NCBI RefSeq assembly: GCF_004010195.1
Contig: NC_057743.1
Span: 13,545,065-13,609,064, forward strand
Source of the DNA: Chiloscyllium plagiosum
Taxonomy: Eukaryota
Direction: 5' to 3'
DNA: 64,000 nt
The notes below the pieces were generated by a model, which did no database searches, was not told the DNA's origin, and worked only from the letters and a program-made list of their open reading frames with translations. The position numbers were made by a program, and so were the translations under genes. Numbering within the stretch: the stretch's first letter is position 1; each line of letters starts with the position of its first letter. This document shows, piece by piece, positions 1 to 64,000 of the stretch.

Positions 1-337
1 ATCAGGTAGAATGCTAACTTTATGGTATTACACTCTGATGACTTCAGTGGAGAATAGAATTGGATAAAATGCACTCAAACGTTTTAGTTTTCAAATGGAT
101 AGGTTAAGTTAAAATTATAATAGGGTTAAAAATGATTAAATTTCTTTGCACTAAAATATGACAGCTAGTCATGCTGGGACTACAGGGTTTGTTCCACAAT
201 CGATAGGTCAAAACGGTGTTAGAAAGCGTGCCACATGTTTGTGTGCATAAAAACAATAGCAGCTAACTCAGGACTGCATAAGATCAGTACCTGCAAACAC
301 AAACCCTCACTGGGATTGCTGAGTCATAGAATTGGAA

Positions 338-500
338 ACCAAACAATAACAGAAATTGCTGGATAAGTCCTGACAGCATCTGTGGAGAGAAATCAGAGTT
401 AACGTTTCGGGTGGAGTGACCCTTCCTCAGAATAGCCTGTTCTGCTGACCCTTTTCAGCAATTTCTATTTTTGTTTCTGATTTAGTGTCTGAAGTTCTTT
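338..500. mobile_element. Penelope-like (PLE) pLTR-derived inverted-repeat insertion, family C
   Basis: Left arm aacagaaattgctgg...gagagaaatcagagttaacgtttcggg...cttcctcagaa, with an inverted right arm (cagcaatttctatttttgtttctga). Same family at 22168 and 58398. Confidence 0.7.
398..432 (-). ncRNA. Minimal hammerhead ribozyme motif (PLE type)
   Basis: Minus strand reads tt-CTGAGGA-A-GGGT cactcc ACCC-GAAAC-GTT-aac: CUGANGA core, helix II, GAAA, GUU cleavage triplet. Confidence 0.65.
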
Positions 501-832
501 TGGTTTTTATTCACAGAACCATATGACTTGGCCTGGTTATAGTCCTGCTTGTTGGTCCGTGCATTTAGATGTTCCTAAGTGTAGGAATCCCACCGATACA
601 AAGAAGAGAGTTTATCACTTCTGGTGCTAACCCTCCTTGATCACAAATGTATGAGCACACACTCTCACACACAGTTCCCAACAACGAGTCTGTTCCATAT
701 TGGTAGAAATAAGAATTCTGGCTGTTTCACATTTTCTAAACGCACCAACTACAGAACCTCTAGCCACGATCAGCTAACTCAACAAAGACCAGGGATTGAA
801 AGTGACATTTTTCTGGTCTTATGGAACTAATT

Positions 833-1031
833 AGGAGAAGGTGAGGACTGCAGATGCTGAAGATCAGAGTCGAGAGTCTGGTGCTGGAAAAGCACAGCAG
901 CTCAGGCAGCATCTGAGGAGAAGAAGAATCGACATTTCAGGCATAAGCCCTTCATCAGGATGAAAGCTTTGATTCTCCTGCTCCTCGGATGCTGCCTGAT
1001 TGCTGTGCTTTTCCAGCACCACATTCTCGAC
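833..1031. mobile_element. PLE fold-back insertion, family A
   Basis: aggagaa(g)gtgaggactgcagatgctg... arm plus inverted arm. Flanked by cttatggaact(a/c)attagg at 818-835 and 1031-1048. Decayed HHR on the minus strand at about 927-960. Confidence 0.85.
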
Positions 1032-2134
1032 TTATGGAACTCATTAGGCAGTGCATTTAGCTTGGGAGCTGCAGGGCCAAGTGTGATGGTAGAGTGCTTA
1101 AGCAGTATACCTTTGCTTTTCTTATTTGGGTACCAACAGGCACCAGGAACTGAGCTGAAACCTCACCACCATCTTCTCACCAGCAGAGAGGAGTAGGCAA
1201 CAAATGCTGGCCTTGCTCTGACCACACACACTTCCAGAATTAATAGAACAAATTGCAAAGCAGCAGATGAGTGTTAAGGTTCAGATTTTCTTATTTTATA
1301 TCAGCACAGTTTCAATACCAAATGATCATAACCTGCTCACAGGTGGTTATTAAATGGTATCCAGTTGCTAGAATCAGTCATGAGCCTTCCTTATCCATCA
1401 AAATTGCAATAATATTAACAATGAATTTGATGGTGACATGGGATGTCATGGAAAAGTCACTTAATGACGTGCCTCATTAAACAGTTGACAGGATGAATTG
1501 TTGCTCACCTAAGCTTGACAACTGCAATTGAAATTATTCCATCCATAAGTCCTCGAATTGGAAGGCAGCCGGGAATGATACTTTAACATTTTATTGCATG
1601 AACATCAATTTGACTACAGATATTACAAGAGCATTAATATTTATGCATTTTTATTCCAACTTAATACACCCAGGTTTGCTGAAGATCATATCAATGAAGA
1701 CATTTTTCATTGATACAGTAACAAAGACATTTTAATCTATAGTTTCATTCTCACACTCTGCATTGTCCTGTACAGGTATATGTTCAGTTACCTGACTCCC
1801 CCATGCTTCGTTTTGAAGCCAGTGAGAGATCCTTGCTTGGGTCTCAAAGCCATATTTTGATTCCATGCTTCAAAACGTAGGCTACTCATTCCCCTTCTTC
1901 AATGGTATGATGGATAAATGCACTGTGGGTCTTTATATTAAGTCACACAGGCCTGGAACATTCACTTCATAGTTTCTCTTGAGTTATAGGCAAAGATTTG
2001 CAAGTTCATTGAGCCAAATGAAGTTGCTAGGATCTCTAAAATGGAGTCTGTGTGCCAGCTGTTCAATATAATCAAGTCTTCCAATGACCTTCTGTGTTTC
2101 GGAAAACAATTCTAATTTATCTCAACTTTATTTT

Positions 2135-2262
2135 GGGATGGGGGCATCAATGGCTGGGCCAGCATTTATTGCCTGTCCCTAGTTACCCTTGAGAAGGCAG
2201 TGGTGAGCTGCCTTCATGAACCACTGCAGTCTACATGCTGTAAGTTGACCCACAATGCCATT
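2135..2262 (-). mobile_element. 3' tail of RTE-X-type SINE/LINE
   Basis: ccagcatttattgcctgtccctagttacccttgagaagg; a related tail is present at 21330. Confidence 0.55.
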
Positions 2263-3561
2263 CGGGTCTTCTACATAGGTAAAGTCTCATTGACTCACAG
2301 ATACTTGCATCTATCACTATCCCTGATTAATCCCTGCCTCTCCAAATGCAGATGTATGCTATCGCTCAGAATTATTTCTACTAACATCCCCATCACGTTC
2401 ATCATCTATCTGTTCCTCCTTGGTTAATAATGGGAAAATGTTGGCAGCCATTCAGTCCTCTGGCACCTCACCTGGGGCCAGAGAGGATTTTCCAGGGCTC
2501 CTGCTATCTCCTCCCTTGCCTCCAACAACTGGAAATGCATCTCACCCAGGGCAGCAGAGTAATCCACTTTTAAGACTGGTAAACCTGCTAATACCTCTTC
2601 TCTCTCTCTTTCTCCTTCTCTCTCTATGTTAAGTTCTTCTATTATTTCACAGTCTGCTACCCTGATGTCTACACCTGTAGTGCTCATGGAGAGGCTCCTA
2701 TGCCTACACTGCAGTCCTTGCAATAACCTACCACCCACCCCAGCCTCCCAACCCGATTGGCAGTACTTGTCTGCCTGGCTGCCCCTTCACCACAAAGGTT
2801 TATATGTCCCTGGGACACCTTAGGATCTCCATTGTGCTGCAGCCTCAACATCAGCCACTGCTAACAGGATCCCATCAAGTTTTTAACAGCTTCAACCTGT
2901 CCTACACCTTCAAAGATTCATCTCCATTAACCCTGGCTCCCTAATCCTGCATCATTTTTAATATCATATAAATTTAAAAGCAGCACAACATTAATTTGTA
3001 TTTATATATAGATTCTTTCTTGGGAAATGCCCAAGGCCATTAGCAGAAGCATTAATGATAAAGGTTTTGACACTTTACTGCTGAAGGTGAGATCTGGAAG
3101 AGTGAATAAACGCTTGGTTGAATTTTTCAGAGTGAATCTTAAATGACAACGAGGCTTTAGGAAGGGAATTCCAAGCTCACAGATTTCGGAGGATCCGAGT
3201 TAGGCAAAAGTGAGGCCGCAGAGGGGTTTGGGAACAAGGATGGGAATTTCCAAAATGAAGGTGTTAAGTGTTCCAGGAGCCAGTGTGGGTTAGCAAGCAC
3301 AGGATCAACAAGGGTATGGGAAGTTGTTTTAAATAACCATAAGTTTATGTCAGCTGGAAGATGCTGGAAGATTCAAACTTAGAGGTAACAGAAGTGTGGA
3401 AGAGGGCTTCAGCAGTAGGGGAACTGAGACAGGTTCAGAGTCAGATGATATTGCAGAGGTTGAGCAGTGTTGTCTATTAATTCATTTCTCTTACCTGCTT
3501 CAGGGCTTTGTGATGCAAAGGCATTCATTCTAAAGGTTTCTGCTGAAATTTCGTCAGCCAC

Positions 3562-3762
3562 AAAGCACAGCTCTACACTTACACCATGAGCACATCAATC
3601 AGCCTAATTGTGCTGTTCACCTTAGTATAGAGGCTGCTAATTCAATAATCTGAGCACCTCTCACTAATGCAGAAAGGGCTCAGTTCAAGATTAAATATCT
3701 GAAGGAATATGGAAATATAGGAGAGACACTGACACCGTGGTGTTATCACTGGACTCGCAAAC
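3562..3762 (+). repeat. 201-bp direct repeat, copy 1 (copy 2 at 4879-5079)
   Basis: aaagcacagctctacacttacaccatgagcac...ggactcgcaaac is repeated at offset 1317 with scattered substitutions. Confidence 0.95.
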
Positions 3763-4220
3763 CAGAGAACCAGGTAGTTCTCTGGGAATGCTGGTTTTAA
3801 TCAATTCATATTAATGTTGGAATCAAATTTTTAAAATCTGGAATTAAAATGCAAATGATGACCCTGAAACAATGACTAACTGCTGTAAAAACCCATCTGG
3901 TTCACTATGTTCCTGGAGGGAGGGAAATCTGCTTTCCTGGTCGAGCCTCCATGTGACTCCAGACCTACAGCACTGTGTTTATCTCTAAAGTATCCCTCTG
4001 AAATGGCCAAGCCATTCAGTTGCATCAGCCACTAAACTGTCTGAAATAAGGAATGAAACCAGACAGGTCACCTGGCATCAGCTAAACCAACGGAAATGAC
4101 AATATCAAACTCGGCCCTGCAAAGTCCTTCTTACCAATATCTGGTGCCAATTTGAGGAGAGCTGTCTCACAGACTAGTCAGGAGACAGCCTGGCATAGTC
4201 ATACTCATGGTATCATACCA
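3735..4220 (+). mobile_element. tRNA-headed element continuing into a LINE endonuclease start (RTE-X-like)
   Basis: A-box-like gtggtgttatcactggact, then body aaaacccatctggttcacta...gtgactccagacc, then a frame reading ELSHRLVRRQPGIVILMVSY (APE PDIV.LTE motif). Confidence 0.6.
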
Positions 4221-4335
4221 TGGTGACGCAGTGGTTAGCACTGCTACTTCACAGAGTCAGGGACCTGACTTCAATTCCAGCCTCGAGTGACTGTGAGGAG
4301 TTTGCACATTCTCCCCGTGTCTGCGTGGGTTTGCT
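4221..4335 (+). mobile_element. HE1-type SINE, 5' fragment
   Basis: cagtggttagcactgct A box; ttcaattcc B box; ggagtttgcacattctccccgtgtctgcgtggg. Confidence 0.85.
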
Positions 4336-4394
4336 GAAAATATCAGCCGGGTTTGTGAAATCAGTCCTCAGAATTTAATCCAATCAGGGAACAG

Positions 4395-4842
4395 GAGGTT
4401 GCCAAGAATGGAGGGTTTGAGTTCTAAGGATAGGCTGGGACATTTTTTCACTGGAGCGTAGGAGGTTAAGGGGTAATCTTATAGAGGTTTATAAAATCAT
4501 GAGGGGTATGGATAAGGTGAATGGCAGGGGTTCTTTCCCTAGGGTGGGGGATTTCAAGACTAGGGAACATATTTTTAAGGTGAGAGGAGAAAGATTTAAC
4601 AAAAATGTGAGGGGCAATTTCGTAACACAGAGAGCATTTCGAGTGTGGAGTGAACTTCCAGAGGAAGTGGTGGATGTGGTACAGTTACAAGGTTTAAAAG
4701 ACATTTAGGTAAGTACATGAATAAGAAATGTTTGGAGGGATACAGGCCTGGCACGAGCAGGTGGGTCTAGTTTAGTTTGGGATTATGGTTGGCATGGACT
4801 GGTTGGACCAAAGGATCTGTTTCTGTGCTCTATGACTCTGTG
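4395..4842 (+). mobile_element. CR1/HER1-like LINE 3' end
   Basis: LIEVYKIMRGMDKV...FPRVG...KVRGERF...GNFVTQR; tail ctgtttctgtgctctatgactct. Confidence 0.9.
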
Positions 4843-4878
4843 ACACACGAGGGGAATCTAAATAAACCCAGAAGACAG

Positions 4879-5079
4879 AAAGCACAGCTCTACACTTACA
4901 CCATGAGCACATCACTCAGCCTAATTGTGCTGTTCACCTTAGTATACAGGCTACCGATTCAATAATCTGAGCACCTCTCACTAACGCAGAAAGGGCTCAA
5001 TTCAAGATTAAATATCTGAAGGGATATGGAAATTTAGGAGAGATAGTGACACTGTGGTCTTATCACTGGACTCGCAAAC
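4879..5079 (+). repeat. 201-bp direct repeat, copy 2
   Basis: Matches 3562-3762. Confidence 0.95.
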
Positions 5080-6391
5080 TAGTTGATTGAGTTATGGGTA
5101 AATCTGAGAGCAGGATTATGTAGAAAATGTACAGCAGAAGAATCTGCCTGGGCCAAATGGTCTGTTTAACTCCACATGAAATCTACCATTTGACAAAAGT
5201 TTTAGACAACAGCTAGTACAGTAATAAGACTGAAGAGAGACAGATGGATTAAGAAAAAGACAAGCAAAAATAGCATAGAGTCCTAGAAATGGGGCTGACA
5301 ATCTGTCCTCAACCCACATCCACTCCCAGGGTTTATTTTTAAAAACAATTCCTACACATTTGTCAAGCTTTACTTTGACACAGTGAATGAATCACAGAGT
5401 GCGAACTTTCAGGAATCCAATTAGGTGGTAGTAATGACACCGGTATATATAATTACATCAGCAGTTGCACCTTATTGAGATTTATAGGGAGAGTAATCCA
5501 GGAAGCAGGGAGCCTGAGGGGAAACAACAGTGATATAAAAAAAATTGTCATCAGAAATTATGCTGAATTCCCTGTTGGAAGCAAAAGTACTGATTACACT
5601 CGCTGTGAATTTAGTGTGACTGTTCTTGCTTGTCACTGCAGTATAGCAAATGGAAAACACTAATTAAGCACTCAGAGGAGATTTTAATAACTTGCTGAGC
5701 TGTGTGGCCTGTACTCAAGGCTGATCATTGTCCTTTTAATCCCTGTTGTATCTAATTTTATAATAGCTGTATCAATTTGTAGCAAAATGAATGTCCTTTT
5801 TATTAGCGCTGCTCATGGAGTTTCTTTTAAATCTATAAGCCTGTTAATCATTTCCAATATCCTCAGTGAGGTTGGGTGTGCAGAATTGCTTCTCAATCTG
5901 AGTTAGGAACCATAAATGCTTTTTCTGCTTTATTTTCTCTGTTTATCAACGAGAGCAATCTTTATGGTTTCCGACTCAGGCACTGTGTCAGCTGCTTACC
6001 GTTATACAGGGCTTTTCATGCCTGCCAGACATTCCGCATTGACTTTCATTCAACCTTTTAGAAACATATGTGGTAATATTGGAAATGCACATTTTAATAT
6101 GGGACAGAATGTAACATAGGTGACCGATATCTTGCCTGCTGGCTGAGGAGCCAGCAAGGACCCAGCATTGCCTCTTTTCTTGAAGGCCAACCATGTTCGG
6201 TGTCAATCAACCAGGAAGCAGTGGGTCTTCTCCAGGACCCGAGACCCTGGCCACAGAAATCCACTGCTGCTAGTGATGCACTCTCTCCAAGCTCAGGATC
6301 ACCGAGGGACTCACCCCCCGGTGAGTGATAATGGGAGGGTGATTGTGGTTGAGGGTGAAGAGGCTTTGTCAGCAAGGGCAGGAGGTTGGCA

Positions 6392-6740
6392 GTCATAGAC
6401 TCGCACAATCCCTACAGTGTAGAAGCAGGCCATTCGGATGATCAAGTTCACACTAACCCACTGAAGAGCAGCCCACTCTCTCTCCAACTCTATCCCTGTA
6501 TTTCCCATGGCTGACCCACCTAGCCTGGATATCTTTGTACACTATGGGCAATTTAGTATGGCCAATCCACGTAACCTGCACATCGTTGGACTGTGGGAAG
6601 GAACCAGAGCACCTGGATGAAACTCAAGCAAACATGTTTAGAATATGCAAACTTCACACAGATAGTCATCTGAAGGTAGGATCGAACCCAGGTGCCTGGT
6701 GCTGTGAGGCAGCAGAGCTAACCGCTGAGCCACTGAGCTG
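6392..6740 (-). mobile_element. HE1-type SINE (diverged)
   Basis: ggactgtgggaaggaaccagagcacctgga...gatcgaacccagg...gctgtgaggcagcagagctaacc. Confidence 0.85.
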
Positions 6741-9700
6741 CCAAATAAGGAAATGCATAATCACTAAGAACAAGCTCACAAATCGTATCAAAGCTTCAAG
6801 TAAACTGTACCCTTCAAACAGAATAGAAAATGTGAATGTACAATGTCTATAAATGGAAAATTAAATGTTGTACTGGGTAATTCAAACCAAAAATCTATAT
6901 ATCAACATGGCTACATTACACCTTGACATTAGTAACTATATGACTAATGGTTATAATAGTTATATCATAAATACTGGATGTGAAGATGCCTCCAAAATAC
7001 CACTGAGTTTCAAATATTTTAAATCATTTCCTCACTGAATTCATAACTCCTATATTGTCACAGTCTGTAGTATTTTCGTTCCACAGAGTTGTAACTCCAC
7101 CCACTCTGTTTTATTTCTGCTTCATGATGTGTACTTTTTGACATAATCAGTTCAGGATCCTGAAGTCCTTAAATGACATATTGTAAAGTAAGAAATCAGG
7201 GTTCAATTATGAAATCTAAATTATACAATGTAGAAAAAGTAGATTGTAATATAGGAATTGCAGTCAGAGTGTGAGAAATTTATATTGTAATGTAGATAAT
7301 GTTCACAGTAATAGTCAAATTTAGAAATCCTCATTTGATGCAACAAATATATTTAACTATACACACATCAACCTGAAATTCTACGGGCATTCAGTATTCC
7401 CATGAGAATCATCAGAAGATAACAATTAGATCCTCTTTATGGATTATTGGGAAATCTGTTGAAATGCAGAGCAATGAACCATTCTGAGCTGATAGGTTCA
7501 TAATTGGAGTCCCAGTCAGTACTGAGTTGGCTGAGTGCAATTAAAGCAACAGTAAAATGTACTCTTTCTGGCCCTGGGCTACTGAAGATTGTAGATTCTG
7601 CTCACCATCTAGTGAGACATACAGCAAAGTGATTGTTTGGTAGTGTTCAAGGTGAGTTTGGTTTTGATGTCCCCCAGAATCTAACAGTGACCTAATACTC
7701 ATTATCAGTTGTTCTACAGAGGGAAGCACAAATTATGAGGTACCAGAGGGATTTGTATGAAGTACTGAAGGAATCTGTATGAGGTACTGGAAGGATCTGA
7801 GTGAGGTACTGGAAGGGTCTGTATGAGATACTGGAAGGATCTGTATGAGATACTGGAAGAATCTGTATGAGATATTGGAAGGATGGGTGTGAGAAACTGG
7901 AAGAATCAGCATGAGGTACTGGAAGGATCTGTGTGAGATACTGGAATGATCAATACGACGTACTGGAAGGATCAATATGAGATACTGGAATTACCTGTGT
8001 CAGGTACTGGCAGGATGTGTATGATATACTGGAAGGATCTATGTGAGATACTGGAAGGGTCTGTATGGGATACTGGAAGGGTCTGTGTAAGATACTGGAA
8101 GGATCTGTGTGAGGTTCTGGAAGGATCTGTGTGAGGTACTGGAACAATATGTGGGAGATACTGGAAGGATCAGATTGAGATACTGGAAGGATCTTTATGA
8201 GATACTGGCAAGATCTGTGAGAGGAACTGAAAGGATCTGTCTGTGTTACTGGAAGTATCTGTATGAGATACTGGAAGGATCTATATGAGATACTGGAAGG
8301 ATCTGTGTGAGATATTGGAAGGATGGGTGTGAGAAACTGGAAGGATCAGCATGAGGTACTGGAAGGATCTGTGTGAGATACTGGAATGATCAATACAAGG
8401 TACTGGAAGGATCAATATGAGATACTGGAATTACCTGTGTCAGGTACTGGCAGGATGTGTATGATATACTGGAAGGATCTATGTGAGATACTGGAAGGGT
8501 CTGTATGGGATACTGGAAGGGTCTGTGTAAGATACTGGAAGGATCTGTGTGAGGTTCTGGAAGGATCTGTGTGAGGTACTGGAACAATATGTGGGAGATA
8601 CTGGAAGGATCAGATTGAGATACTGGAAGGATCTTTATGAGATACTGGCAAGATCTGTGAGAGGAACTGAAAGGATCTGTCTGTGTGACTGGAAGTATCT
8701 GTATGACGTACTGGAAGGATCTATATGAGATACTGGAAGGATCTGTGTGAGGTATTGGAAGGATGGGTGTGAGTAACTGGAAGGATCGGCATGAGGCTCT
8801 GGAAGGATCTGTGTGAGATACTGGAATGATCAATACGACGTACTGGAAGGATCAATATGAGGTACTGGAATTATCTGTGTCAGGTACTGGCAGGATGTGT
8901 ATGATATACTGGAAGGATCTATGTGAGATATTGGAAGGGTCTGTATGAGATACTGGAAGGACCTATGTGAGATTGAGATACTGGAAGGATCTGTGTGAGG
9001 TATTGGAAGGATGGGTGTGAGTAACTGGAAGGATCGGCATGAGGCTCTGGAAGGATCTGTGTGAGATACTGGAATGATCAATACGACGTACTGGAAGGAT
9101 CAATATGAGGTACTGGAATTATCTGTGTCAGGTACTGGCAGGATGTGTATGATATACTGGAAGGATCTATGTGAGATATTGGAAGGGTCTGTATGAGATA
9201 CTGGAAGGACCTATGTGAGATTGAGATACTGGAAGGATCTGTGTGAGGTTCTGGAAGGATCTGTGTGCTGGAAGGATCTGTATGAGGTACTGGAAGGATC
9301 TGTATGAGATACTGGAAGAATCAGATTGAGATACTGGAAGGATCTGTGTGATATACTAGAAGGATCTGTATGAGGAACTGGAAAGATCTGTGTGAGGTAC
9401 TGGAAAGATCTGTGTGAGGTACTGGAAAGATCTGTGTGAGGTACTGGAAAGATCTGTGTGAGGTACTGGAAAGATCTGTGTGAGGTACTGGAAAGATCTG
9501 TGTGAGGTACTGGAAAGATCTGTGTGAGGTACTGGAAAGATCTGTGTGAGGTACTGGAAAGATCTGTGTGAGGTACTGGAAAGATCTGTGTGAGGTACTG
9601 GAAAGATCTGTGTGAGGTACTGGAAAGATCTGTGTGAGGTACTGGAAAGATCTGTGTGAGGTACTGGAAAGATCTGTGTGAGGAACTGGAAAGATCTGTG

Positions 9701-11245
9701 TGAGGTACTGGAAAGATCTGTGTGAGGTACTGGAAGGGTCCGTATGAGGACCTGGAAGGATCTCTGTGAGTAACTGGAAACATCTGTCTGTGTTACTGTA
9801 AGTGTCTATATGATGTATTGGAAGAATCTGTATGATATACCGGAAGAGTCTCTGTGAGGTACTGGAAGGGTCTGTATGAGATACTGGAAGGATCTATGTG
9901 AGGTTCAGGAAGGATCTGTGTGAGGTACTGGAAGGGTCTGTGTGAGGTACTGGAACAATCTGTGTGAGATACTGGAAGGATCTTTGTGAGATATTGCCAA
10001 GATCTGTGTGAGGAACTGGAAGTATCTGTGTGAGAGACTGGAAGGATCTGTATGAGGTACTGGAAGGATCTGTGTGAGGTTCTGGAAGGATCTGTATGAG
10101 GTACTGGAAGGATCTGTATGAGGTACTGGAAGGATCTGTATGAGATACTGGAAGAATCAGATTGAGATACTGGAAGGATCTGTGTGATATACTAGAAGGA
10201 TCTGTATGAGGAACTGGAAAGATCTGTGTGAGGTACTGGAAAGATCTGTGTGAGGTACTGGAAGGGTCCGTATGAGGACCTGGAAGGATCTCTGTGAGTA
10301 ACTGGAAACATCTGTCTGTGTTACTGTAAGTGTCTATATGATGTACTGGAAGAATCTGTATGATATACCGGAAGAGTCTCTGTGAGGTACTGGAAGGATC
10401 TGTATGAGATACTGGAAGGATCTGTGTGATGTACTGGAAGGATCTGTGAGAGATACTAGAAGGATCTGTGTGAGATATTCAAAGGATCTGTGTGAGGTTA
10501 TGGAAGGATCAGTGCGAGATACTGTAAGGATCTGCATGAGGTACTGGAAGTATCTGTGTGAGGTAGTGGAAGGATCTGTATGAGATGCATGGAAGGATCT
10601 GTGTCAGGTATTGGAAGGATCTGTGGAATATACTGGAAGGTTCTTTGAGAGGCGCTGGAAGGATCTGCATGAAGTACTGGAAGGATCTGTGTGAGTTACT
10701 GGAAGGATCTGTGTGAGATACTGAAAGGATCTGTGCAAGGTTCTGGAAGGATCTGTATGAGTTACTTGAAGGATCTGTGCGAGATACTGGAAGAACATGT
10801 TTGTGATACTGTAAGGATCTGTATGAGATACTGGAAGGATCTGTGTGAGGTACTGGAAGGATCTGTGTGAGTTACTGGAAGGATCTGTATGAGGTACTGG
10901 AAGGAACTGTATGAGATACTGGAAGGGTCTATGTGAGATAATGGAACAATCTGTGCGAGGTTCTGGAAGTATCTGTATGAGGTAATGGAAGGATCTGTAT
11001 GAGGTACTGGAATGGTCTGTGTGAGATACTGGAAGGATCTGTATGAGGTACTGGAAGGAACTGTATGAGATACTGGAAGGGTCTATGTGAGATAATGGAA
11101 CAATCTGTGCGAGGTTCTGGAAGTATCTGTATGAGGTAATGGAAGGATCTGTATGAGGTACTGGAAGGGTCTGTGTGAGATAATGGAAGGATCTTTGTGA
11201 GGTTCTGGAAGGATCTGTGTGAGGTTCTGGAAAGATCTACATGAG

Positions 11246-11322
11246 TCTGAGGCGGGAATTGAACCCGGGTCTCCGGCGCTGTGAAGCAGCAGTGCTAACC
11301 ACTGTGCCACCGTGCCGCCCAC
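11246..11322 (-). mobile_element. HE1-type SINE head only
   Basis: ctgaggcgggaattgaacccggg...gtgctaaccactgtgccaccgtgccgccc. Confidence 0.9.
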
Positions 11323-11574
11323 ATTACTGGAGGGATCTGTGTGAGGTATTGTAAGGAACTGTGTGAGGTACTGGAAGTATCTGTATGAGGTAATGGAAGG
11401 ATCTGTATGAGATACTGGAAAGGTCTGTCTGAGATACTGGAATGATCTGTATGAGGTACTGGAAGGATCTGTGTGAGGTACTGGAATGATCTGTATGAGG
11501 TACTGGAAGGATCTGTATGAGATACTGGAAGAATCAGATTGAGATACTGGAAGGATCTGTGTGAGGTACTGGAA

Positions 11575-11723
11575 NNNNNNNNNNNNNNNNNNNNNNNNNN
11601 NNNNNNNNNNNNNNNNNNNNNNNNNNNNNNNNNNNNNNNNNNNNNNNNNNNNNNNNNNNNNNNNNNNNNNNNNNNNNNNNNNNNNNNNNNNNNNNNNNNN
11701 NNNNNNNNNNNNNNNNNNNNNNN
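11575..11723. other. Assembly gap
   Basis: Run of N. Confidence 1.
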
Positions 11724-11965
11724 CTCAGGCGACTGACTGTGTGGAGTTTGCACGTTCTCCCCGTGTCTGCGTGGGTTTCCTCCGGGTGCTCCGGTTTCCT
11801 CCCACCATCCAAAGATGTGCAGGGTCAGGTGAATTGGCCATGCTAAATTGCCCGTAGTGTTAGGTAAGGGGTAAATGTAGGGGTATGGGTGGGTTTCGCT
11901 TCGGCAGGTCGGTGTGGACTTGTTGGGCCGAAGGGCCTGTTTCCACACTGTAATGTAATCTAATC
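11724..11965 (+). mobile_element. HE1-type SINE body and tail (young)
   Basis: ctcaggcgactgactgtgtggagtttgcacg...gggccgaagggcctgtttccacactgtaatgtaatctaatct; CpGs retained. Confidence 0.92.
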
Positions 11966-14063
11966 TGTGTGAGGTACTGGAAGGATCTGTATGAGATACT
12001 GGAAGGATTTTGTGAGGAAATGGAAGCATCTGTATGAGATACTGGAAGATTCTGTATGAGATACTGGGAACATCCGTGTGAGGTACTGGAAGGATCTGTA
12101 TGAGATCCTGGAAGGATTTATCTGAGGTACTGGAAGGAACTGTGTGAGATACTGGAAGGGTTTGTATGAGGTACTGGAAGGATCAGTGTGAGGTACTGGA
12201 AGGATCGGTGTGAGTTACTAGAAGGATATGTGTGAGGTACTGAAAGGATCTGGGTCAGGTACTGGAAAGATCTGTATGAGATACTGGAAAGATCTGTGTG
12301 AGGTACTGGAAGAATCTGTATGAAATACTGGAAGAATATGTGTGAGGTACTGAAAGGACCTGTATGAGGTACTGGAATGATCTATGTGAGATACTGGATC
12401 TGTCTGAGATACTGGAAAGATCAGTATGAGGTACTGGAAGGATCTCTGTGAGATACTGGAATGATCTGTATGAGATACTGGAAGGATCAGTGTGAGATAC
12501 TGGAAGGATCAGTGTGAGATACTGGAAGGATCTGTGTGAGATTCTGGAAGGATATGTGTGAGGTACTAGATGGGTCTGAGTCAGGTACTGGAAAGACCTG
12601 TATGAGATACTGGAAGGATCTGTATGAGATACAGGAAGGATCTGTGTGAGGTACTGGAAGGGTCTGTATGAGATACTGGAAAGGTCTGTCACTGGGTCTG
12701 GAAGGATCTTTGTGAGATTCTGGAAGATCTGTGTGAGAGACTGGAAGGATCTGTCTGTGTTACTGGAAGGATCTGCATGATGAATTGGAAGGATATGTAT
12801 GCGATACTAGAAGGGTCCCTGTGAGGTAATGGAAGGATCTGTATGAGATATTGGAAGGATCTGTGTGAGGTTCAGGAAGGATCTGTGTGAGGTACTGGAA
12901 GCATCTGTATGAGATACTGGAAGGATCTGTGTGAGGTTCTGGAGGGGTCTGTGTGAGATACTGGAAGGATCTGTGTGAGGTACTGGAAGCATCTGTATGA
13001 GATACTGGAAGGATCTGTGTGAGGTTCTGGAGGGGACTGTATGAGATACTGGAAGGATCTGTGTGAGATACTGGAAGGATTTGTGTGAGATACTGGAAGG
13101 ATCTGAGGGAGGTACTGGAAGGATCTGTATGAGATACTGGAAAATCCATATGAGGTACTGGAAGAATCTGTATGAGGTGCTGGAAGGATCTGTGTGTGGT
13201 ACTGGAGGCTCTGTGTGACCTACTGGAAGGATCAGTATGAGATACTGGAAGGATATGTGTGAGGTACTGGAAGGATCTGGGTCAGGTACTGGAAAGATCT
13301 GTGTGAGGTACTGGAAGGATCTGTGTGAGGTACTGGAAGGTTCTATACGAGGTACTGGAAGGATCTGTATGAGGTACTGGAAGGATCTGTATGAGATACT
13401 GGAAGGAACTGTGTGAGGTACTGGATGGACTGGAAGACAACACCTTCAGGAAGCTTTGGGAATTAAATGATTTGAAAAAAGTCAAATGCTTTAGTACTAT
13501 TCAGGTTTGAAACTGACAAATATCAAAACTTAGACTATATGTAGATCTGTTATTGTCCATAATAATAAAATCGTTTAAATCAGTGATGAAATAAAACTTT
13601 TACAATGGACGTGAAGCGTATACCTAGAATTTGAAAACCTCAGAGCATTATAATTTGAGTCTGAAAATAATTAGTTTTCTGCATTCTATCGTGTATCTGT
13701 TAGTAAACTAGTTTTAGTAATTTATCATGTTACATAATTTAGTTTTTTTAAATGATACTGAACAGTTTAACACAATGTGTTGAAACACTGGGTATAATTC
13801 AGTGTTGTGTTCATTCAACACTTTATTATGGCTCTCCAAATTAATTAAAGCACTTCAAATACAATGAATGTGTTTGAAGTACAATTCCTGTTCGTCGGAG
13901 CATCCACAACAGATATTTTGCATGCAGGAAGATCCTCTTAATAACAATTAGACTTGAATTTGTGCTTGTTGGTGCTGACTGAGGTACACACAGTGGGGGG
14001 CAGCCATGTTGCAAACACTTCATTTGAGACAAATTCCATACAAGGTCTTGTGAGCACAAACCA

Positions 14064-15620
14064 TGATGTCAGAAGAAACAATTGAGACTGAGAGTTGATG
14101 AGCTGGCAAAGAGCATAACCACTAACATGGAAACAGCAATATGCAAGTAAAAAATGAAGTAAAAGGCAGCAGCTTAAAAATTGTAAGATACAATAGCAGG
14201 ATCTTTCTCTGTCTTCTCCATTTAAAATGCAAAGTGATATGAAGCATAACTGCCAGCTGTTACATGCACAATAGCAAAATTATGACAGACCTGTTTAACA
14301 AGCCAGAGCACCTAAGAGTATCTACACTCTTAACATTGTTGCGAAGATAATTCCACCCTAAATCTCTCTGAAGGACAAAAGATATTTTGAAAGCCTTGAA
14401 GACATTTTGACGCTTTGAACCCAAAGTGGGCAGCACAGTGGCTCAGTGGTTAGCACTGCAATCTCACAGCACTGGATTCAATTCCAGCCTTGGGTGACTG
14501 TCTGTGTGGAGTTTGCACATTCGCCTGCGTGCGTTTCTTCCGGGTGCTCTGGTTTCCTCCCACAGTCCAAAGATATGCAGGTCAGGTGAGTTGGCCATGC
14601 TAAAATTGCCCGTAGTGTTAGGTGCATTAGTCAGAGGGAAATGGGTCTGGATGGGTTAGTCTTCAGAGGGTCGGTGTGGACTTATTGGGCCAAAGGACCT
14701 GTTTCCACACTGTAGGGAATCTAATCTAATCTCATAATTTATGAATGGTAAATGTTCAATGTTATAGCCGAAAGTGGAAAGGATTTGATTGATCAATATA
14801 TGGCACAATTATTGCAGCTGTCAGAACCCTGTGAATTTGTACAACTAAGAGGTTATCTCATTAAAGGCTGGATGTATTAGGCATGAGAGAACTTCCATTG
14901 AAAGAATGTCTACTGAGAGAGGAGAAGCTTTTTCTCAGAAAAGCAATTGACATCAGCACAGCTGCTGGGACTGTAAATCAATAGCAAAGCGTATTAACAA
15001 CAGAAGTGGCTAGGCCTTGCAAAGGGCAGGGCAATCATGAAGAAAAGGCAAAATTCATATACTGTAGAAAACATCCTGCAAAGGAGAAGAAGGCATTTCC
15101 AGCCTGAAAAGCAATGTTCTTACTACAAGATTGCATACAAGTGCATGGCTAGATGAAAATACAACAAGCATAAACAAACAGCCACTGGAGAGATATCAGC
15201 TGAAGATTCTGGCAACCCCTCTCCATCATACAACAAGATGGTTCAGTCAGGCTGATGGATAATGATTGGTTAGTGACTATTGCAGAAGCAGCATATCTAG
15301 ATGCTATAAAATGAAAGTTTCGATAGTTAAGTTGAGACTATAGCATAATAGTTGTGCCAAGAGCACAGGTTACTCTGAGAACTCACTATAATGATGGGAA
15401 TGATGATCTGGAGTTCCAGATCATAGACACCAGGTAAAGGCACTCATCACAGCCAGACCAAGTCAACAGCTTGGACTGGTAACCCTCACTGTGCCAAATA
15501 AACTCCAACATGTTTCGGTGCACGGACACATTGACTGTGGGACAGATCCTACAGGGAAACAACCATGTGTTTCCAGGCTTGAGATGTATCCCTGGAGAAC
15601 ATAAGTCGACAAGGCTACTG
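14064..15620 (+). mobile_element. Degraded Gypsy LTR retrotransposon (PBS, gag, protease region)
   Basis: ca|tgatgtcagaag is close to a tRNA-Leu(CAA) PBS, TGGTGTCAGAAG. Broken frames give PFKMQSDMKHN, ILKAL, CEF.QL..YLI, LLREEKL..KAIDI, LEFQIIDT and FPGLRCIPGEH. Confidence 0.7.
14428..14732 (+). mobile_element. HE1-type SINE inserted in Gypsy gag
   Basis: Complete A/B boxes and ctaatctaatct tail; gag-like sequence resumes after it. Confidence 0.92.
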
Positions 15621-17061
15621 TCCTGTCAACCCAGAACAATTCTTCTCCTATAATGTTCCCCTGTTATAATAAAGATGATAACCTCCCCATTTTCCTTGAC
15701 CCCTGATTTTGGCCCTGTGTCCAGATCACAGACAACAAAAGTGGCACAAACTAACTCTGACTGGCATTGGTACTCAGTCTTTGACTCCATACCCACAATA
15801 CAGAAGTCATAGGCGATTATGGCACATTGTATCAGGACCTTCTACAAGTCCATGCTTTCTATTGAGTGCCTAATAAATTCAGAGAGTAGGGAGCCATACT
15901 GGATATTTCTACTGTGTAGAAATCCTCACTACAAATCAGGAACACATGCTCAATGACATATAGCTATACTCAGCTCACCAGGTATCAAGACAATTAACTA
16001 TTAGTGAGGAATTTGCACTGCACAGGACTATGTTACATTACCCAGCAATCACATATTACAATGGACTTTCATTCACTGCATTCATTGAGTTTATGCTGGT
16101 TCCTGTCACCACGAGATCATACTACTACTGGTCATGTTGAGTCCTAAAGTGAATGCTGTAATTTCTAAATGCTACCTGAATGCTGCTTTAGAAAAAATTT
16201 AATGATGTGACTTTAAGAAAATTGTCGCATTAGAGATTTGGGTTTAAATTTAGCCTGAAGAGATTGGAAGAAAGCTTTCTTTGTCCTTGACAGCTGAATA
16301 ATGTGGCATAGAAAATTACTTTGAGAGCACCTATCCTAATTGAATGAGAATGAGATGCCTGAGTTAAGGATTTCTTCAGACATCTCATAAAACTTTATAC
16401 TGAACCTGACCTATGGCCTGGAAAATATAATTGATGTTCGTGGCTTTAATGTGGAAAAGTATGACGTTCTACAAGTCTTTCTTCCCTCAGCTATCGCATA
16501 TATTCACAAACTCACAGATGTATAAGCTGTACCAAGAATTAGAAGGAAAGAAGTCAGGTAAGAACAATATCTCAGACACGCTTACCATTTAATGTCTAGC
16601 CTTGAGGGGAATGTTACCATGGCAGAGTGAGATTACAGTGGTATCTATCATGATGTTGCAGACTGTACTAGATTAGTCCATGAGCTGACTAACCACCCAC
16701 AGGATATCCAGGGATAAATGCTTGATATCCTACAAAGAAACTTTTTAAAGAAAGATTAGGATCCGTGAAAACTAGGAGGTGATTCTCCAGGATGGAGGTT
16801 TCCTGATCCTGATGACAATAATGTGTGTCACCTGCTCCTGTCCCTGAGCTTCACTATCTGACTTGAGTTCCCTGTACATAGTTCTGTGCACTCAGCTTTA
16901 ACCCGTCTCCCTGCTCTCGCTGCAACGCTCTTTGGGACTGTCAGCACGGTCGATGTCAAATATGAAGAGGCTTCTGGTGGGGTTTGATGTAGAGCGCACA
17001 GAACCGTCTTGGTGCTCATTCGCTCTATTTATTGCTGTGGCGCGGGTTTTTGTTATATATA

Positions 17062-17470
17062 GGACATGGGCATCACTGCCCATCCACAGCTGCCCTTGAG
17101 AGGGTGATAGCGAGTTGCTTTCTGAACCACTCCAGTCCACGTGCTGTATGTAGACTGTGAGTGATACAACTGAGTGGTTTGCTAGGCCATTTCAGTGGGC
17201 ATTTGAAAGTCAACCACATTGCTGTGGGTCTGGAGTCACGTGTAGGCAAGACCAGGTGAGGATGGCAGATTTCCTTCCTTGAAGGACAGTAGTGAGTTAA
17301 ATGGGCTCTTCTGACAATCGATAATGGAGTCATGGTCATCAGTAGATTATTAATTCCAGATACTTTTCTTAGTGAATTCAAATTCCACCATCTGCTGTGG
17401 CAGGATTCAAACCTCGGTCCCCAGAACATTAGATGAGTTTCTGGACTAATAGTCTAGTGATAATGCCACT
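17062..17470 (-). mobile_element. tRNA-derived SINE with RTE-X-type body and tail
   Basis: gtcaaccacattgctgtgggtctggagtcac...ggattcaaacctcggtccccagaacatt...ctagtgataatgccac. Confidence 0.75.
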
Positions 17471-17812
17471 TCACAATTGCATGATACAGAGGAGGGCTAA
17501 GCACAGTGGATCAGCAGCACAGAACCATTCCAACTCCAGCCTGATATAAGGAAGTACACATTGACATATGTCCCACACTGAAGCATCATGGCTAGGTGGT
17601 GATGTTGAGTACTCCCCAGTCTCAAACCAACTCCCCATGCAACCACGTACTGTCCAAAGAAAGTCTTGAAATTGCAGAAGAACATAGGACCAATAAGCAA
17701 AAAACTGCTCTCAAAAATGCCTTTCCGATAGACTCAATTAAAACTAGTCAGGGAAATGACAAGCACCATACTCCATCTGCAAAACCATCTATCAGAACTC
17801 ACTGCAGAGAAT

Positions 17813-17986
17813 AGGAGAAAGTGAGGACTGCAGATGCTGGAGATCAGAGTTGAGAGTGTGGTGCTGGAAAAGCACAACAGGTCAGGCAGCATCTGAGGAG
17901 CAGGAGAATCGACATTTCGGGCATTGATTCTCCTGCTCCTCGGATGCTGCCTGACCTGCTGTGCTTTTCCAGCACCACACTCTCAA
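17813..17986. mobile_element. PLE fold-back insertion, family A
   Basis: Inverted arms; TSD cactg(c/t)agagaat at 17800-17812 and 17987-17999. Confidence 0.88.
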
Positions 17987-19126
17987 CACTGTAGAGAATG
18001 TGTTTCAAAAACTGAGAGGAAATACAACCACGTCCAACCTGAGTATACCAAAGCCTCCACTCACTTTTTCATCTCCCCCATCCCTCCTGTGTAGACTCTA
18101 ACATAGATTTCTGTCTATGTTAGAGTCAAACTGCATCAGGGTTCCACCAGTGTGATATTGCTTATGATTTTGGACCACTTTCTCCTTTAAAAAGGTAAAC
18201 GCATGAAGACACTCGATCTGTTTGTGGTTGAATGGTTTGAACAAGCTTTCCATAATAATCGTGATAACACTTCCAGGAAATCAGCACTATCTCTGCTTCT
18301 GCACAGGGTAGGCTGGAATTGAAGGAATCTTGGGTGGAGAAGGGAGGGCTAGTCAAAGTATTGTGCGAGCTTTGCCTGTTGTTCATAAGTTGAACACAGT
18401 AGGGGCTAAATGGCTGGAGATGGTTAACGCACATAGTCCAGTACATAGTTACAAGCTCACCCTCTTGTCTTGGCTATCCAGGCCAATGATCATTTTTCTG
18501 ACATCAAGCTAAACACAGGTTGATGAAATTTGTTGGCTAACACCAAGTCCTTGCATTGTCTTTGAAAAATTCCAAACTTTCTTTCTCTTATATTGCTCTT
18601 CACTTCCAAAACTTTGACTTGATTACCTGTCCCTTTAATTTAATTAAACCCACTTGTGGGCAATTGTAATCCTAAGCTCTTTCTGTTTGTCATCCCATTC
18701 CTATCTCCTCTGCTGGTTCCACACATAAGGCTGAACGACCAGTGTAAATCTAGGGAGGGCAGTGCAAGCTTTGCATGATAGCTTAAAACACAGGTTGATT
18801 TCAGTGGAGACGTTAATCAGGAGGATTCACTAGCAGCCATTTTACAGGATCACATGAAGTATAAATGTGGGGTTTTCTCCTCCCTGAGGTCACAGGAATA
18901 TCATGCGTTAAAACAAAAATTAGATTGCCACTGCCGAGTTAAACTGTAACAATTCATCCTCCCTCTTTAGCTGGTGAGATCAGTTTTGAGAAACTTAGAT
19001 ACATGTATTTGCATCTCATTAATTAGTCCACTTGCCAGAAATAAGTTTATCTTTCCAATTGGGAAACTCAATTGCATAAACAAATGGGTACCAATCGAGT
19101 CGGGATCTCTGTCTCTAGTCCGGGTG

Positions 19127-19445
19127 AGATTAGATTGGTTACAGTGTGGAAACAGGCCATTCGGCCTAACAAGTCCACACCGACCCACCGAAGCGCAACC
19201 CACCCAGACCCATTCTCCTACATTTACCCCTTCACCTAATACTACGGGCAATTTAACATGGCCAATTCACCTGACCTGCACATTTTTGGACTGTGGGAGG
19301 AAACCGGAGCACCCGGAGGAAACCCACACAGAACACAGGGAGAATGTGCAAACTCCACACAGTCAGTCGCCTGAGGCGGGAATTGAACCCGGGTCTCTGG
19401 TGCTGTGAGGCAGCAGCGCTAACCACTGTGCCACCGTGCCGCCAC
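19127..19445 (-). mobile_element. HE1-type SINE (young, full length)
   Basis: CpG-rich copy nearly identical to 11724-11965 plus the head at 11246. Confidence 0.93.
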
Positions 19446-20639
19446 AAAGTTTTCATGGTTATGCTCCTTCTCGATACTTTTCACTGGAACTGTTACATCT
19501 GCCATCGCTGCTTCCATGTTGACAATGGCGCAATGTCTCCCTGGGGCATCATTCCAACCAACTGGACAACAATATACCACTGTCAGTTTCTCATGTGGCA
19601 CTTATGTGTGGAAAGAGAAACAGCAGTTAGTGCATGCAACAGTCATTGAAGAGGAAATGTGAGGGGCGTGGTGATACATGGTGTGGTGCTGTGCCAACAT
19701 CAAAGATGGTATAGGGCTAACAGTGTGCTCTAAATACACACTCTCTGTGCTTGAAGTGTATAGTGATATGCAAGGGGCATGCTGAGTGGGGCAAGGATGG
19801 ATTCTACTATGTCAGAGAGTACTGCCATGTTCAGTCCAAGGCATGGGACGTTTCTAGTCTTGTGGTTGATCACAGTCACTTATGGGTGGTCCAACCCATA
19901 TCTGGTGATATGTGCTGCTTCAGCCAGGGTCACTTGGTTGGGATGCTCTTGGAAAATCAGTCTAAGAGATGAGCTGTGGTCAGTCTGGGGATTGGGTTTG
20001 GCAGAAAGCTTCATGGCAGTTGTTTCATGCCAAGGCCACATGTATGCAGGTCTTGGGCTACCTTACATAAGGTCAGATGGACTGATGTTCCTGGAAAGGG
20101 ATATGCTTGAGAGTGAAGGAAATGTGACTCCAGTAATTGCTCGGATGCTCCGGTGAGGCTGGTGGGAAAGAGCTGACCTCTCAAGATACACAAAGGTACA
20201 GAATTGAATGCTTTGCCTGGGTGTAACATTGTCCTCTATGAGGGCATCATCTGGAGGAAGGATGTCAGGAGTGAAGCATGCTTCACTAAGATCTGCTTCA
20301 AGTTTAGAAAGAAGTTCATACCACTGCAGGAGAAAGCACAGACAGATGCATCTCCAGCAGCAACAACAACAGTGGATGCCACCATTTGGCCATTAGCCTC
20401 CAGAGGAAGAAGCAGCGTGACAGGGAGAGGAGAGGAGCTCTGGTGTGAAGCTATATCTTAACCACAGTTCCCCACAGATCACTAAGATCCAGTGCAGAAG
20501 CTGCCTCAGGATGTTTTAAGCCACACATTCCCATCCTGGGTGACATAACGGTAACAGCTTCCTCTCATTTCTTTGCAAGCATTTCCTCTTTCCTCTCGTT
20601 TCAGGGAATTACTGGGAATCTCAGCAGCATTCCACAGCC

Positions 20640-20870
20640 CTCAACTCATAAATGTATCTGGGGCATTTCTGATGGTAAAATAATTCATCTCACTTCCCCT
20701 TGACAGGACCATTAAAGCAGCATACATATTAGGATTCTCAGCTATCACTGACTGATCATAGTTGCAGGGATCATAGCAATCTGAGTGCCCTATCATGAAC
20801 CTAAAGTTTTCATGAGCAGAAAAGAATTCCATTCCCTTAATATTCAAATTACCTGTGACCAAGACCATTG
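20640..20870 (+). mobile_element. PIF/Harbinger transposase relic
   Basis: FMSRKEFHSLNIQITCDQ matches the HARBI1-like F.NRKG.HS.NVQ.VCD motif. Flanks (about 19450-21250) may be further Harbinger debris. Confidence 0.7.
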
Positions 20871-21329
20871 TAGAACAGACGGTAGACGTCCCGATATTGA
20901 GGTCCCAGTTCCTGGACTGATTCTGTGCAGCTCAGATAGCATCATGATGATCCACAATCTCAGTCACTAAAGGAGGGACCGGTGTTTGTGTTGGATGAGA
21001 ATAGTACAAGAGCGAGTGGAAACCTGTGAGAGAGAAGATGAGGATGAAGATTTTGAGACACACCAGGATGATCATCAAATGAGAAGAAAATTGTGCAATG
21101 GTCCACCTGAACAACTAGTGTGAACTTTACAGTCAGGACTACTTCCAGGATCACTGATCCATCTTGAGACATTTTCTGTTCCTGTTGTTATCTCATTTGT
21201 GCAGTTGGGTGTCAGCCATCTGTTGATGCATGCTACATTCTTCCAAGATTGACTTATTTTTCAACTTGATTGTCTGACACAATGAAATGTTTACTTTTGG
21301 TTTCAACTGTAGCCCTGAGGATTATTTTA

Positions 21330-21680
21330 TTCATTCATGGGACAGGGACATCAGTAGCTAGGCTAGCATTTATTGCCCATCCCTAAATGTCAGAGGACAA
21401 TTAAGAGTCAACCACATTGCAATGAGTCTGGACTCACATATAGTCCAGACCAGGTAAGGATGGCAGTGTCCTTCCCAGATGGGTATCAGTGAACCAGATA
21501 GGTTTGACCGACAATTGGTAATGGCTTTGTGGTCGCCATTAGAAACTTAATTCCAGATTTTAAAAAATTGAATTGAAATCCCACTTTCTGTCATAGTGAG
21601 GTTTGAACTCAGGTCCCCAGAACTTTACCTAGCTCTAGATTAACAGTCCAGTGATGATACCTTTAGGTGATCACCTTCCC
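21330..21680 (-). mobile_element. tRNA-derived SINE with RTE-X-type tail
   Basis: ctagcatttattgcccatccct...ttaagagtcaaccacattgc...tttgaactcaggtccccagaac. Confidence 0.75.
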
Positions 21681-22167
21681 TGATAGTCTGTCATCTGTAA
21701 AATTTTCAGGCTGCATGTAAACATTTTCCTGGATCAACATCAGCACTGAAATAGCTGCGGTCCAGTCAGTGCATCTGGGGCCAGGCATTTCCGGACATTT
21801 GAACTTAGATGGTCCTTTAAAAGAGATAATTCACATCAGGGAGCCAATTCCTTGGTGAATAACAGTGATTTGTCCCACATCCTGACTGTGTTCCTTATGC
21901 ACCTTACACCTTCACTATTTGTGCAGTATTGCAGAATGCGGTGAAACTTCAGTGAACCCATGCAACGTCGGAGTGCCCTCGCTCATAATGTCACCAGTTC
22001 TGTGAGCTGTGATGTGTTGCTCGGTTCTCTCCACAATCATGGTCATTTGATAAATGAGTTTCCCATTGCAAATTTCATAGCCTTGAATGTTATTGCATGG
22101 CTTTGAGAGCCCTGGATGTAGGACAGACCTTATCTTCCATGGAGCCTGGAGAAACATGAAAGATTCT

Positions 22168-22295
22168 AGTTTCTGAGGAAGGGTCATTTGACCCAAAATG
22201 TTAACTCCAATTTCTCTCCACAGATGCTGCCAGGCCCTCTGAGCTTTTCCAGTAAATTCTAGTTTTGTTTCTGATTAATAGCATCTGCATTTCTT
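22168..22295 (+). mobile_element. PLE pLTR, family C, single arm with decayed HHR
   Basis: ttCTGAGGAagggtcatttgacccAAAATGTTaac...cagatgctgccagg. Confidence 0.75.
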
Positions 22296-22654
22296 ATGAG
22301 AGATTCCACCATTGCTGTGATGAGATGCATGGGTTCCCAACTGGGCATTGTAGGCACTGGTTCCTCCTCTAAAGGCAATCCTTGCCCTCAAAATTCCACC
22401 ACACTCATCCATAGTGCCTTAACTACACTCTCCAACTGAGACATGAGCATCCCTGACAGAAGAGTCTGTCTCTAGTCATGTTTGCTGTTTATAACACCGG
22501 TATCAAGATGTGGCATTGGACATGCAGCACGTCCGATTGATGGTTAAAGGTGCTCCACATGTTTCAACTTTACCTGGTCTTACTTGGATAATAAAGCTAC
22601 AACAGATGTTAGAACACATCAAGTGAATATATATTTACATAAGTGCAGGTGAGC

Positions 22655-22880
22655 AATAGCGGTTGAACACTTGTGTCACCAATATACTCTCATCATCTTC
22701 CCCTGAAGCTCTTCAGCCACGTCCTGAAACAGACTCGCTACCACAGCCATATCTCCTTCCTCAGCAACTGCCTACGGAACCGACTGACCCTGCATGGACT
22801 CCGGACTACATTCAGACCAACACAATTTGGACCCAACCAGGACAACTGGTACCTGCAACAAATCCGAAGCCTCCCTTTCT
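22655..22880 (+). pseudogene. Penelope ORF N-terminal fragment
   Basis: LKLFSHVLKQTRYHSHISFLSNCLRNRLTLHGLRTTF resembles the PLE N-terminal FL..C.....P.GL motif. Confidence 0.6.
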
Positions 22881-25183
22881 CCTACATCATCTTCCCCAGC
22901 CAACTTGATGACCTCTTCCTCAAAGGGGATGAGCTTTCTCTTCATTGAGATAAAGCAAGTGAATGAGTGTAATGGAAATGGGTGCAGGGGCAATGAGGCA
23001 TCTTGTGCTACGCATGTTTCAGGGCTCTGAAGGTTGTGGTGAAGTACATAACAACATTGAATCCAATATCACTGAAAACACAAAGAGGTATAACGTTGTT
23101 AGCATTTTCTCAATACCAAGCAGTAAAAAACTGCCTGCATTTAATTCCTTAAAACTGAGGTCTTAATCCATGATTTTAAAAAGCTATTTGTGAACATTAA
23201 CCAACTTCTGGATTTTTTGCAAAGCAAAACACTGCAAATGCTGGAAACCAGGATTTAAAACAGAAAATGCTGTGAATGCTCAGCAAGTCTGACCACATTA
23301 GTCGAGACCCTAACCTTTATGCATTCCTCAGCGGTGACCACCTCTCCTAATGAAGCTCTTGATAACATTGCTAAGATGGTTCTATTGCTCGGAAGTGGAG
23401 CCCCAGGTCCAGTTTTATACCTGAGTTTGACACTCCTCATAAAATTCAGTCCCCGGTGACCCCAATTCAACACCTTCATTACTCTGCCCACTGAAGCATT
23501 TCCAGTATAACACCAGTCTCCTTTATTACAACACATTGTGTGAATAGTTGCTTTAATTTTGATGCAGCAGTACACAAATTGAAGTGAGCTGAAGCTACAA
23601 TGTTTTCAGTGAATTGAATTTGTGACCTCAGTATGATTTCTTACTCGACAAGATATATGATTGTTTGCTGGGACCTGATTGTAGTGAAGCTATTCACATC
23701 AATTTGTCAGGGTTGCATTGTAATGGAAATTTTTGTGTCTTTCTGACATACCATAGTAACAGCTTGAGAATAAATTGTCTACTTTCAACGATAGGAATAG
23801 CAAATGTAATTAGAAGAAATTAGAAATGTATTTAAAATTATACATTCTTTGTGACCATCAATAAAGATAGATGTTACATCAGGAGTTCCAATTGATACAA
23901 AACCATTTGGCAAGTATGAGCCCAGGCACTCTTTGTCTGTGAGAACTTCAATTAATCCTGTGCTCTTTTGGAGTATCTCATGTAAAATAATATCAACGTT
24001 GGAAACATGAATGCTTTCATCTCTCAAACACTTCCAGGGCTGGAACAATCAAACCTCGGGGATTGCTCATACTGTGGAAAGAGATATTAAGGGAGTGGTG
24101 GATAAAAGTGTTGGTTTTCAGCCACATTCACTTGACCTGAAAGCATGGAGTCAAAGAGACGTACAGCACGGAAACAGACCCTTCGGTCCAACTTGTCCAT
24201 GCTGATCAGATAACCTAACCTAATCTATTCCCATTTGCCAGCACTTGGCCCATATCCCTCCAAACCCTTCCTATTCATATACCCATCCAAATGCCTCTTA
24301 AATGTTGCAATTGTACCAGCCTCCACCACTTCCTCTGGCATCCCATTCCATACCCGTACCACCCTCTGCGTGAAAAAGCTGCCTCTTAGTTCCTTTTATA
24401 TCTGTCCCCTCTCACCCTAAACCTATGCCCTCTAGTTCTGGACTCCCTCACCCCAGGGAAAAGAACTTGTTGATTTATCCTATCCAGGCTCCTCATGATT
24501 TTATATACCTCTATAAGGTCACCCTCAGCCTCCGACGCTCCAGGGAGCCTATTCAGCCTCTCTCTATAGCTGAAATTCGTCCAACCCTGGCAACATACTT
24601 ATAAATATTTTCTGAACCCTTTCAAGTTTCACAACATCTTTCTGATAGGAAGGAGACCAGAGTTGCATGCAAAGTTCCAACAGTGGCCTAACCAATGTCC
24701 TGTACGGCTGCAACATGACCTCCCAGCTCCTGTACTCAATACTCTGACCAATAAAGGAAAGCATATCAAATGCCTTCTTCACTATCCTATCTACATGCGA
24801 TTCTACTTTCAAGGAACTATGAACCTGCACTCCAAGGTTTCTTTGTTCAGCAAAACTCCCCAGGACCTTGCCATTAAGTGTATCAGTCCTGCTCTGATTT
24901 GCTTTTCCAAAATGCAGCACCTCGCATTCATCTGAATTAAACTCCATCTGCCACTTCTCAGCACATTGGCCCATCTGATCAAGATCCTGTTGTAATCTGA
25001 AGTAACTTTCTTCGCTGTCCACTACACCTCCAATTTTGGTGTCATCTGCAATGTTACTAACTATACCTCATATATTCATATCCAAATCATTTATATAAAT
25101 GAGGAAAAGTAGTGGACTCAGCACCAATCCTTGTGGCGCATCACTGATCACAAGCCTCCAGTCTGAAAAGTAACCCTCTGCCA

Positions 25184-27102
25184 CAGACCTGGGCATTTTA
25201 CGGCCTGCGGGCCATATCCAGCCCTTTGGTCGTTCCTGTCTGGCCCGCATGAGGTCAATCTTAAATTAGAATATAAATGAAAAAGTATTTACACAATGCA
25301 TGCAATACAACTGTGTTGCTTTTTTGAAAAAGATGCTTTTTTTTATTTACGTATGGACGCACATGTGCATGCGTGTGTGAACAGCTAAAAGTGATGCTTG
25401 CTGGCTAGCCCTCAAAATGTCAGCTCACGCCAAGACAAGTTATGTCATACTCCACAAAATCGCCAGAAACAGTAAACCGTTTTCTGGTGGAGAGTTTATT
25501 AAGGAGTGCTTATTGGACTCTGCAGGACTAGAATGCCCGGAGAAAAAGGATGCATTTGAGAATGCGCCCCTCTCCCGACGCACTGTAACGAGAAGGATTG
25601 GGGACATCGCGAGAAATCTGGAGCTTCAGCTGCAGCACAGAGCTGGTTGCAACCGAATGGTTGTCCAAATCTAACAGGAAAAAATGTTGGACTCTTAAAG
25701 AGAATGCAGGATAAAGTGACAGAAATTGACCCTGATCAGAAATTGGTATTTTTGCACTGTATTATACATCAGGAAGTGTTGTGTAAGTCAGTGTTAAAAA
25801 TTAACCATGTGGTTGATGTTGTAACTAAAATAGTTAACTTCATCAGGCCAAGAGCTTTGAATCACAGGCAGTTTGTTGCACTTTTGGAGGAAAATGAGAC
25901 TGAACATCGTGACATAGGCTACCACACAGCTGTCAGGTGGCCCAGCTTGGGCAAAATGCCGAAAAGTGTATGGGACCTGAGAGAAGAGATTCAAGATGCC
26001 TGTGTGAAGAAAGGGAATGGCATTCCACAGCTTTCTGATGCAGACTGGATTGCAGACATTGGTTTTGCTGTGATTGTGACTGCACTTATGAATGAACTAA
26101 ATGTGAAACTGCAGTGCAAGGGCCTTTTGAAATGTACAACTTGGTGAAGGCTTTCATGAGAAAGTTGCAGCTTCTCTCAAGCCAAATGGAGGACAACATT
26201 CTCACCCACTTTCCAACACTGAAGGAAGCTGCACCTTCAGATGATCACCTCCACAGGTACTCATCTATGTTAGGAGCAATGCATGGTGAATTTTAAGGTA
26301 ATTTCAAGACTTTAAAATGGTTAAAATGAAATGCACATGACTTTTGTCCCCATTTACATGCAATGTGGAAAATGCACCAAGTGATGTTCAGCTTGAACTC
26401 ATTGACCTGCAGTCTGACACACTTCTTGGCAGAGTACTTTAGGTCAGTCTCACTGCTTGATTTTTACTCTTCCCTCAAAGAGGAGAACTTTCCACACATG
26501 AGGAGGCATGCTCAGAAGATTTGAGTCCTCTTTGGATCTACCTATATATTTGAACAGACATTCTCAGTGCTGAAGTTCAACAAATCCAAATCCCGATCCT
26601 CTATCACTGATGATCACCTCTCAGCTGTCCTTCACATATCCACCTCAGACATTCAACCAGATTTCAGTGCATTTGTTCAAGCCCAAAACAGACTGGATTT
26701 TTCTCACTAAACAAGTAAAATGAATGGAAAAACATCAAAGCATTTATTGCTTTTTGTATAGAGTTGTTTGTTGTTTGTAATACTGAACAATACTGAAACA
26801 ACTTTTCATTATTGGTTTGTGAGATTAACATGTTAAAAATAAAATGAAATACTGAAATTATTGTTTTTACTGTTTTTTTTTCTATATTTGACGTACTCCA
26901 CAATTTCATATCTTTATTGTAACAGAATATCTTTATTCTTTTGATTATAAGTTTCAGTGCAAAACTATATAATTTAGTACTTCTTACAATGGGAGAAAAT
27001 TAATATTGAGCAGAATTATGTTCAACTTATTGTTGGTTTGGCCCTCCAACACAACTCAGGTTTCTCATGTGGCGCCTTGGAAGAATTAATTACCCAGTCC
27101 TG
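25184..27102 (+). mobile_element. hAT (Charlie/SPIN/GTF2IRD2-like) DNA transposon, internally deleted
   Basis: TIRs cagacctgggca and revcomp caggactgggta; 8-bp TSD ctctgcca/ttctacca. Motifs KPFS.GEFIKEC, LSRRTVTRRI, HCIIHQE, VRW.S.G, FGSTYI.EQTFS. Confidence 0.92.
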
Positions 27103-27424
27103 TTCTACCACCATCCTCTGTCTTCTGCCTTCAAGCCACTTCTGTCCTTCTCCACAGTAAGCACTGAAGCAAAATACTTGTTTAGTATCTCCTCCATCTC
27201 CTGCGGCTCCACACATAGGCTGCCTTGCTGATCTTTGAGGGGCCCTATTCTCTCCCTAGTTACCCTTTTATCCTTAGTGTCTTATAAAAACCCTTTGGTT
27301 TCTCCTTAAACCTATTTGCCAAAGCTATCTCATGTCCCCTTTTTGCCCTTCTGATTTCCCTCTTAAGTATACTCCTACTTCTTTTGTACTCTTGTAAGTA
27401 TTCACTCGATCTCTCCTGTCTATA

Positions 27425-27630
27425 GCTGAAACATGTGTTGCTGGAAAAGCGCAGCAGGTCAGGCAGCATCCAGGGAACAAGAGAATCGACGTTTCAGGCA
27501 TAAGCCCTTCTTCAGGAAGGCTTATGCCTGAAATGTCGATTCGCCTGCTCCTTTGATGCTGCCTAACCTGCTGTGCTTTTCCAGCAACACATTTTTCAGC
27601 TCTGATCTCCAGCATCTGCAGTCCTCACCT
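27425..27630. mobile_element. PLE fold-back insertion, family A
   Basis: Inverted arms; perfect 15-bp TSD tctctcctgtctata at 27410-27424 and 27631-27645. Confidence 0.92.
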
Positions 27631-28049
27631 TCTCTCCTGTCTATACTTGACATATGCTTCCTTCTTTTTCTTAATCAAAACCTCAATTTCTCTAGTCATC
27701 GAGCATTCTGTACACCTGGACTCTCACCTTATTTCTGAAGGCTTCCCATTTTCCAGTCCTCCCTTCACCTGCGAACATCTGCGCCTAGTCAGCTTTTGAA
27801 AGTTCTTGCGTAATACCATCAAAATTAGCCTCCTCCAATTTAGAACTTTAACTCTTACATCCAGTCTATTCTTTTCCATCACTATTTTAAATCAAATAGA
27901 ATTATGATCACTGGCCCCAAAGTGCTTCCTCACCGACACCTCAGTCACCTGCCCTGCCTTATTTCCCAAGAGTAGGTCAAGTTTTGCACCTTCTCTAGTA
28001 GTAGGTACATCCACATACTGAATCAGAAAATTTTCTTGTACGCACTTGA

Positions 28050-28570
28050 TTCAGTTCTCCTCAAATGTCGAAATCACCTGAAGACTCCTCCATTTGGTTC
28101 TGTCCAAGTTTTTTTTTCTGTGTGTTGGGATCCAGTTTGGAGAATCTGAGGGTGGCTGTAAGATTCTCTTTGTCGCTAGGTTTGAGCCCTTCTCTGTTGG
28201 GAGTTTCCATTTCCGCTGACTGCAGAATACTGTCTCATGTGAGCCTCATGACCAATCCAGTGAAGCTAGCTTCAGCATCAGATGTGCAACACTTTGCAAG
28301 GATCTTGGTGTTGGAATGTTGTCCAACCATCTGATCTTGCAAATAGATCTCAGATAATGAAGATGAAATGTTTTTTGTTACTTTGCATGGTCCCAGAGAT
28401 TACCCAAGTCTCACTGTCATAAAGAAGTGAAATAGGAACCGCTGCCTGGTAGACTTTGATTTTTGTTCTGAGACTGGTTCCATGCTTTTATCAAAGACTT
28501 TGAGTTGGGTGACAAACACGGGGCTGACTTTGGACAGGTGATGTTTAATTTTGTCATCCAGCATTATGTT
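28050..28570 (-). mobile_element. RTE-clade LINE 3' fragment
   Basis: Minus strand RTKIKVYQAAVPISLLYDSETW (RTE TK..VY...V...LLYG.ETW motif). Confidence 0.75.
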
Positions 28571-28574
28571 GTCA

Positions 28575-31353
28575 GAAAGAACATCACGGGCACAGGGCTG
28601 CAAGGGAATCAGGGTTGGGAGCTGAATATTCATGGAGACACAGCCTATTGAAAAGATAGGCACGTGAGGTGTGGAGTTGCCTTATTACTAAGAAATGAAA
28701 TTAAATCAATAGTAATAAACAAACTAGGATCAGATGGTGTTGAATGTGTGTGAGTAGAATTGAGGAACCGCAAAGGTAAAAAACTCATAGTTGGAGTTAT
28801 GTACAGGCCTCCAAAGAGTGGTCAGGAGCTCTCGCGCAAGATACACAGAAGGTAGAAAAGATATGTCAGAAAGGCAAAGTTACGGTGATCATGGGGGGCT
28901 TCATTACGTCAGTGAACTGGGAAATCAGGTTAGTGGTGTATTTGTGGAATATTTGTGGAATATCTACAATTTGTGGAATATCTACAAGATGGCTTTTTGA
29001 ACCAGCTTGTGGTGGAGCCCATTAGGGAACAGGCAATACTGGATTTAGTATTGTGCAATGAGGTAGACTTGACAAGGGAGCTTAAGGTGAAGGAACCCTT
29101 CACAATATGATAGAACTTACTTTGCAATTTGAGAGGGAGAAGATAGAATCAGAGGTAACAATATTACAGCTGGAAAAAGGCGAATACAGAGGCATGAGGG
29201 AGGAGCTGTGTTGAATTGACTGGGAGAGGATTCTAGCAGGAAAGACAGCGATGGCAGGAGTTTTGGGGAGTAATTTTGGAGACACAGCAGAGATTCATCC
29301 CAAGGAAAAGGAAGCCTGGTACAGGGAGGATGAAACAACCCTGGCTGACTAGGGAAGGCAGGGATAGTATAAAAGCAAAAGAGAAAGCATTTAATGTGGC
29401 AAATGGAACTGGGAAACTAGAGGAATGGGAAGCCAACAAAGATCAACAGAGGGCAACAAAAAAAGAAATAAGGAGGAAGAAGATTAAATATGAGGGTAGG
29501 CTAGCCAGTAATATAAAGGAAGACTATAAGAATTTCTTTAGATATAAAGAAGAAAAGAAAGGCAACATTGGTCATTGGACCACTGGAAAATGACACTGGA
29601 GAGATACTAGTGGGGAACAAGGAAATGGCTGAAGAACTGAATAATTAGTTTGTGTCTGTCTTCATGGTGGAAGACACGACTGATATTCCAAAAGTTCAAG
29701 AGAGTGAGGGAGCAGAGCTGAGTAAGGTGGACATCAATAAGGAGAAGCTGCTAGAAAAACTAAATGGCCTGAAGATGGATAAATCACCTGGACCAGATGG
29801 ACTATGCCCCAGAGTTCTAAGGGAGGTGGCTGAAGAAATAGTGGAGGTGTTCGTGGTGATCTTTCAGGAGTCATTAGAGTCGGAAAGGGTCCCAGATGAC
29901 TGAAAAATCACTAACATGACACCGTTGTTTAAAAAGGGAGTAAGGCAAAAGAGGCAGAATTACAGATCAATTAGCCTAACCTCGGTCATGGGTAAAATCC
30001 TGGAATCCATTGTGAAATATGAGGTTTCTGAATACTTGGAAGTTAATGGTAAAATAGGGCAAAGTCAGCATGGTTTTATCAAGGGGAGCTCATGCCTGAC
30101 AAATCTGCTAGAATTCTTTGAGGAAGTAATGAGCAGCTTAGACCAAGGAGAGCCAATGGATGTTATCTACCTGGACTTCAAGAAGGCCTTTGACAAGGTG
30201 CTGCACAGGAAGCTACTGATTAAGATAAGTGCCCATGGTATCAGAGGCAAGATGCTAACGTGGAGAGAAGCTGGGCTGTCTGGCAGGAAGCAGAGAGTGG
30301 GGATAAAAGGGTCCTTCTCAGGATAGCAGCCAGTGACAAGTGGCGTTACACAAGGTTCAGTGTTGAGACGATAACATTTCACTTTACAGTCGAGATGAAG
30401 GAACTGAGGGCATTCTGGCTAGGTTTGCGGATGATACAAAGTGAGGTAGAGGGACAGGTAGTAATGAGGAGGTGAGGAGGCTGCAGAAGGATTTGGACAG
30501 GTTAGGAGAGTGGGCAAAGGAGTGGTAGATGGAGTACAACATGGGAAAGTGTGAGGTCATGCACTTTGGTAGGAGAATAAAGGCATGGACTATTTTATAA
30601 ATGCGGAAAAAAATCAGAAATCTGAAGTGCAAAGAATTTTGGCAGTTCTAGTCCAGGATTTTCTCGAGGTAAGCTTGCAGGTTGAGTCAGTAGTTAGGAA
30701 GGCAAATGCAATGTTGGCATTTTTTTTGAGAGGAATTGAATATAAAAGTAGGAATGTACTTCTGAGGCTCTTTAAGGCACTGGTCAGAGCACATTTGGAA
30801 TATTGTCTGCAGCTTTTGGCCCCATATCTCTGGAAGAATATATTGGCTCTGAAGCGTGTTTAGCGGAAGTTCATGAGAACAGTCCCAGGAATGAAAAGCT
30901 TAATATATGAGGAATGTTTGAGGACTCTGGGTCTATACTCGATGGAGTTTAGAAGGATAAGGGGTAATCTAATTGAAACATACAGAATAATGAATAACCT
31001 GGACAGAGTGGGTGTTGGGAAGATGTTTCCATTGGTAGGAGAGACTTGCACCCGAGGGCACAGCCTTAGAGTAAAGGGAAGATCTTTTAAAATGGAGATA
31101 AGGAGGAACTTCTTCAGCCTGAGAGTGGTGAATCTATGGAGTTTACTACCACAGAAGGCTGTGAATGCCAGGTCATTGAGTATATTTAAGACAGAGATAG
31201 GTAGGTTCTTGAGTATCAAGGGGATCAAGGGTTACAAGGAGAAAGCAGGAGAATGGGGATGAGAAATTTATCAGCCATGATTGAATAACAGTGCAGACTT
31301 GATGGGCTGAATGGCCTAATTTCTGCTCCTATATTTTATGTTCTTATGATCTT
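28575..31353 (+). mobile_element. CR1 LINE ORF2 (EN C-term + RT) pseudogene with 3' tail
   Basis: VELRN.KG, YRPP, KSPGPDG, YRSISLTS, QHGFIKG.SCLTNL, YLDFKKAFDKV, FADD; multiple stops and frameshifts. Confidence 0.95.
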
Positions 31354-32957
31354 AGAACACTCTCAAGCTGAAAGAAGATCCTTCTGTACTGAGTGGATAA
31401 TATCTTTTTGATAGTGACTGTTGGGGTCCTGGAGTAAATGGCCAGGAGCAGGTTGAGACATTATGTGTGTCTTTTTCAGAACCATTGCCAGGCCAAAATA
31501 TTCTGAACTTAGAGCAAAGAGATCAATGAACAAATGCTTAGGTACCAGATATTAAAATCAGCCCCAAGCCAGTTAACAAAGTTAGATGCTAATACTTTTC
31601 TTGATTCATAGAATTATTTACACATCTGCTTTCTATCAACTAAACCAATGTCAAGCAGTCTCTCTCCTTCAGTGCTCTCGGTAGTTCATTAAACAATGCC
31701 CTTAATCTAGGAATTTTAACAAGATAATTGACATAGCATTAACATTAGATCTGTGAAATAATTTGACATAAAGTAACAGTTGTCTCTGTATATATATACA
31801 CTGCACTGTACGTTGTTATTATTCCTGTAATCTTGCTAAATTTATTTTCTAACTCCTTCTTATCAATGATCTCATGTAGAACGTGTCATTTTCTTCATTT
31901 TCCCATCCTTATTTTGCAGGTTTTTAAAACTTGTGATTCTGATCAATAGTGTGCAGCTCATTGTCCACTATTTTCAACATTGATTGGTTGTACACGCTAT
32001 GCCCTGACAATTTGTCAAGTTTTTCAACTGTGGTAATAATGGCTGTACATAAAGTCCTTGCTGTGAAAATTGAATCATAGTGGGACAATAGATAATCTAT
32101 TTAAATTCGGCAGATCCAGAATGATTGTACCTCAATAACATAATGGACCTGCACTCATATTCAGTGACGCATTGCATCCAACGTGAAATCAAGCAGCAAG
32201 TATCTGGATCAGATATAACTCAGCCCAAGACAGTAGACACCACGTTAATATTTTTAATAAACCAGCTTGGACTTATGATAGCACACCTCTGAAGCAGGTA
32301 GGACTTGAACCCAGGCCTTCTGGCTATGGGAGCCCTAATCGTCAATATGTATGCCCTGCCAATCCACGCCATGATGTCCAAGCAGTTGAGACAGATTGAC
32401 GCAATTTTCTGCTTTCTCTTCTTTGTGGGCTAAGATGATCACAAAGGACTGTTCTTCATCATGTTTAATTATCAGTTGGTCAACCCTGTTCCGTAAGGTG
32501 ATGGTTCAGAAAGCGTTAATGTTGGACATTGCATTAAGCTCCACCCATATGCTGATGCAATCTTGAGTGGGGTGAGGGGGAATCTCGCTTGAGGTCCTGA
32601 CGGAGCTAGATGTGTCATCCCTGGTTCCTGATAGTCTTCTTAATTTTGTCCAACTATCCAATGTAGCTATTGCTATCATACAATATACTACGTCTTGTTA
32701 TTAAGATAAGTTCCTCTTCTTGTCATAACTCAAGAGTGCTTCATCCCATTCAGGAGGGTATTTGTTAGCTCCCATAACATAAGAACTAGACATGAGTAAC
32801 ATGGCACTAAAAGATTCAACAGATATTTGTGACAGCGTTTGATGTATACATTTTACAGGTACAGGCTCTTTGGTGTCTGGGTTAATATTAAAGTATTAAT
32901 TACAATAGTAGTATGCTTCATCACCATGCCATACTTGAAGTGGCCTGAGTTAAAACA

Positions 32958-33104
32958 GAGGAGAAAGTGAGGACTGCAGATGCTGGAGATCAGAGCTGAA
33001 AATGTGTTCCTGAAGAAGGGCTTATGCCCAAAACGTCGATTCTCCTGTTCCTTGGATGCTGCCTGACCTGCTGCGCTTTTCCAGCAACACATTTTCAGCT
33101 CTGA
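32958..33104. mobile_element. PLE fold-back insertion, family A
   Basis: Perfect 16-bp TSD ctgagttaaaacagag (32945-32960, 33101-33116); HHR ttcCTGAAGAagggcttatgcccAAAACGTC. Confidence 0.9.
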
Positions 33105-34479
33105 GTTAAAACAGAGTCTGAGACTTAATTACTCTCTGATCACATACTATGATAGGGTGATGATATCGTGAGAATGTCTTTTGCATGTATACTGCATGCA
33201 AACCATCAGAAAACCCAACACCCTGATCCTCTCTGGCTTAGCAAATTGAAGCAATCTACTCATACAAACAAAACCTATCCATTCATCACCTTGTAGACTT
33301 CAAGCAGATATTGGATATAATCTCTGTAAGGTTCAAAGAATGAGATATCTACCAAGTGAACCCAACCCAGCTGCATCACATATCACTTTCCTAATCACAC
33401 ATTTTTTTCTCTAAGAAATAATAAAAATAGCAATAAAATTGTAAATAAATCCTTATATAAAGTCCCTGAACCATAGTAAGAAGAGCTGAAGATGCGACTA
33501 AATAGGAAAGCTCATGAATATTTTTTACTATTATTAACTATTGAAGTTGTTCAAGGATTATAAAGTTCAGGGACATGCATGGAATAAATTATATGTCTTG
33601 ACACTCTGTGTCTCATCTGTGTGTTCCATCATTTTATGTCATAAATCAAAAGCAGCCAAATACATCTCAAAATTATGAATTCCACATGAGTAATTCTCTC
33701 TCTCTATGTCAACTATCTATACCCCATTCCCAGACTATAATATTGTCAAATTACTGAAAGAGATGAACTGTCGACTGCTTCATGATAAATTCGAACACGT
33801 ATCTTCTAAATGTAGATTAATGTTACCACGGAACATTTCCTTCTGACTGACTGTCACATTAGGTGGGCCAGAAATAACACCGTGGATTTCATTTGAGGTT
33901 CCTTTTCTCTCTGTTCCAGAGGGTAAGATTTTACATAATATCTGTATTTTAAAGCAAAATACCAAACAATGTATTGACATTAACTGTAAGAGAAACATCC
34001 AAGATTAACATTCACTGCTGGGTGACAACAGAAGATGAACGTTTAATGTGCTCCCATATTCTTATCCCCAGTATTTTAATAGAACTGTTATCCCATTTAG
34101 AGCAATCAGGCTGGTGCTTCCATTGATAGCAGAAAGTCTCCTATGTTAAGCATTTTGCTTAGTTATTCCATATTGAACAGTGACTTCCAGGCTGAGTTTC
34201 GGTTTGACATTTCTTCAGTTTATTTTTGGTGTACACCAGGGCTATGGTTCATTGCTTTATGACTTTTGTGTGTGTAGCCCAGCAAATGCACCTGAGGAAT
34301 TGGTTATGGAGTCATTTTATTGACAGCACTGACACCATACCTTATCTTGAACTCCGTTGGGAGAATATTGTGCAGCCTTGAGCCTTCTGGTTTTGGTTTG
34401 TTACTGCAAGCAGCTCCTGAAACTGCATTTTATTATGTTATATTTTATTATATTCGGCTTGATTTTTCCTCATATTTGG

Positions 34480-35215
34480 AGCCATAAAGCCATACAGCAG
34501 AGAAGCAGACGCTTTGGCCCAACTCGTCCATGCCGACTAGATTTCCCAAACTAGTCTAGTCCCACTTGACTGTATTTGGCCCATATCCATCCAAACCTTA
34601 TTTATCCATCACCCGGTCCAAATGTCCTTTTAAATGTTGTAACTGTGCCTGCATCTATTACTTCCTCAGACAGCTCATTCCATGTATGAACTATCCTCTG
34701 TGTGAAAAAGTTGCCCTGCAGGTTCCTTTTAAAACTTTTCCCTCTCACCTTCAAACTATGTCCTCTCGCTTTGGACTCCCCTACCCTGTGGAAAAGGCCT
34801 TCACTATTCACCTTATCTTTGCCCCTCACGGTTTTATAAACATGTATTAGGATTAATGGACAGTCTTCAAGCTATTCATTTCTCTTTTTTTAAAGCTTAT
34901 TCTGAAATTATTCAAAGTGGCACCATTTCATGGTGACGAATGAAGCCTTTTCACTGCATTTTATTGTATTCTTACTGACAATAAAATCAAAATTAAAAGG
35001 TTCACCCCATACCTCCTAAGAAAAGTGACTCAGCCAACTCAGCCTTTCCGTATAACTCAAACTTCCAGTCCCAGTAACATCCTTGTAATTCTTTTATAAA
35101 CCCTCTCCAATTTATTGACATCCTATCTATAGCAGAACAACCAGAACTGGACACAGTACTCCAAAGGTGAACTCACCAACAACCTGTATGACCACAGCAT
35201 GATGGCCCAACTCCT
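34480..35215 (-). mobile_element. CR1 3' end with an insert of about 150 bp (34850-34998)
   Basis: RVGESKARGHSLKVRG..GNFFTQRIV on the minus strand. Confidence 0.85.
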
Positions 35216-35369
35216 ATTTATAAATGCAAGTCCCTGCAACCCCGGTCAAACTCCACCTAATACACATTCCTGGGAGGTGTCTTGGGTTCTTGCTCTGACA
35301 TTGAATGTATTGTATTTAATGTTGCTCCACCTTGATTATATAAACCATTTCCCATCCCTTGGTCATCCT

Positions 35370-35500
35370 AATGTATTTCCCAAAGGCTATGAATTCATTT
35401 TTAAAGAGTAGTCTTTGTTAAATACAAGCAAATGTGGCAACTTGACATGTGCACAGCAAGATCCCACACAAAGCATTGAGCTAAATAATCAGTCATGCCA
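35370..35500 (-). mobile_element. Ancient DeuSINE-like fragment (also about 63445-63560)
   Basis: gtgcacagcaagatcccaca is the reverse complement of the Deu-SINE-like tgggatcttgctgtgc motif. Confidence 0.5.
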
Positions 35501-35789
35501 GTTGTGGCTGCACTTGTGACCATTGATTTCCAAGGTTTGTACATCAGAGTTGTGTTTTAGTGATCAGGATCTCAATGAGATAGAGACCAGTGGTTTGACT
35601 ACCATGGCAGACCAGTTAAGACCTAACACATGTCAGGATAAAGCTGATTTCTTTGGTCAGTCTTCAATGGTCAGGATACTTAACTCAAGGAGTTGTTGCA
35701 TTCATTGCAATGTATACAGAAATCTGAGAGCTTCATCAAATATAACATTCCAGGCTGTGATCACCCCATGGCTATCAAAGATTCAAGAA

Positions 35790-36093
35790 TGGGTGGCACA
35801 GTGGCTCAGTGGTTAGCACTGTTGTCTCACAGTGCCAGGGACCCAGGGTTCGATTCCAACCACGGGCACATTCTCCCCGTGTCTGCTTGGGTTTCCTCCG
35901 GGTGCTCCAGTTTCCTCCCATAGTCCAACGATGTGCAGGTTAAATTGGTCATGTTAAATTGCCCATAATGTTCAGGCATGTGTATGTTAGGTGTATTAGT
36001 CAGGGTTAATGAAGGGGATTGAGTCAGGGTGGGTTACTCTTGTGTGGATTTATTGGGCCAAATAGCCTGTTTGCACACTGTAGGGACTCTATG
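35790..36093 (+). mobile_element. HE1-type SINE
   Basis: ggtggcacagtggctcagtggttagcact...ggttcgattcc...ctgtagggactctatga. Confidence 0.88.
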
Positions 36094-36129
36094 AAAGATG
36101 AGGGAATGGAAGACTACCAGGCAGAATAA

Positions 36130-36760
36130 AAGGGAGGCAGAGGTAGAGCAGGAGTCCTATAACCAGTGGCACCCACTGATTCTGAACACCCACCCACTGA
36201 ACAACCTGTTGGCAATTCTTTGGAGGGATGCAAAAGAAATGACAGCCCTGCGTGGCAGTGTATTTGACAGTGCATGAGGGAAAAGGAGGACATGTAGAAA
36301 TAAAGTCGTCAAAGAGGATTCAATGGATTGGGACATAGACAGGTATTTTGTGATTCTCAAATGTTGTGTTCTTCTTTGGTGTTAGCGCGTGAGCGCAAGA
36401 CATTCTGTGAGAAAAATGGGAAGGTTCAGAAATCAGGGTCTGTCTGGAACCAATGATATCAATAGAAAATGTGCTATGAGCCTTCAAGCAGAGTTTCAAA
36501 CTCTTGAAAAAGATGATGAAGTTCATCAGCTCAGAATTACTCCCAGTGCCTCATGTTAGTGAAAAACAAACAGGAATGCGGGTAAATGTGGAACCGGACA
36601 AATTGTTAGCAAGGAAAGATTTCAAATTCTTGAGGCATGAGGACTGGTTCAAGGGGAAACAGCACCAGTAAGAGTTGGACAGATTGCTATTGAACAAAGC
36701 TGTTCACAGTGAGAGGTGGATTAGTACTGTCTGGGAGGGTTTAAGTGAATTTTGCAGGTG
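36130..36760 (+). mobile_element. Highly degraded CR1 ORF1 (esterase) region
   Basis: VVKEDSMDWDIDR resembles VV.GDS.VRGIDR; parallels 51135-51660. Confidence 0.45.
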
Positions 36761-37324
36761 TGGAGAAACCAGAAACTAGCAGAGAGAAGCAAAAATGTGA
36801 TCAGAGGATAGAGGGACATAAGCAGCGACAAAAATTGAAACATTCCAAAGATATTCAGGGGCCAGATTGAGAGAAATATCAAAAGTGACGACATAAACTG
36901 AATGTGAGTGAGCAGGTTATTGTTCTGTAAGTGCTACTTGGGAGCACTGCCGACAGCAATCACTTTGCTCATGATAGAAATGGGCAATTTTCCACATAGT
37001 CAGGTTGATGCCAATGTTATAGTTGTACAAAAACATGTTTGCTATGGCCGTGGCTAGTTCTGGAGCACAGTGTTTTTCACTGCTCCTGCCAAAATGTTGA
37101 CTTAGCCTTTGTGGTATCCAGTGTCCTCAGCCATTTATTGATGTCAGATGGAGTGACTTAAATTGGCTGTAAACTGGCATCTGTGAGGACCTGAGGACCT
37201 TAGGAGAACAGGATGCAGAATATACTCAGCAATTCTGATGACACATGATTGTGGAAGCTTCAACCTTGTTTCTTGTATTGTTGACATTGAAAATACTTGA
37301 GAGCCTCCTCCTCCAGTTAGTTAA

Positions 37325-39694
37325 AATTTCTTTTATTGGTGTGTTTATTCAAGTACAGAAGTACAGTGTAAAGTTTACAATGTCACCCCACATGTACAAA
37401 TTACACAGGTACAAATCTTAAATACAAAATAGAGAAATAAAGGTTAAAAAGGCAAATAAAGTTACATGACCTGGCAGTTATTCATAGTATAAGTTAGAAA
37501 AATAGGAAATAAAGTTAAAAAGATAAGTATTACAGATTTTCTATAAAGGGCCAGCAGTAGATCAGTGCAGGGGGCTTCCACATGTAGTCTGACCAGGCTC
37601 GCAAACTGCTGACCACCCACACTGCTCCCCAGTCCAACAGCAGTCCTCGCTCCGCTAGGCCTCCAGCCCACTGACCATCCCCACTCTGCTCAGACCTCCA
37701 GCCCAATGACCATCCCCGCTCCTCTCAGGCCTCCAGCCCACTGACCATCCCCACTCTGCTCAGGCGTCCAGCCCATTGACCATCCCCACTCTGCTCAGAC
37801 ATCCAGCCCACTGACCATCCCCACTCTGCTCAGGTATCCAGCCCACTGACCATTCCTGCTCTACTCAGGCTTCCAGCCCAATGGCCATTCCCGCTCAGCT
37901 CAGGTCTCCAGCCCACTGACCATCCCCACGTCACTCAGGTCTCCAGCCCACTGACCATTCCCACTCCGCTCGGGCCTCCAGCCCACTGACCAATCCCACT
38001 CCGCTCGGGCCTCCAGCCCACTGACCATTCCCACTCCTCCGCTCGGGCCTCCAGCCCACTGACCATTCCCACTCCGCTCGGGCCTCCAGCCCACTGACCA
38101 TCCCCGCTCCTCTCAGTCCTCCAGCCCACTGACCATTCCTGCTCCGCTCAGGCCTCCAGCCAACTGACCATTCCCACTCCGCTCGGGCCTCCAGCCCACT
38201 GACCATTCCCGCTCCGCTCAGGCCTCCAGCCAACTGACCATCCCCGCTCCTCTCAGGCCTCCAGACCACTGACCAACCCCACTGTGCTCAGGCCTCCAGC
38301 CCACTGACCATACCTGCTGCTCACAGGTCTCCAGCCCATTGACCATTCCCACGCTGCTCAGGTCTCCAGCCCACTGACCATCCCCACTCCTCACAGGCCT
38401 CTAGCCCACTGACCATCCACACATCACTCAGGCATCCAGCCCACTGACCATCCCCACATCACTCAGGCCTCCAGCCCACTGACCATCCCCACTTCACTCA
38501 GGCCTCCAGCCCAATGACCATTCCCACTCCGCTCAGGCCTCCAGCCTACTGACCATCCCCAATCCACTCAGGCCTCCAGCCGACTGACCATTCCCACTCC
38601 TCTCAGGCCTCCAGCCGACTGACCATCCCCGCTCCTCTCTGGCCTCCAGCCCACTGACCATTCCTATTCTGTTCAGGTCTCCAGCCCACTGACCATCCCC
38701 GCTCCTCTCTGGCCTCCAGTCCAATGACCATCCCCACTCCACTCAGGTCTCCAGCTAACTGACCATTCCCACAACCCTCAGGTCTCCAGCCCACTAACCA
38801 TTCCCATTCCGCTCAGGCCTCCAGCCAACTGATCATTCCCATTCCGCACAGGTCTCCAGCCCAACGACCATTCCCACTCCACTCAGGCCTCTAACCCACT
38901 GACCATCCCCACTCTGCTCAGGCCTCCAGCTCACTGACCATCCCCACATCACTCTGGCCTCCAGCCCACTGACCATCCCCACTCCTCTCAGGCCTCCAGC
39001 CCAATGACCATCCCCACTCCACTCAGGTCTCCAGCCCAATGACCATTCCCACTCCGCTTAGGCCTCCGGCCCACTGACCATCCCCACTCCACTCAGGCCT
39101 CCAGCCTACTGACCATTCCCACCCCACTCAGGCCTCCAGCCCACTGACCAACCCCACATCACTCAGGCCTCCAGCCCACTGACCATTCCCACCCCACTCA
39201 GGCCTCCAGCCAACAGACCATCCCCACATCACTCAGGCCTCCAGCCCACTGACCATTCCCACCCCACTCAGGCCTCCAGCCCACTGACCAACCCCGCTCC
39301 TCTCTGGCCTCCAGCCTACTGACCATTCCCACTCTGCTCAGGCCTCCAGCCCAATGACCATTCCCACTCCACTCAGGCCTCTAGCCCACTGACCATCCCC
39401 ACTCCGCTCCGGCCTCCAGCCCACTGACCATCCCCACATCACTCAGGCATCCAGCCCACTGACCTTTCCCACCCCACTTAGGCCTCCAGCCCACTGACCA
39501 TCCCCACTTCACTCAGGTCTTCAGCCCACTGACCATTCCTGCTCTACTCAGGTTTCCAGCCCACTCTGTTCCATGCCTCCAACCTACTCTGCATCCGGGG
39601 AAAGCACCAAAAAGGGGGGATAAAGAGAAGGAAATGGTAAATAAACAGAAGAAGCAGAGGAACTCCAGTTAGAGCAAACTACTCCACCACCATC
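37325..39694 (-). mobile_element. Putative non-autonomous retroelement with internal VNTR
   Basis: Minus-strand start gatggtggtggagtag; 3' end ...gtgacattgtaaactttacactgtact...caataaaa, related to tails at 41545-41670 and 34900-34995. Confidence 0.5.
37650..39570 (+). repeat. 35-bp minisatellite (GGCCTCCAGCCCACTGACCATTCCCACTCCGCTCA), about 54 units
   Basis: 35-bp periodicity is directly visible; C-rich plus strand. Confidence 0.97.
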
Positions 39695-40716
39695 AATTAC
39701 CCGATTCCATTCACAGTGTGGCAGGGCTGCAGGAACTTGATCTGATTGATCTGTTGGCTATGGAATTGCTTAGCTCTGTTGAGTGCATGCTCTTCTTCAG
39801 TTTTTCATGTATGTAGTTCTGTATTTACCAAGATGGTATGCCCAGATGTTACTACTGGAATGCTCTCCAGTACTCCTCACTGAACTCGGGGTAATCCCTT
39901 GGCTTGAGGGTAATGGTTGAGTGAGGGGTAAGCTGGCCATGAATGAATGTGATTTTGTTGCTACTGATGCCTCATAGCAACTCATAGTGCCCAGTTTTCC
40001 ACTATTAGATCTGTTCTGAATTCTTGCCATTTAGCCTGCTAGTAAAGTGACACTGTTATAATACTATGAAAAAAGGGTGAACCTTTTCAAACACCTCAGT
40101 AAGATGCAACAAGGATTTAATGATCATTTTAGCATGAGGCTATTTCGCCTTTCAATATGATGTTGTTAACTAGTTCACCAGAAACAATTACTGAATAACA
40201 AGGTTTTTGACTGAAAGTAAGAGTAGGTTCATTCTTTACCCAAACATGGGTACGATGTTTAAAAGGATATAAAGTGTAGTACAAAAAGGGAGATAAACTG
40301 AGATTCAGCATGAAGATTCGTGGTGTTCCTGATGTATTAGATTTTAGCCTGCGACCACAGTTGGTTCAGGTAGTCCTGGATGAAGACATTAATATTGCAG
40401 CCATCTTTGAGTTCTCAGTAATTGAATGTTTTTTTCCAATTTGCATTATTTTTAGGTGCTCTGTCCTTTGAGAGGCTGAGGGAAGCAGGAAGAAAAAAGG
40501 AGAGAGAAAGACTTTTCTAGTTTTTGTAATAAATCCATCTCCCCTGCTCTGCCAGTGCAATTTATTGAAATGCAGCTCATTTGTGTCTTCCCATATCAAT
40601 TGTCCCCAAGTTGGATATCAGTAGGCAATGTTCTTTTGTCTCCAGCATGTGAACTTTCCATAAAAGTGTAAATCAAACAAGAGATTGATATCTGGTTGAC
40701 TGATTTCAGTCTTTTT

Positions 40717-40950
40717 GAGGAGAAAGTGAAGACTGCAGATGCTGGAGATCAGAGTCGAGAGCGTGGTGCTGGAAAAGCACAACAGGTCAGGCAGCATCCG
40801 GGGAGTAGGAGAATCAATGTTTCGGGCATAAGCCCTTCAACCGGAATGACTGTCATTCCTAATGAAGGATTTATGCCCAAAATGTCAATTCTCCTGCTTC
40901 TCGGATGCTGCCTGACCTGCTGTGCTTTTCCAGCACCACACTCTCAACTT
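40717..40950. mobile_element. PLE fold-back insertion, family A
   Basis: Near-complete palindrome centred on ggaatgac-t-gtcattcc; TSD ttcagtct(t/c)tttga at 40705-40718 and 40949-40962. Confidence 0.88.
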
Positions 40951-41093
40951 CAGTCTCTTTGATAACATATTAATTTCAGTTCAGACTGGTTCCTACTTAT
41001 TGATGGTTTTCTGAAGTTTATTTCAGTCTGTGGTTACGTGACCACTGTGGCCATTTTTAAATCAGTCTTTTCTCCTCTTTGAATAAATTAACT

Positions 41094-41416
41094 GGACTCG
41101 CACAGTAGCTAGTGGTTAGCAATGCTGCCTCACAGCACCAGGGTCCCAGGTTCGATTCCAGCCTCAGGCGACTCTCTGTGTGGAGTTTGCACATTCTCCC
41201 CGGGTCTGCGTAGGTTTCCTCTGGGTGCTCCGGTTTCCTCCCACAGTCCACAGATGTGCAGGTCAGGTGAATTGGCCATGCTAAATTGCCTGTAGGTTAG
41301 GTGCATTAGTCAGAGGGAAATGAGTCTGGGTGGGTTACTCTTCTGAGGGTCGGTGTGGACTTGTTGGGCCGAAGGGCCTGTTTCCACACGGTAGGGAATC
41401 TAAAAATAAATCTAAA
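41094..41416 (+). mobile_element. HE1-type SINE
   Basis: A/B boxes and gggccgaagggcctgtttccacac tail. Confidence 0.9.
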
Positions 41417-41799
41417 AATCCCAGACATAGAAGTCTACAGAAGATGACTCATATCTTACCACTATCAGCATGGCTAAGCACTTAAGAAAGAGTTAAGTGA
41501 ACTTTATTTATTTTTCTACTAATATCAAGAAGCATTGTAATGTTTAATTTTTAACTTTGTTTCTTTATTTTTCTAGCTTGTACCTAGATTTGTTTGTACC
41601 TAAGGTGGTGCCAGGAATGGCAACATTGTAACTTAAGTACTTAGTACACATGACAACAAAATCTAATTTGACTTCTAATCCTATCATCTCAGCACAACCC
41701 GATGAATAGTGCCCTCAGTATCATCAACATGAATACATGACATGGTCTTTACAAGGTTTATGAGGTGCTCACTCCTACCTGTACTTTATCTAGGACTGA

Positions 41800-43870
41800 A
41801 TGTATTTGGTTTGAGTTGAGGAACAGAGAGGAGCCAGTTCATTGTCAGGAGTTTCTTTATACAGCTCTAAGCAGTGATTAGTGGGAAAATGAGCAAATTT
41901 GTAAGCAAATTTCAAGATGAGTAACAAAAATGGACAGCAATATTGCAGGCTATAATTACTCTAATGAGTAGTGCTGAGGGAAGTGAACAAGAAAAGTTAG
42001 TGATGTGTGCACTGGTGAATGATCTCAATCAATGTGTTTCCAGTCCATCAAGAAAGGAAGCAATGTGGAATCTGGGTTCCAGGAAACTAAAGCAGCCTGA
42101 GTGTAGCGTGCTGCAATAGGACATCAGCGATCACAGCATAATTCATTTTAAAACAATTATGGAAAGAGATATGAAACTTAAAAATGTTCAGTTATGGAAG
42201 AATTAATTCAGAAGGGACCTGTCACAGGTAAATTGGAAAAGTCGATCGCACAGTAAAACAGTAACAGTGAAAGAGAAAGTTCAGATAGAAATCTCTTTGA
42301 ACTGAAAAGATACAGCATCTAAATTCAATACACTGAGTGACAAAGAAAATAAACATTAAAATAACATAGAAAGAGGAAGTTTATCGCTAGTGTCAGATGG
42401 AAGATTCAGTTAATAACTGGAAAGATTATGATTTGTGCTGAAAGGTATTAAGAAACTTAATCTGGGAGACAAAGATAGGTTAGAAGAAAAGAATAGCAGA
42501 CATCATTAAATTGAATCTTGAAACCTTTTAATAATACTTATATTGTAAGAGATTTGTTAGGGAAAATTTTGAGTCCATTAAGAATGTAAATGAAAAGTCT
42601 TCATCTAGAGGCAGATAACTTGGCAAGAATATTTAAAAACATTCTTTGTATCTGGTGTGAAGGATATGCAAAAAGAGGGGGAAGTTATGGACAGGATAAA
42701 AATAGGTAGGCAAGGCATAGGAAAAGGGTTATTATGTCTGAATGTTGCTGAGTCACCTGATCCAAGTTGACAGCATCCTTGGTAACTGAAAGAAGCAAAG
42801 ACATTGGTCATAATCTTCCAACCTTACAGAAGTATTAGCAAACAGTTGCTAATGTTATACCACAATTTAGAAAAGTGAAAGAGGTAAAGCAGGGAACTGT
42901 AGGCCAGAAAGGTTAACGTCAGTGGTGGACAAGTAAGAACTGCTGGCAGGGACAAAATAAACTTCCTTTGAAAGGCATGAGTTAATCAAAGAAAGCTGCA
43001 ATGATTTGTTAAAGATAAATTATGCCAGACTAACTTGAGTGTTTTGATGAGAGAAAAGAAAAGTAGATTCATGGAGTTTGTATAATGGATGTATAAGTGG
43101 AATTTCTGAAGGCATTTGACAAAGTGCCACATAGGAAGGTTATTAAAACAATGGAAGGGACAAGGCTGGGTCAGTGACAGGAAGTGGTGGATGGAGGGAT
43201 GCATCTTCATCCAGGGAGTAGTTCACAGGGGTATTCCACAAAGATTAGTTTTCTAGTGTTTGTAAATGACCCAGACACAAGTAAGGGGTCAGCATTCTAA
43301 AATGTTGGAAATTTGGTAAAGCATTTGATCATGCTGAGGAAAGTTATCTGCATGAGGATGACAGGGGACTGAAATGAACACAATTGCAGATCTATGACAT
43401 GACTTTCAATGAACAAATGTGTAAAGACATCATGCTTTTAATGGCATGATTTTAAAAAATGAAATGTGCAAACAAATGCCAATGTCCATATGCACAAATC
43501 CTTAAAGGAGCCAGCAAGTTGATTCAGCACTTTTAGAAAGCAAAAAACAGTCCAAAACCTGCAGATACAAACATCAGAAATAAAAATCAAAATTTCTGCA
43601 AATAACCAGCAGGTCAGGCAGCATATGTGAAGAAAGAGAAAATAAAGAGGTTACATGGGTTTGTAAAGTGTAGAGGTTAAGCCTGAGCTGGACCCTGTGA
43701 ATATTACTGGACATCTACTTCAGGAAAGATGAAAAGGCCTCAGAAAGAGTACTCCTCAGAAGGTGTGGAGGGTAGGGTTGGTTACACAAATGTTATCAGG
43801 GATAAGGGTCCTTATTAATGAGGGGATGTTGGGAAAGTTAGAACTTACCTTTTTTGGTCTGAGGAGAAGT
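41800..43870 (+). mobile_element. Very old CR1 ORF2 relic
   Basis: Residual SPDP, ANVIP.F.K, LTSVV.K, LCQTNL and KAFDKVPH motifs. Confidence 0.7.
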
Positions 43871-43884
43871 GACCCATTAGAAGT

Positions 43885-44535
43885 TCCTTGAAAGTAGAGT
43901 CACAGGTATATAGGATAGTGAAGAAAGCATTTAGTATGCTTGTCTTTGCTGGTCAGTGCATTGACTGTACAAGTTGGAAGGTCATGTTGCAGCTGTACAT
44001 GACATTGGTTAGGCCACTTTTGGAATACTGCATTCAATTCTGGTCTCCCTGCTATAGTTGTGAAACTTAAATACGCAGAACATATTTACCAGAATGTTGC
44101 CAGGATGGAGGGTGTGAGCTGGAGGGAGAGGCTGAGTAGGCTGGGCCATTCCCTGGAGCATTGGAGGTTAAGGACTGAACTTATAGAGGTTTATAAGATC
44201 ATGACAGGCATGGAGAGGATGAAAAGTCAAAGTCTTTTCCCCAGGGTAGGGGAGTCTAAAGCTAGAGGGCATAGATTTAAGGTGAGAGGGGACAGATTTA
44301 AAAGGTCCTGAAGGTCAACTTTTTCATGCAGCGGGTGATGCATGTATGAAATGATCCATGGAGGCTGGTACAACATTTAAAAGGCACCTGGATGGGTATA
44401 TGAATAGGAACGGTTTAGAGCGGTATGGGCAAAACACGAGCAAATGGGACTAGATTAATTTAGGCTATCTGGTTGGCATGGACGAGTTGGACCAAATAGT
44501 CTGTCTCTGTACTGTGCATCTCTACGACTCTATGA
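43885..44535 (+). mobile_element. CR1/HER1-like 3' end
   Basis: LVRPLLEYCIQFWSP; LIEVYKIM; tail catctctacgactctatga. Confidence 0.9.
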
Positions 44536-44749
44536 TGAGAGCTTTTATCAGAATAGACAGATAGAGAGAAATCATTCCTTCTGGAGAGTTTGTCAATCAT
44601 TTGCAGCCATAGATTTAAAATCATTGACAAAATGTGTAGAAGAGAGATGATTTTTGTTTTCACTCAGAGCTGTCAGAATCTGGAACTGAAGATGTGCAAG
44701 CTGCTTCCTTAATAAGTTTAAAGGTGAGTTGGGCAAGTACTTGAGAACA

Positions 44750-46815
44750 AAGAACAGTACAGTACAGGAACAAGTCCTTGGATCTACCAAGGGTGTACCA
44801 ACATATGATGCCGTTCTTCACAAAAAGCCTTTTGCCTCTATGCCACCATATCCCTCTTTTCCCTGTCTATCCATATATCTGTGAAGATGCCTCCTTAATG
44901 TTGCTATTGTATCAGTTTCCACCACCTCTTCTGGCATCATATTCCAGGCACGTACCACCCTCTGTGCAAAAAAAAACTGCCTCTCACATCTCCTTTCAAC
45001 TTTCTCCCTTTTATCTTAAACCTACGTTCCCTAGTAATTGATATTTCCATCCTGGGAAAAAGACTCTAACTATCTATTCTACCCATGCCTCTCATAATTT
45101 TGTAAACATATATTAGATTGCCCCTCAGCCTCCAACATTCAAGTGAAAACAAAATAAGTTAGTCCAATCTCTCCTCATAGCTAATACCCTCCAAAACAGG
45201 CAACTTCCTGGTAAACTGTACTGTCTCCAAAGGCTTTACGTCTTTCTGGTAGTGTGCAATCAAAACTGTCTACAATATTCCAAATGTGACCTACTTAAAG
45301 TTCTATATGGCCTCAACATGACTTGTTAATTTTTATACTCTATGCTGACAGATAAAGATAAGCATGCCATATGCTTTTTTGACCACTTTATCCACTTCTG
45401 TTGCCACTTTAAGAGAATTGTGGATCTGTATGACTAGATCCCTCTGTGTGTTAATGCTTCTAAGGGTTGTTCCATTTATTGTATGCTTCCCTCATGCATT
45501 AGACCTTCCAAAATGCATCACCTTGTATTTTTCCAGATTAATTTCCATCTGCCAGTTCTTCATCCAAGTCTCCAGCCTATCTATATCCTGCTGTATCCTT
45601 TGGTGATCCTCCTCACTATCCACAGGTGTCCCAATCTTGGTGTTATTTGCAAACTTACTAATACGGCCATCCATATTCTTCTCCAAATCATTTAGATATA
45701 TATACATAATGTTACAGACAACAGAGGTCCCAGCACTGATCCCTGTGCAACACCGCTGGCCACAGATTTCCAGTCAGAAAAGCACCTTTCCATCGCGACT
45801 CTCTATCTTCTGTGACTAAGCCAGTTCTGTAACAATCTTACTAGCTCACCGAAGATCCCATGTGACTATACCTTTTGTATCAGTTTGCCATGGGGGTCTT
45901 TGTAAAAGGCCTTGCTAAAGTCCATGTAGACAACAAACATCTCCAACCCTGCCCTTTCAATCATCTTTGTCACATCCTCAAAAATCTCAATCAAGTTTGT
46001 GAGACACAACTTTCCCAGCACAAAACCATGCTGCCTGTTGCTAATAAGTTTACATTTTACCATAGCCTGTCACTAGGACTCTTCTCCAATATTTTCCCTA
46101 CCACTGATGTAAGGCTCACCAGCCTGTAATTTTCCAATAACCCTGTTGCCCTTCTTAAACCATTGATTATTCTCCAATCCTCAGGAACCTGTCCTGTGGC
46201 TAAAGAGGATACAAAGATCTTGTACAAGGTGCCAGCAATTTTCTCCCTTGCATCTATCAGTATTCTGGGATAGATCTCATCAGCGCAGGGGATTTGTCCA
46301 GCTAAATGCTTTTCAAAATACTCAAATCTCCTTTTTTATATCAACATACCCAACTCACAATCCACCAAAAATACTCAAATCTCCTTTTTTATATCAACAT
46401 ACCTAACTCACCATCCACCATATCCTTTCCATTTATATATACTGATGCAAACTATATTTAAGGTCTTCATGCACTTCCTCCAGCTCCATGGATAAACTTC
46501 TTAGTTTGTCCTTAAGTGGACCAATCCTTTTTCTAACTACCCTCTTGTGCCTAATATACGTATAAAATGCCTTGGGATTTTCCTTAATCCTGTTTGCCAA
46601 GAACGTTTCATGGTTCCTTTTGGCCTTCCTAATTCCTTGTTTGAGTTCTTTCCTGTTATCTTTATTTTCTTTGAGTAATCTATCTGTCTTTAGTTTCCTA
46701 AACCTTACCTATGTAATCTTTTTCTTTCTAAGCTCTCAAGCTCTGTTGTCATCCAAGGTTCCAAAATCATGCCATCCTTATCCTTCATTTTCACAGGAGC
46801 ATGCTAGTACTGAAC
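44750..46815 (-). mobile_element. CR1 LINE (different subfamily), 5'-truncated
   Basis: QHGFVLGKLCLTNL, YMDFSKAF, ISKFANNTKIG; 53-bp tandem duplication at 46315-46420. Confidence 0.9.
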
Positions 46816-46834
46816 ACTTCAGTATGTGGATTTA

Positions 46835-48895
46835 CCTACTAGAGAAGGTGCAAAACTTGACTGACACTTGGGAAATAAGACAGGGCAGGTGACTGAGGTG
46901 TCAGTGGGGGAGGACTTTGGGGCCAGCGATCATAATTCTATTAGATTTTAAATAATGATGCAAAAGGATAGACCAGATCTAAAAGTTGAAGTTCTAAATT
47001 GGAGAAAGGCCAATTTTTACAGTATTAGGCAAGAACTTTCGAAAGCTGATTGGGGGCAGATGTTTGCAGGCTGAGAAATGGGAAGCCTTCAGGAATGAGA
47101 TAATGAGAATCCAGAGAAAGTATACTCATGTTATGGTGAAAGGAAAGGCTGGTAGGTATAGGGAATGCTGGATGATTAAAGAAATTGAGGGTTTGGTTAA
47201 GAAAAAGAAGGAAGCATATGTCAGGTATAGACAGGATAGATTGAGTGAATCCTTAGAAGAGTACAAAGGAAGTAGGAGTATACTTAAGAGGGAAATCAGG
47301 AGGGCAAAAAGGGGACATGAGATAGCTTTGGCAAATAGAATTAAGGAGAATCCAAAGAGTTTTTACAAATACATTAAGGATAAAAGGGTTTATAGGGAGA
47401 GAATAGGGCCCCTCAAAGATCAGCAAGGCGGTCTATGTGTGGAGCCGCAGAAAATGGGGAAGATACTAAATGAGCATTTTGCATCAGTATTTACTGTGGA
47501 AAAGGAGGTGGAAGATACAGACTGCAGGGAAATAGATGGTGACAGCTTGAAAAATGTCCACATTACAGAGGAGGAAGTGCTGGATATCTTGAAATGCATA
47601 AAGGTGGATAAATCCCCAGGACCTGATCAGGTGTATCCGAGAACTCTGTGGGAAGCTAGAGAAGTGATTGCTGGGCCTCTTGCTGAGATATTTGTATCAT
47701 CAATAGTCACAAATAAGGTACTGGAAGACTGGAGGTTGGCTAATGTGGTGCCACTGTTTAAGAAGGGCGGTAAAGACAAGCCAGGGAGCTATAGACCAAT
47801 GAGCCTGACGTCGGTGGTGGGCAAGTTGTTGGAGGGAATCCTGAGGGACAGGATGTACATGTATTTGGAAAGGCAAGGACTGATTAGGGATAGTCAACAT
47901 GGCTTTGTGCGTGGGAAATCATGTCGTACAAACTTGATTGAGTTTTTCAAAGAAGTAACAAAGAGATTGATGAGGGCAGAATGGTGGATGTGATCTGTAT
48001 GGACTTCAGTAAGGCATTCGACAAGGTTCCTCATAATAGACTTATTAGCAAGGTTGGATCTCACAGAATAGAGGGAGAACTCGTCATTTGGATACAGAAC
48101 TGGCTCAAAGGTAGAAGACAGAGGGTGGTGAGGGGGGTTGTTTTTCAGACTGGAGGCCTGTGACCATGGAGTGCCACAAGGATCGGTGCTGGGTCTTCTA
48201 CTTTTTGTCATTTACATAAATGATTTGGATGCGAGCATAAGAGGTACAGTTAGTAAGTTTGCAGATGACACCANNNNNNNNNNNNNNNNNNNNNNNNNNN
48301 NNNNNNNNNNNNNNNNNNNNNNNNNNNNNNNNNNNNNNNNNNNNNNNNNNNNNNNNNNNNNNNNNNNNNNNNNNNNNNNNNNNNNNNNNNNNNNNNNNNN
48401 NNNNNNNNNNNNNNNNAAAAGGTTTACAAGGATGTTGCCAGGGTTGGAGGATTTGAGCTATAGGGAGAGGCTGAACAGACTGAGGCTGTTTTCCCTGGAG
48501 CGTCGGAGGCTGAGGGGTGACCTTATACAGGTTTACAAAATTATGAGTGGCATGGATAGGGTAAAGAGGCAAAGTCTTTTCCCAAGGGTCGGGGAGTCCA
48601 GAACTAGAGGGCATAGGTTTAGGGTGAGAGAGCAAAGATATAAAAGAGACCTAAGGGGCAACTTTTTCACACAGAGGGTGGTACGTATATGGAATGAGCT
48701 GCCAGAGAATGTGGTGGAGGCTAGTACAATTGCAACATTTAAGAGGCATTTGGATGGACATATGAATAGGAAGTGTTTGGAGGGAAATGGGACAGGTGGG
48801 ACTAGATTGGGTTGGGGTATCTGGTCGGCATGGATGGGTTGGACCAAAGGGCCTGTTTCCATGCTGTACATCTCTATGACTCTATCGCTCTATGA
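46835..48895 (+). mobile_element. Young CR1/HER1-like LINE ORF2
   Basis: 309-aa open stretch 47064-47993 (KSPGPD, YRPMSLTS, QHGFVRGKSC), then [16 protein letters not shown] and FADDT via frameshifts; N gap at 48274-48416. Confidence 0.95.
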
Positions 48896-49538
48896 CTATC
48901 ACTATATGATTCTCACATGCCAGATGTAGATTTACATTCAAATGGCCTACCCAAGACTCATTCCCCAGTTCCTGCCTAATATTGTCGTAGTTAGTCTTCC
49001 ACCAATGTAATATTTTCATGTTAGAACTACTCATGTCCTCCTTCATAAGGAACTTCCAGAATTATGGTCGCTGTTCCTAAAATGCTTCTCTGATCACCTG
49101 GCCATGTTCATTCCCCAATACCAGGTCTTGTATGGCACCTTCTCGAGAGGAAAAGGAATTTACAGGATGTTGGACGAAAGGTAGGGATGTATGTAAGGCC
49201 AGGCATGACTATGTTTTCTAGCAGAGACATGATGGGCTGGTAGACCCTTTATGTGCCGTATGTTTCTAATACTCTCTGATACTCCATCACTGAAAAGTCC
49301 AGTACGATATTTAACATCTTTCTGAACCTCTGCCTAATATTTCATCTAAATCATTCATCGATTAATGCTGTATTGAAATGTCAGTCTGGAGTATTAAATC
49401 TTTTAGTGGGCCTTAAGCCTAGTCTTCTGATTCAGAACAGTAATTCAGAGTTGAAAAATGAAGACAGAACTCAGTTGAACTCATACCTCTATCACACTGT
49501 ATTAACTCATCGTTAATACAATTATATAGCTCTTCTTA

Positions 49539-49852
49539 AAGATTAGATTACCTACAGTGTGGAAACAGGCCCGTCAGCCCAACAAGTCACACCGACCCTC
49601 CAAAGAGTAACCCACCCAGACCCATTTCCCTCTGATTAATGCATCTAACACTATGGGCAATTTGACATGGCCAATTCACCTGGCCTGCATATCTTTGGAC
49701 TGTAGGAGGAAACCAGAGCACCCAGAGGAAACCCACGCAGACACGGGGAGAATGTGAAAACTCCACACAGACAGTCACCTGAGGCTGGAATCAAACCTGG
49801 AACCCTGGCGCTGTGAGGCAATAGTGCTAACCACTGAGTCACCCTGCCACCC
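49539..49852 (-). mobile_element. HE1-type SINE
   Basis: agattagatt tail through gtgctaaccactgagtcacc head. Confidence 0.9.
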
Positions 49853-50084
49853 TAAAGCTTTTTCCTGCCTGATTAATGTTTTGTAACTACATAGCTGAAA
49901 AACAATTCTCTTTTTTTAATTGAGCTTCCATTTCTCTGGGAGGCACTGGTCCTGTCAATATCCAACAATCTGTTCTCAAAACTCTGCTCATAATTTGACA
50001 GCTGGGACAAATTCCACAACAGTCAGCCATACCATAAAACAATCAACGGCATTTGAAATAATACCAGCCACAGAAAAACTGATC

Positions 50085-50308
50085 CATCCTATCTCTTAAT
50101 GTAAATAGATCCTTGAAAATAATTCCAGATCAGGATCTAATTCCGTATCTTTGCCAAAAATCTAATCAGTTCTTGCTTGGGCCATACCTTACCTGTAAAC
50201 TAGTTTTTGTTGAAATTCACCCATTAGTTTTCAGCTACTTCATTTAGACTCAAACTTATAAACAGACAGAATCATTACCTCTACTCACCAACAGAGGCAG
50301 GGAGGTAA
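50085..50308. mobile_element. Possible non-autonomous Helentron/Helitron-like relic
   Basis: ccaaaaatctaatcagttcttgcttgggccat...gaaattcacccattagtttt; terminal inverted motif ttacctc (50275) ... gaggtaa (50302). Confidence 0.4.
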
Positions 50309-50764
50309 GTAATATTTCAGTGAAAGGTGTGAATTGGTTTGTATTTCAGCTTCTGTCATTGAATGACCTTGAGAGTTAATTGAAGAGGGCTTCAAATTCA
50401 CCGAGGGCAGAAATTGGCATTGATCTAATTACTTACTGTAGAAATTGCATTTTCTTTCACAATAAGCATCCAAGCAAGTAAACAATATGTTTTTCCATTT
50501 TCAGTTCTATCGGTGCTTTGAGATGTCTGACCTTATCCAAAAGCATTGTAACCACTTCCAGTTACTCTCATGATGGTCATCATTTCCAAAATTGGATAAA
50601 CATTTTTGATTTGTGCTTCCCAAATGGGTCCATTGACACTGATTTTGGCACAGAACAATTCATTTCAAAGCATGGTCCATTGAAAGTAAACTGAAAGCAA
50701 ATGTCCGTATTCTATTTATTTGAGGCTTATCTGGAGATTACAGACCTGTAAATTGCACATTTTG

Positions 50765-52830
50765 CATGATGTAGGAAATCCTAGACTCTCCTGGTGGTCC
50801 AACTAACAATGTGTGCAGGAGGTCCGTCTGTCAGGAACAACTTAAGCTCAGGGTTATAGATCCCGATGGACAGATGGGGTCGGTACAATGAACCCATGAG
50901 GCTGAGAGGTTCATGGAAAGTACATTTCAGGATATAGTCATCTTACAGCATAAGAAGGTGCAGTCAGAGAGGGAAGGGTGACTCTCAGACAGAAGGAGAC
51001 CAGGTAGGTAGTGCATGAATTCCTCAAGTGCAGCTTGCTTGGAAGCTATTTACTGGCCTTGCAGAAGAGTCAGAGTGATGTTTCCTCTGTGGAGGCCAAC
51101 CAGAACCAAGGCCATGGCACCGTGAGTCATTCAGATGTTTAGGCAAGGGAGGGAAATACGCAGAATGGCAGACTGTTCACTACTGAGGAGCATAGACAGG
51201 TGTTTTTGCAGCCAGAGACCTGACGCCAGGATGGCAAGTTGCTTCCCGGGTGCCAGGATCAAGGATGTCATAGAACGGCTGCAGGGAGTTATGAAGGGGA
51301 CGATGAGCAGCCAAAGGTCGTGGTCCGTGTTGGGGACAATGACCTAGGAAGAAAAAAGAAATGAGGTCCTACAAGCAGACCTTAGAGAGTTAGGTAGGAA
51401 ATCAAAAAGGAGGGATTCAAAGGTAATAATCTCTGGATCATTCCCACTGCCATAAAGTAGTGAGTATAGGAAGAGAAGGACAGAGCAAATGAATGCATGG
51501 AGTGACGGTGCAGGAGAGACATCTCGGTTTCCTGAGGCATTTGGACACTTTGTGATGAGTTGGGACCTCTAGAAATTGGACATTTGATATCTGAACAGGA
51601 ATAGGGCCTTCATTTTATGAGAAGGTAGGCTAATATAACTGAGGAATCTTAAACTTGGTTGGTCAAGGGATAGAATCTTGACAGGTAGATCAGAAGTCCT
51701 AGAACCTGAAATGGGATTGGCTGGTAAAATAGAAATAATTCAGTCTGGAAGGCAAAGAAAACATAAGCTAGATAAGAAAGAGATAAATTTAACAAGGATA
51801 AATAAGATATCATTAACACAAAGAGCCTGGAGGATAAGATAGACAGGCTGTGGGCACAGATAGGATAGTTATGGAAAAGGATGAGCTAGGTATAATGGGC
51901 AGTGGATAATGTTAATGAGATAAAATATGATTTGTCTCAAGTGAACTGGGAGGAGCTACTTGCAGATAACATTGCATCAGAGTAGCGGGAGTGATAGTGG
52001 GACAACTGAATTACCCAGAAGTTAACATGGAATGAGAGGATGTACTCGTAAGTTTAGTAGCCTTAGAAGTGGATACATTTGAAGGCATAGATGAGATGTT
52101 TCCCAGACTGTTGAAGGATACAACCGAGAGAAATTGAGGGCCTTGGGAATAATTTTCAAATCTTCTGAGGCCACAGGTGAGCTGCCAGAGGACTGCGAAC
52201 ATTGTCCCATGATTTAAAAAAAGGGAGGAAGGGATAGGCTAGGATATTACAGACCAGTCAGAGCAAATTCAGTGGCAGGAAATTAGGAAGAATCCTGAGT
52301 GATGGAATACATCTGCACTTGGAAAAATAAAAATTGGGGTTAGTCAGCATAGATTTGTTGAGGAAAGATCACGTTTGATAAATTTAATCAAATGTTTTGA
52401 GGAGGTAACCATGAGCCTTGATGAGGGTCATATTTAGATGGACTTTAGGAAGGCTTTGGATCAGATCCCTCATGACAGATAGGTCAAGAAAGTAAAAGGC
52501 CATCGGACTTGAGACAAAGTGACAAATTGGATCAAAAATTGGCTGAAAAGTAGGAAGCAGAGGGTGAAGGTAGAGGGATACTTCTCTGACTGGAAGCATC
52601 TAGTGTGTTTGCCCAGGGATCAATGATGGGCCCCTTGCTTTTGTGTTGTACATTAATGACTTGGATTTAAATGCGGGGAGTATATAATCAAGAACTTCAG
52701 AGATGGCACAGAAATTGTTAGGATGTACAATTGTGAAAAGGATACCTGCAAACTGCTCAGATGAGGAGAAGAATGGCAAATGGGATTCAACCTGAAAAAA
52801 TGTGAGGTAATACACTTGGGGTGGGTTAAT
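50765..52830 (+). mobile_element. Old CR1 retaining ORF1 (SGNH esterase) and degraded ORF2
   Basis: SLLRSIDRCFC...CFPGARIKDV.ERLQ; VVVRVGDNDLGR; later QHRFVEERS.LINL and DFRKALD. Confidence 0.8.
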
Positions 52831-52835
52831 CAAGT

Positions 52836-53300
52836 ATTATGGACCAGCCTAGTCCCTCTCAAAATATATTAAGAAGGTCGCCTAGACCCTAACATTTTCT
52901 TATTTTCAAAGATAAATGTGAGATGTTTTATTCCAGATGGAATTCAAGTGATCAAACTAGTCGACATTAAGTAAAATGCAATTTATTCAAATACTATAGT
53001 TAAAATACAATAAAAGAAAGAGAAAATTGGAATAACAACTGTATTGGAAAACTTAACCGAATAATAGGTTATTTTACTATTAAATAGTAACTGTTCCAAT
53101 GTTGTAACATCTCATAAACATACCCATGACAAAAAGGCATATTCAGAAAAACAGATTGTTTCATGTACAGTGCTAACAACAAGAAAGAGATACATGCGGC
53201 AGCTCCCCAGAGAGGGCCTAGCAGCCAGCAGCAATTCACTGCCTTGCAACCCTGCTGAGATCCTAGCAACAATTGCTGAAAGCTGAATAAATAAAGTTGT
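52836..53300 (-). mobile_element. Possible LTR fragment interrupting the CR1
   Basis: Abrupt non-CR1 AT-rich block with tttatt (AATAAA on the minus strand); CR1 3' sequence resumes at about 53350. Confidence 0.35.
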
Positions 53301-53522
53301 TAATCTTCTCATAGACAGCTCATCACCTGCCCCCCAGGTGAGGGGCAGAGATCGGGTGAATAAGAAGGCATTTTTTTTCCATTATTGGAGGGGTCAATAA
53401 CCACAAAGCATAGCTTTAAGGTAAGAAGTAGAAGAGGGGGTTTGAGGAGATTTGTTTCATTCAGAGGATGGTGAGAGTCTGAAATGCACTGCCTGAAGGG
53501 ATGGTTGAGTCTTGCAACATTT

Positions 53523-53716
53523 AGGAGAAAGTGAGGACTGCAGATGCTGGAGATCAGAGCTGAAAATGTGTTGCTGGAAAAGCGCAGCAGGTCAGGCAGC
53601 ATCCAGGGAACAGGAGAATCGACGTTTTGGGCATGAGCCCTTCTTCTCCATTCCTGAAGAAGGGCTCATGCCCGAAACGTCGATTCTCCTGCTCCTTGGA
53701 TGCTGCGCTTTTCCAC
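53523..53716. mobile_element. PLE fold-back insertion, family A, in a CR1 3' end
   Basis: Perfect 14-bp TSD tcttgcaacattta (53510-53523, 53717-53730). Confidence 0.92.
53650..53685 (+). ncRNA. Minimal hammerhead ribozyme motif, intact core
   Basis: attc-CTGAAGA-A-GGGC tcat GCCC-GAAAC-GTC-gatt. Confidence 0.72.
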
Positions 53717-55397
53717 TCTTGCAACATTTAACAGTATTTAGGTATTCACTTGCCAACATCTCCAGGGGAGGGAAACGGGATGAGTGTTGTCAGATCTTTG
53801 TTGAACAGTTTGGACACAATGAGCCAAATGACCTCATTCTCTGCTTTCACTGTCCATGAGTTGAAGAGACTTATCAATTGTTTTCAGCCAGGGCAATTGG
53901 AAAGAGACAATCTTTGTCCCTGAGCCTGGAAGAAAAGAAAATAGAGCGTCTTTGCCGAATCATTATCAAGGGTCATATGCTGTGAAATGAGCCTATAGAA
54001 AATGAACACAAGCATTGAAAGGAACTGTGCTTGTTAGTAATGGGCCATGTCGTCAAAACCTCTGCTGATACCCATTGACTAATCCATACCTGAGCAAAGG
54101 TCAACTGTAACAGAAACTACAGTCAGCTAATACCTATTATTCAGTACCTCAGAAGAGAAAACACCTTTAGGGGACAAGAAAATATTTCAAAAGCCACATT
54201 GACATCATTCAGATGCATTTACATCAATGCACAATTACTATTACAATTCTTCCCTGAAGCAATTCAGCAGATAAAGATTGTAGGACTAATGTATTTTACT
54301 CTCTCCTGCTCCATTGCTAAAACTAGTCCAAGATATGTAGCTCAGACATGACAGACCAAATTATCTGAGAGTTTCAGTCAGCAGGCGAAAAGACTTCTGA
54401 CAATGGGCATGTAACTGAAGCATACTTTCACTTTCCCGAGTCTAGCAAGATTCTCCAAACGAGCTGGAGTGAAAGTAATAAAGCAGCAGGAATGTGGTAA
54501 TTCTCTTTGGATACTGTCTTATGTGGGTTGGAGGAAACATATCACAACACCGAATTCCCACAAGCAAGGCAGAATAGGAAATGTTACAAATTGTGAGCTC
54601 TATTAAGCTTCAGTGTTGACGACATAGTGTAAAACTATGAAAAATAACCTTAGTCAACATAAGCACTATAAGTCAATCTGATGCCATGTTGTTTTCACTG
54701 ACATTCTCTTTGTAAATTCCCTGGCTCGTATTTCTAATCATGGTTGATCTCTCCCCCACTTTTAAGTTTCTTAGCTTTGATATCCAACTTTGTTTAACTT
54801 CCATATTAATGAATCTTCTCCCTCCGTTCTCCTGAAAATGTTAAAATTCGACAGAGATGCTTCCCCATATATAGGTCCATCTGTCTGTACTCTGCTCTTC
54901 CGACTAACCTTGTGTCCTGGCTGTTTAATTTCCTATACTACTAGCAAAGTGTCTGCTCTTGGTCCTGAGGTGGCGAGGGGAGCCATTGCTTGACTTCTAC
55001 CATCTTAATTCCCACAGAGCTCTCTGGTTATTAGAGTTGTTGTTTAAATTTTGCAGAGAATGAAGATTATGCTCATCCTCTTTTTCATGTAACCTCAGTC
55101 AATTCCCGGAGAATGCTGACTCTGTAGTACAAACCACACACCTAATTGCTTTGGTAAAACTTTGTAATGCACGAAAACCACAGGCAGGAAAAGGTCAGTC
55201 AGTTTATCTATCTTGTCTGACAATGTCAAGGTGTACCAGATGAACACCGTAGCCAGTGCTGTCTAGCCTTTTCTGTGGTGCCACAATATGTTGTCCAGAG
55301 TCCAATAGACAGAGGAGAAAGCTTCAAAACTTAAAAAAAATCTGGGACTGATACATTTGAAGTTTATATTTTGCAGGGAGTATACCAAGGTGAGGGA

Positions 55398-55558
55398 TAC
55401 AAAGTTAAAACTCACACAACACCAGGTTATAGTCCAGCAGGTTTATTTAGAAGCACTAGCTTTATACTGCTTCCAAATAAACCTTTTGGACTATAACCTA
55501 GTGTTGTGTGATTTTTAATTTTGTACACCCCAGTCCAACACTGGCACCTCCAAAAGAT
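55398..55558. mobile_element. PLE fold-back insertion, family B (centre deleted)
   Basis: tacaaagttaaaa.tcacacaacaccaggttatagtcc and inverted ggactataacct.gtgttgtgtgatttttaa.tttgta. Confidence 0.85.
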
Positions 55559-56494
55559 GAGGAACGTTGGGCAAAAATAACTAGAACCATGCAATCTCCC
55601 AACACTGGAAACAAGCAGTAACCCTCAATAACACCGAAACATTTTAGCCTTTGTTTCATCAGGCGTAGTTACTTGCAATATCTTTAAAGTCCTTTGACAG
55701 TAAATGAGGCTCTGAACAAACAGTGAAATCCCATCACTCACAATCACTTAGCAACCAAGGAATCACATACTCGACAGAACAGTAGGCCTGACTACTCTAC
55801 CAATTGTATTTCTTTGAAAGCTAATAATTTAAACGAGCGAAACATTGTTATTCCAGCTTCATCACAGTCGCCTGCCTTTTTACAGTTTTGATTGGAGAGA
55901 AAATAGGTTCTGAGATTGTGAAAAGCACTTACTGCATTTTCTGATTATTTGCACAGTTTCATTCCACCTTGGCAAGAGATTTGACAATAAGAAATGGAAC
56001 ATTTTTCCATTTCTGTCATTTAAGGCAATGCTTTTCCTGATGAGTATAATTTTTGCTGCTTGTTTTAGAAGGGTTAGCGTCAGTCTTAAAGTTTCAGCAA
56101 TTTGAAAATTAAGACCTTATATCAGCTTGGGTTAACAACATGTCCAACAGGTAGACCCCAGGCTAAACTCAGCCTAGGTCTTCTTGTCATACCACCAACC
56201 TGGGGTGACATTCAGGGCACCTTTGATCCTTTGGTATTGAGCTTCAATTCCCCAAAAGCTTCACTCAACAAGGAGTGTTTTGGCTTTATTTACAGCTGCT
56301 GGAGTGAGATGGCATTTGGCTTATCGATCTAGTATATGACTTCAAGTCACTAAGTTGAAATGTCCATTGTACACACAAACTGAGATATCAGAGTTGGGTC
56401 AAGCCTTCATATTTAGTTCATCGATCCAAGCTAGTTCAATTTGAGCAATACCATTGGAGTTCAGGAGTGGCAATGACACCTATAACATACAGTC

Positions 56495-57000
56495 ATTGAA
56501 TCATAAAGTATTACAGGGCAGAAAGAGGCCCTTCAGTCGTTCCTGATCATCAAGCACCTATCTACTTCTAATTCACAGAACTTATCTGTAGCCTTGTATT
56601 AGGGAGTATTGAGAAGATTTGTAGCTCAGGTTGAGGTTCTGGATGTAGGTTTGCTCACTGAGCTGGAAGGTTCAATTTCCGACATTCCATCATCATACTT
56701 AGTAACATTATCAGCGAGCCTCCAGTGAATGTTAGTGACCCATTTTCAATTTATGTGTTTAGGTTTCCTTGAGTTGGTGATGTCATTTCCTGTGGTGATG
56801 TCAGCTTGTAGCCTTGTTCCTGTAACCTTGTATCCTGTGACATTTCAAGGGTTCATCTAAATACTTCTTAAAATTTTTGATGGTTCCCACCTCTACCAGC
56901 ACTCCCGGCAGTGAGTCCCAAATACCCATCACCCTCTAGGTGAAAATATTTCTCCTTCAATCTCCTCTAAACCTCCTGCCCCTTACCTGAAACCTATAAA
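56495..57000 (-). mobile_element. CR1 3' end containing a PLE pLTR (family D, about 56603-56804)
   Basis: tgtagccttgt is repeated on both sides of gagaagatttgtagctcaggttgagg...; decayed HHR-like ctgataa...gaatgtc on the minus strand. Confidence 0.65.
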
Positions 57001-57325
57001 CATAATGAATAATAGAGTTTTCCCAGGACAAGTGTAGATGGTATTAGTAACATTCAACATGCTGACAAGGGGGTACTTCTTTGTTTCTCTAATGTAGTAG
57101 AAATGTTAACACGTTGAAATAAAGGCTTTACAACACCAATCAGAGAAATGTCCTTATGCTGCTCCCCTCTGCTATACCTTCCTTACTGTATACATTCACT
57201 CAAAATGTTACTGTTTGCTGTCCTTCTCCAAAAAGAGCCTAAGGGCATTTTATTATCATAAAAACAATGAAATAAAGGTAAGTTGTATTAGCTAATATAA
57301 TAACTTATATTAAATTATAATAAAT

Positions 57326-57624
57326 GGACGGCACGGTGGCTCACAGTGTCAGGGTCCCAGGTTCGATTCCTGCTTCGCGCGACAGTCTGTGTGGAGTTTG
57401 CATGTGTCTGTGTGGGTTTCCTCCAGGTGCTCTGGTTTCCTCCCACAGTCCAAAGATGTGCAGGTCAGGTGAATTGGCCTTGATAAATTGCCCTTAGCGT
57501 TAGGTGCATTAGTCAGGGGTAAATATAAGGTAGGGGAATGGGTCTGGGTGGGTTACTCTTCGGAAGGTCAGTGTGGACTTGGGCCGAAGGGCCTGTTTCC
57601 ATACTGTAGGGAATCTAATCTAAT
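57326..57624 (+). mobile_element. HE1-type SINE
   Basis: ggacggcacggtggctca...ggttcgattcc...gggaatctaatctaat. Confidence 0.9.
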
Positions 57625-58397
57625 TTAAGCTAAATTCTTTGTAAGCTGTATTGTTCCATTCTGCACCATCATCCTCAGTCCTTTGAGTGAAATGTGTCCA
57701 ACTGGGCCAATTTGCATTAATTTAATGAAACAAGTGAACACAATCCAGTTTTGACACTCATGTTTGTGTGTGCATGTTTCTTAAATGACAGTAATCTCCC
57801 ACCTATTATCACCGCTGAAACCACTGCGTACAAGATAGGGAAACATACAAGAAGGAAATCAAAATATTTTTTATTCTTGCAACAGCAAAGTGACAAGCTT
57901 TAAAACCCTTTCATGGTCGAGAATATACAGATTAAACTCTGATCCAGCTGTCAGCAGGAATAAAGCCTTTTGCTATGAATCTATGTGAAGCTAAATCCCT
58001 GTGGGGATTTGTACTCAATGACACATCTGAATGGTGGTAACATTGCTAGCAAAACACATCAATATACAACTGTGGGTGTCAGCCTCGCTCACTCAAAAAC
58101 AGAATCAGAAAGTATTACCTTGGAGGCCAGTATGGACCCAAAGCATATTATTGTTCATGATATTTTAGGATAGTGCAGGGGAAGGCTGTATTGGTGAAAG
58201 TAACACCTTTCAGTTTACAAGTTAAATCATGCGATCTACCAGACGACCACTGCCTGCTCAGTAATTTTTAAAAATAAATCCTACGGCATAGTTTGAAGAG
58301 CAGATGTCACGACCAATATTTCCTCTTGCTGTCATGGCAACGTCCCTCCAGGCGCAATGACACTACCTTCCTTGGTGACATGGCAATATCTGTCCTT

Positions 58398-59265
58398 TAA
58401 AACAGAAACAGAAATTGTTGGAAAGGCTCAGCAGGTCAGGTAGCACCTGTGGAGAGAAATCAGAGTTAACATTTCAGGCCCAGTGACCCTTCCTCAGAAC
58501 TGGTGGTAGCTAGTAAAAAGTTGGCTTATGCAGAAGATAGGGTAGGGGAGGGGTTAAGGAGTAAATGATAGGTGGAGCTAGACCTCAAAGAGAGAGAGGA
58601 ATAGTTGGACAGACAGATAATGATCTGCTAATAGAATGATTAGCTATTAATGGGGATAGTTAATGGCCAGAAATGGGTTGTTTGTAATAGCAGACCATGC
58701 AATAACAATCCAGAGGATCATTAGCCATCATTTCCGCCACCTCCAATGTGATGCCACCACCTAGTACATGTTCCTTCCCCTCACATGTCAATGATGTTCA
58801 GTGCAAACATGAACAGAGCTTCATTTCTACTTGGGAACTACAAAGCCTTCTGGACTCAATACTGAGTTCTACAATTTTGGGCTTGAATTTCTCCCATATC
58901 CTTACCCCAACCCCCACACCCTAGCCCTTGTTATCACATAGTCTGCAATTACACACAACCCATTGTTAGCCACTAGAGTCCCCATTCATAGCTATTCACA
59001 CTCCCAGCCAGATTGTAATCCACTCCTTTGTCTCTCCAGCTGTTTTTCTCTCTCTTTGGGCTCTATCTCCATCTATCACTGACTCCTTTCCCCCTCCCTA
59101 CCTTCTGCATAAAAACCAACATTTTGCGAGCTACCATCTGTTATGAGGACTGGACCTGAAACATTAAATCTGATTTCTCTCCACTGACCTACCAGACCTG
59201 CTGAGTTTTTCCAGTAATTTCTGTTTTTGTTTCTGATTTTCAACATCTGAGTTCTTTTGGTTTTT
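58398..59265. mobile_element. PLE family C, long inverted arms around ORF scraps
   Basis: Arms at about 58398-58710 and 58925-59265; minus-strand HHR gttCTGAGGAagggtcactgggcctGAAATGTTaac at about 58465-58500. Confidence 0.85.
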
Positions 59266-59452
59266 ATCCCTTCTTTAAACATCAGCTGCTTCTTTGTAAA
59301 TCTCTGTCTTGGGGGAACCTTCTTGAATACAACTTGGCTGCCATCTTTCTCTGTGAAAAGTAAAGACGGATTACCGGGTATCTTGGGAAGGGGTGATGAA
59401 GTCCAAGTTCTTTCCTTCTCTCTGTGTATTCACAGTCCGTACAAATATCTGT

Positions 59453-60006
59453 CATGATTTGGAGATGCCGGTGTTGGACTGGGGTGTACAAAGTTAAAAA
59501 TCACACAACACCAGGTTACAGTCCAACAGGTTTAATTGGAAGCACTAGCTTTCGGAGCGCTGCTCCTTCATCAGGTAGTTGTGCAGGACACAATTGTAAG
59601 ACACAGAATTTATAGCAAAGGTTTACAGTGTGATGCAACTGAAATTATGCATTGAAAAATACATTGGTTGTCTGTTAAGTGTCTCATCTGTTAGAATGAC
59701 CATTATCAGTGCTGACGCCAATTGTTAAAGTTCACTTGAGAATGTAACTTTTGAAAAACGTTTTGCAATTTACATGTGAAAGAAGTGAAACTATCATGGT
59801 CATTCTAACAGATGAGAGACTTAACAAACCATCAAGGTATTTTTCAATATATGATTTCAGTTACATCACACTGTAAACTTTTGCTATAAATTCTGTATCT
59901 TAAAATCTTATACTCCACAACCACCTGATGAAGGAGCAGCGCTCTGAAACCTAGTGCTTCCAATTAAACCTGTTGGACTATAATCTGGTGTTGTGTGATT
60001 TTTAAC
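59453..60006. mobile_element. PLE fold-back insertion, family B
   Basis: Inverted arms of about 220 bp; TSD acaaatatctgtca / acaattttctgtca (59441-59454, 60005-60018). Confidence 0.9.
59543..59577 (-). ncRNA. Minimal hammerhead ribozyme motif, intact core
   Basis: tac-CTGATGA-A-GGAGC agc GCTCC-GAAA-GC-TA-gtg; mutated partner on the plus strand at about 59922-59956. Confidence 0.75.
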
Positions 60007-60601
60007 AATTTTCTGTCAATATTAAAACAGAGGACTTTCACGATATATATTCCCACATGGAGTTACAGCCATAAAACGTTCACTTTAGGTAGACATGCTG
60101 GAGGCTGGAAGAACACAGCAAGTGAGGCAGCATCAGGAGGTGGAGAAGTCAGTGTTTCAGGTATGACCCTTCTTCAGGACTGGGGATGGGTGTAAGGGGA
60201 GCAGCAGATAAAGCGGGTGGTGGGAGCAGGGTAGTGAGGTGGGGATAGGTGAACACAGGTAGAGGGTACAACCTGATTGGTCAATGGGAGGTATGCATGA
60301 ATCCAGTTGGTGGCTAGAAGGAAAGGTTGATGAGAGGAATGGAAAGGACCGGGAGGGGCTGGGAAGGGAGTCAGAGGATGGGAAGGGAGGTTATTTAAAA
60401 TTGGAGAACTGGAGAGTCAGGTGATGGGAAGGGGGGTTATTTGAAATTGGAGAACTCAATGTTGAGTCCTCTGTGCTGTAAACTGCTCAGGTAGAAGATG
60501 AGGTGTTTTTCCTCCAATTTGCAATTTGACTAATTATGCCAAAGGAGGAGGCCAAGGATAATCATGTTGGAAATGGAGTGGGAAGGGGAATTAAAATGGG
60601 T

Positions 60602-61192
60602 AAAAGCAAATTACTGCGGATACTGGAATCTGAAACCAAAAGAGAAAATGCTGGAAAATCTCAGCAGGTCAGGCAGCATCTGTAAGGAGAGAAAAGAGCT
60701 GACGTTTCGAGTCTAACTGACCGTTTGTCAAAGCTGGGTTTTTTTGGCTTGATGCTCAGTGGTGTGGTCATGCTCCAGGGGGAGGTAGGAGGAGGGATCT
60801 GAGAGTTGGCGCTCAGCCTCTGCGAGGTAGAGGTCAGTACGCCAGACAACAACAGCATCCCCTTTGTCAGCAGGTTTGATGACAAGGTTGGGGTTGGACC
60901 TAAGGGAGCGAAGGGCAGAAATTTCGGATGGAGAGAGGTTGGAATGGGTAAGAGGGGCAGAGAAATTCAGGCGGCCAATGTCCCGTCGACAATTGGAAAT
61001 TGTTCTGGCGGGGATGTCCAATTAGAGGTGGAACGTTGGAGGGATGCGAAAGGATCTGTGGAGCAGGGGGAGAACTCTTGCCCAAAGAAATGAGCTTTGA
61101 CAAAGGGTCAGTTAGACTCAAAACGTCAGCTCTTTTCTCTCCGTACAGATGCTGCCAGACCTGCTGAGATTTTCCAGCATTTTCTCTTTTGG
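60602..61192. mobile_element. Nested PLE (family G): inverted pLTRs around an RT-upstream DKG fragment
   Basis: NLSPSE..ALRSL..NPNLVIKPADKGDAVVVW; TSD gga(a/g)ttaaaatgggt at 60587-60601 and 61191-61205. Confidence 0.92.
61092..61132 (+). ncRNA. Variant hammerhead motif with U3:A8 core (partner on the minus strand at 60696-60735)
   Basis: gagct-TTGACAA-A-GGGTC agtta GACTC-(A/G)AAAC-GTC-agctc. Confidence 0.65.
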
Positions 61193-61419
61193 AGTTAAAA
61201 TGGGTGGTGACTGGGAAGTGAGAGCCCCATCCAGGGGGTCCAAACAGTGCTTCCAGGTGAGACAGAGGTTCGCCTGCCACTCCTCCAACCTAGTTTACCG
61301 TACCTGGTGCTCCCGTTATGGTCTTCTCTCCATTAGGGAGAACAAACACAAACCATGGGAATGTCTCACCAAGCATCACAGCTGGGCCCGCAGGGGCTGA
61401 CCTGACCTCCCATTCATCA

Positions 61420-62150
61420 GCCTCTGAGTGAAAACGTTTATCCCAACTCCCTTCTGAATCCACTGAATCCTAAAGCTACACCCCCTCGTGATTGTCCCCT
61501 CAATCAAGGGGAAAAACTGTTCCCTACTCATCCTATCCATACCCTGCATAAGCTTAGACATCTCAATGCTGTTCCCCCAAGTCTTTGCTGCTCTATAAAA
61601 AAAATCCAAGCCCACCTACTCTCTCCTTACAGACCAATTTCTCTTTCTGAGGCATAGTCTGCTGAACTTCCACTGTACCCCCTCGAGTGCTGTCCATCCT
61701 TCCTGTCATGAGGTAACTAGAAGTGTACAGCACTCCAGCTGTGACCTGACCAACACTCTGTACAACACCAACATTTACCTCCTTGCTCTTATACACTATG
61801 TCACGACTGATGAAAGCAAATGTCCCAAATGCATTCTCAACCATCCTATTCATGTACTCAGCCAACTTCAGTGAGCTGTGCATAATTACCCAAGATCCCT
61901 CTGTTCCTCTGAGCTACCCAATGTCCTGCCATTCATTAATTATTCCCTCATTTTGTTTCTTCCAAGGTTCATCACCTCACATTTATCAGGGTTAAATACC
62001 ATCTGCCTCTGCACTGCCCATCTGACCAATCCATCTATATCTTCCTGTAACCTACATTGTCTTCATGAATAACCACCTGACCAAACTTGTTGTCATCTGC
62101 AAATTTGTTTAACATTTCCCCCCAACATTTTCACCTGTATCATTTATGAG
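61420..62150 (-). mobile_element. Old CR1 3' portion
   Basis: MHSSLKLA...NAFGTFAFISRDIVYKSKEV; GMDRMSREQFFPL. Confidence 0.8.
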
Positions 62151-62220
62151 AGGGTAATGTATAACATTAATGTCACGGTGACATCAACCGTCATGTCCAA
62201 CAGACTATGAAGAAAGGATT

Positions 62221-62757
62221 AGGTAAAAACAATGACTGCAGATGCTGGAAACCAGATTCTGGATTGGTGGTGCTGGAAGAGCACAGCAGTTCAGGCAGCA
62301 TCCAAGGAGCAGCGAAATCGACATTTCAGGCAAAAGCCCTTCATCAGGATTGATTAGTCTTTACTAATGAGAACTGTCATTCTGGGGAACTGTATATGTG
62401 CAGTGATGTAGATAAAAGAATTTGCAGAACCTTCTGTAGTCAAACAGCAGTCATTCATGGTCAGGGGCAAAGCCATTATAGGCTTCAGGCTACCTGCAGA
62501 GATTGTGAAATAAGGATTTGGAAGGTTTAATGTTGAGAAGTGCCTTAGGTGTCACCCACTATGATAATATCAAATGATCCTGTGGACAGAACAGCTCAAG
62601 ATCTCAAAGAGGTGGCACCCAGCATCCAGATGCTCTGTAAAAATAGCTATCATATCAATGTAACATGTAAATACTGGCTATTACACAATAGGCTACTTCC
62701 TGTCCTCGGATGCTGCCTGAATTGCTGTGCTCTTCCAGCACCACTGATCCAGAATCC
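62221..62757. mobile_element. PLE family F inverted arms (62221-62349; 62697-62757) around unrelated spacer
   Basis: gattctggatt.gtggtgctggaagagcacagcagttcaggcagcatcc and its reverse complement; minus-strand HHR tcCTGATGAagggcttttgcctGAAATGTCga. Confidence 0.75.
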
Positions 62758-64000
62758 TGTTCAATACACGAGCCTCTTCTGATTAGATCAGGAAATGATG
62801 TTCTTTGATGACACTGGATCAAACAGGCCCCTTTAGACCCCGACAGTGAGAGGATGGTGGCTGCAAACCTACCATATGTTGAGTGCAATTTAACACCAAA
62901 TAGAACAGAAACGTGGATCACCAACCCTTCAATGTGCAGAACCGGACCCTACCAGCCTTGTGATAACACAAACCACGCTCAGCATCAAAAGATATACTGC
63001 TGTGTGAAATGTTTTCTTTCTCATTGCTGCTGTTATTTGCATTGTGATCTGCTTCACAAGGCGTGCTTTAACTCTCCTTACTAATATCAGCCAAAGTTGA
63101 GGACCTAACCCGAAACCTAGCGACATAGTTAACCCTGGGTGATTAATCTCCAGGATAGGCAGGGCTGGTAGCAGGTGCCCTGCCGTCTGGTGTGGAGAGA
63201 GTGAGGAATGTGGAGAACCTAAGCAGCCTGGAGACCAGCTTGCCAATGTTGGATCTGAACTGAATAAGATCATCCAGGTCAAACACCGATCAGCTGTCAA
63301 CTGGAGATGGCAGGGCAAGATGAATTGAGTGCCTCTAGACTAAACAGGGTAGGAATACAATGGATCACTGTCATCTAATGTGTGCTGAATGTTGGTGTCA
63401 GGTGCAGGGTTTCTTCTGTTGCTCCAACAAAGGATTAGCGTTGGACTTGCATTTATTTCACAACTTTCACAAGCTGAAGACATTACCAAAGCACATTAAA
63501 GCCAGCAAGGTACTTTCAAACAGCAGTCACTGTTGTGTAGAAACAGTCTGACAGCCAACTCTCACTGTTTGAATGTGCATATGCAGAAAGAACAGTTATC
63601 TGATGGATTAGAGTAACAGGCCCAGAGTAACATGGATATTCTCTAAGAAGCAGTAGACAAGCAAAATAAGCTGACAAAGATTGTGCACTAAGGAGCTAAG
63701 TTAAAATACACAATGAGCAGAACCAGACTCAACATAACACTTACATTAGACTGGTTTCTTTTGAAATGACCTTGTTGGGCTCAATCTCTTTCTGTTCACA
63801 GGGAGAATAGATTTGCAGTCAATGCTATCGTTTATTGCCTAAGGAACTGAAAGAGGAGAAGGACTGCTATTTATCTATGATGGCGGGCTTGATCTGCACA
63901 CACAACAATATTCTAAGTGAAACAACAAAACAGTATGTTACAAATCACTTAAAGACCAATAAACTCAAAAGAAATGAATCCCCGAATGACTCCAATGGAC

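What the first reader, a model, noticed from the sequence alone, without database searches (positions are those of the whole stretch)
338..62757. Dense population of hammerhead-bearing Penelope fold-back elements from about 6 families
Seen: about 13 short insertions (338, 833, 17813, 22168, 27425, 32958, 40717, 53523, 55398, 58398, 59453, 60602, 62221), most of them inverted repeats. Most inner ends carry CTGANGA-A-helix II-GAAA-(CG/GC)-TH (the motif is deleted in 17813 and 55398). Helix II differs entirely between families (GGGC-TTAT-GCCC, GGGT-n6-ACCC, GGAGC-AGC-GCTCC, GGGTC-n5-GACTC) yet pairing is kept, which is covariation. All share an extra A after A9. Established: Penelope-like elements carry minimal hammerheads in their pLTRs. 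Inference: these MITE-looking palindromes are retrotransposition products, so this genome may hold a very large, under-annotated ribozyme set (about one per 5 kb here).
Basis: partly seen in the sequence, partly recalled or inferred. Interest (0 to 1): 0.7.

Follow-up and report, generated by a model that had tools for sequence, protein, structure and literature searches.

The report
Penelope hammerhead stubs recording RNA cuts
These short mirror-image repeats are end-pieces of a known kind of jumping gene (Penelope-like) carrying an already described tiny self-cutting RNA motif; this genome holds over 130,000 exact motif cores, most copies are likely inert copies of uncut RNA, and eight copies joined to the U6 RNA exactly at the predicted cut suggest the motif does cut in living cells.

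Summary
All listed insertions exist; 11 hammerhead-type motifs versus 0.14 in shuffles. Helix I, helix II, the 15.2/16.2 palindrome and the 3-8 pair covary between families. Each family lies just downstream of GIY-YIG coding DNA elsewhere in G000; one full RT+EN copy was read. Seven window copies have 13-18 bp target duplications. This is the known minimal hammerhead of Penelope-like elements (Cervera 2014), extra base included; only the scale is unusual (131,553 exact cores). "Very large ribozyme set" is overstated: 3 window motifs are fully intact, and fold-back pairing buries most. Best reading: twin-primed run-off copies of the capped, uncut 5' end of the element's RNA, plus a rare record of real cleavage. 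This scan reported the same readings before on other DNA; I found none of them in print.

The parts
341..510 (.). Family C fold-back: minus arm with intact hammerhead (C3 at 430), plus arm 442-510 truncated below the motif, with tail
   Evidence: no target duplication found
833..1032 (.). Family A (A0 type) fold-back: tailed minus arm with motif at 958 (CpG-decayed), tail-less plus arm starting near the cut
   Evidence: 18-bp target duplication 818/1031
17813..17991 (.). Family A (A0) fold-back, motif missing from both arms
   Evidence: 13-bp duplication 17800/17987
22168..22298 (+). Family C single arm with tail; starts at the ribozyme's 5' edge; G12->A
   Evidence: 11-bp imperfect duplication, score 8, below the score-10 mark
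27424..27634 (.). Family A1 fold-back: tail-less minus arm with core at 27515, tailed plus arm lacking the core
   Evidence: 15-bp duplication
32958..33104 (.). Family A1 fold-back: very short tailed arm plus tail-less arm reaching the ribozyme's 5' edge (core 33010, G12->A); excludes self-copying from the tailed arm
   Evidence: 16-bp duplication
40717..40949 (.). Family A (A0) fold-back, both cores broken
   Evidence: 14-bp duplication
43559..43642 (+). Decayed arm fragment of a related family, no motif
53523..53716 (.). Family A1 fold-back with intact core at 53654(+); helix I only 2 contiguous pairs
   Evidence: 14-bp duplication
55398..55560 (.). Family B fold-back truncated below the motif on both arms
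56586..56800 (-).
58398..59267 (.). Family C fold-back with 3'UTR in both arms; motif at 58497(-) with 15.2 C->T, plus-arm motif broken
59452..60006 (.). Family B fold-back with 3'UTR and TATA box in both arms; intact motif 59574(-), 59925(+) with 15.2 changed
60095..61412 (.). Family E copy: motif at 60177(-), 3'UTR, GIY-YIG C-terminal coding DNA (60449-60598, minus) and an inverted GIY-YIG piece (61233-61412, plus); interrupted by the family D copy
   Evidence: tblastn E 6e-9 and 1e-10
60601..61192 (.). Family D fold-back (U3-A8 core) enclosing 60745-61080, a minus-strand piece of the element's ORF with the DKG motif
   Evidence: 15-bp duplication 60587/61191
62221..62761 (.). Family A2 arms (motif 62347 minus, 15.2 C->T) around 345 bp of non-Penelope DNA
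   Evidence: no duplication; inner DNA has no close copy elsewhere

Best explanation
These insertions are short copies of the ends of at least six families of endonuclease-bearing Penelope-like retrotransposons, likely made when the element's enzyme cuts both DNA strands, primes reverse transcription at two fixed internal sites about 35 bases apart on one RNA, runs both copies toward the capped start of that RNA at the first base of the hammerhead, and joins them head to head. Shown: family links to RT/GIY-YIG coding DNA, target duplications, the one-sided tail, the pile-up of 5' ends at the ribozyme's first base, the TATA-type box 30 nt upstream, U6 junctions at the cut bond. Inferred: the transcription start and cap, two priming events on one RNA, microhomology joining. 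The hammerhead is under selection in the parent elements (covariation) and is predicted to cut only as a dimer or with the element's protein; most stubs were copied from uncut RNA and are likely inert. A small share of RNAs was likely cut, leaving a 5'-OH that an RtcB-type ligase would join to U6 before copying.
For: Links: full RT+GIY-YIG copy of family D with inverted 5' arm (L011); relatives carry RT and GIY-YIG domains in one protein; motif arms 95-1,200 nt downstream of GIY-YIG hits for A2, A3, B, C, D, E, F and A1 (L235, L237); L004 shows motif -> ATG -> tail -> ORF N-terminus, so the stub equals the 5' end of the unit. Ends: of 126 family A arms scored, 42 start at -12..-1 from C3 (mode -4), 1 at the cut. 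TATAAA at -37..-34 in 28 of 50 D arms, -40..-36 in 21 of 43 B arms, -33/-32 in 6 of 41 C arms; TTATCT at -36..-32 in 30 of 130 A arms (most others are too short to hold it). Base before the start is G in 63 of the first 100 listed non-C copies, while copies with upstream DNA have G in 1 of 30. Two priming sites: 26 of 26 fold-backs have one tailed and one tail-less arm, lone arms are 63 tailed, 50 tail-less, 4 other; the tail-less arm reaches further 5' in 25 of 49 pairs, the tailed arm in 11. One RNA: arms agree at a subfamily site in 24 of 27 pairs against 12.6 expected; two loci carry the U6 junction on both arms (L186, L218). Cleavage: 9 junctions at 8 loci join the U6 3' end (five T) to the first base after the predicted cut, in families A and B. 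Published support: two internal RT starts bounding the tail and extension of both strands in vitro (PMC11167929); RtcB joins U6>p to 5'-OH RNA (PMC6789731).
Against: No RNA-end data: no holder on record as RNA and contigs cannot show ends. The extra G is shared with the target duplication or the other arm in 13 of 20 copies read, and clearly untemplated in only 7 (read by eye), so a nuclease or microhomology preference for G is not excluded. 5' starts are spread (24 of 126 at 0..12; 8 at 25..30), and alignment ends in fold-backs are blurred by the motif's own symmetry. Family A has TTATCT rather than TATA. Gene conversion between arms could raise arm agreement. Two U6 fusions join inside the ORF, off the cut (L181, L185). 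Families A1/A2, which supply 7 of the 8 U6 loci, have only 2 contiguous helix I pairs plus one after a mismatch. In the one tested vertebrate element no RNA reads ended at the cut (PMC11167929). One A1 subfamily inherits a fixed fold-back centre instead of forming it anew.
Confidence: 0.72

Rival explanations
1. Ordinary 5'-truncated Penelope copies: RT starts at the 3' end of a full transcript and stalls or falls off at the hammerhead structure; the inverted arm arises by self-priming (snap-back) of the cDNA or on an antisense template, as proposed for rotifer Penelopes.
For: Inverted 5'-truncated copies with a one-sided tail are the known layout (PMC8557442; PMC3846280, which proposes self-priming). 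31 of 126 arms run on into the 3'UTR, so copying from the 3' end does occur. Snap-back would also explain arm agreement.
Against: A stall is expected on entering a structure, not after finishing it at its 5' base; the pile-up coincides with promoter spacing in four families. The tail-less arm holds more 5' sequence than the tailed arm in 25 of 49 pairs (window 32958), which self-copying from the tailed cDNA cannot give; tail-less lone arms exist (50 of 117).
Confidence: 0.15
2. The U6 fusions come from a template switch by RT rather than RNA ligation; they may still mark cut RNAs, or a stall point unrelated to cleavage.
For: Two U6 fusions join inside the ORF; template switches are common here (ORF pieces joined to the motif's 5' edge in L002-L008 and the window).
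Against: A switch at run-off ends should favour the common end at -4, yet 0 of the 8 pLTR fusions join there; all join at the cut bond in two unrelated families with the same five-T U6 end and no shared bases at the joint; two loci have the joint on both arms.
Confidence: 0.2
3. The palindromes are MITEs (DNA transposons) or self-standing retrozymes that move as units.
For: Short inverted-repeat shape. One A1 subfamily does spread a fixed ~600-bp palindrome: 12 of 12 loci read share one centre.
Against: Arms are asymmetric by the tail, centres differ between window copies, duplications vary from 13 to 18 bp, arms continue into RT/GIY-YIG coding DNA, and no tandem head-to-tail short monomers are in the window's listed elements.
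Confidence: 0.03
4. The genome holds on the order of 100,000 working ribozymes that cut host transcripts.
For: 131,553 exact cores, control 0; helix II forms in the isolated motif in 5 of 5 folds; single-arm copies are not buried by a partner arm.
Against: No helix III in a monomer; published monomers were inactive and dimers weak (PMC4209133); fold-back pairing costs +32 to +60 kcal/mol in 5 of 8 contexts; 15 of 70 sampled motifs pass a strict filter.
Confidence: 0.1

Closest known systems
Minimal hammerheads (min-HHR) in pLTRs of metazoan Penelope-like elements (Cervera and De la Pena 2014, PMC4209133; parts 1-2 of 4 read: results, discussion)
   Same: Type I core without helix III, extra base between 9 and 10.1, G10.1-C11.1, palindromic 15.2/16.2, U3-A8 variant, many consensus families per genome, pairs on opposite strands 100-700 bp apart, mostly in truncated copies.
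   Different: At least 131,553 exact cores here against about 9,000 in Xenopus and 4,000 in coelacanth (different search rules); sharks are not named in the parts read (supplements not opened); helix II is only 4-5 bp in families A-E.
Insertion layout of EN+ Penelope-like elements (Craig et al. 2021, PMC8557442, passages; Arkhipova et al. 2013, PMC3846280, passages)
   Same: Inverted 5'-truncated copy, 30-40 bp tail at one end, target duplication, pLTR holding the first codons, TATA and initiator-like motifs in the pLTR.
   Different: Here the commonest product is a 100-230 bp stub or fold-back; 5' ends cluster at the ribozyme's first base; evidence favours two priming events over the self-priming proposed in 2013.
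PAc, Poseidon of Anolis (Frangieh et al. 2024, PMC11167929; parts 1-2 of 4 read)
   Same: Two internal RT starts bounding the tail, both strands cut and extended, uncut RNA the main template, ORF start inside the pLTR.
   Different: Families A-E have a CX2-5CXXC linker where read (family D), which marks the Neptune clade (Craig passages; clade assignment partly recalled); PAc gave no in vivo sign of cleavage, while the U6 joints here do.
U6/LINE-1 chimeric pseudogenes (Moldovan et al. 2019, PMC6789731, passages)
   Same: U6 3' end with a 5-T tract joined to retroelement RNA, variable 5' truncation.
   Different: Partner is a Penelope RNA and the joint is at one fixed bond, the predicted ribozyme cut; for L1 the nuclease is undefined.
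Non-LTR retrozymes (Li, Clavereau, Pollet 2026, bioRxiv 10.64898/2026.07.22.740005; part 1 of 5 and passages)
   Same: Non-coding, hammerhead-bearing derivatives of Penelope pLTRs; reported in one chondrichthyan genome.
   Different: Retrozymes are head-to-tail tandem units; these are dispersed single or head-to-head stubs with target duplications.

Membership tests
EN+ Penelope-like element | RT with DKG motif and C-terminal GIY-YIG in one ORF, linked to the repeat | tested here: met
   L011/L012, L223 509 aa open stretch with 271 homologues carrying RT and GIY-YIG domains. Full RT+EN read for family D only; other families linked through GIY-YIG and, for A2, RT. Pfam scans alone stayed under cut-off.
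EN+ Penelope-like element | pLTR / partial tandem with the ORF start inside the repeat | tested here: met
   L004: motif, ATG, tail, ORF N-terminus, second motif in the same direction; L049 and L213 run past the tail into shared ORF-side DNA
EN+ Penelope-like element | Inverted truncated copy and 30-40 bp tail at one end | tested here: met
   26 of 26 pairs; 49 of 54 in a looser pairing
EN+ Penelope-like element | Target-site duplication of variable length | tested here: met
   7 of 14 window elements score >=10 (13-18 bp) against 14 of 150 random position pairs
EN+ Penelope-like element | RT phylogeny placing it in a named PLE clade | not tested
   No tree built; Neptune-type (D) and Poseidon-type (F) labels rest on linker and endonuclease motifs, partly recalled
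Minimal type I hammerhead (PLE min-HHR) | Core CUGANGA...GAAA..UH or U3-A8 variant, extra base 9/10.1, palindromic 15.2/16.2 | tested here: met
Minimal type I hammerhead (PLE min-HHR) | Helix I and II pairing kept by covariation | tested here: met
   Helix I 3.4 of 4 Watson-Crick pairs within family vs 1.3 swapped; best of 720 permutations over 6 families; helix II 4.0 vs 2.5 (helix II pairing was part of the descriptor, so that number is circular)
Minimal type I hammerhead (PLE min-HHR) | Self-cleavage (as dimer or protein-assisted) | not testable with these tools
   Indirect only: U6 joints at the predicted bond at 8 loci
MITE | Symmetric terminal inverted repeats, fixed short duplication, related transposase | tested here: not met
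   Asymmetric ends, 13-18 bp duplications, arms continue into RT/EN DNA
Non-LTR retrozyme | Head-to-tail tandem units each with a hammerhead | tested here: not met
   Window elements are single or head-to-head; tandem arrays elsewhere in G000 were not searched

The most novel reading that the evidence does not exclude
The genome preserves a direct record of the Penelope cycle: stubs are run-off cDNAs from a capped start placed at the ribozyme's first base, fold-backs are two cDNAs primed from both cut strands on one RNA molecule, and U6 fusions at the exact cut bond in two families show that minimal metazoan hammerheads cleave in the germ line and leave ligatable 5'-OH ends.
Probability: 0.65. 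Interest if true: 0.7.

Novelty: new member of a known kind. Interest (0 to 1): 0.5.

Why it matters
The motif and layout are known, so the finding as written is mostly an extension to a shark-like genome at more than ten times the published counts. It matters for two open questions. Whether minimal Penelope hammerheads cut in vivo is unsettled (weak in vitro, no cut ends seen in lizard RNA); U6 joined at the exact bond gives a genomic record and names the bond to assay. How Penelope elements make inverted, one-tailed insertions is described as undefined; hundreds of thousands of small products with countable ends make a two-primer, one-RNA model testable. For annotation, these palindromes should be filed as retroelement stubs, not MITEs or microRNA hairpins, and motif counts should not be read as counts of working ribozymes.

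Tried and rejected
Rfam scan: no hammerhead hit, only chance miRNA/lncRNA matches under cut-off. Pfam scans of ORF pieces: RT and GIY-YIG only below cut-off, so identity rests on motifs and homologues. First U6 junction pattern found nothing because it was too strict; the Rfam U6 search (2 cut-site fusions among 30 loci read of 48 matches) and a shorter pattern did. Sequencing runs: no RNA holder listed; laying four contig sets on L004 could not show RNA ends. Folding z-scores of isolated motifs were not significant (-1.37 to 0.64). The GC-rich stretch near 38-40 kb is a tandem repeat, not a Penelope ORF. The 345 bp between the arms at 62221-62761 has no close donor (best 73-77%) and no duplication, so capture of host DNA is neither shown nor excluded. 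The family B anchor was too loose and its count (104) is not used. The within-locus arm identity was off by one base and is not used. Lunse et al. 2017 is not held; it is cited only through the review PMC6765202 (passages). Considered and rejected: MITE origin; cut RNA as the usual template (1 of 126 arms start at the cut); snap-back from the tailed arm as the general route.

Full report
Observation. All 13 insertions are at the stated places. A descriptor asking for the core, a helix II of 4 or more pairs, G/AAAA and UH finds 11 motifs in the window; 50 dinucleotide shuffles give 0.14 on average. Rfam reports no hammerhead, as expected for motifs without helix III.

Covariation. One real copy per family was compared. 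Helix I holds 3.4 of 4 Watson-Crick pairs within a family and 1.3 when strands are swapped between families; the true matching is the best of 720 permutations over six families. Helix I was not required by the descriptor, so this test is not circular; the helix II figure (4.0 vs 2.5) is. Positions 15.2/16.2 read CG or GC, and 3/8 read C-G or U-A. The motif is therefore under selection in the parent elements.

Link to Penelope proteins. The window lies in G000, 3.56 Gb; the closest named homologues of the ORF are from sharks and rays, so the host is likely an elasmobranch. The window itself holds two links: the DKG region of the ORF between the arms at 60601-61192 and GIY-YIG coding DNA upstream of the motif at 60177. 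L011 is a near-complete family D copy: inverted 5' arm, DKG, RT, CX4CXXC linker, GIY-YIG, 3'UTR, pLTR, tail. Across all loci held at that point, GIY-YIG hits were followed on the same strand by arms of families D (33 hits), B (10), C (8), A2 (6), F (3), E, A3 and A0, with 22 hits followed by none, several of them at locus edges; some hits are double counts or nested insertions. A1 is linked in L235 and L237. L004 shows the 5' end of the unit: motif, then an ATG, the tail, and on into the ORF N-terminus. The stub sequence is thus both the 3' end and the first 130 nt of the transcription unit.

Scale. An exact 32-nt A1 pattern occurs 39,151 times and a general C3-G8 core pattern 131,553 times, with 0 for the reversed controls; family D and F cores are not in that count. 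In 80 stretches of 10 kb taken at round coordinates on long contigs (761,894 non-N bases) there are 70 relaxed, 55 GAAA-intact and 15 strict motifs; shuffles of the first 40 stretches give 0-4 relaxed and 0 strict. Element clusters number 81 in 371,766 bases. So 'one per 5 kb' holds for elements, about one per 14 kb for intact cores. The 2014 paper lists about 9,000 for Xenopus and 4,000 for coelacanth with other rules.

Are they working ribozymes? Mostly not, by inference. The two motifs of a fold-back are on opposite strands. Forcing the hammerhead fold inside the whole element costs +32 to +60 kcal/mol in five of eight contexts and +5 to +6 in three. Published monomers were inactive and dimers weak (PMC4209133); the lizard motif needed the element's protein and was dispensable for insertion (PMC11167929).

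How the stubs form. Of 133 family A arms, 126 could be scored (7 dropped for N or short flank): 31 extend 40 nt or more upstream of C3, 6 start at -39..-13, 42 at -12..-1 (11 at -4), 24 at 0..12, 10 at 13..24, 8 at 25..30 (1 exactly at the cut, +28) and 5 further down. Position -4 is the first base of helix I. Long copies carry TATAAA (B, C, D) or TTATCT (A, E) 29-33 nt above that point, and A and C have initiator-like TCATTC and TCAGTT there ('initiator-like' is from recall; TATA and initiator motifs in pLTRs were noted in PMC3846280). Among the first 100 listed of 6,556 copies with a non-C base at -5, 63 have G, 19 A, 18 T (counted by eye), whereas copies that keep the upstream box have G in 1 of 30. 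Reading 20 G copies, the G is also offered by the target duplication or the other arm in 13 and is untemplated in 7 (two of the 20 look like one duplicated locus). This fits a base added opposite the cap and then used in microhomology joining, but a nuclease preference for G is not excluded.

How the fold-backs form. Seven of 14 window elements have 13-18 bp duplications scoring 10 or more, against 14 of 150 random pairs. 3' ends are bimodal, at the tail end or about 28-47 nt inside it. Of 27 pairs, 26 had both ends callable and all 26 have one tailed and one tail-less arm; lone arms are 63 tailed, 50 tail-less, 4 other (this set includes loci chosen by pattern). A looser pairing without those loci gives 49 of 54, the exceptions including mis-assigned families; the tail-less arm reaches further 5' in 25, the tailed arm in 11, level in 13. 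Arms of a pair agree at subfamily sites more than chance (24 of 27 vs 12.6; 27 of 27 vs 20.2). This matches the two RT starts and two-strand extension seen in vitro and argues against self-copying from the tailed strand.

Record of cleavage. This lead came from earlier scan notes and was retested. A U6 3'-end pattern gave 73 matches (control 9; sites with A at the last place are excluded by the pattern). Nine joints at eight loci continue with the first base after the predicted cut: seven loci of family A types and one of family B, all with five T and no shared bases. All eight were read (L169, L186, L213-L218); the U6 part is 22-105 nt. Two other candidates were not Penelope (L219, L220), two U6 fusions join inside the ORF (L181, L185), and by eye no other match joined the pLTR elsewhere, though only 17 flanking bases were seen for most. 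Ordinary arms start at the cut in 1 of 126 cases, and no U6 fusion joins at the common -4 end. L186 and L218 carry the joint on both arms, so the chimera existed before copying and both arms came from one template. RtcB joins U6's cyclic phosphate to a 5'-OH and not to a blocked end (PMC6789731, passages). Cleavage then ligation is the simplest reading; it is indirect.

Comparison with print. Extra base, palindromic 15.2/16.2, U3-A8 and opposite-strand pairs: PMC4209133 (parts 1-2 read). Inverted copy and tail: PMC8557442 and PMC3846280 (passages). Dimer cleavage: review PMC6765202 (passages); the primary paper is not held. PMC6155905 and PMC8969392: passages, background only. A 2026 preprint reports tandem retrozymes in one chondrichthyan. 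Searches for Penelope + hammerhead + shark (4 listings), Penelope + shark + palindromic + inverted, U6 snRNA + Penelope + hammerhead (0 papers), Penelope + twin priming (3 listings) and searches showed no paper on these points; most were seen as listings only, the library lacks most subscription papers, supplements were not opened, and Repbase/Dfam could not be checked. This scan has noted the run-off, twin-priming and U6 readings before in this and other genomes; nothing was noted near this window.

Verdict. Real, correctly assigned to Penelope-like elements, a new member of a known kind at unusual scale; the large-ribozyme-set inference is overstated. The added value lies in the end statistics and the U6 joints. 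Interest 0.5.

Noticed in passing
L228-L239 (G000, 12 loci): An A1 subfamily shares one identical fold-back centre about 230 nt upstream of the motif; arms are 98.8-99.4% alike between loci, several loci are ~600-bp palindromes with their own target duplications and the tail on either side. An inherited hairpin appears to be amplified as a unit (40 top hits at 98-100%).
   Followed up: partly
window 60745-61080; L002-L008: ORF pieces ending near the same codons after the DKG motif are joined, with different filler bases, to the 5' edge of the family D motif; may be a template-jump hot spot or selection by the query.
   Followed up: partly
window 62353-62697: 345 bp of non-Penelope DNA between two A2 arms; no donor and no duplication found.
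   Followed up: partly
window 60095-61412: Family E copy with an inversion inside the endonuclease region (non-overlapping, L1-like), and a family D copy inserted at that spot.
   Followed up: partly
L167, L174, L175, L179, L184, L187-L192 and about 15 matches: Many U6 copies are followed within a few bases by a tRNA-like SINE head; one (L170) by what looks like a tRNA sequence. Likely further U6 chimeras; labels recalled.
   Followed up: no
families A, C, D, E, after the cut site: A shared ATG-CTG-CC.-GAC-CTG-CTG stretch 17-20 nt after the cut, preceded by a pyrimidine run and often AG; likely the ORF start and possibly a splice acceptor.
   Followed up: no
window about 37900-39500: GC-rich tandem repeat of roughly 36-bp units.
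   Followed up: no
window about 8000-14000: G-skewed low-complexity repeat region with an N gap at 11575-11723.
   Followed up: no
L224:3950-5420: Long tandem repeat open in several frames next to a family D copy.
   Followed up: no
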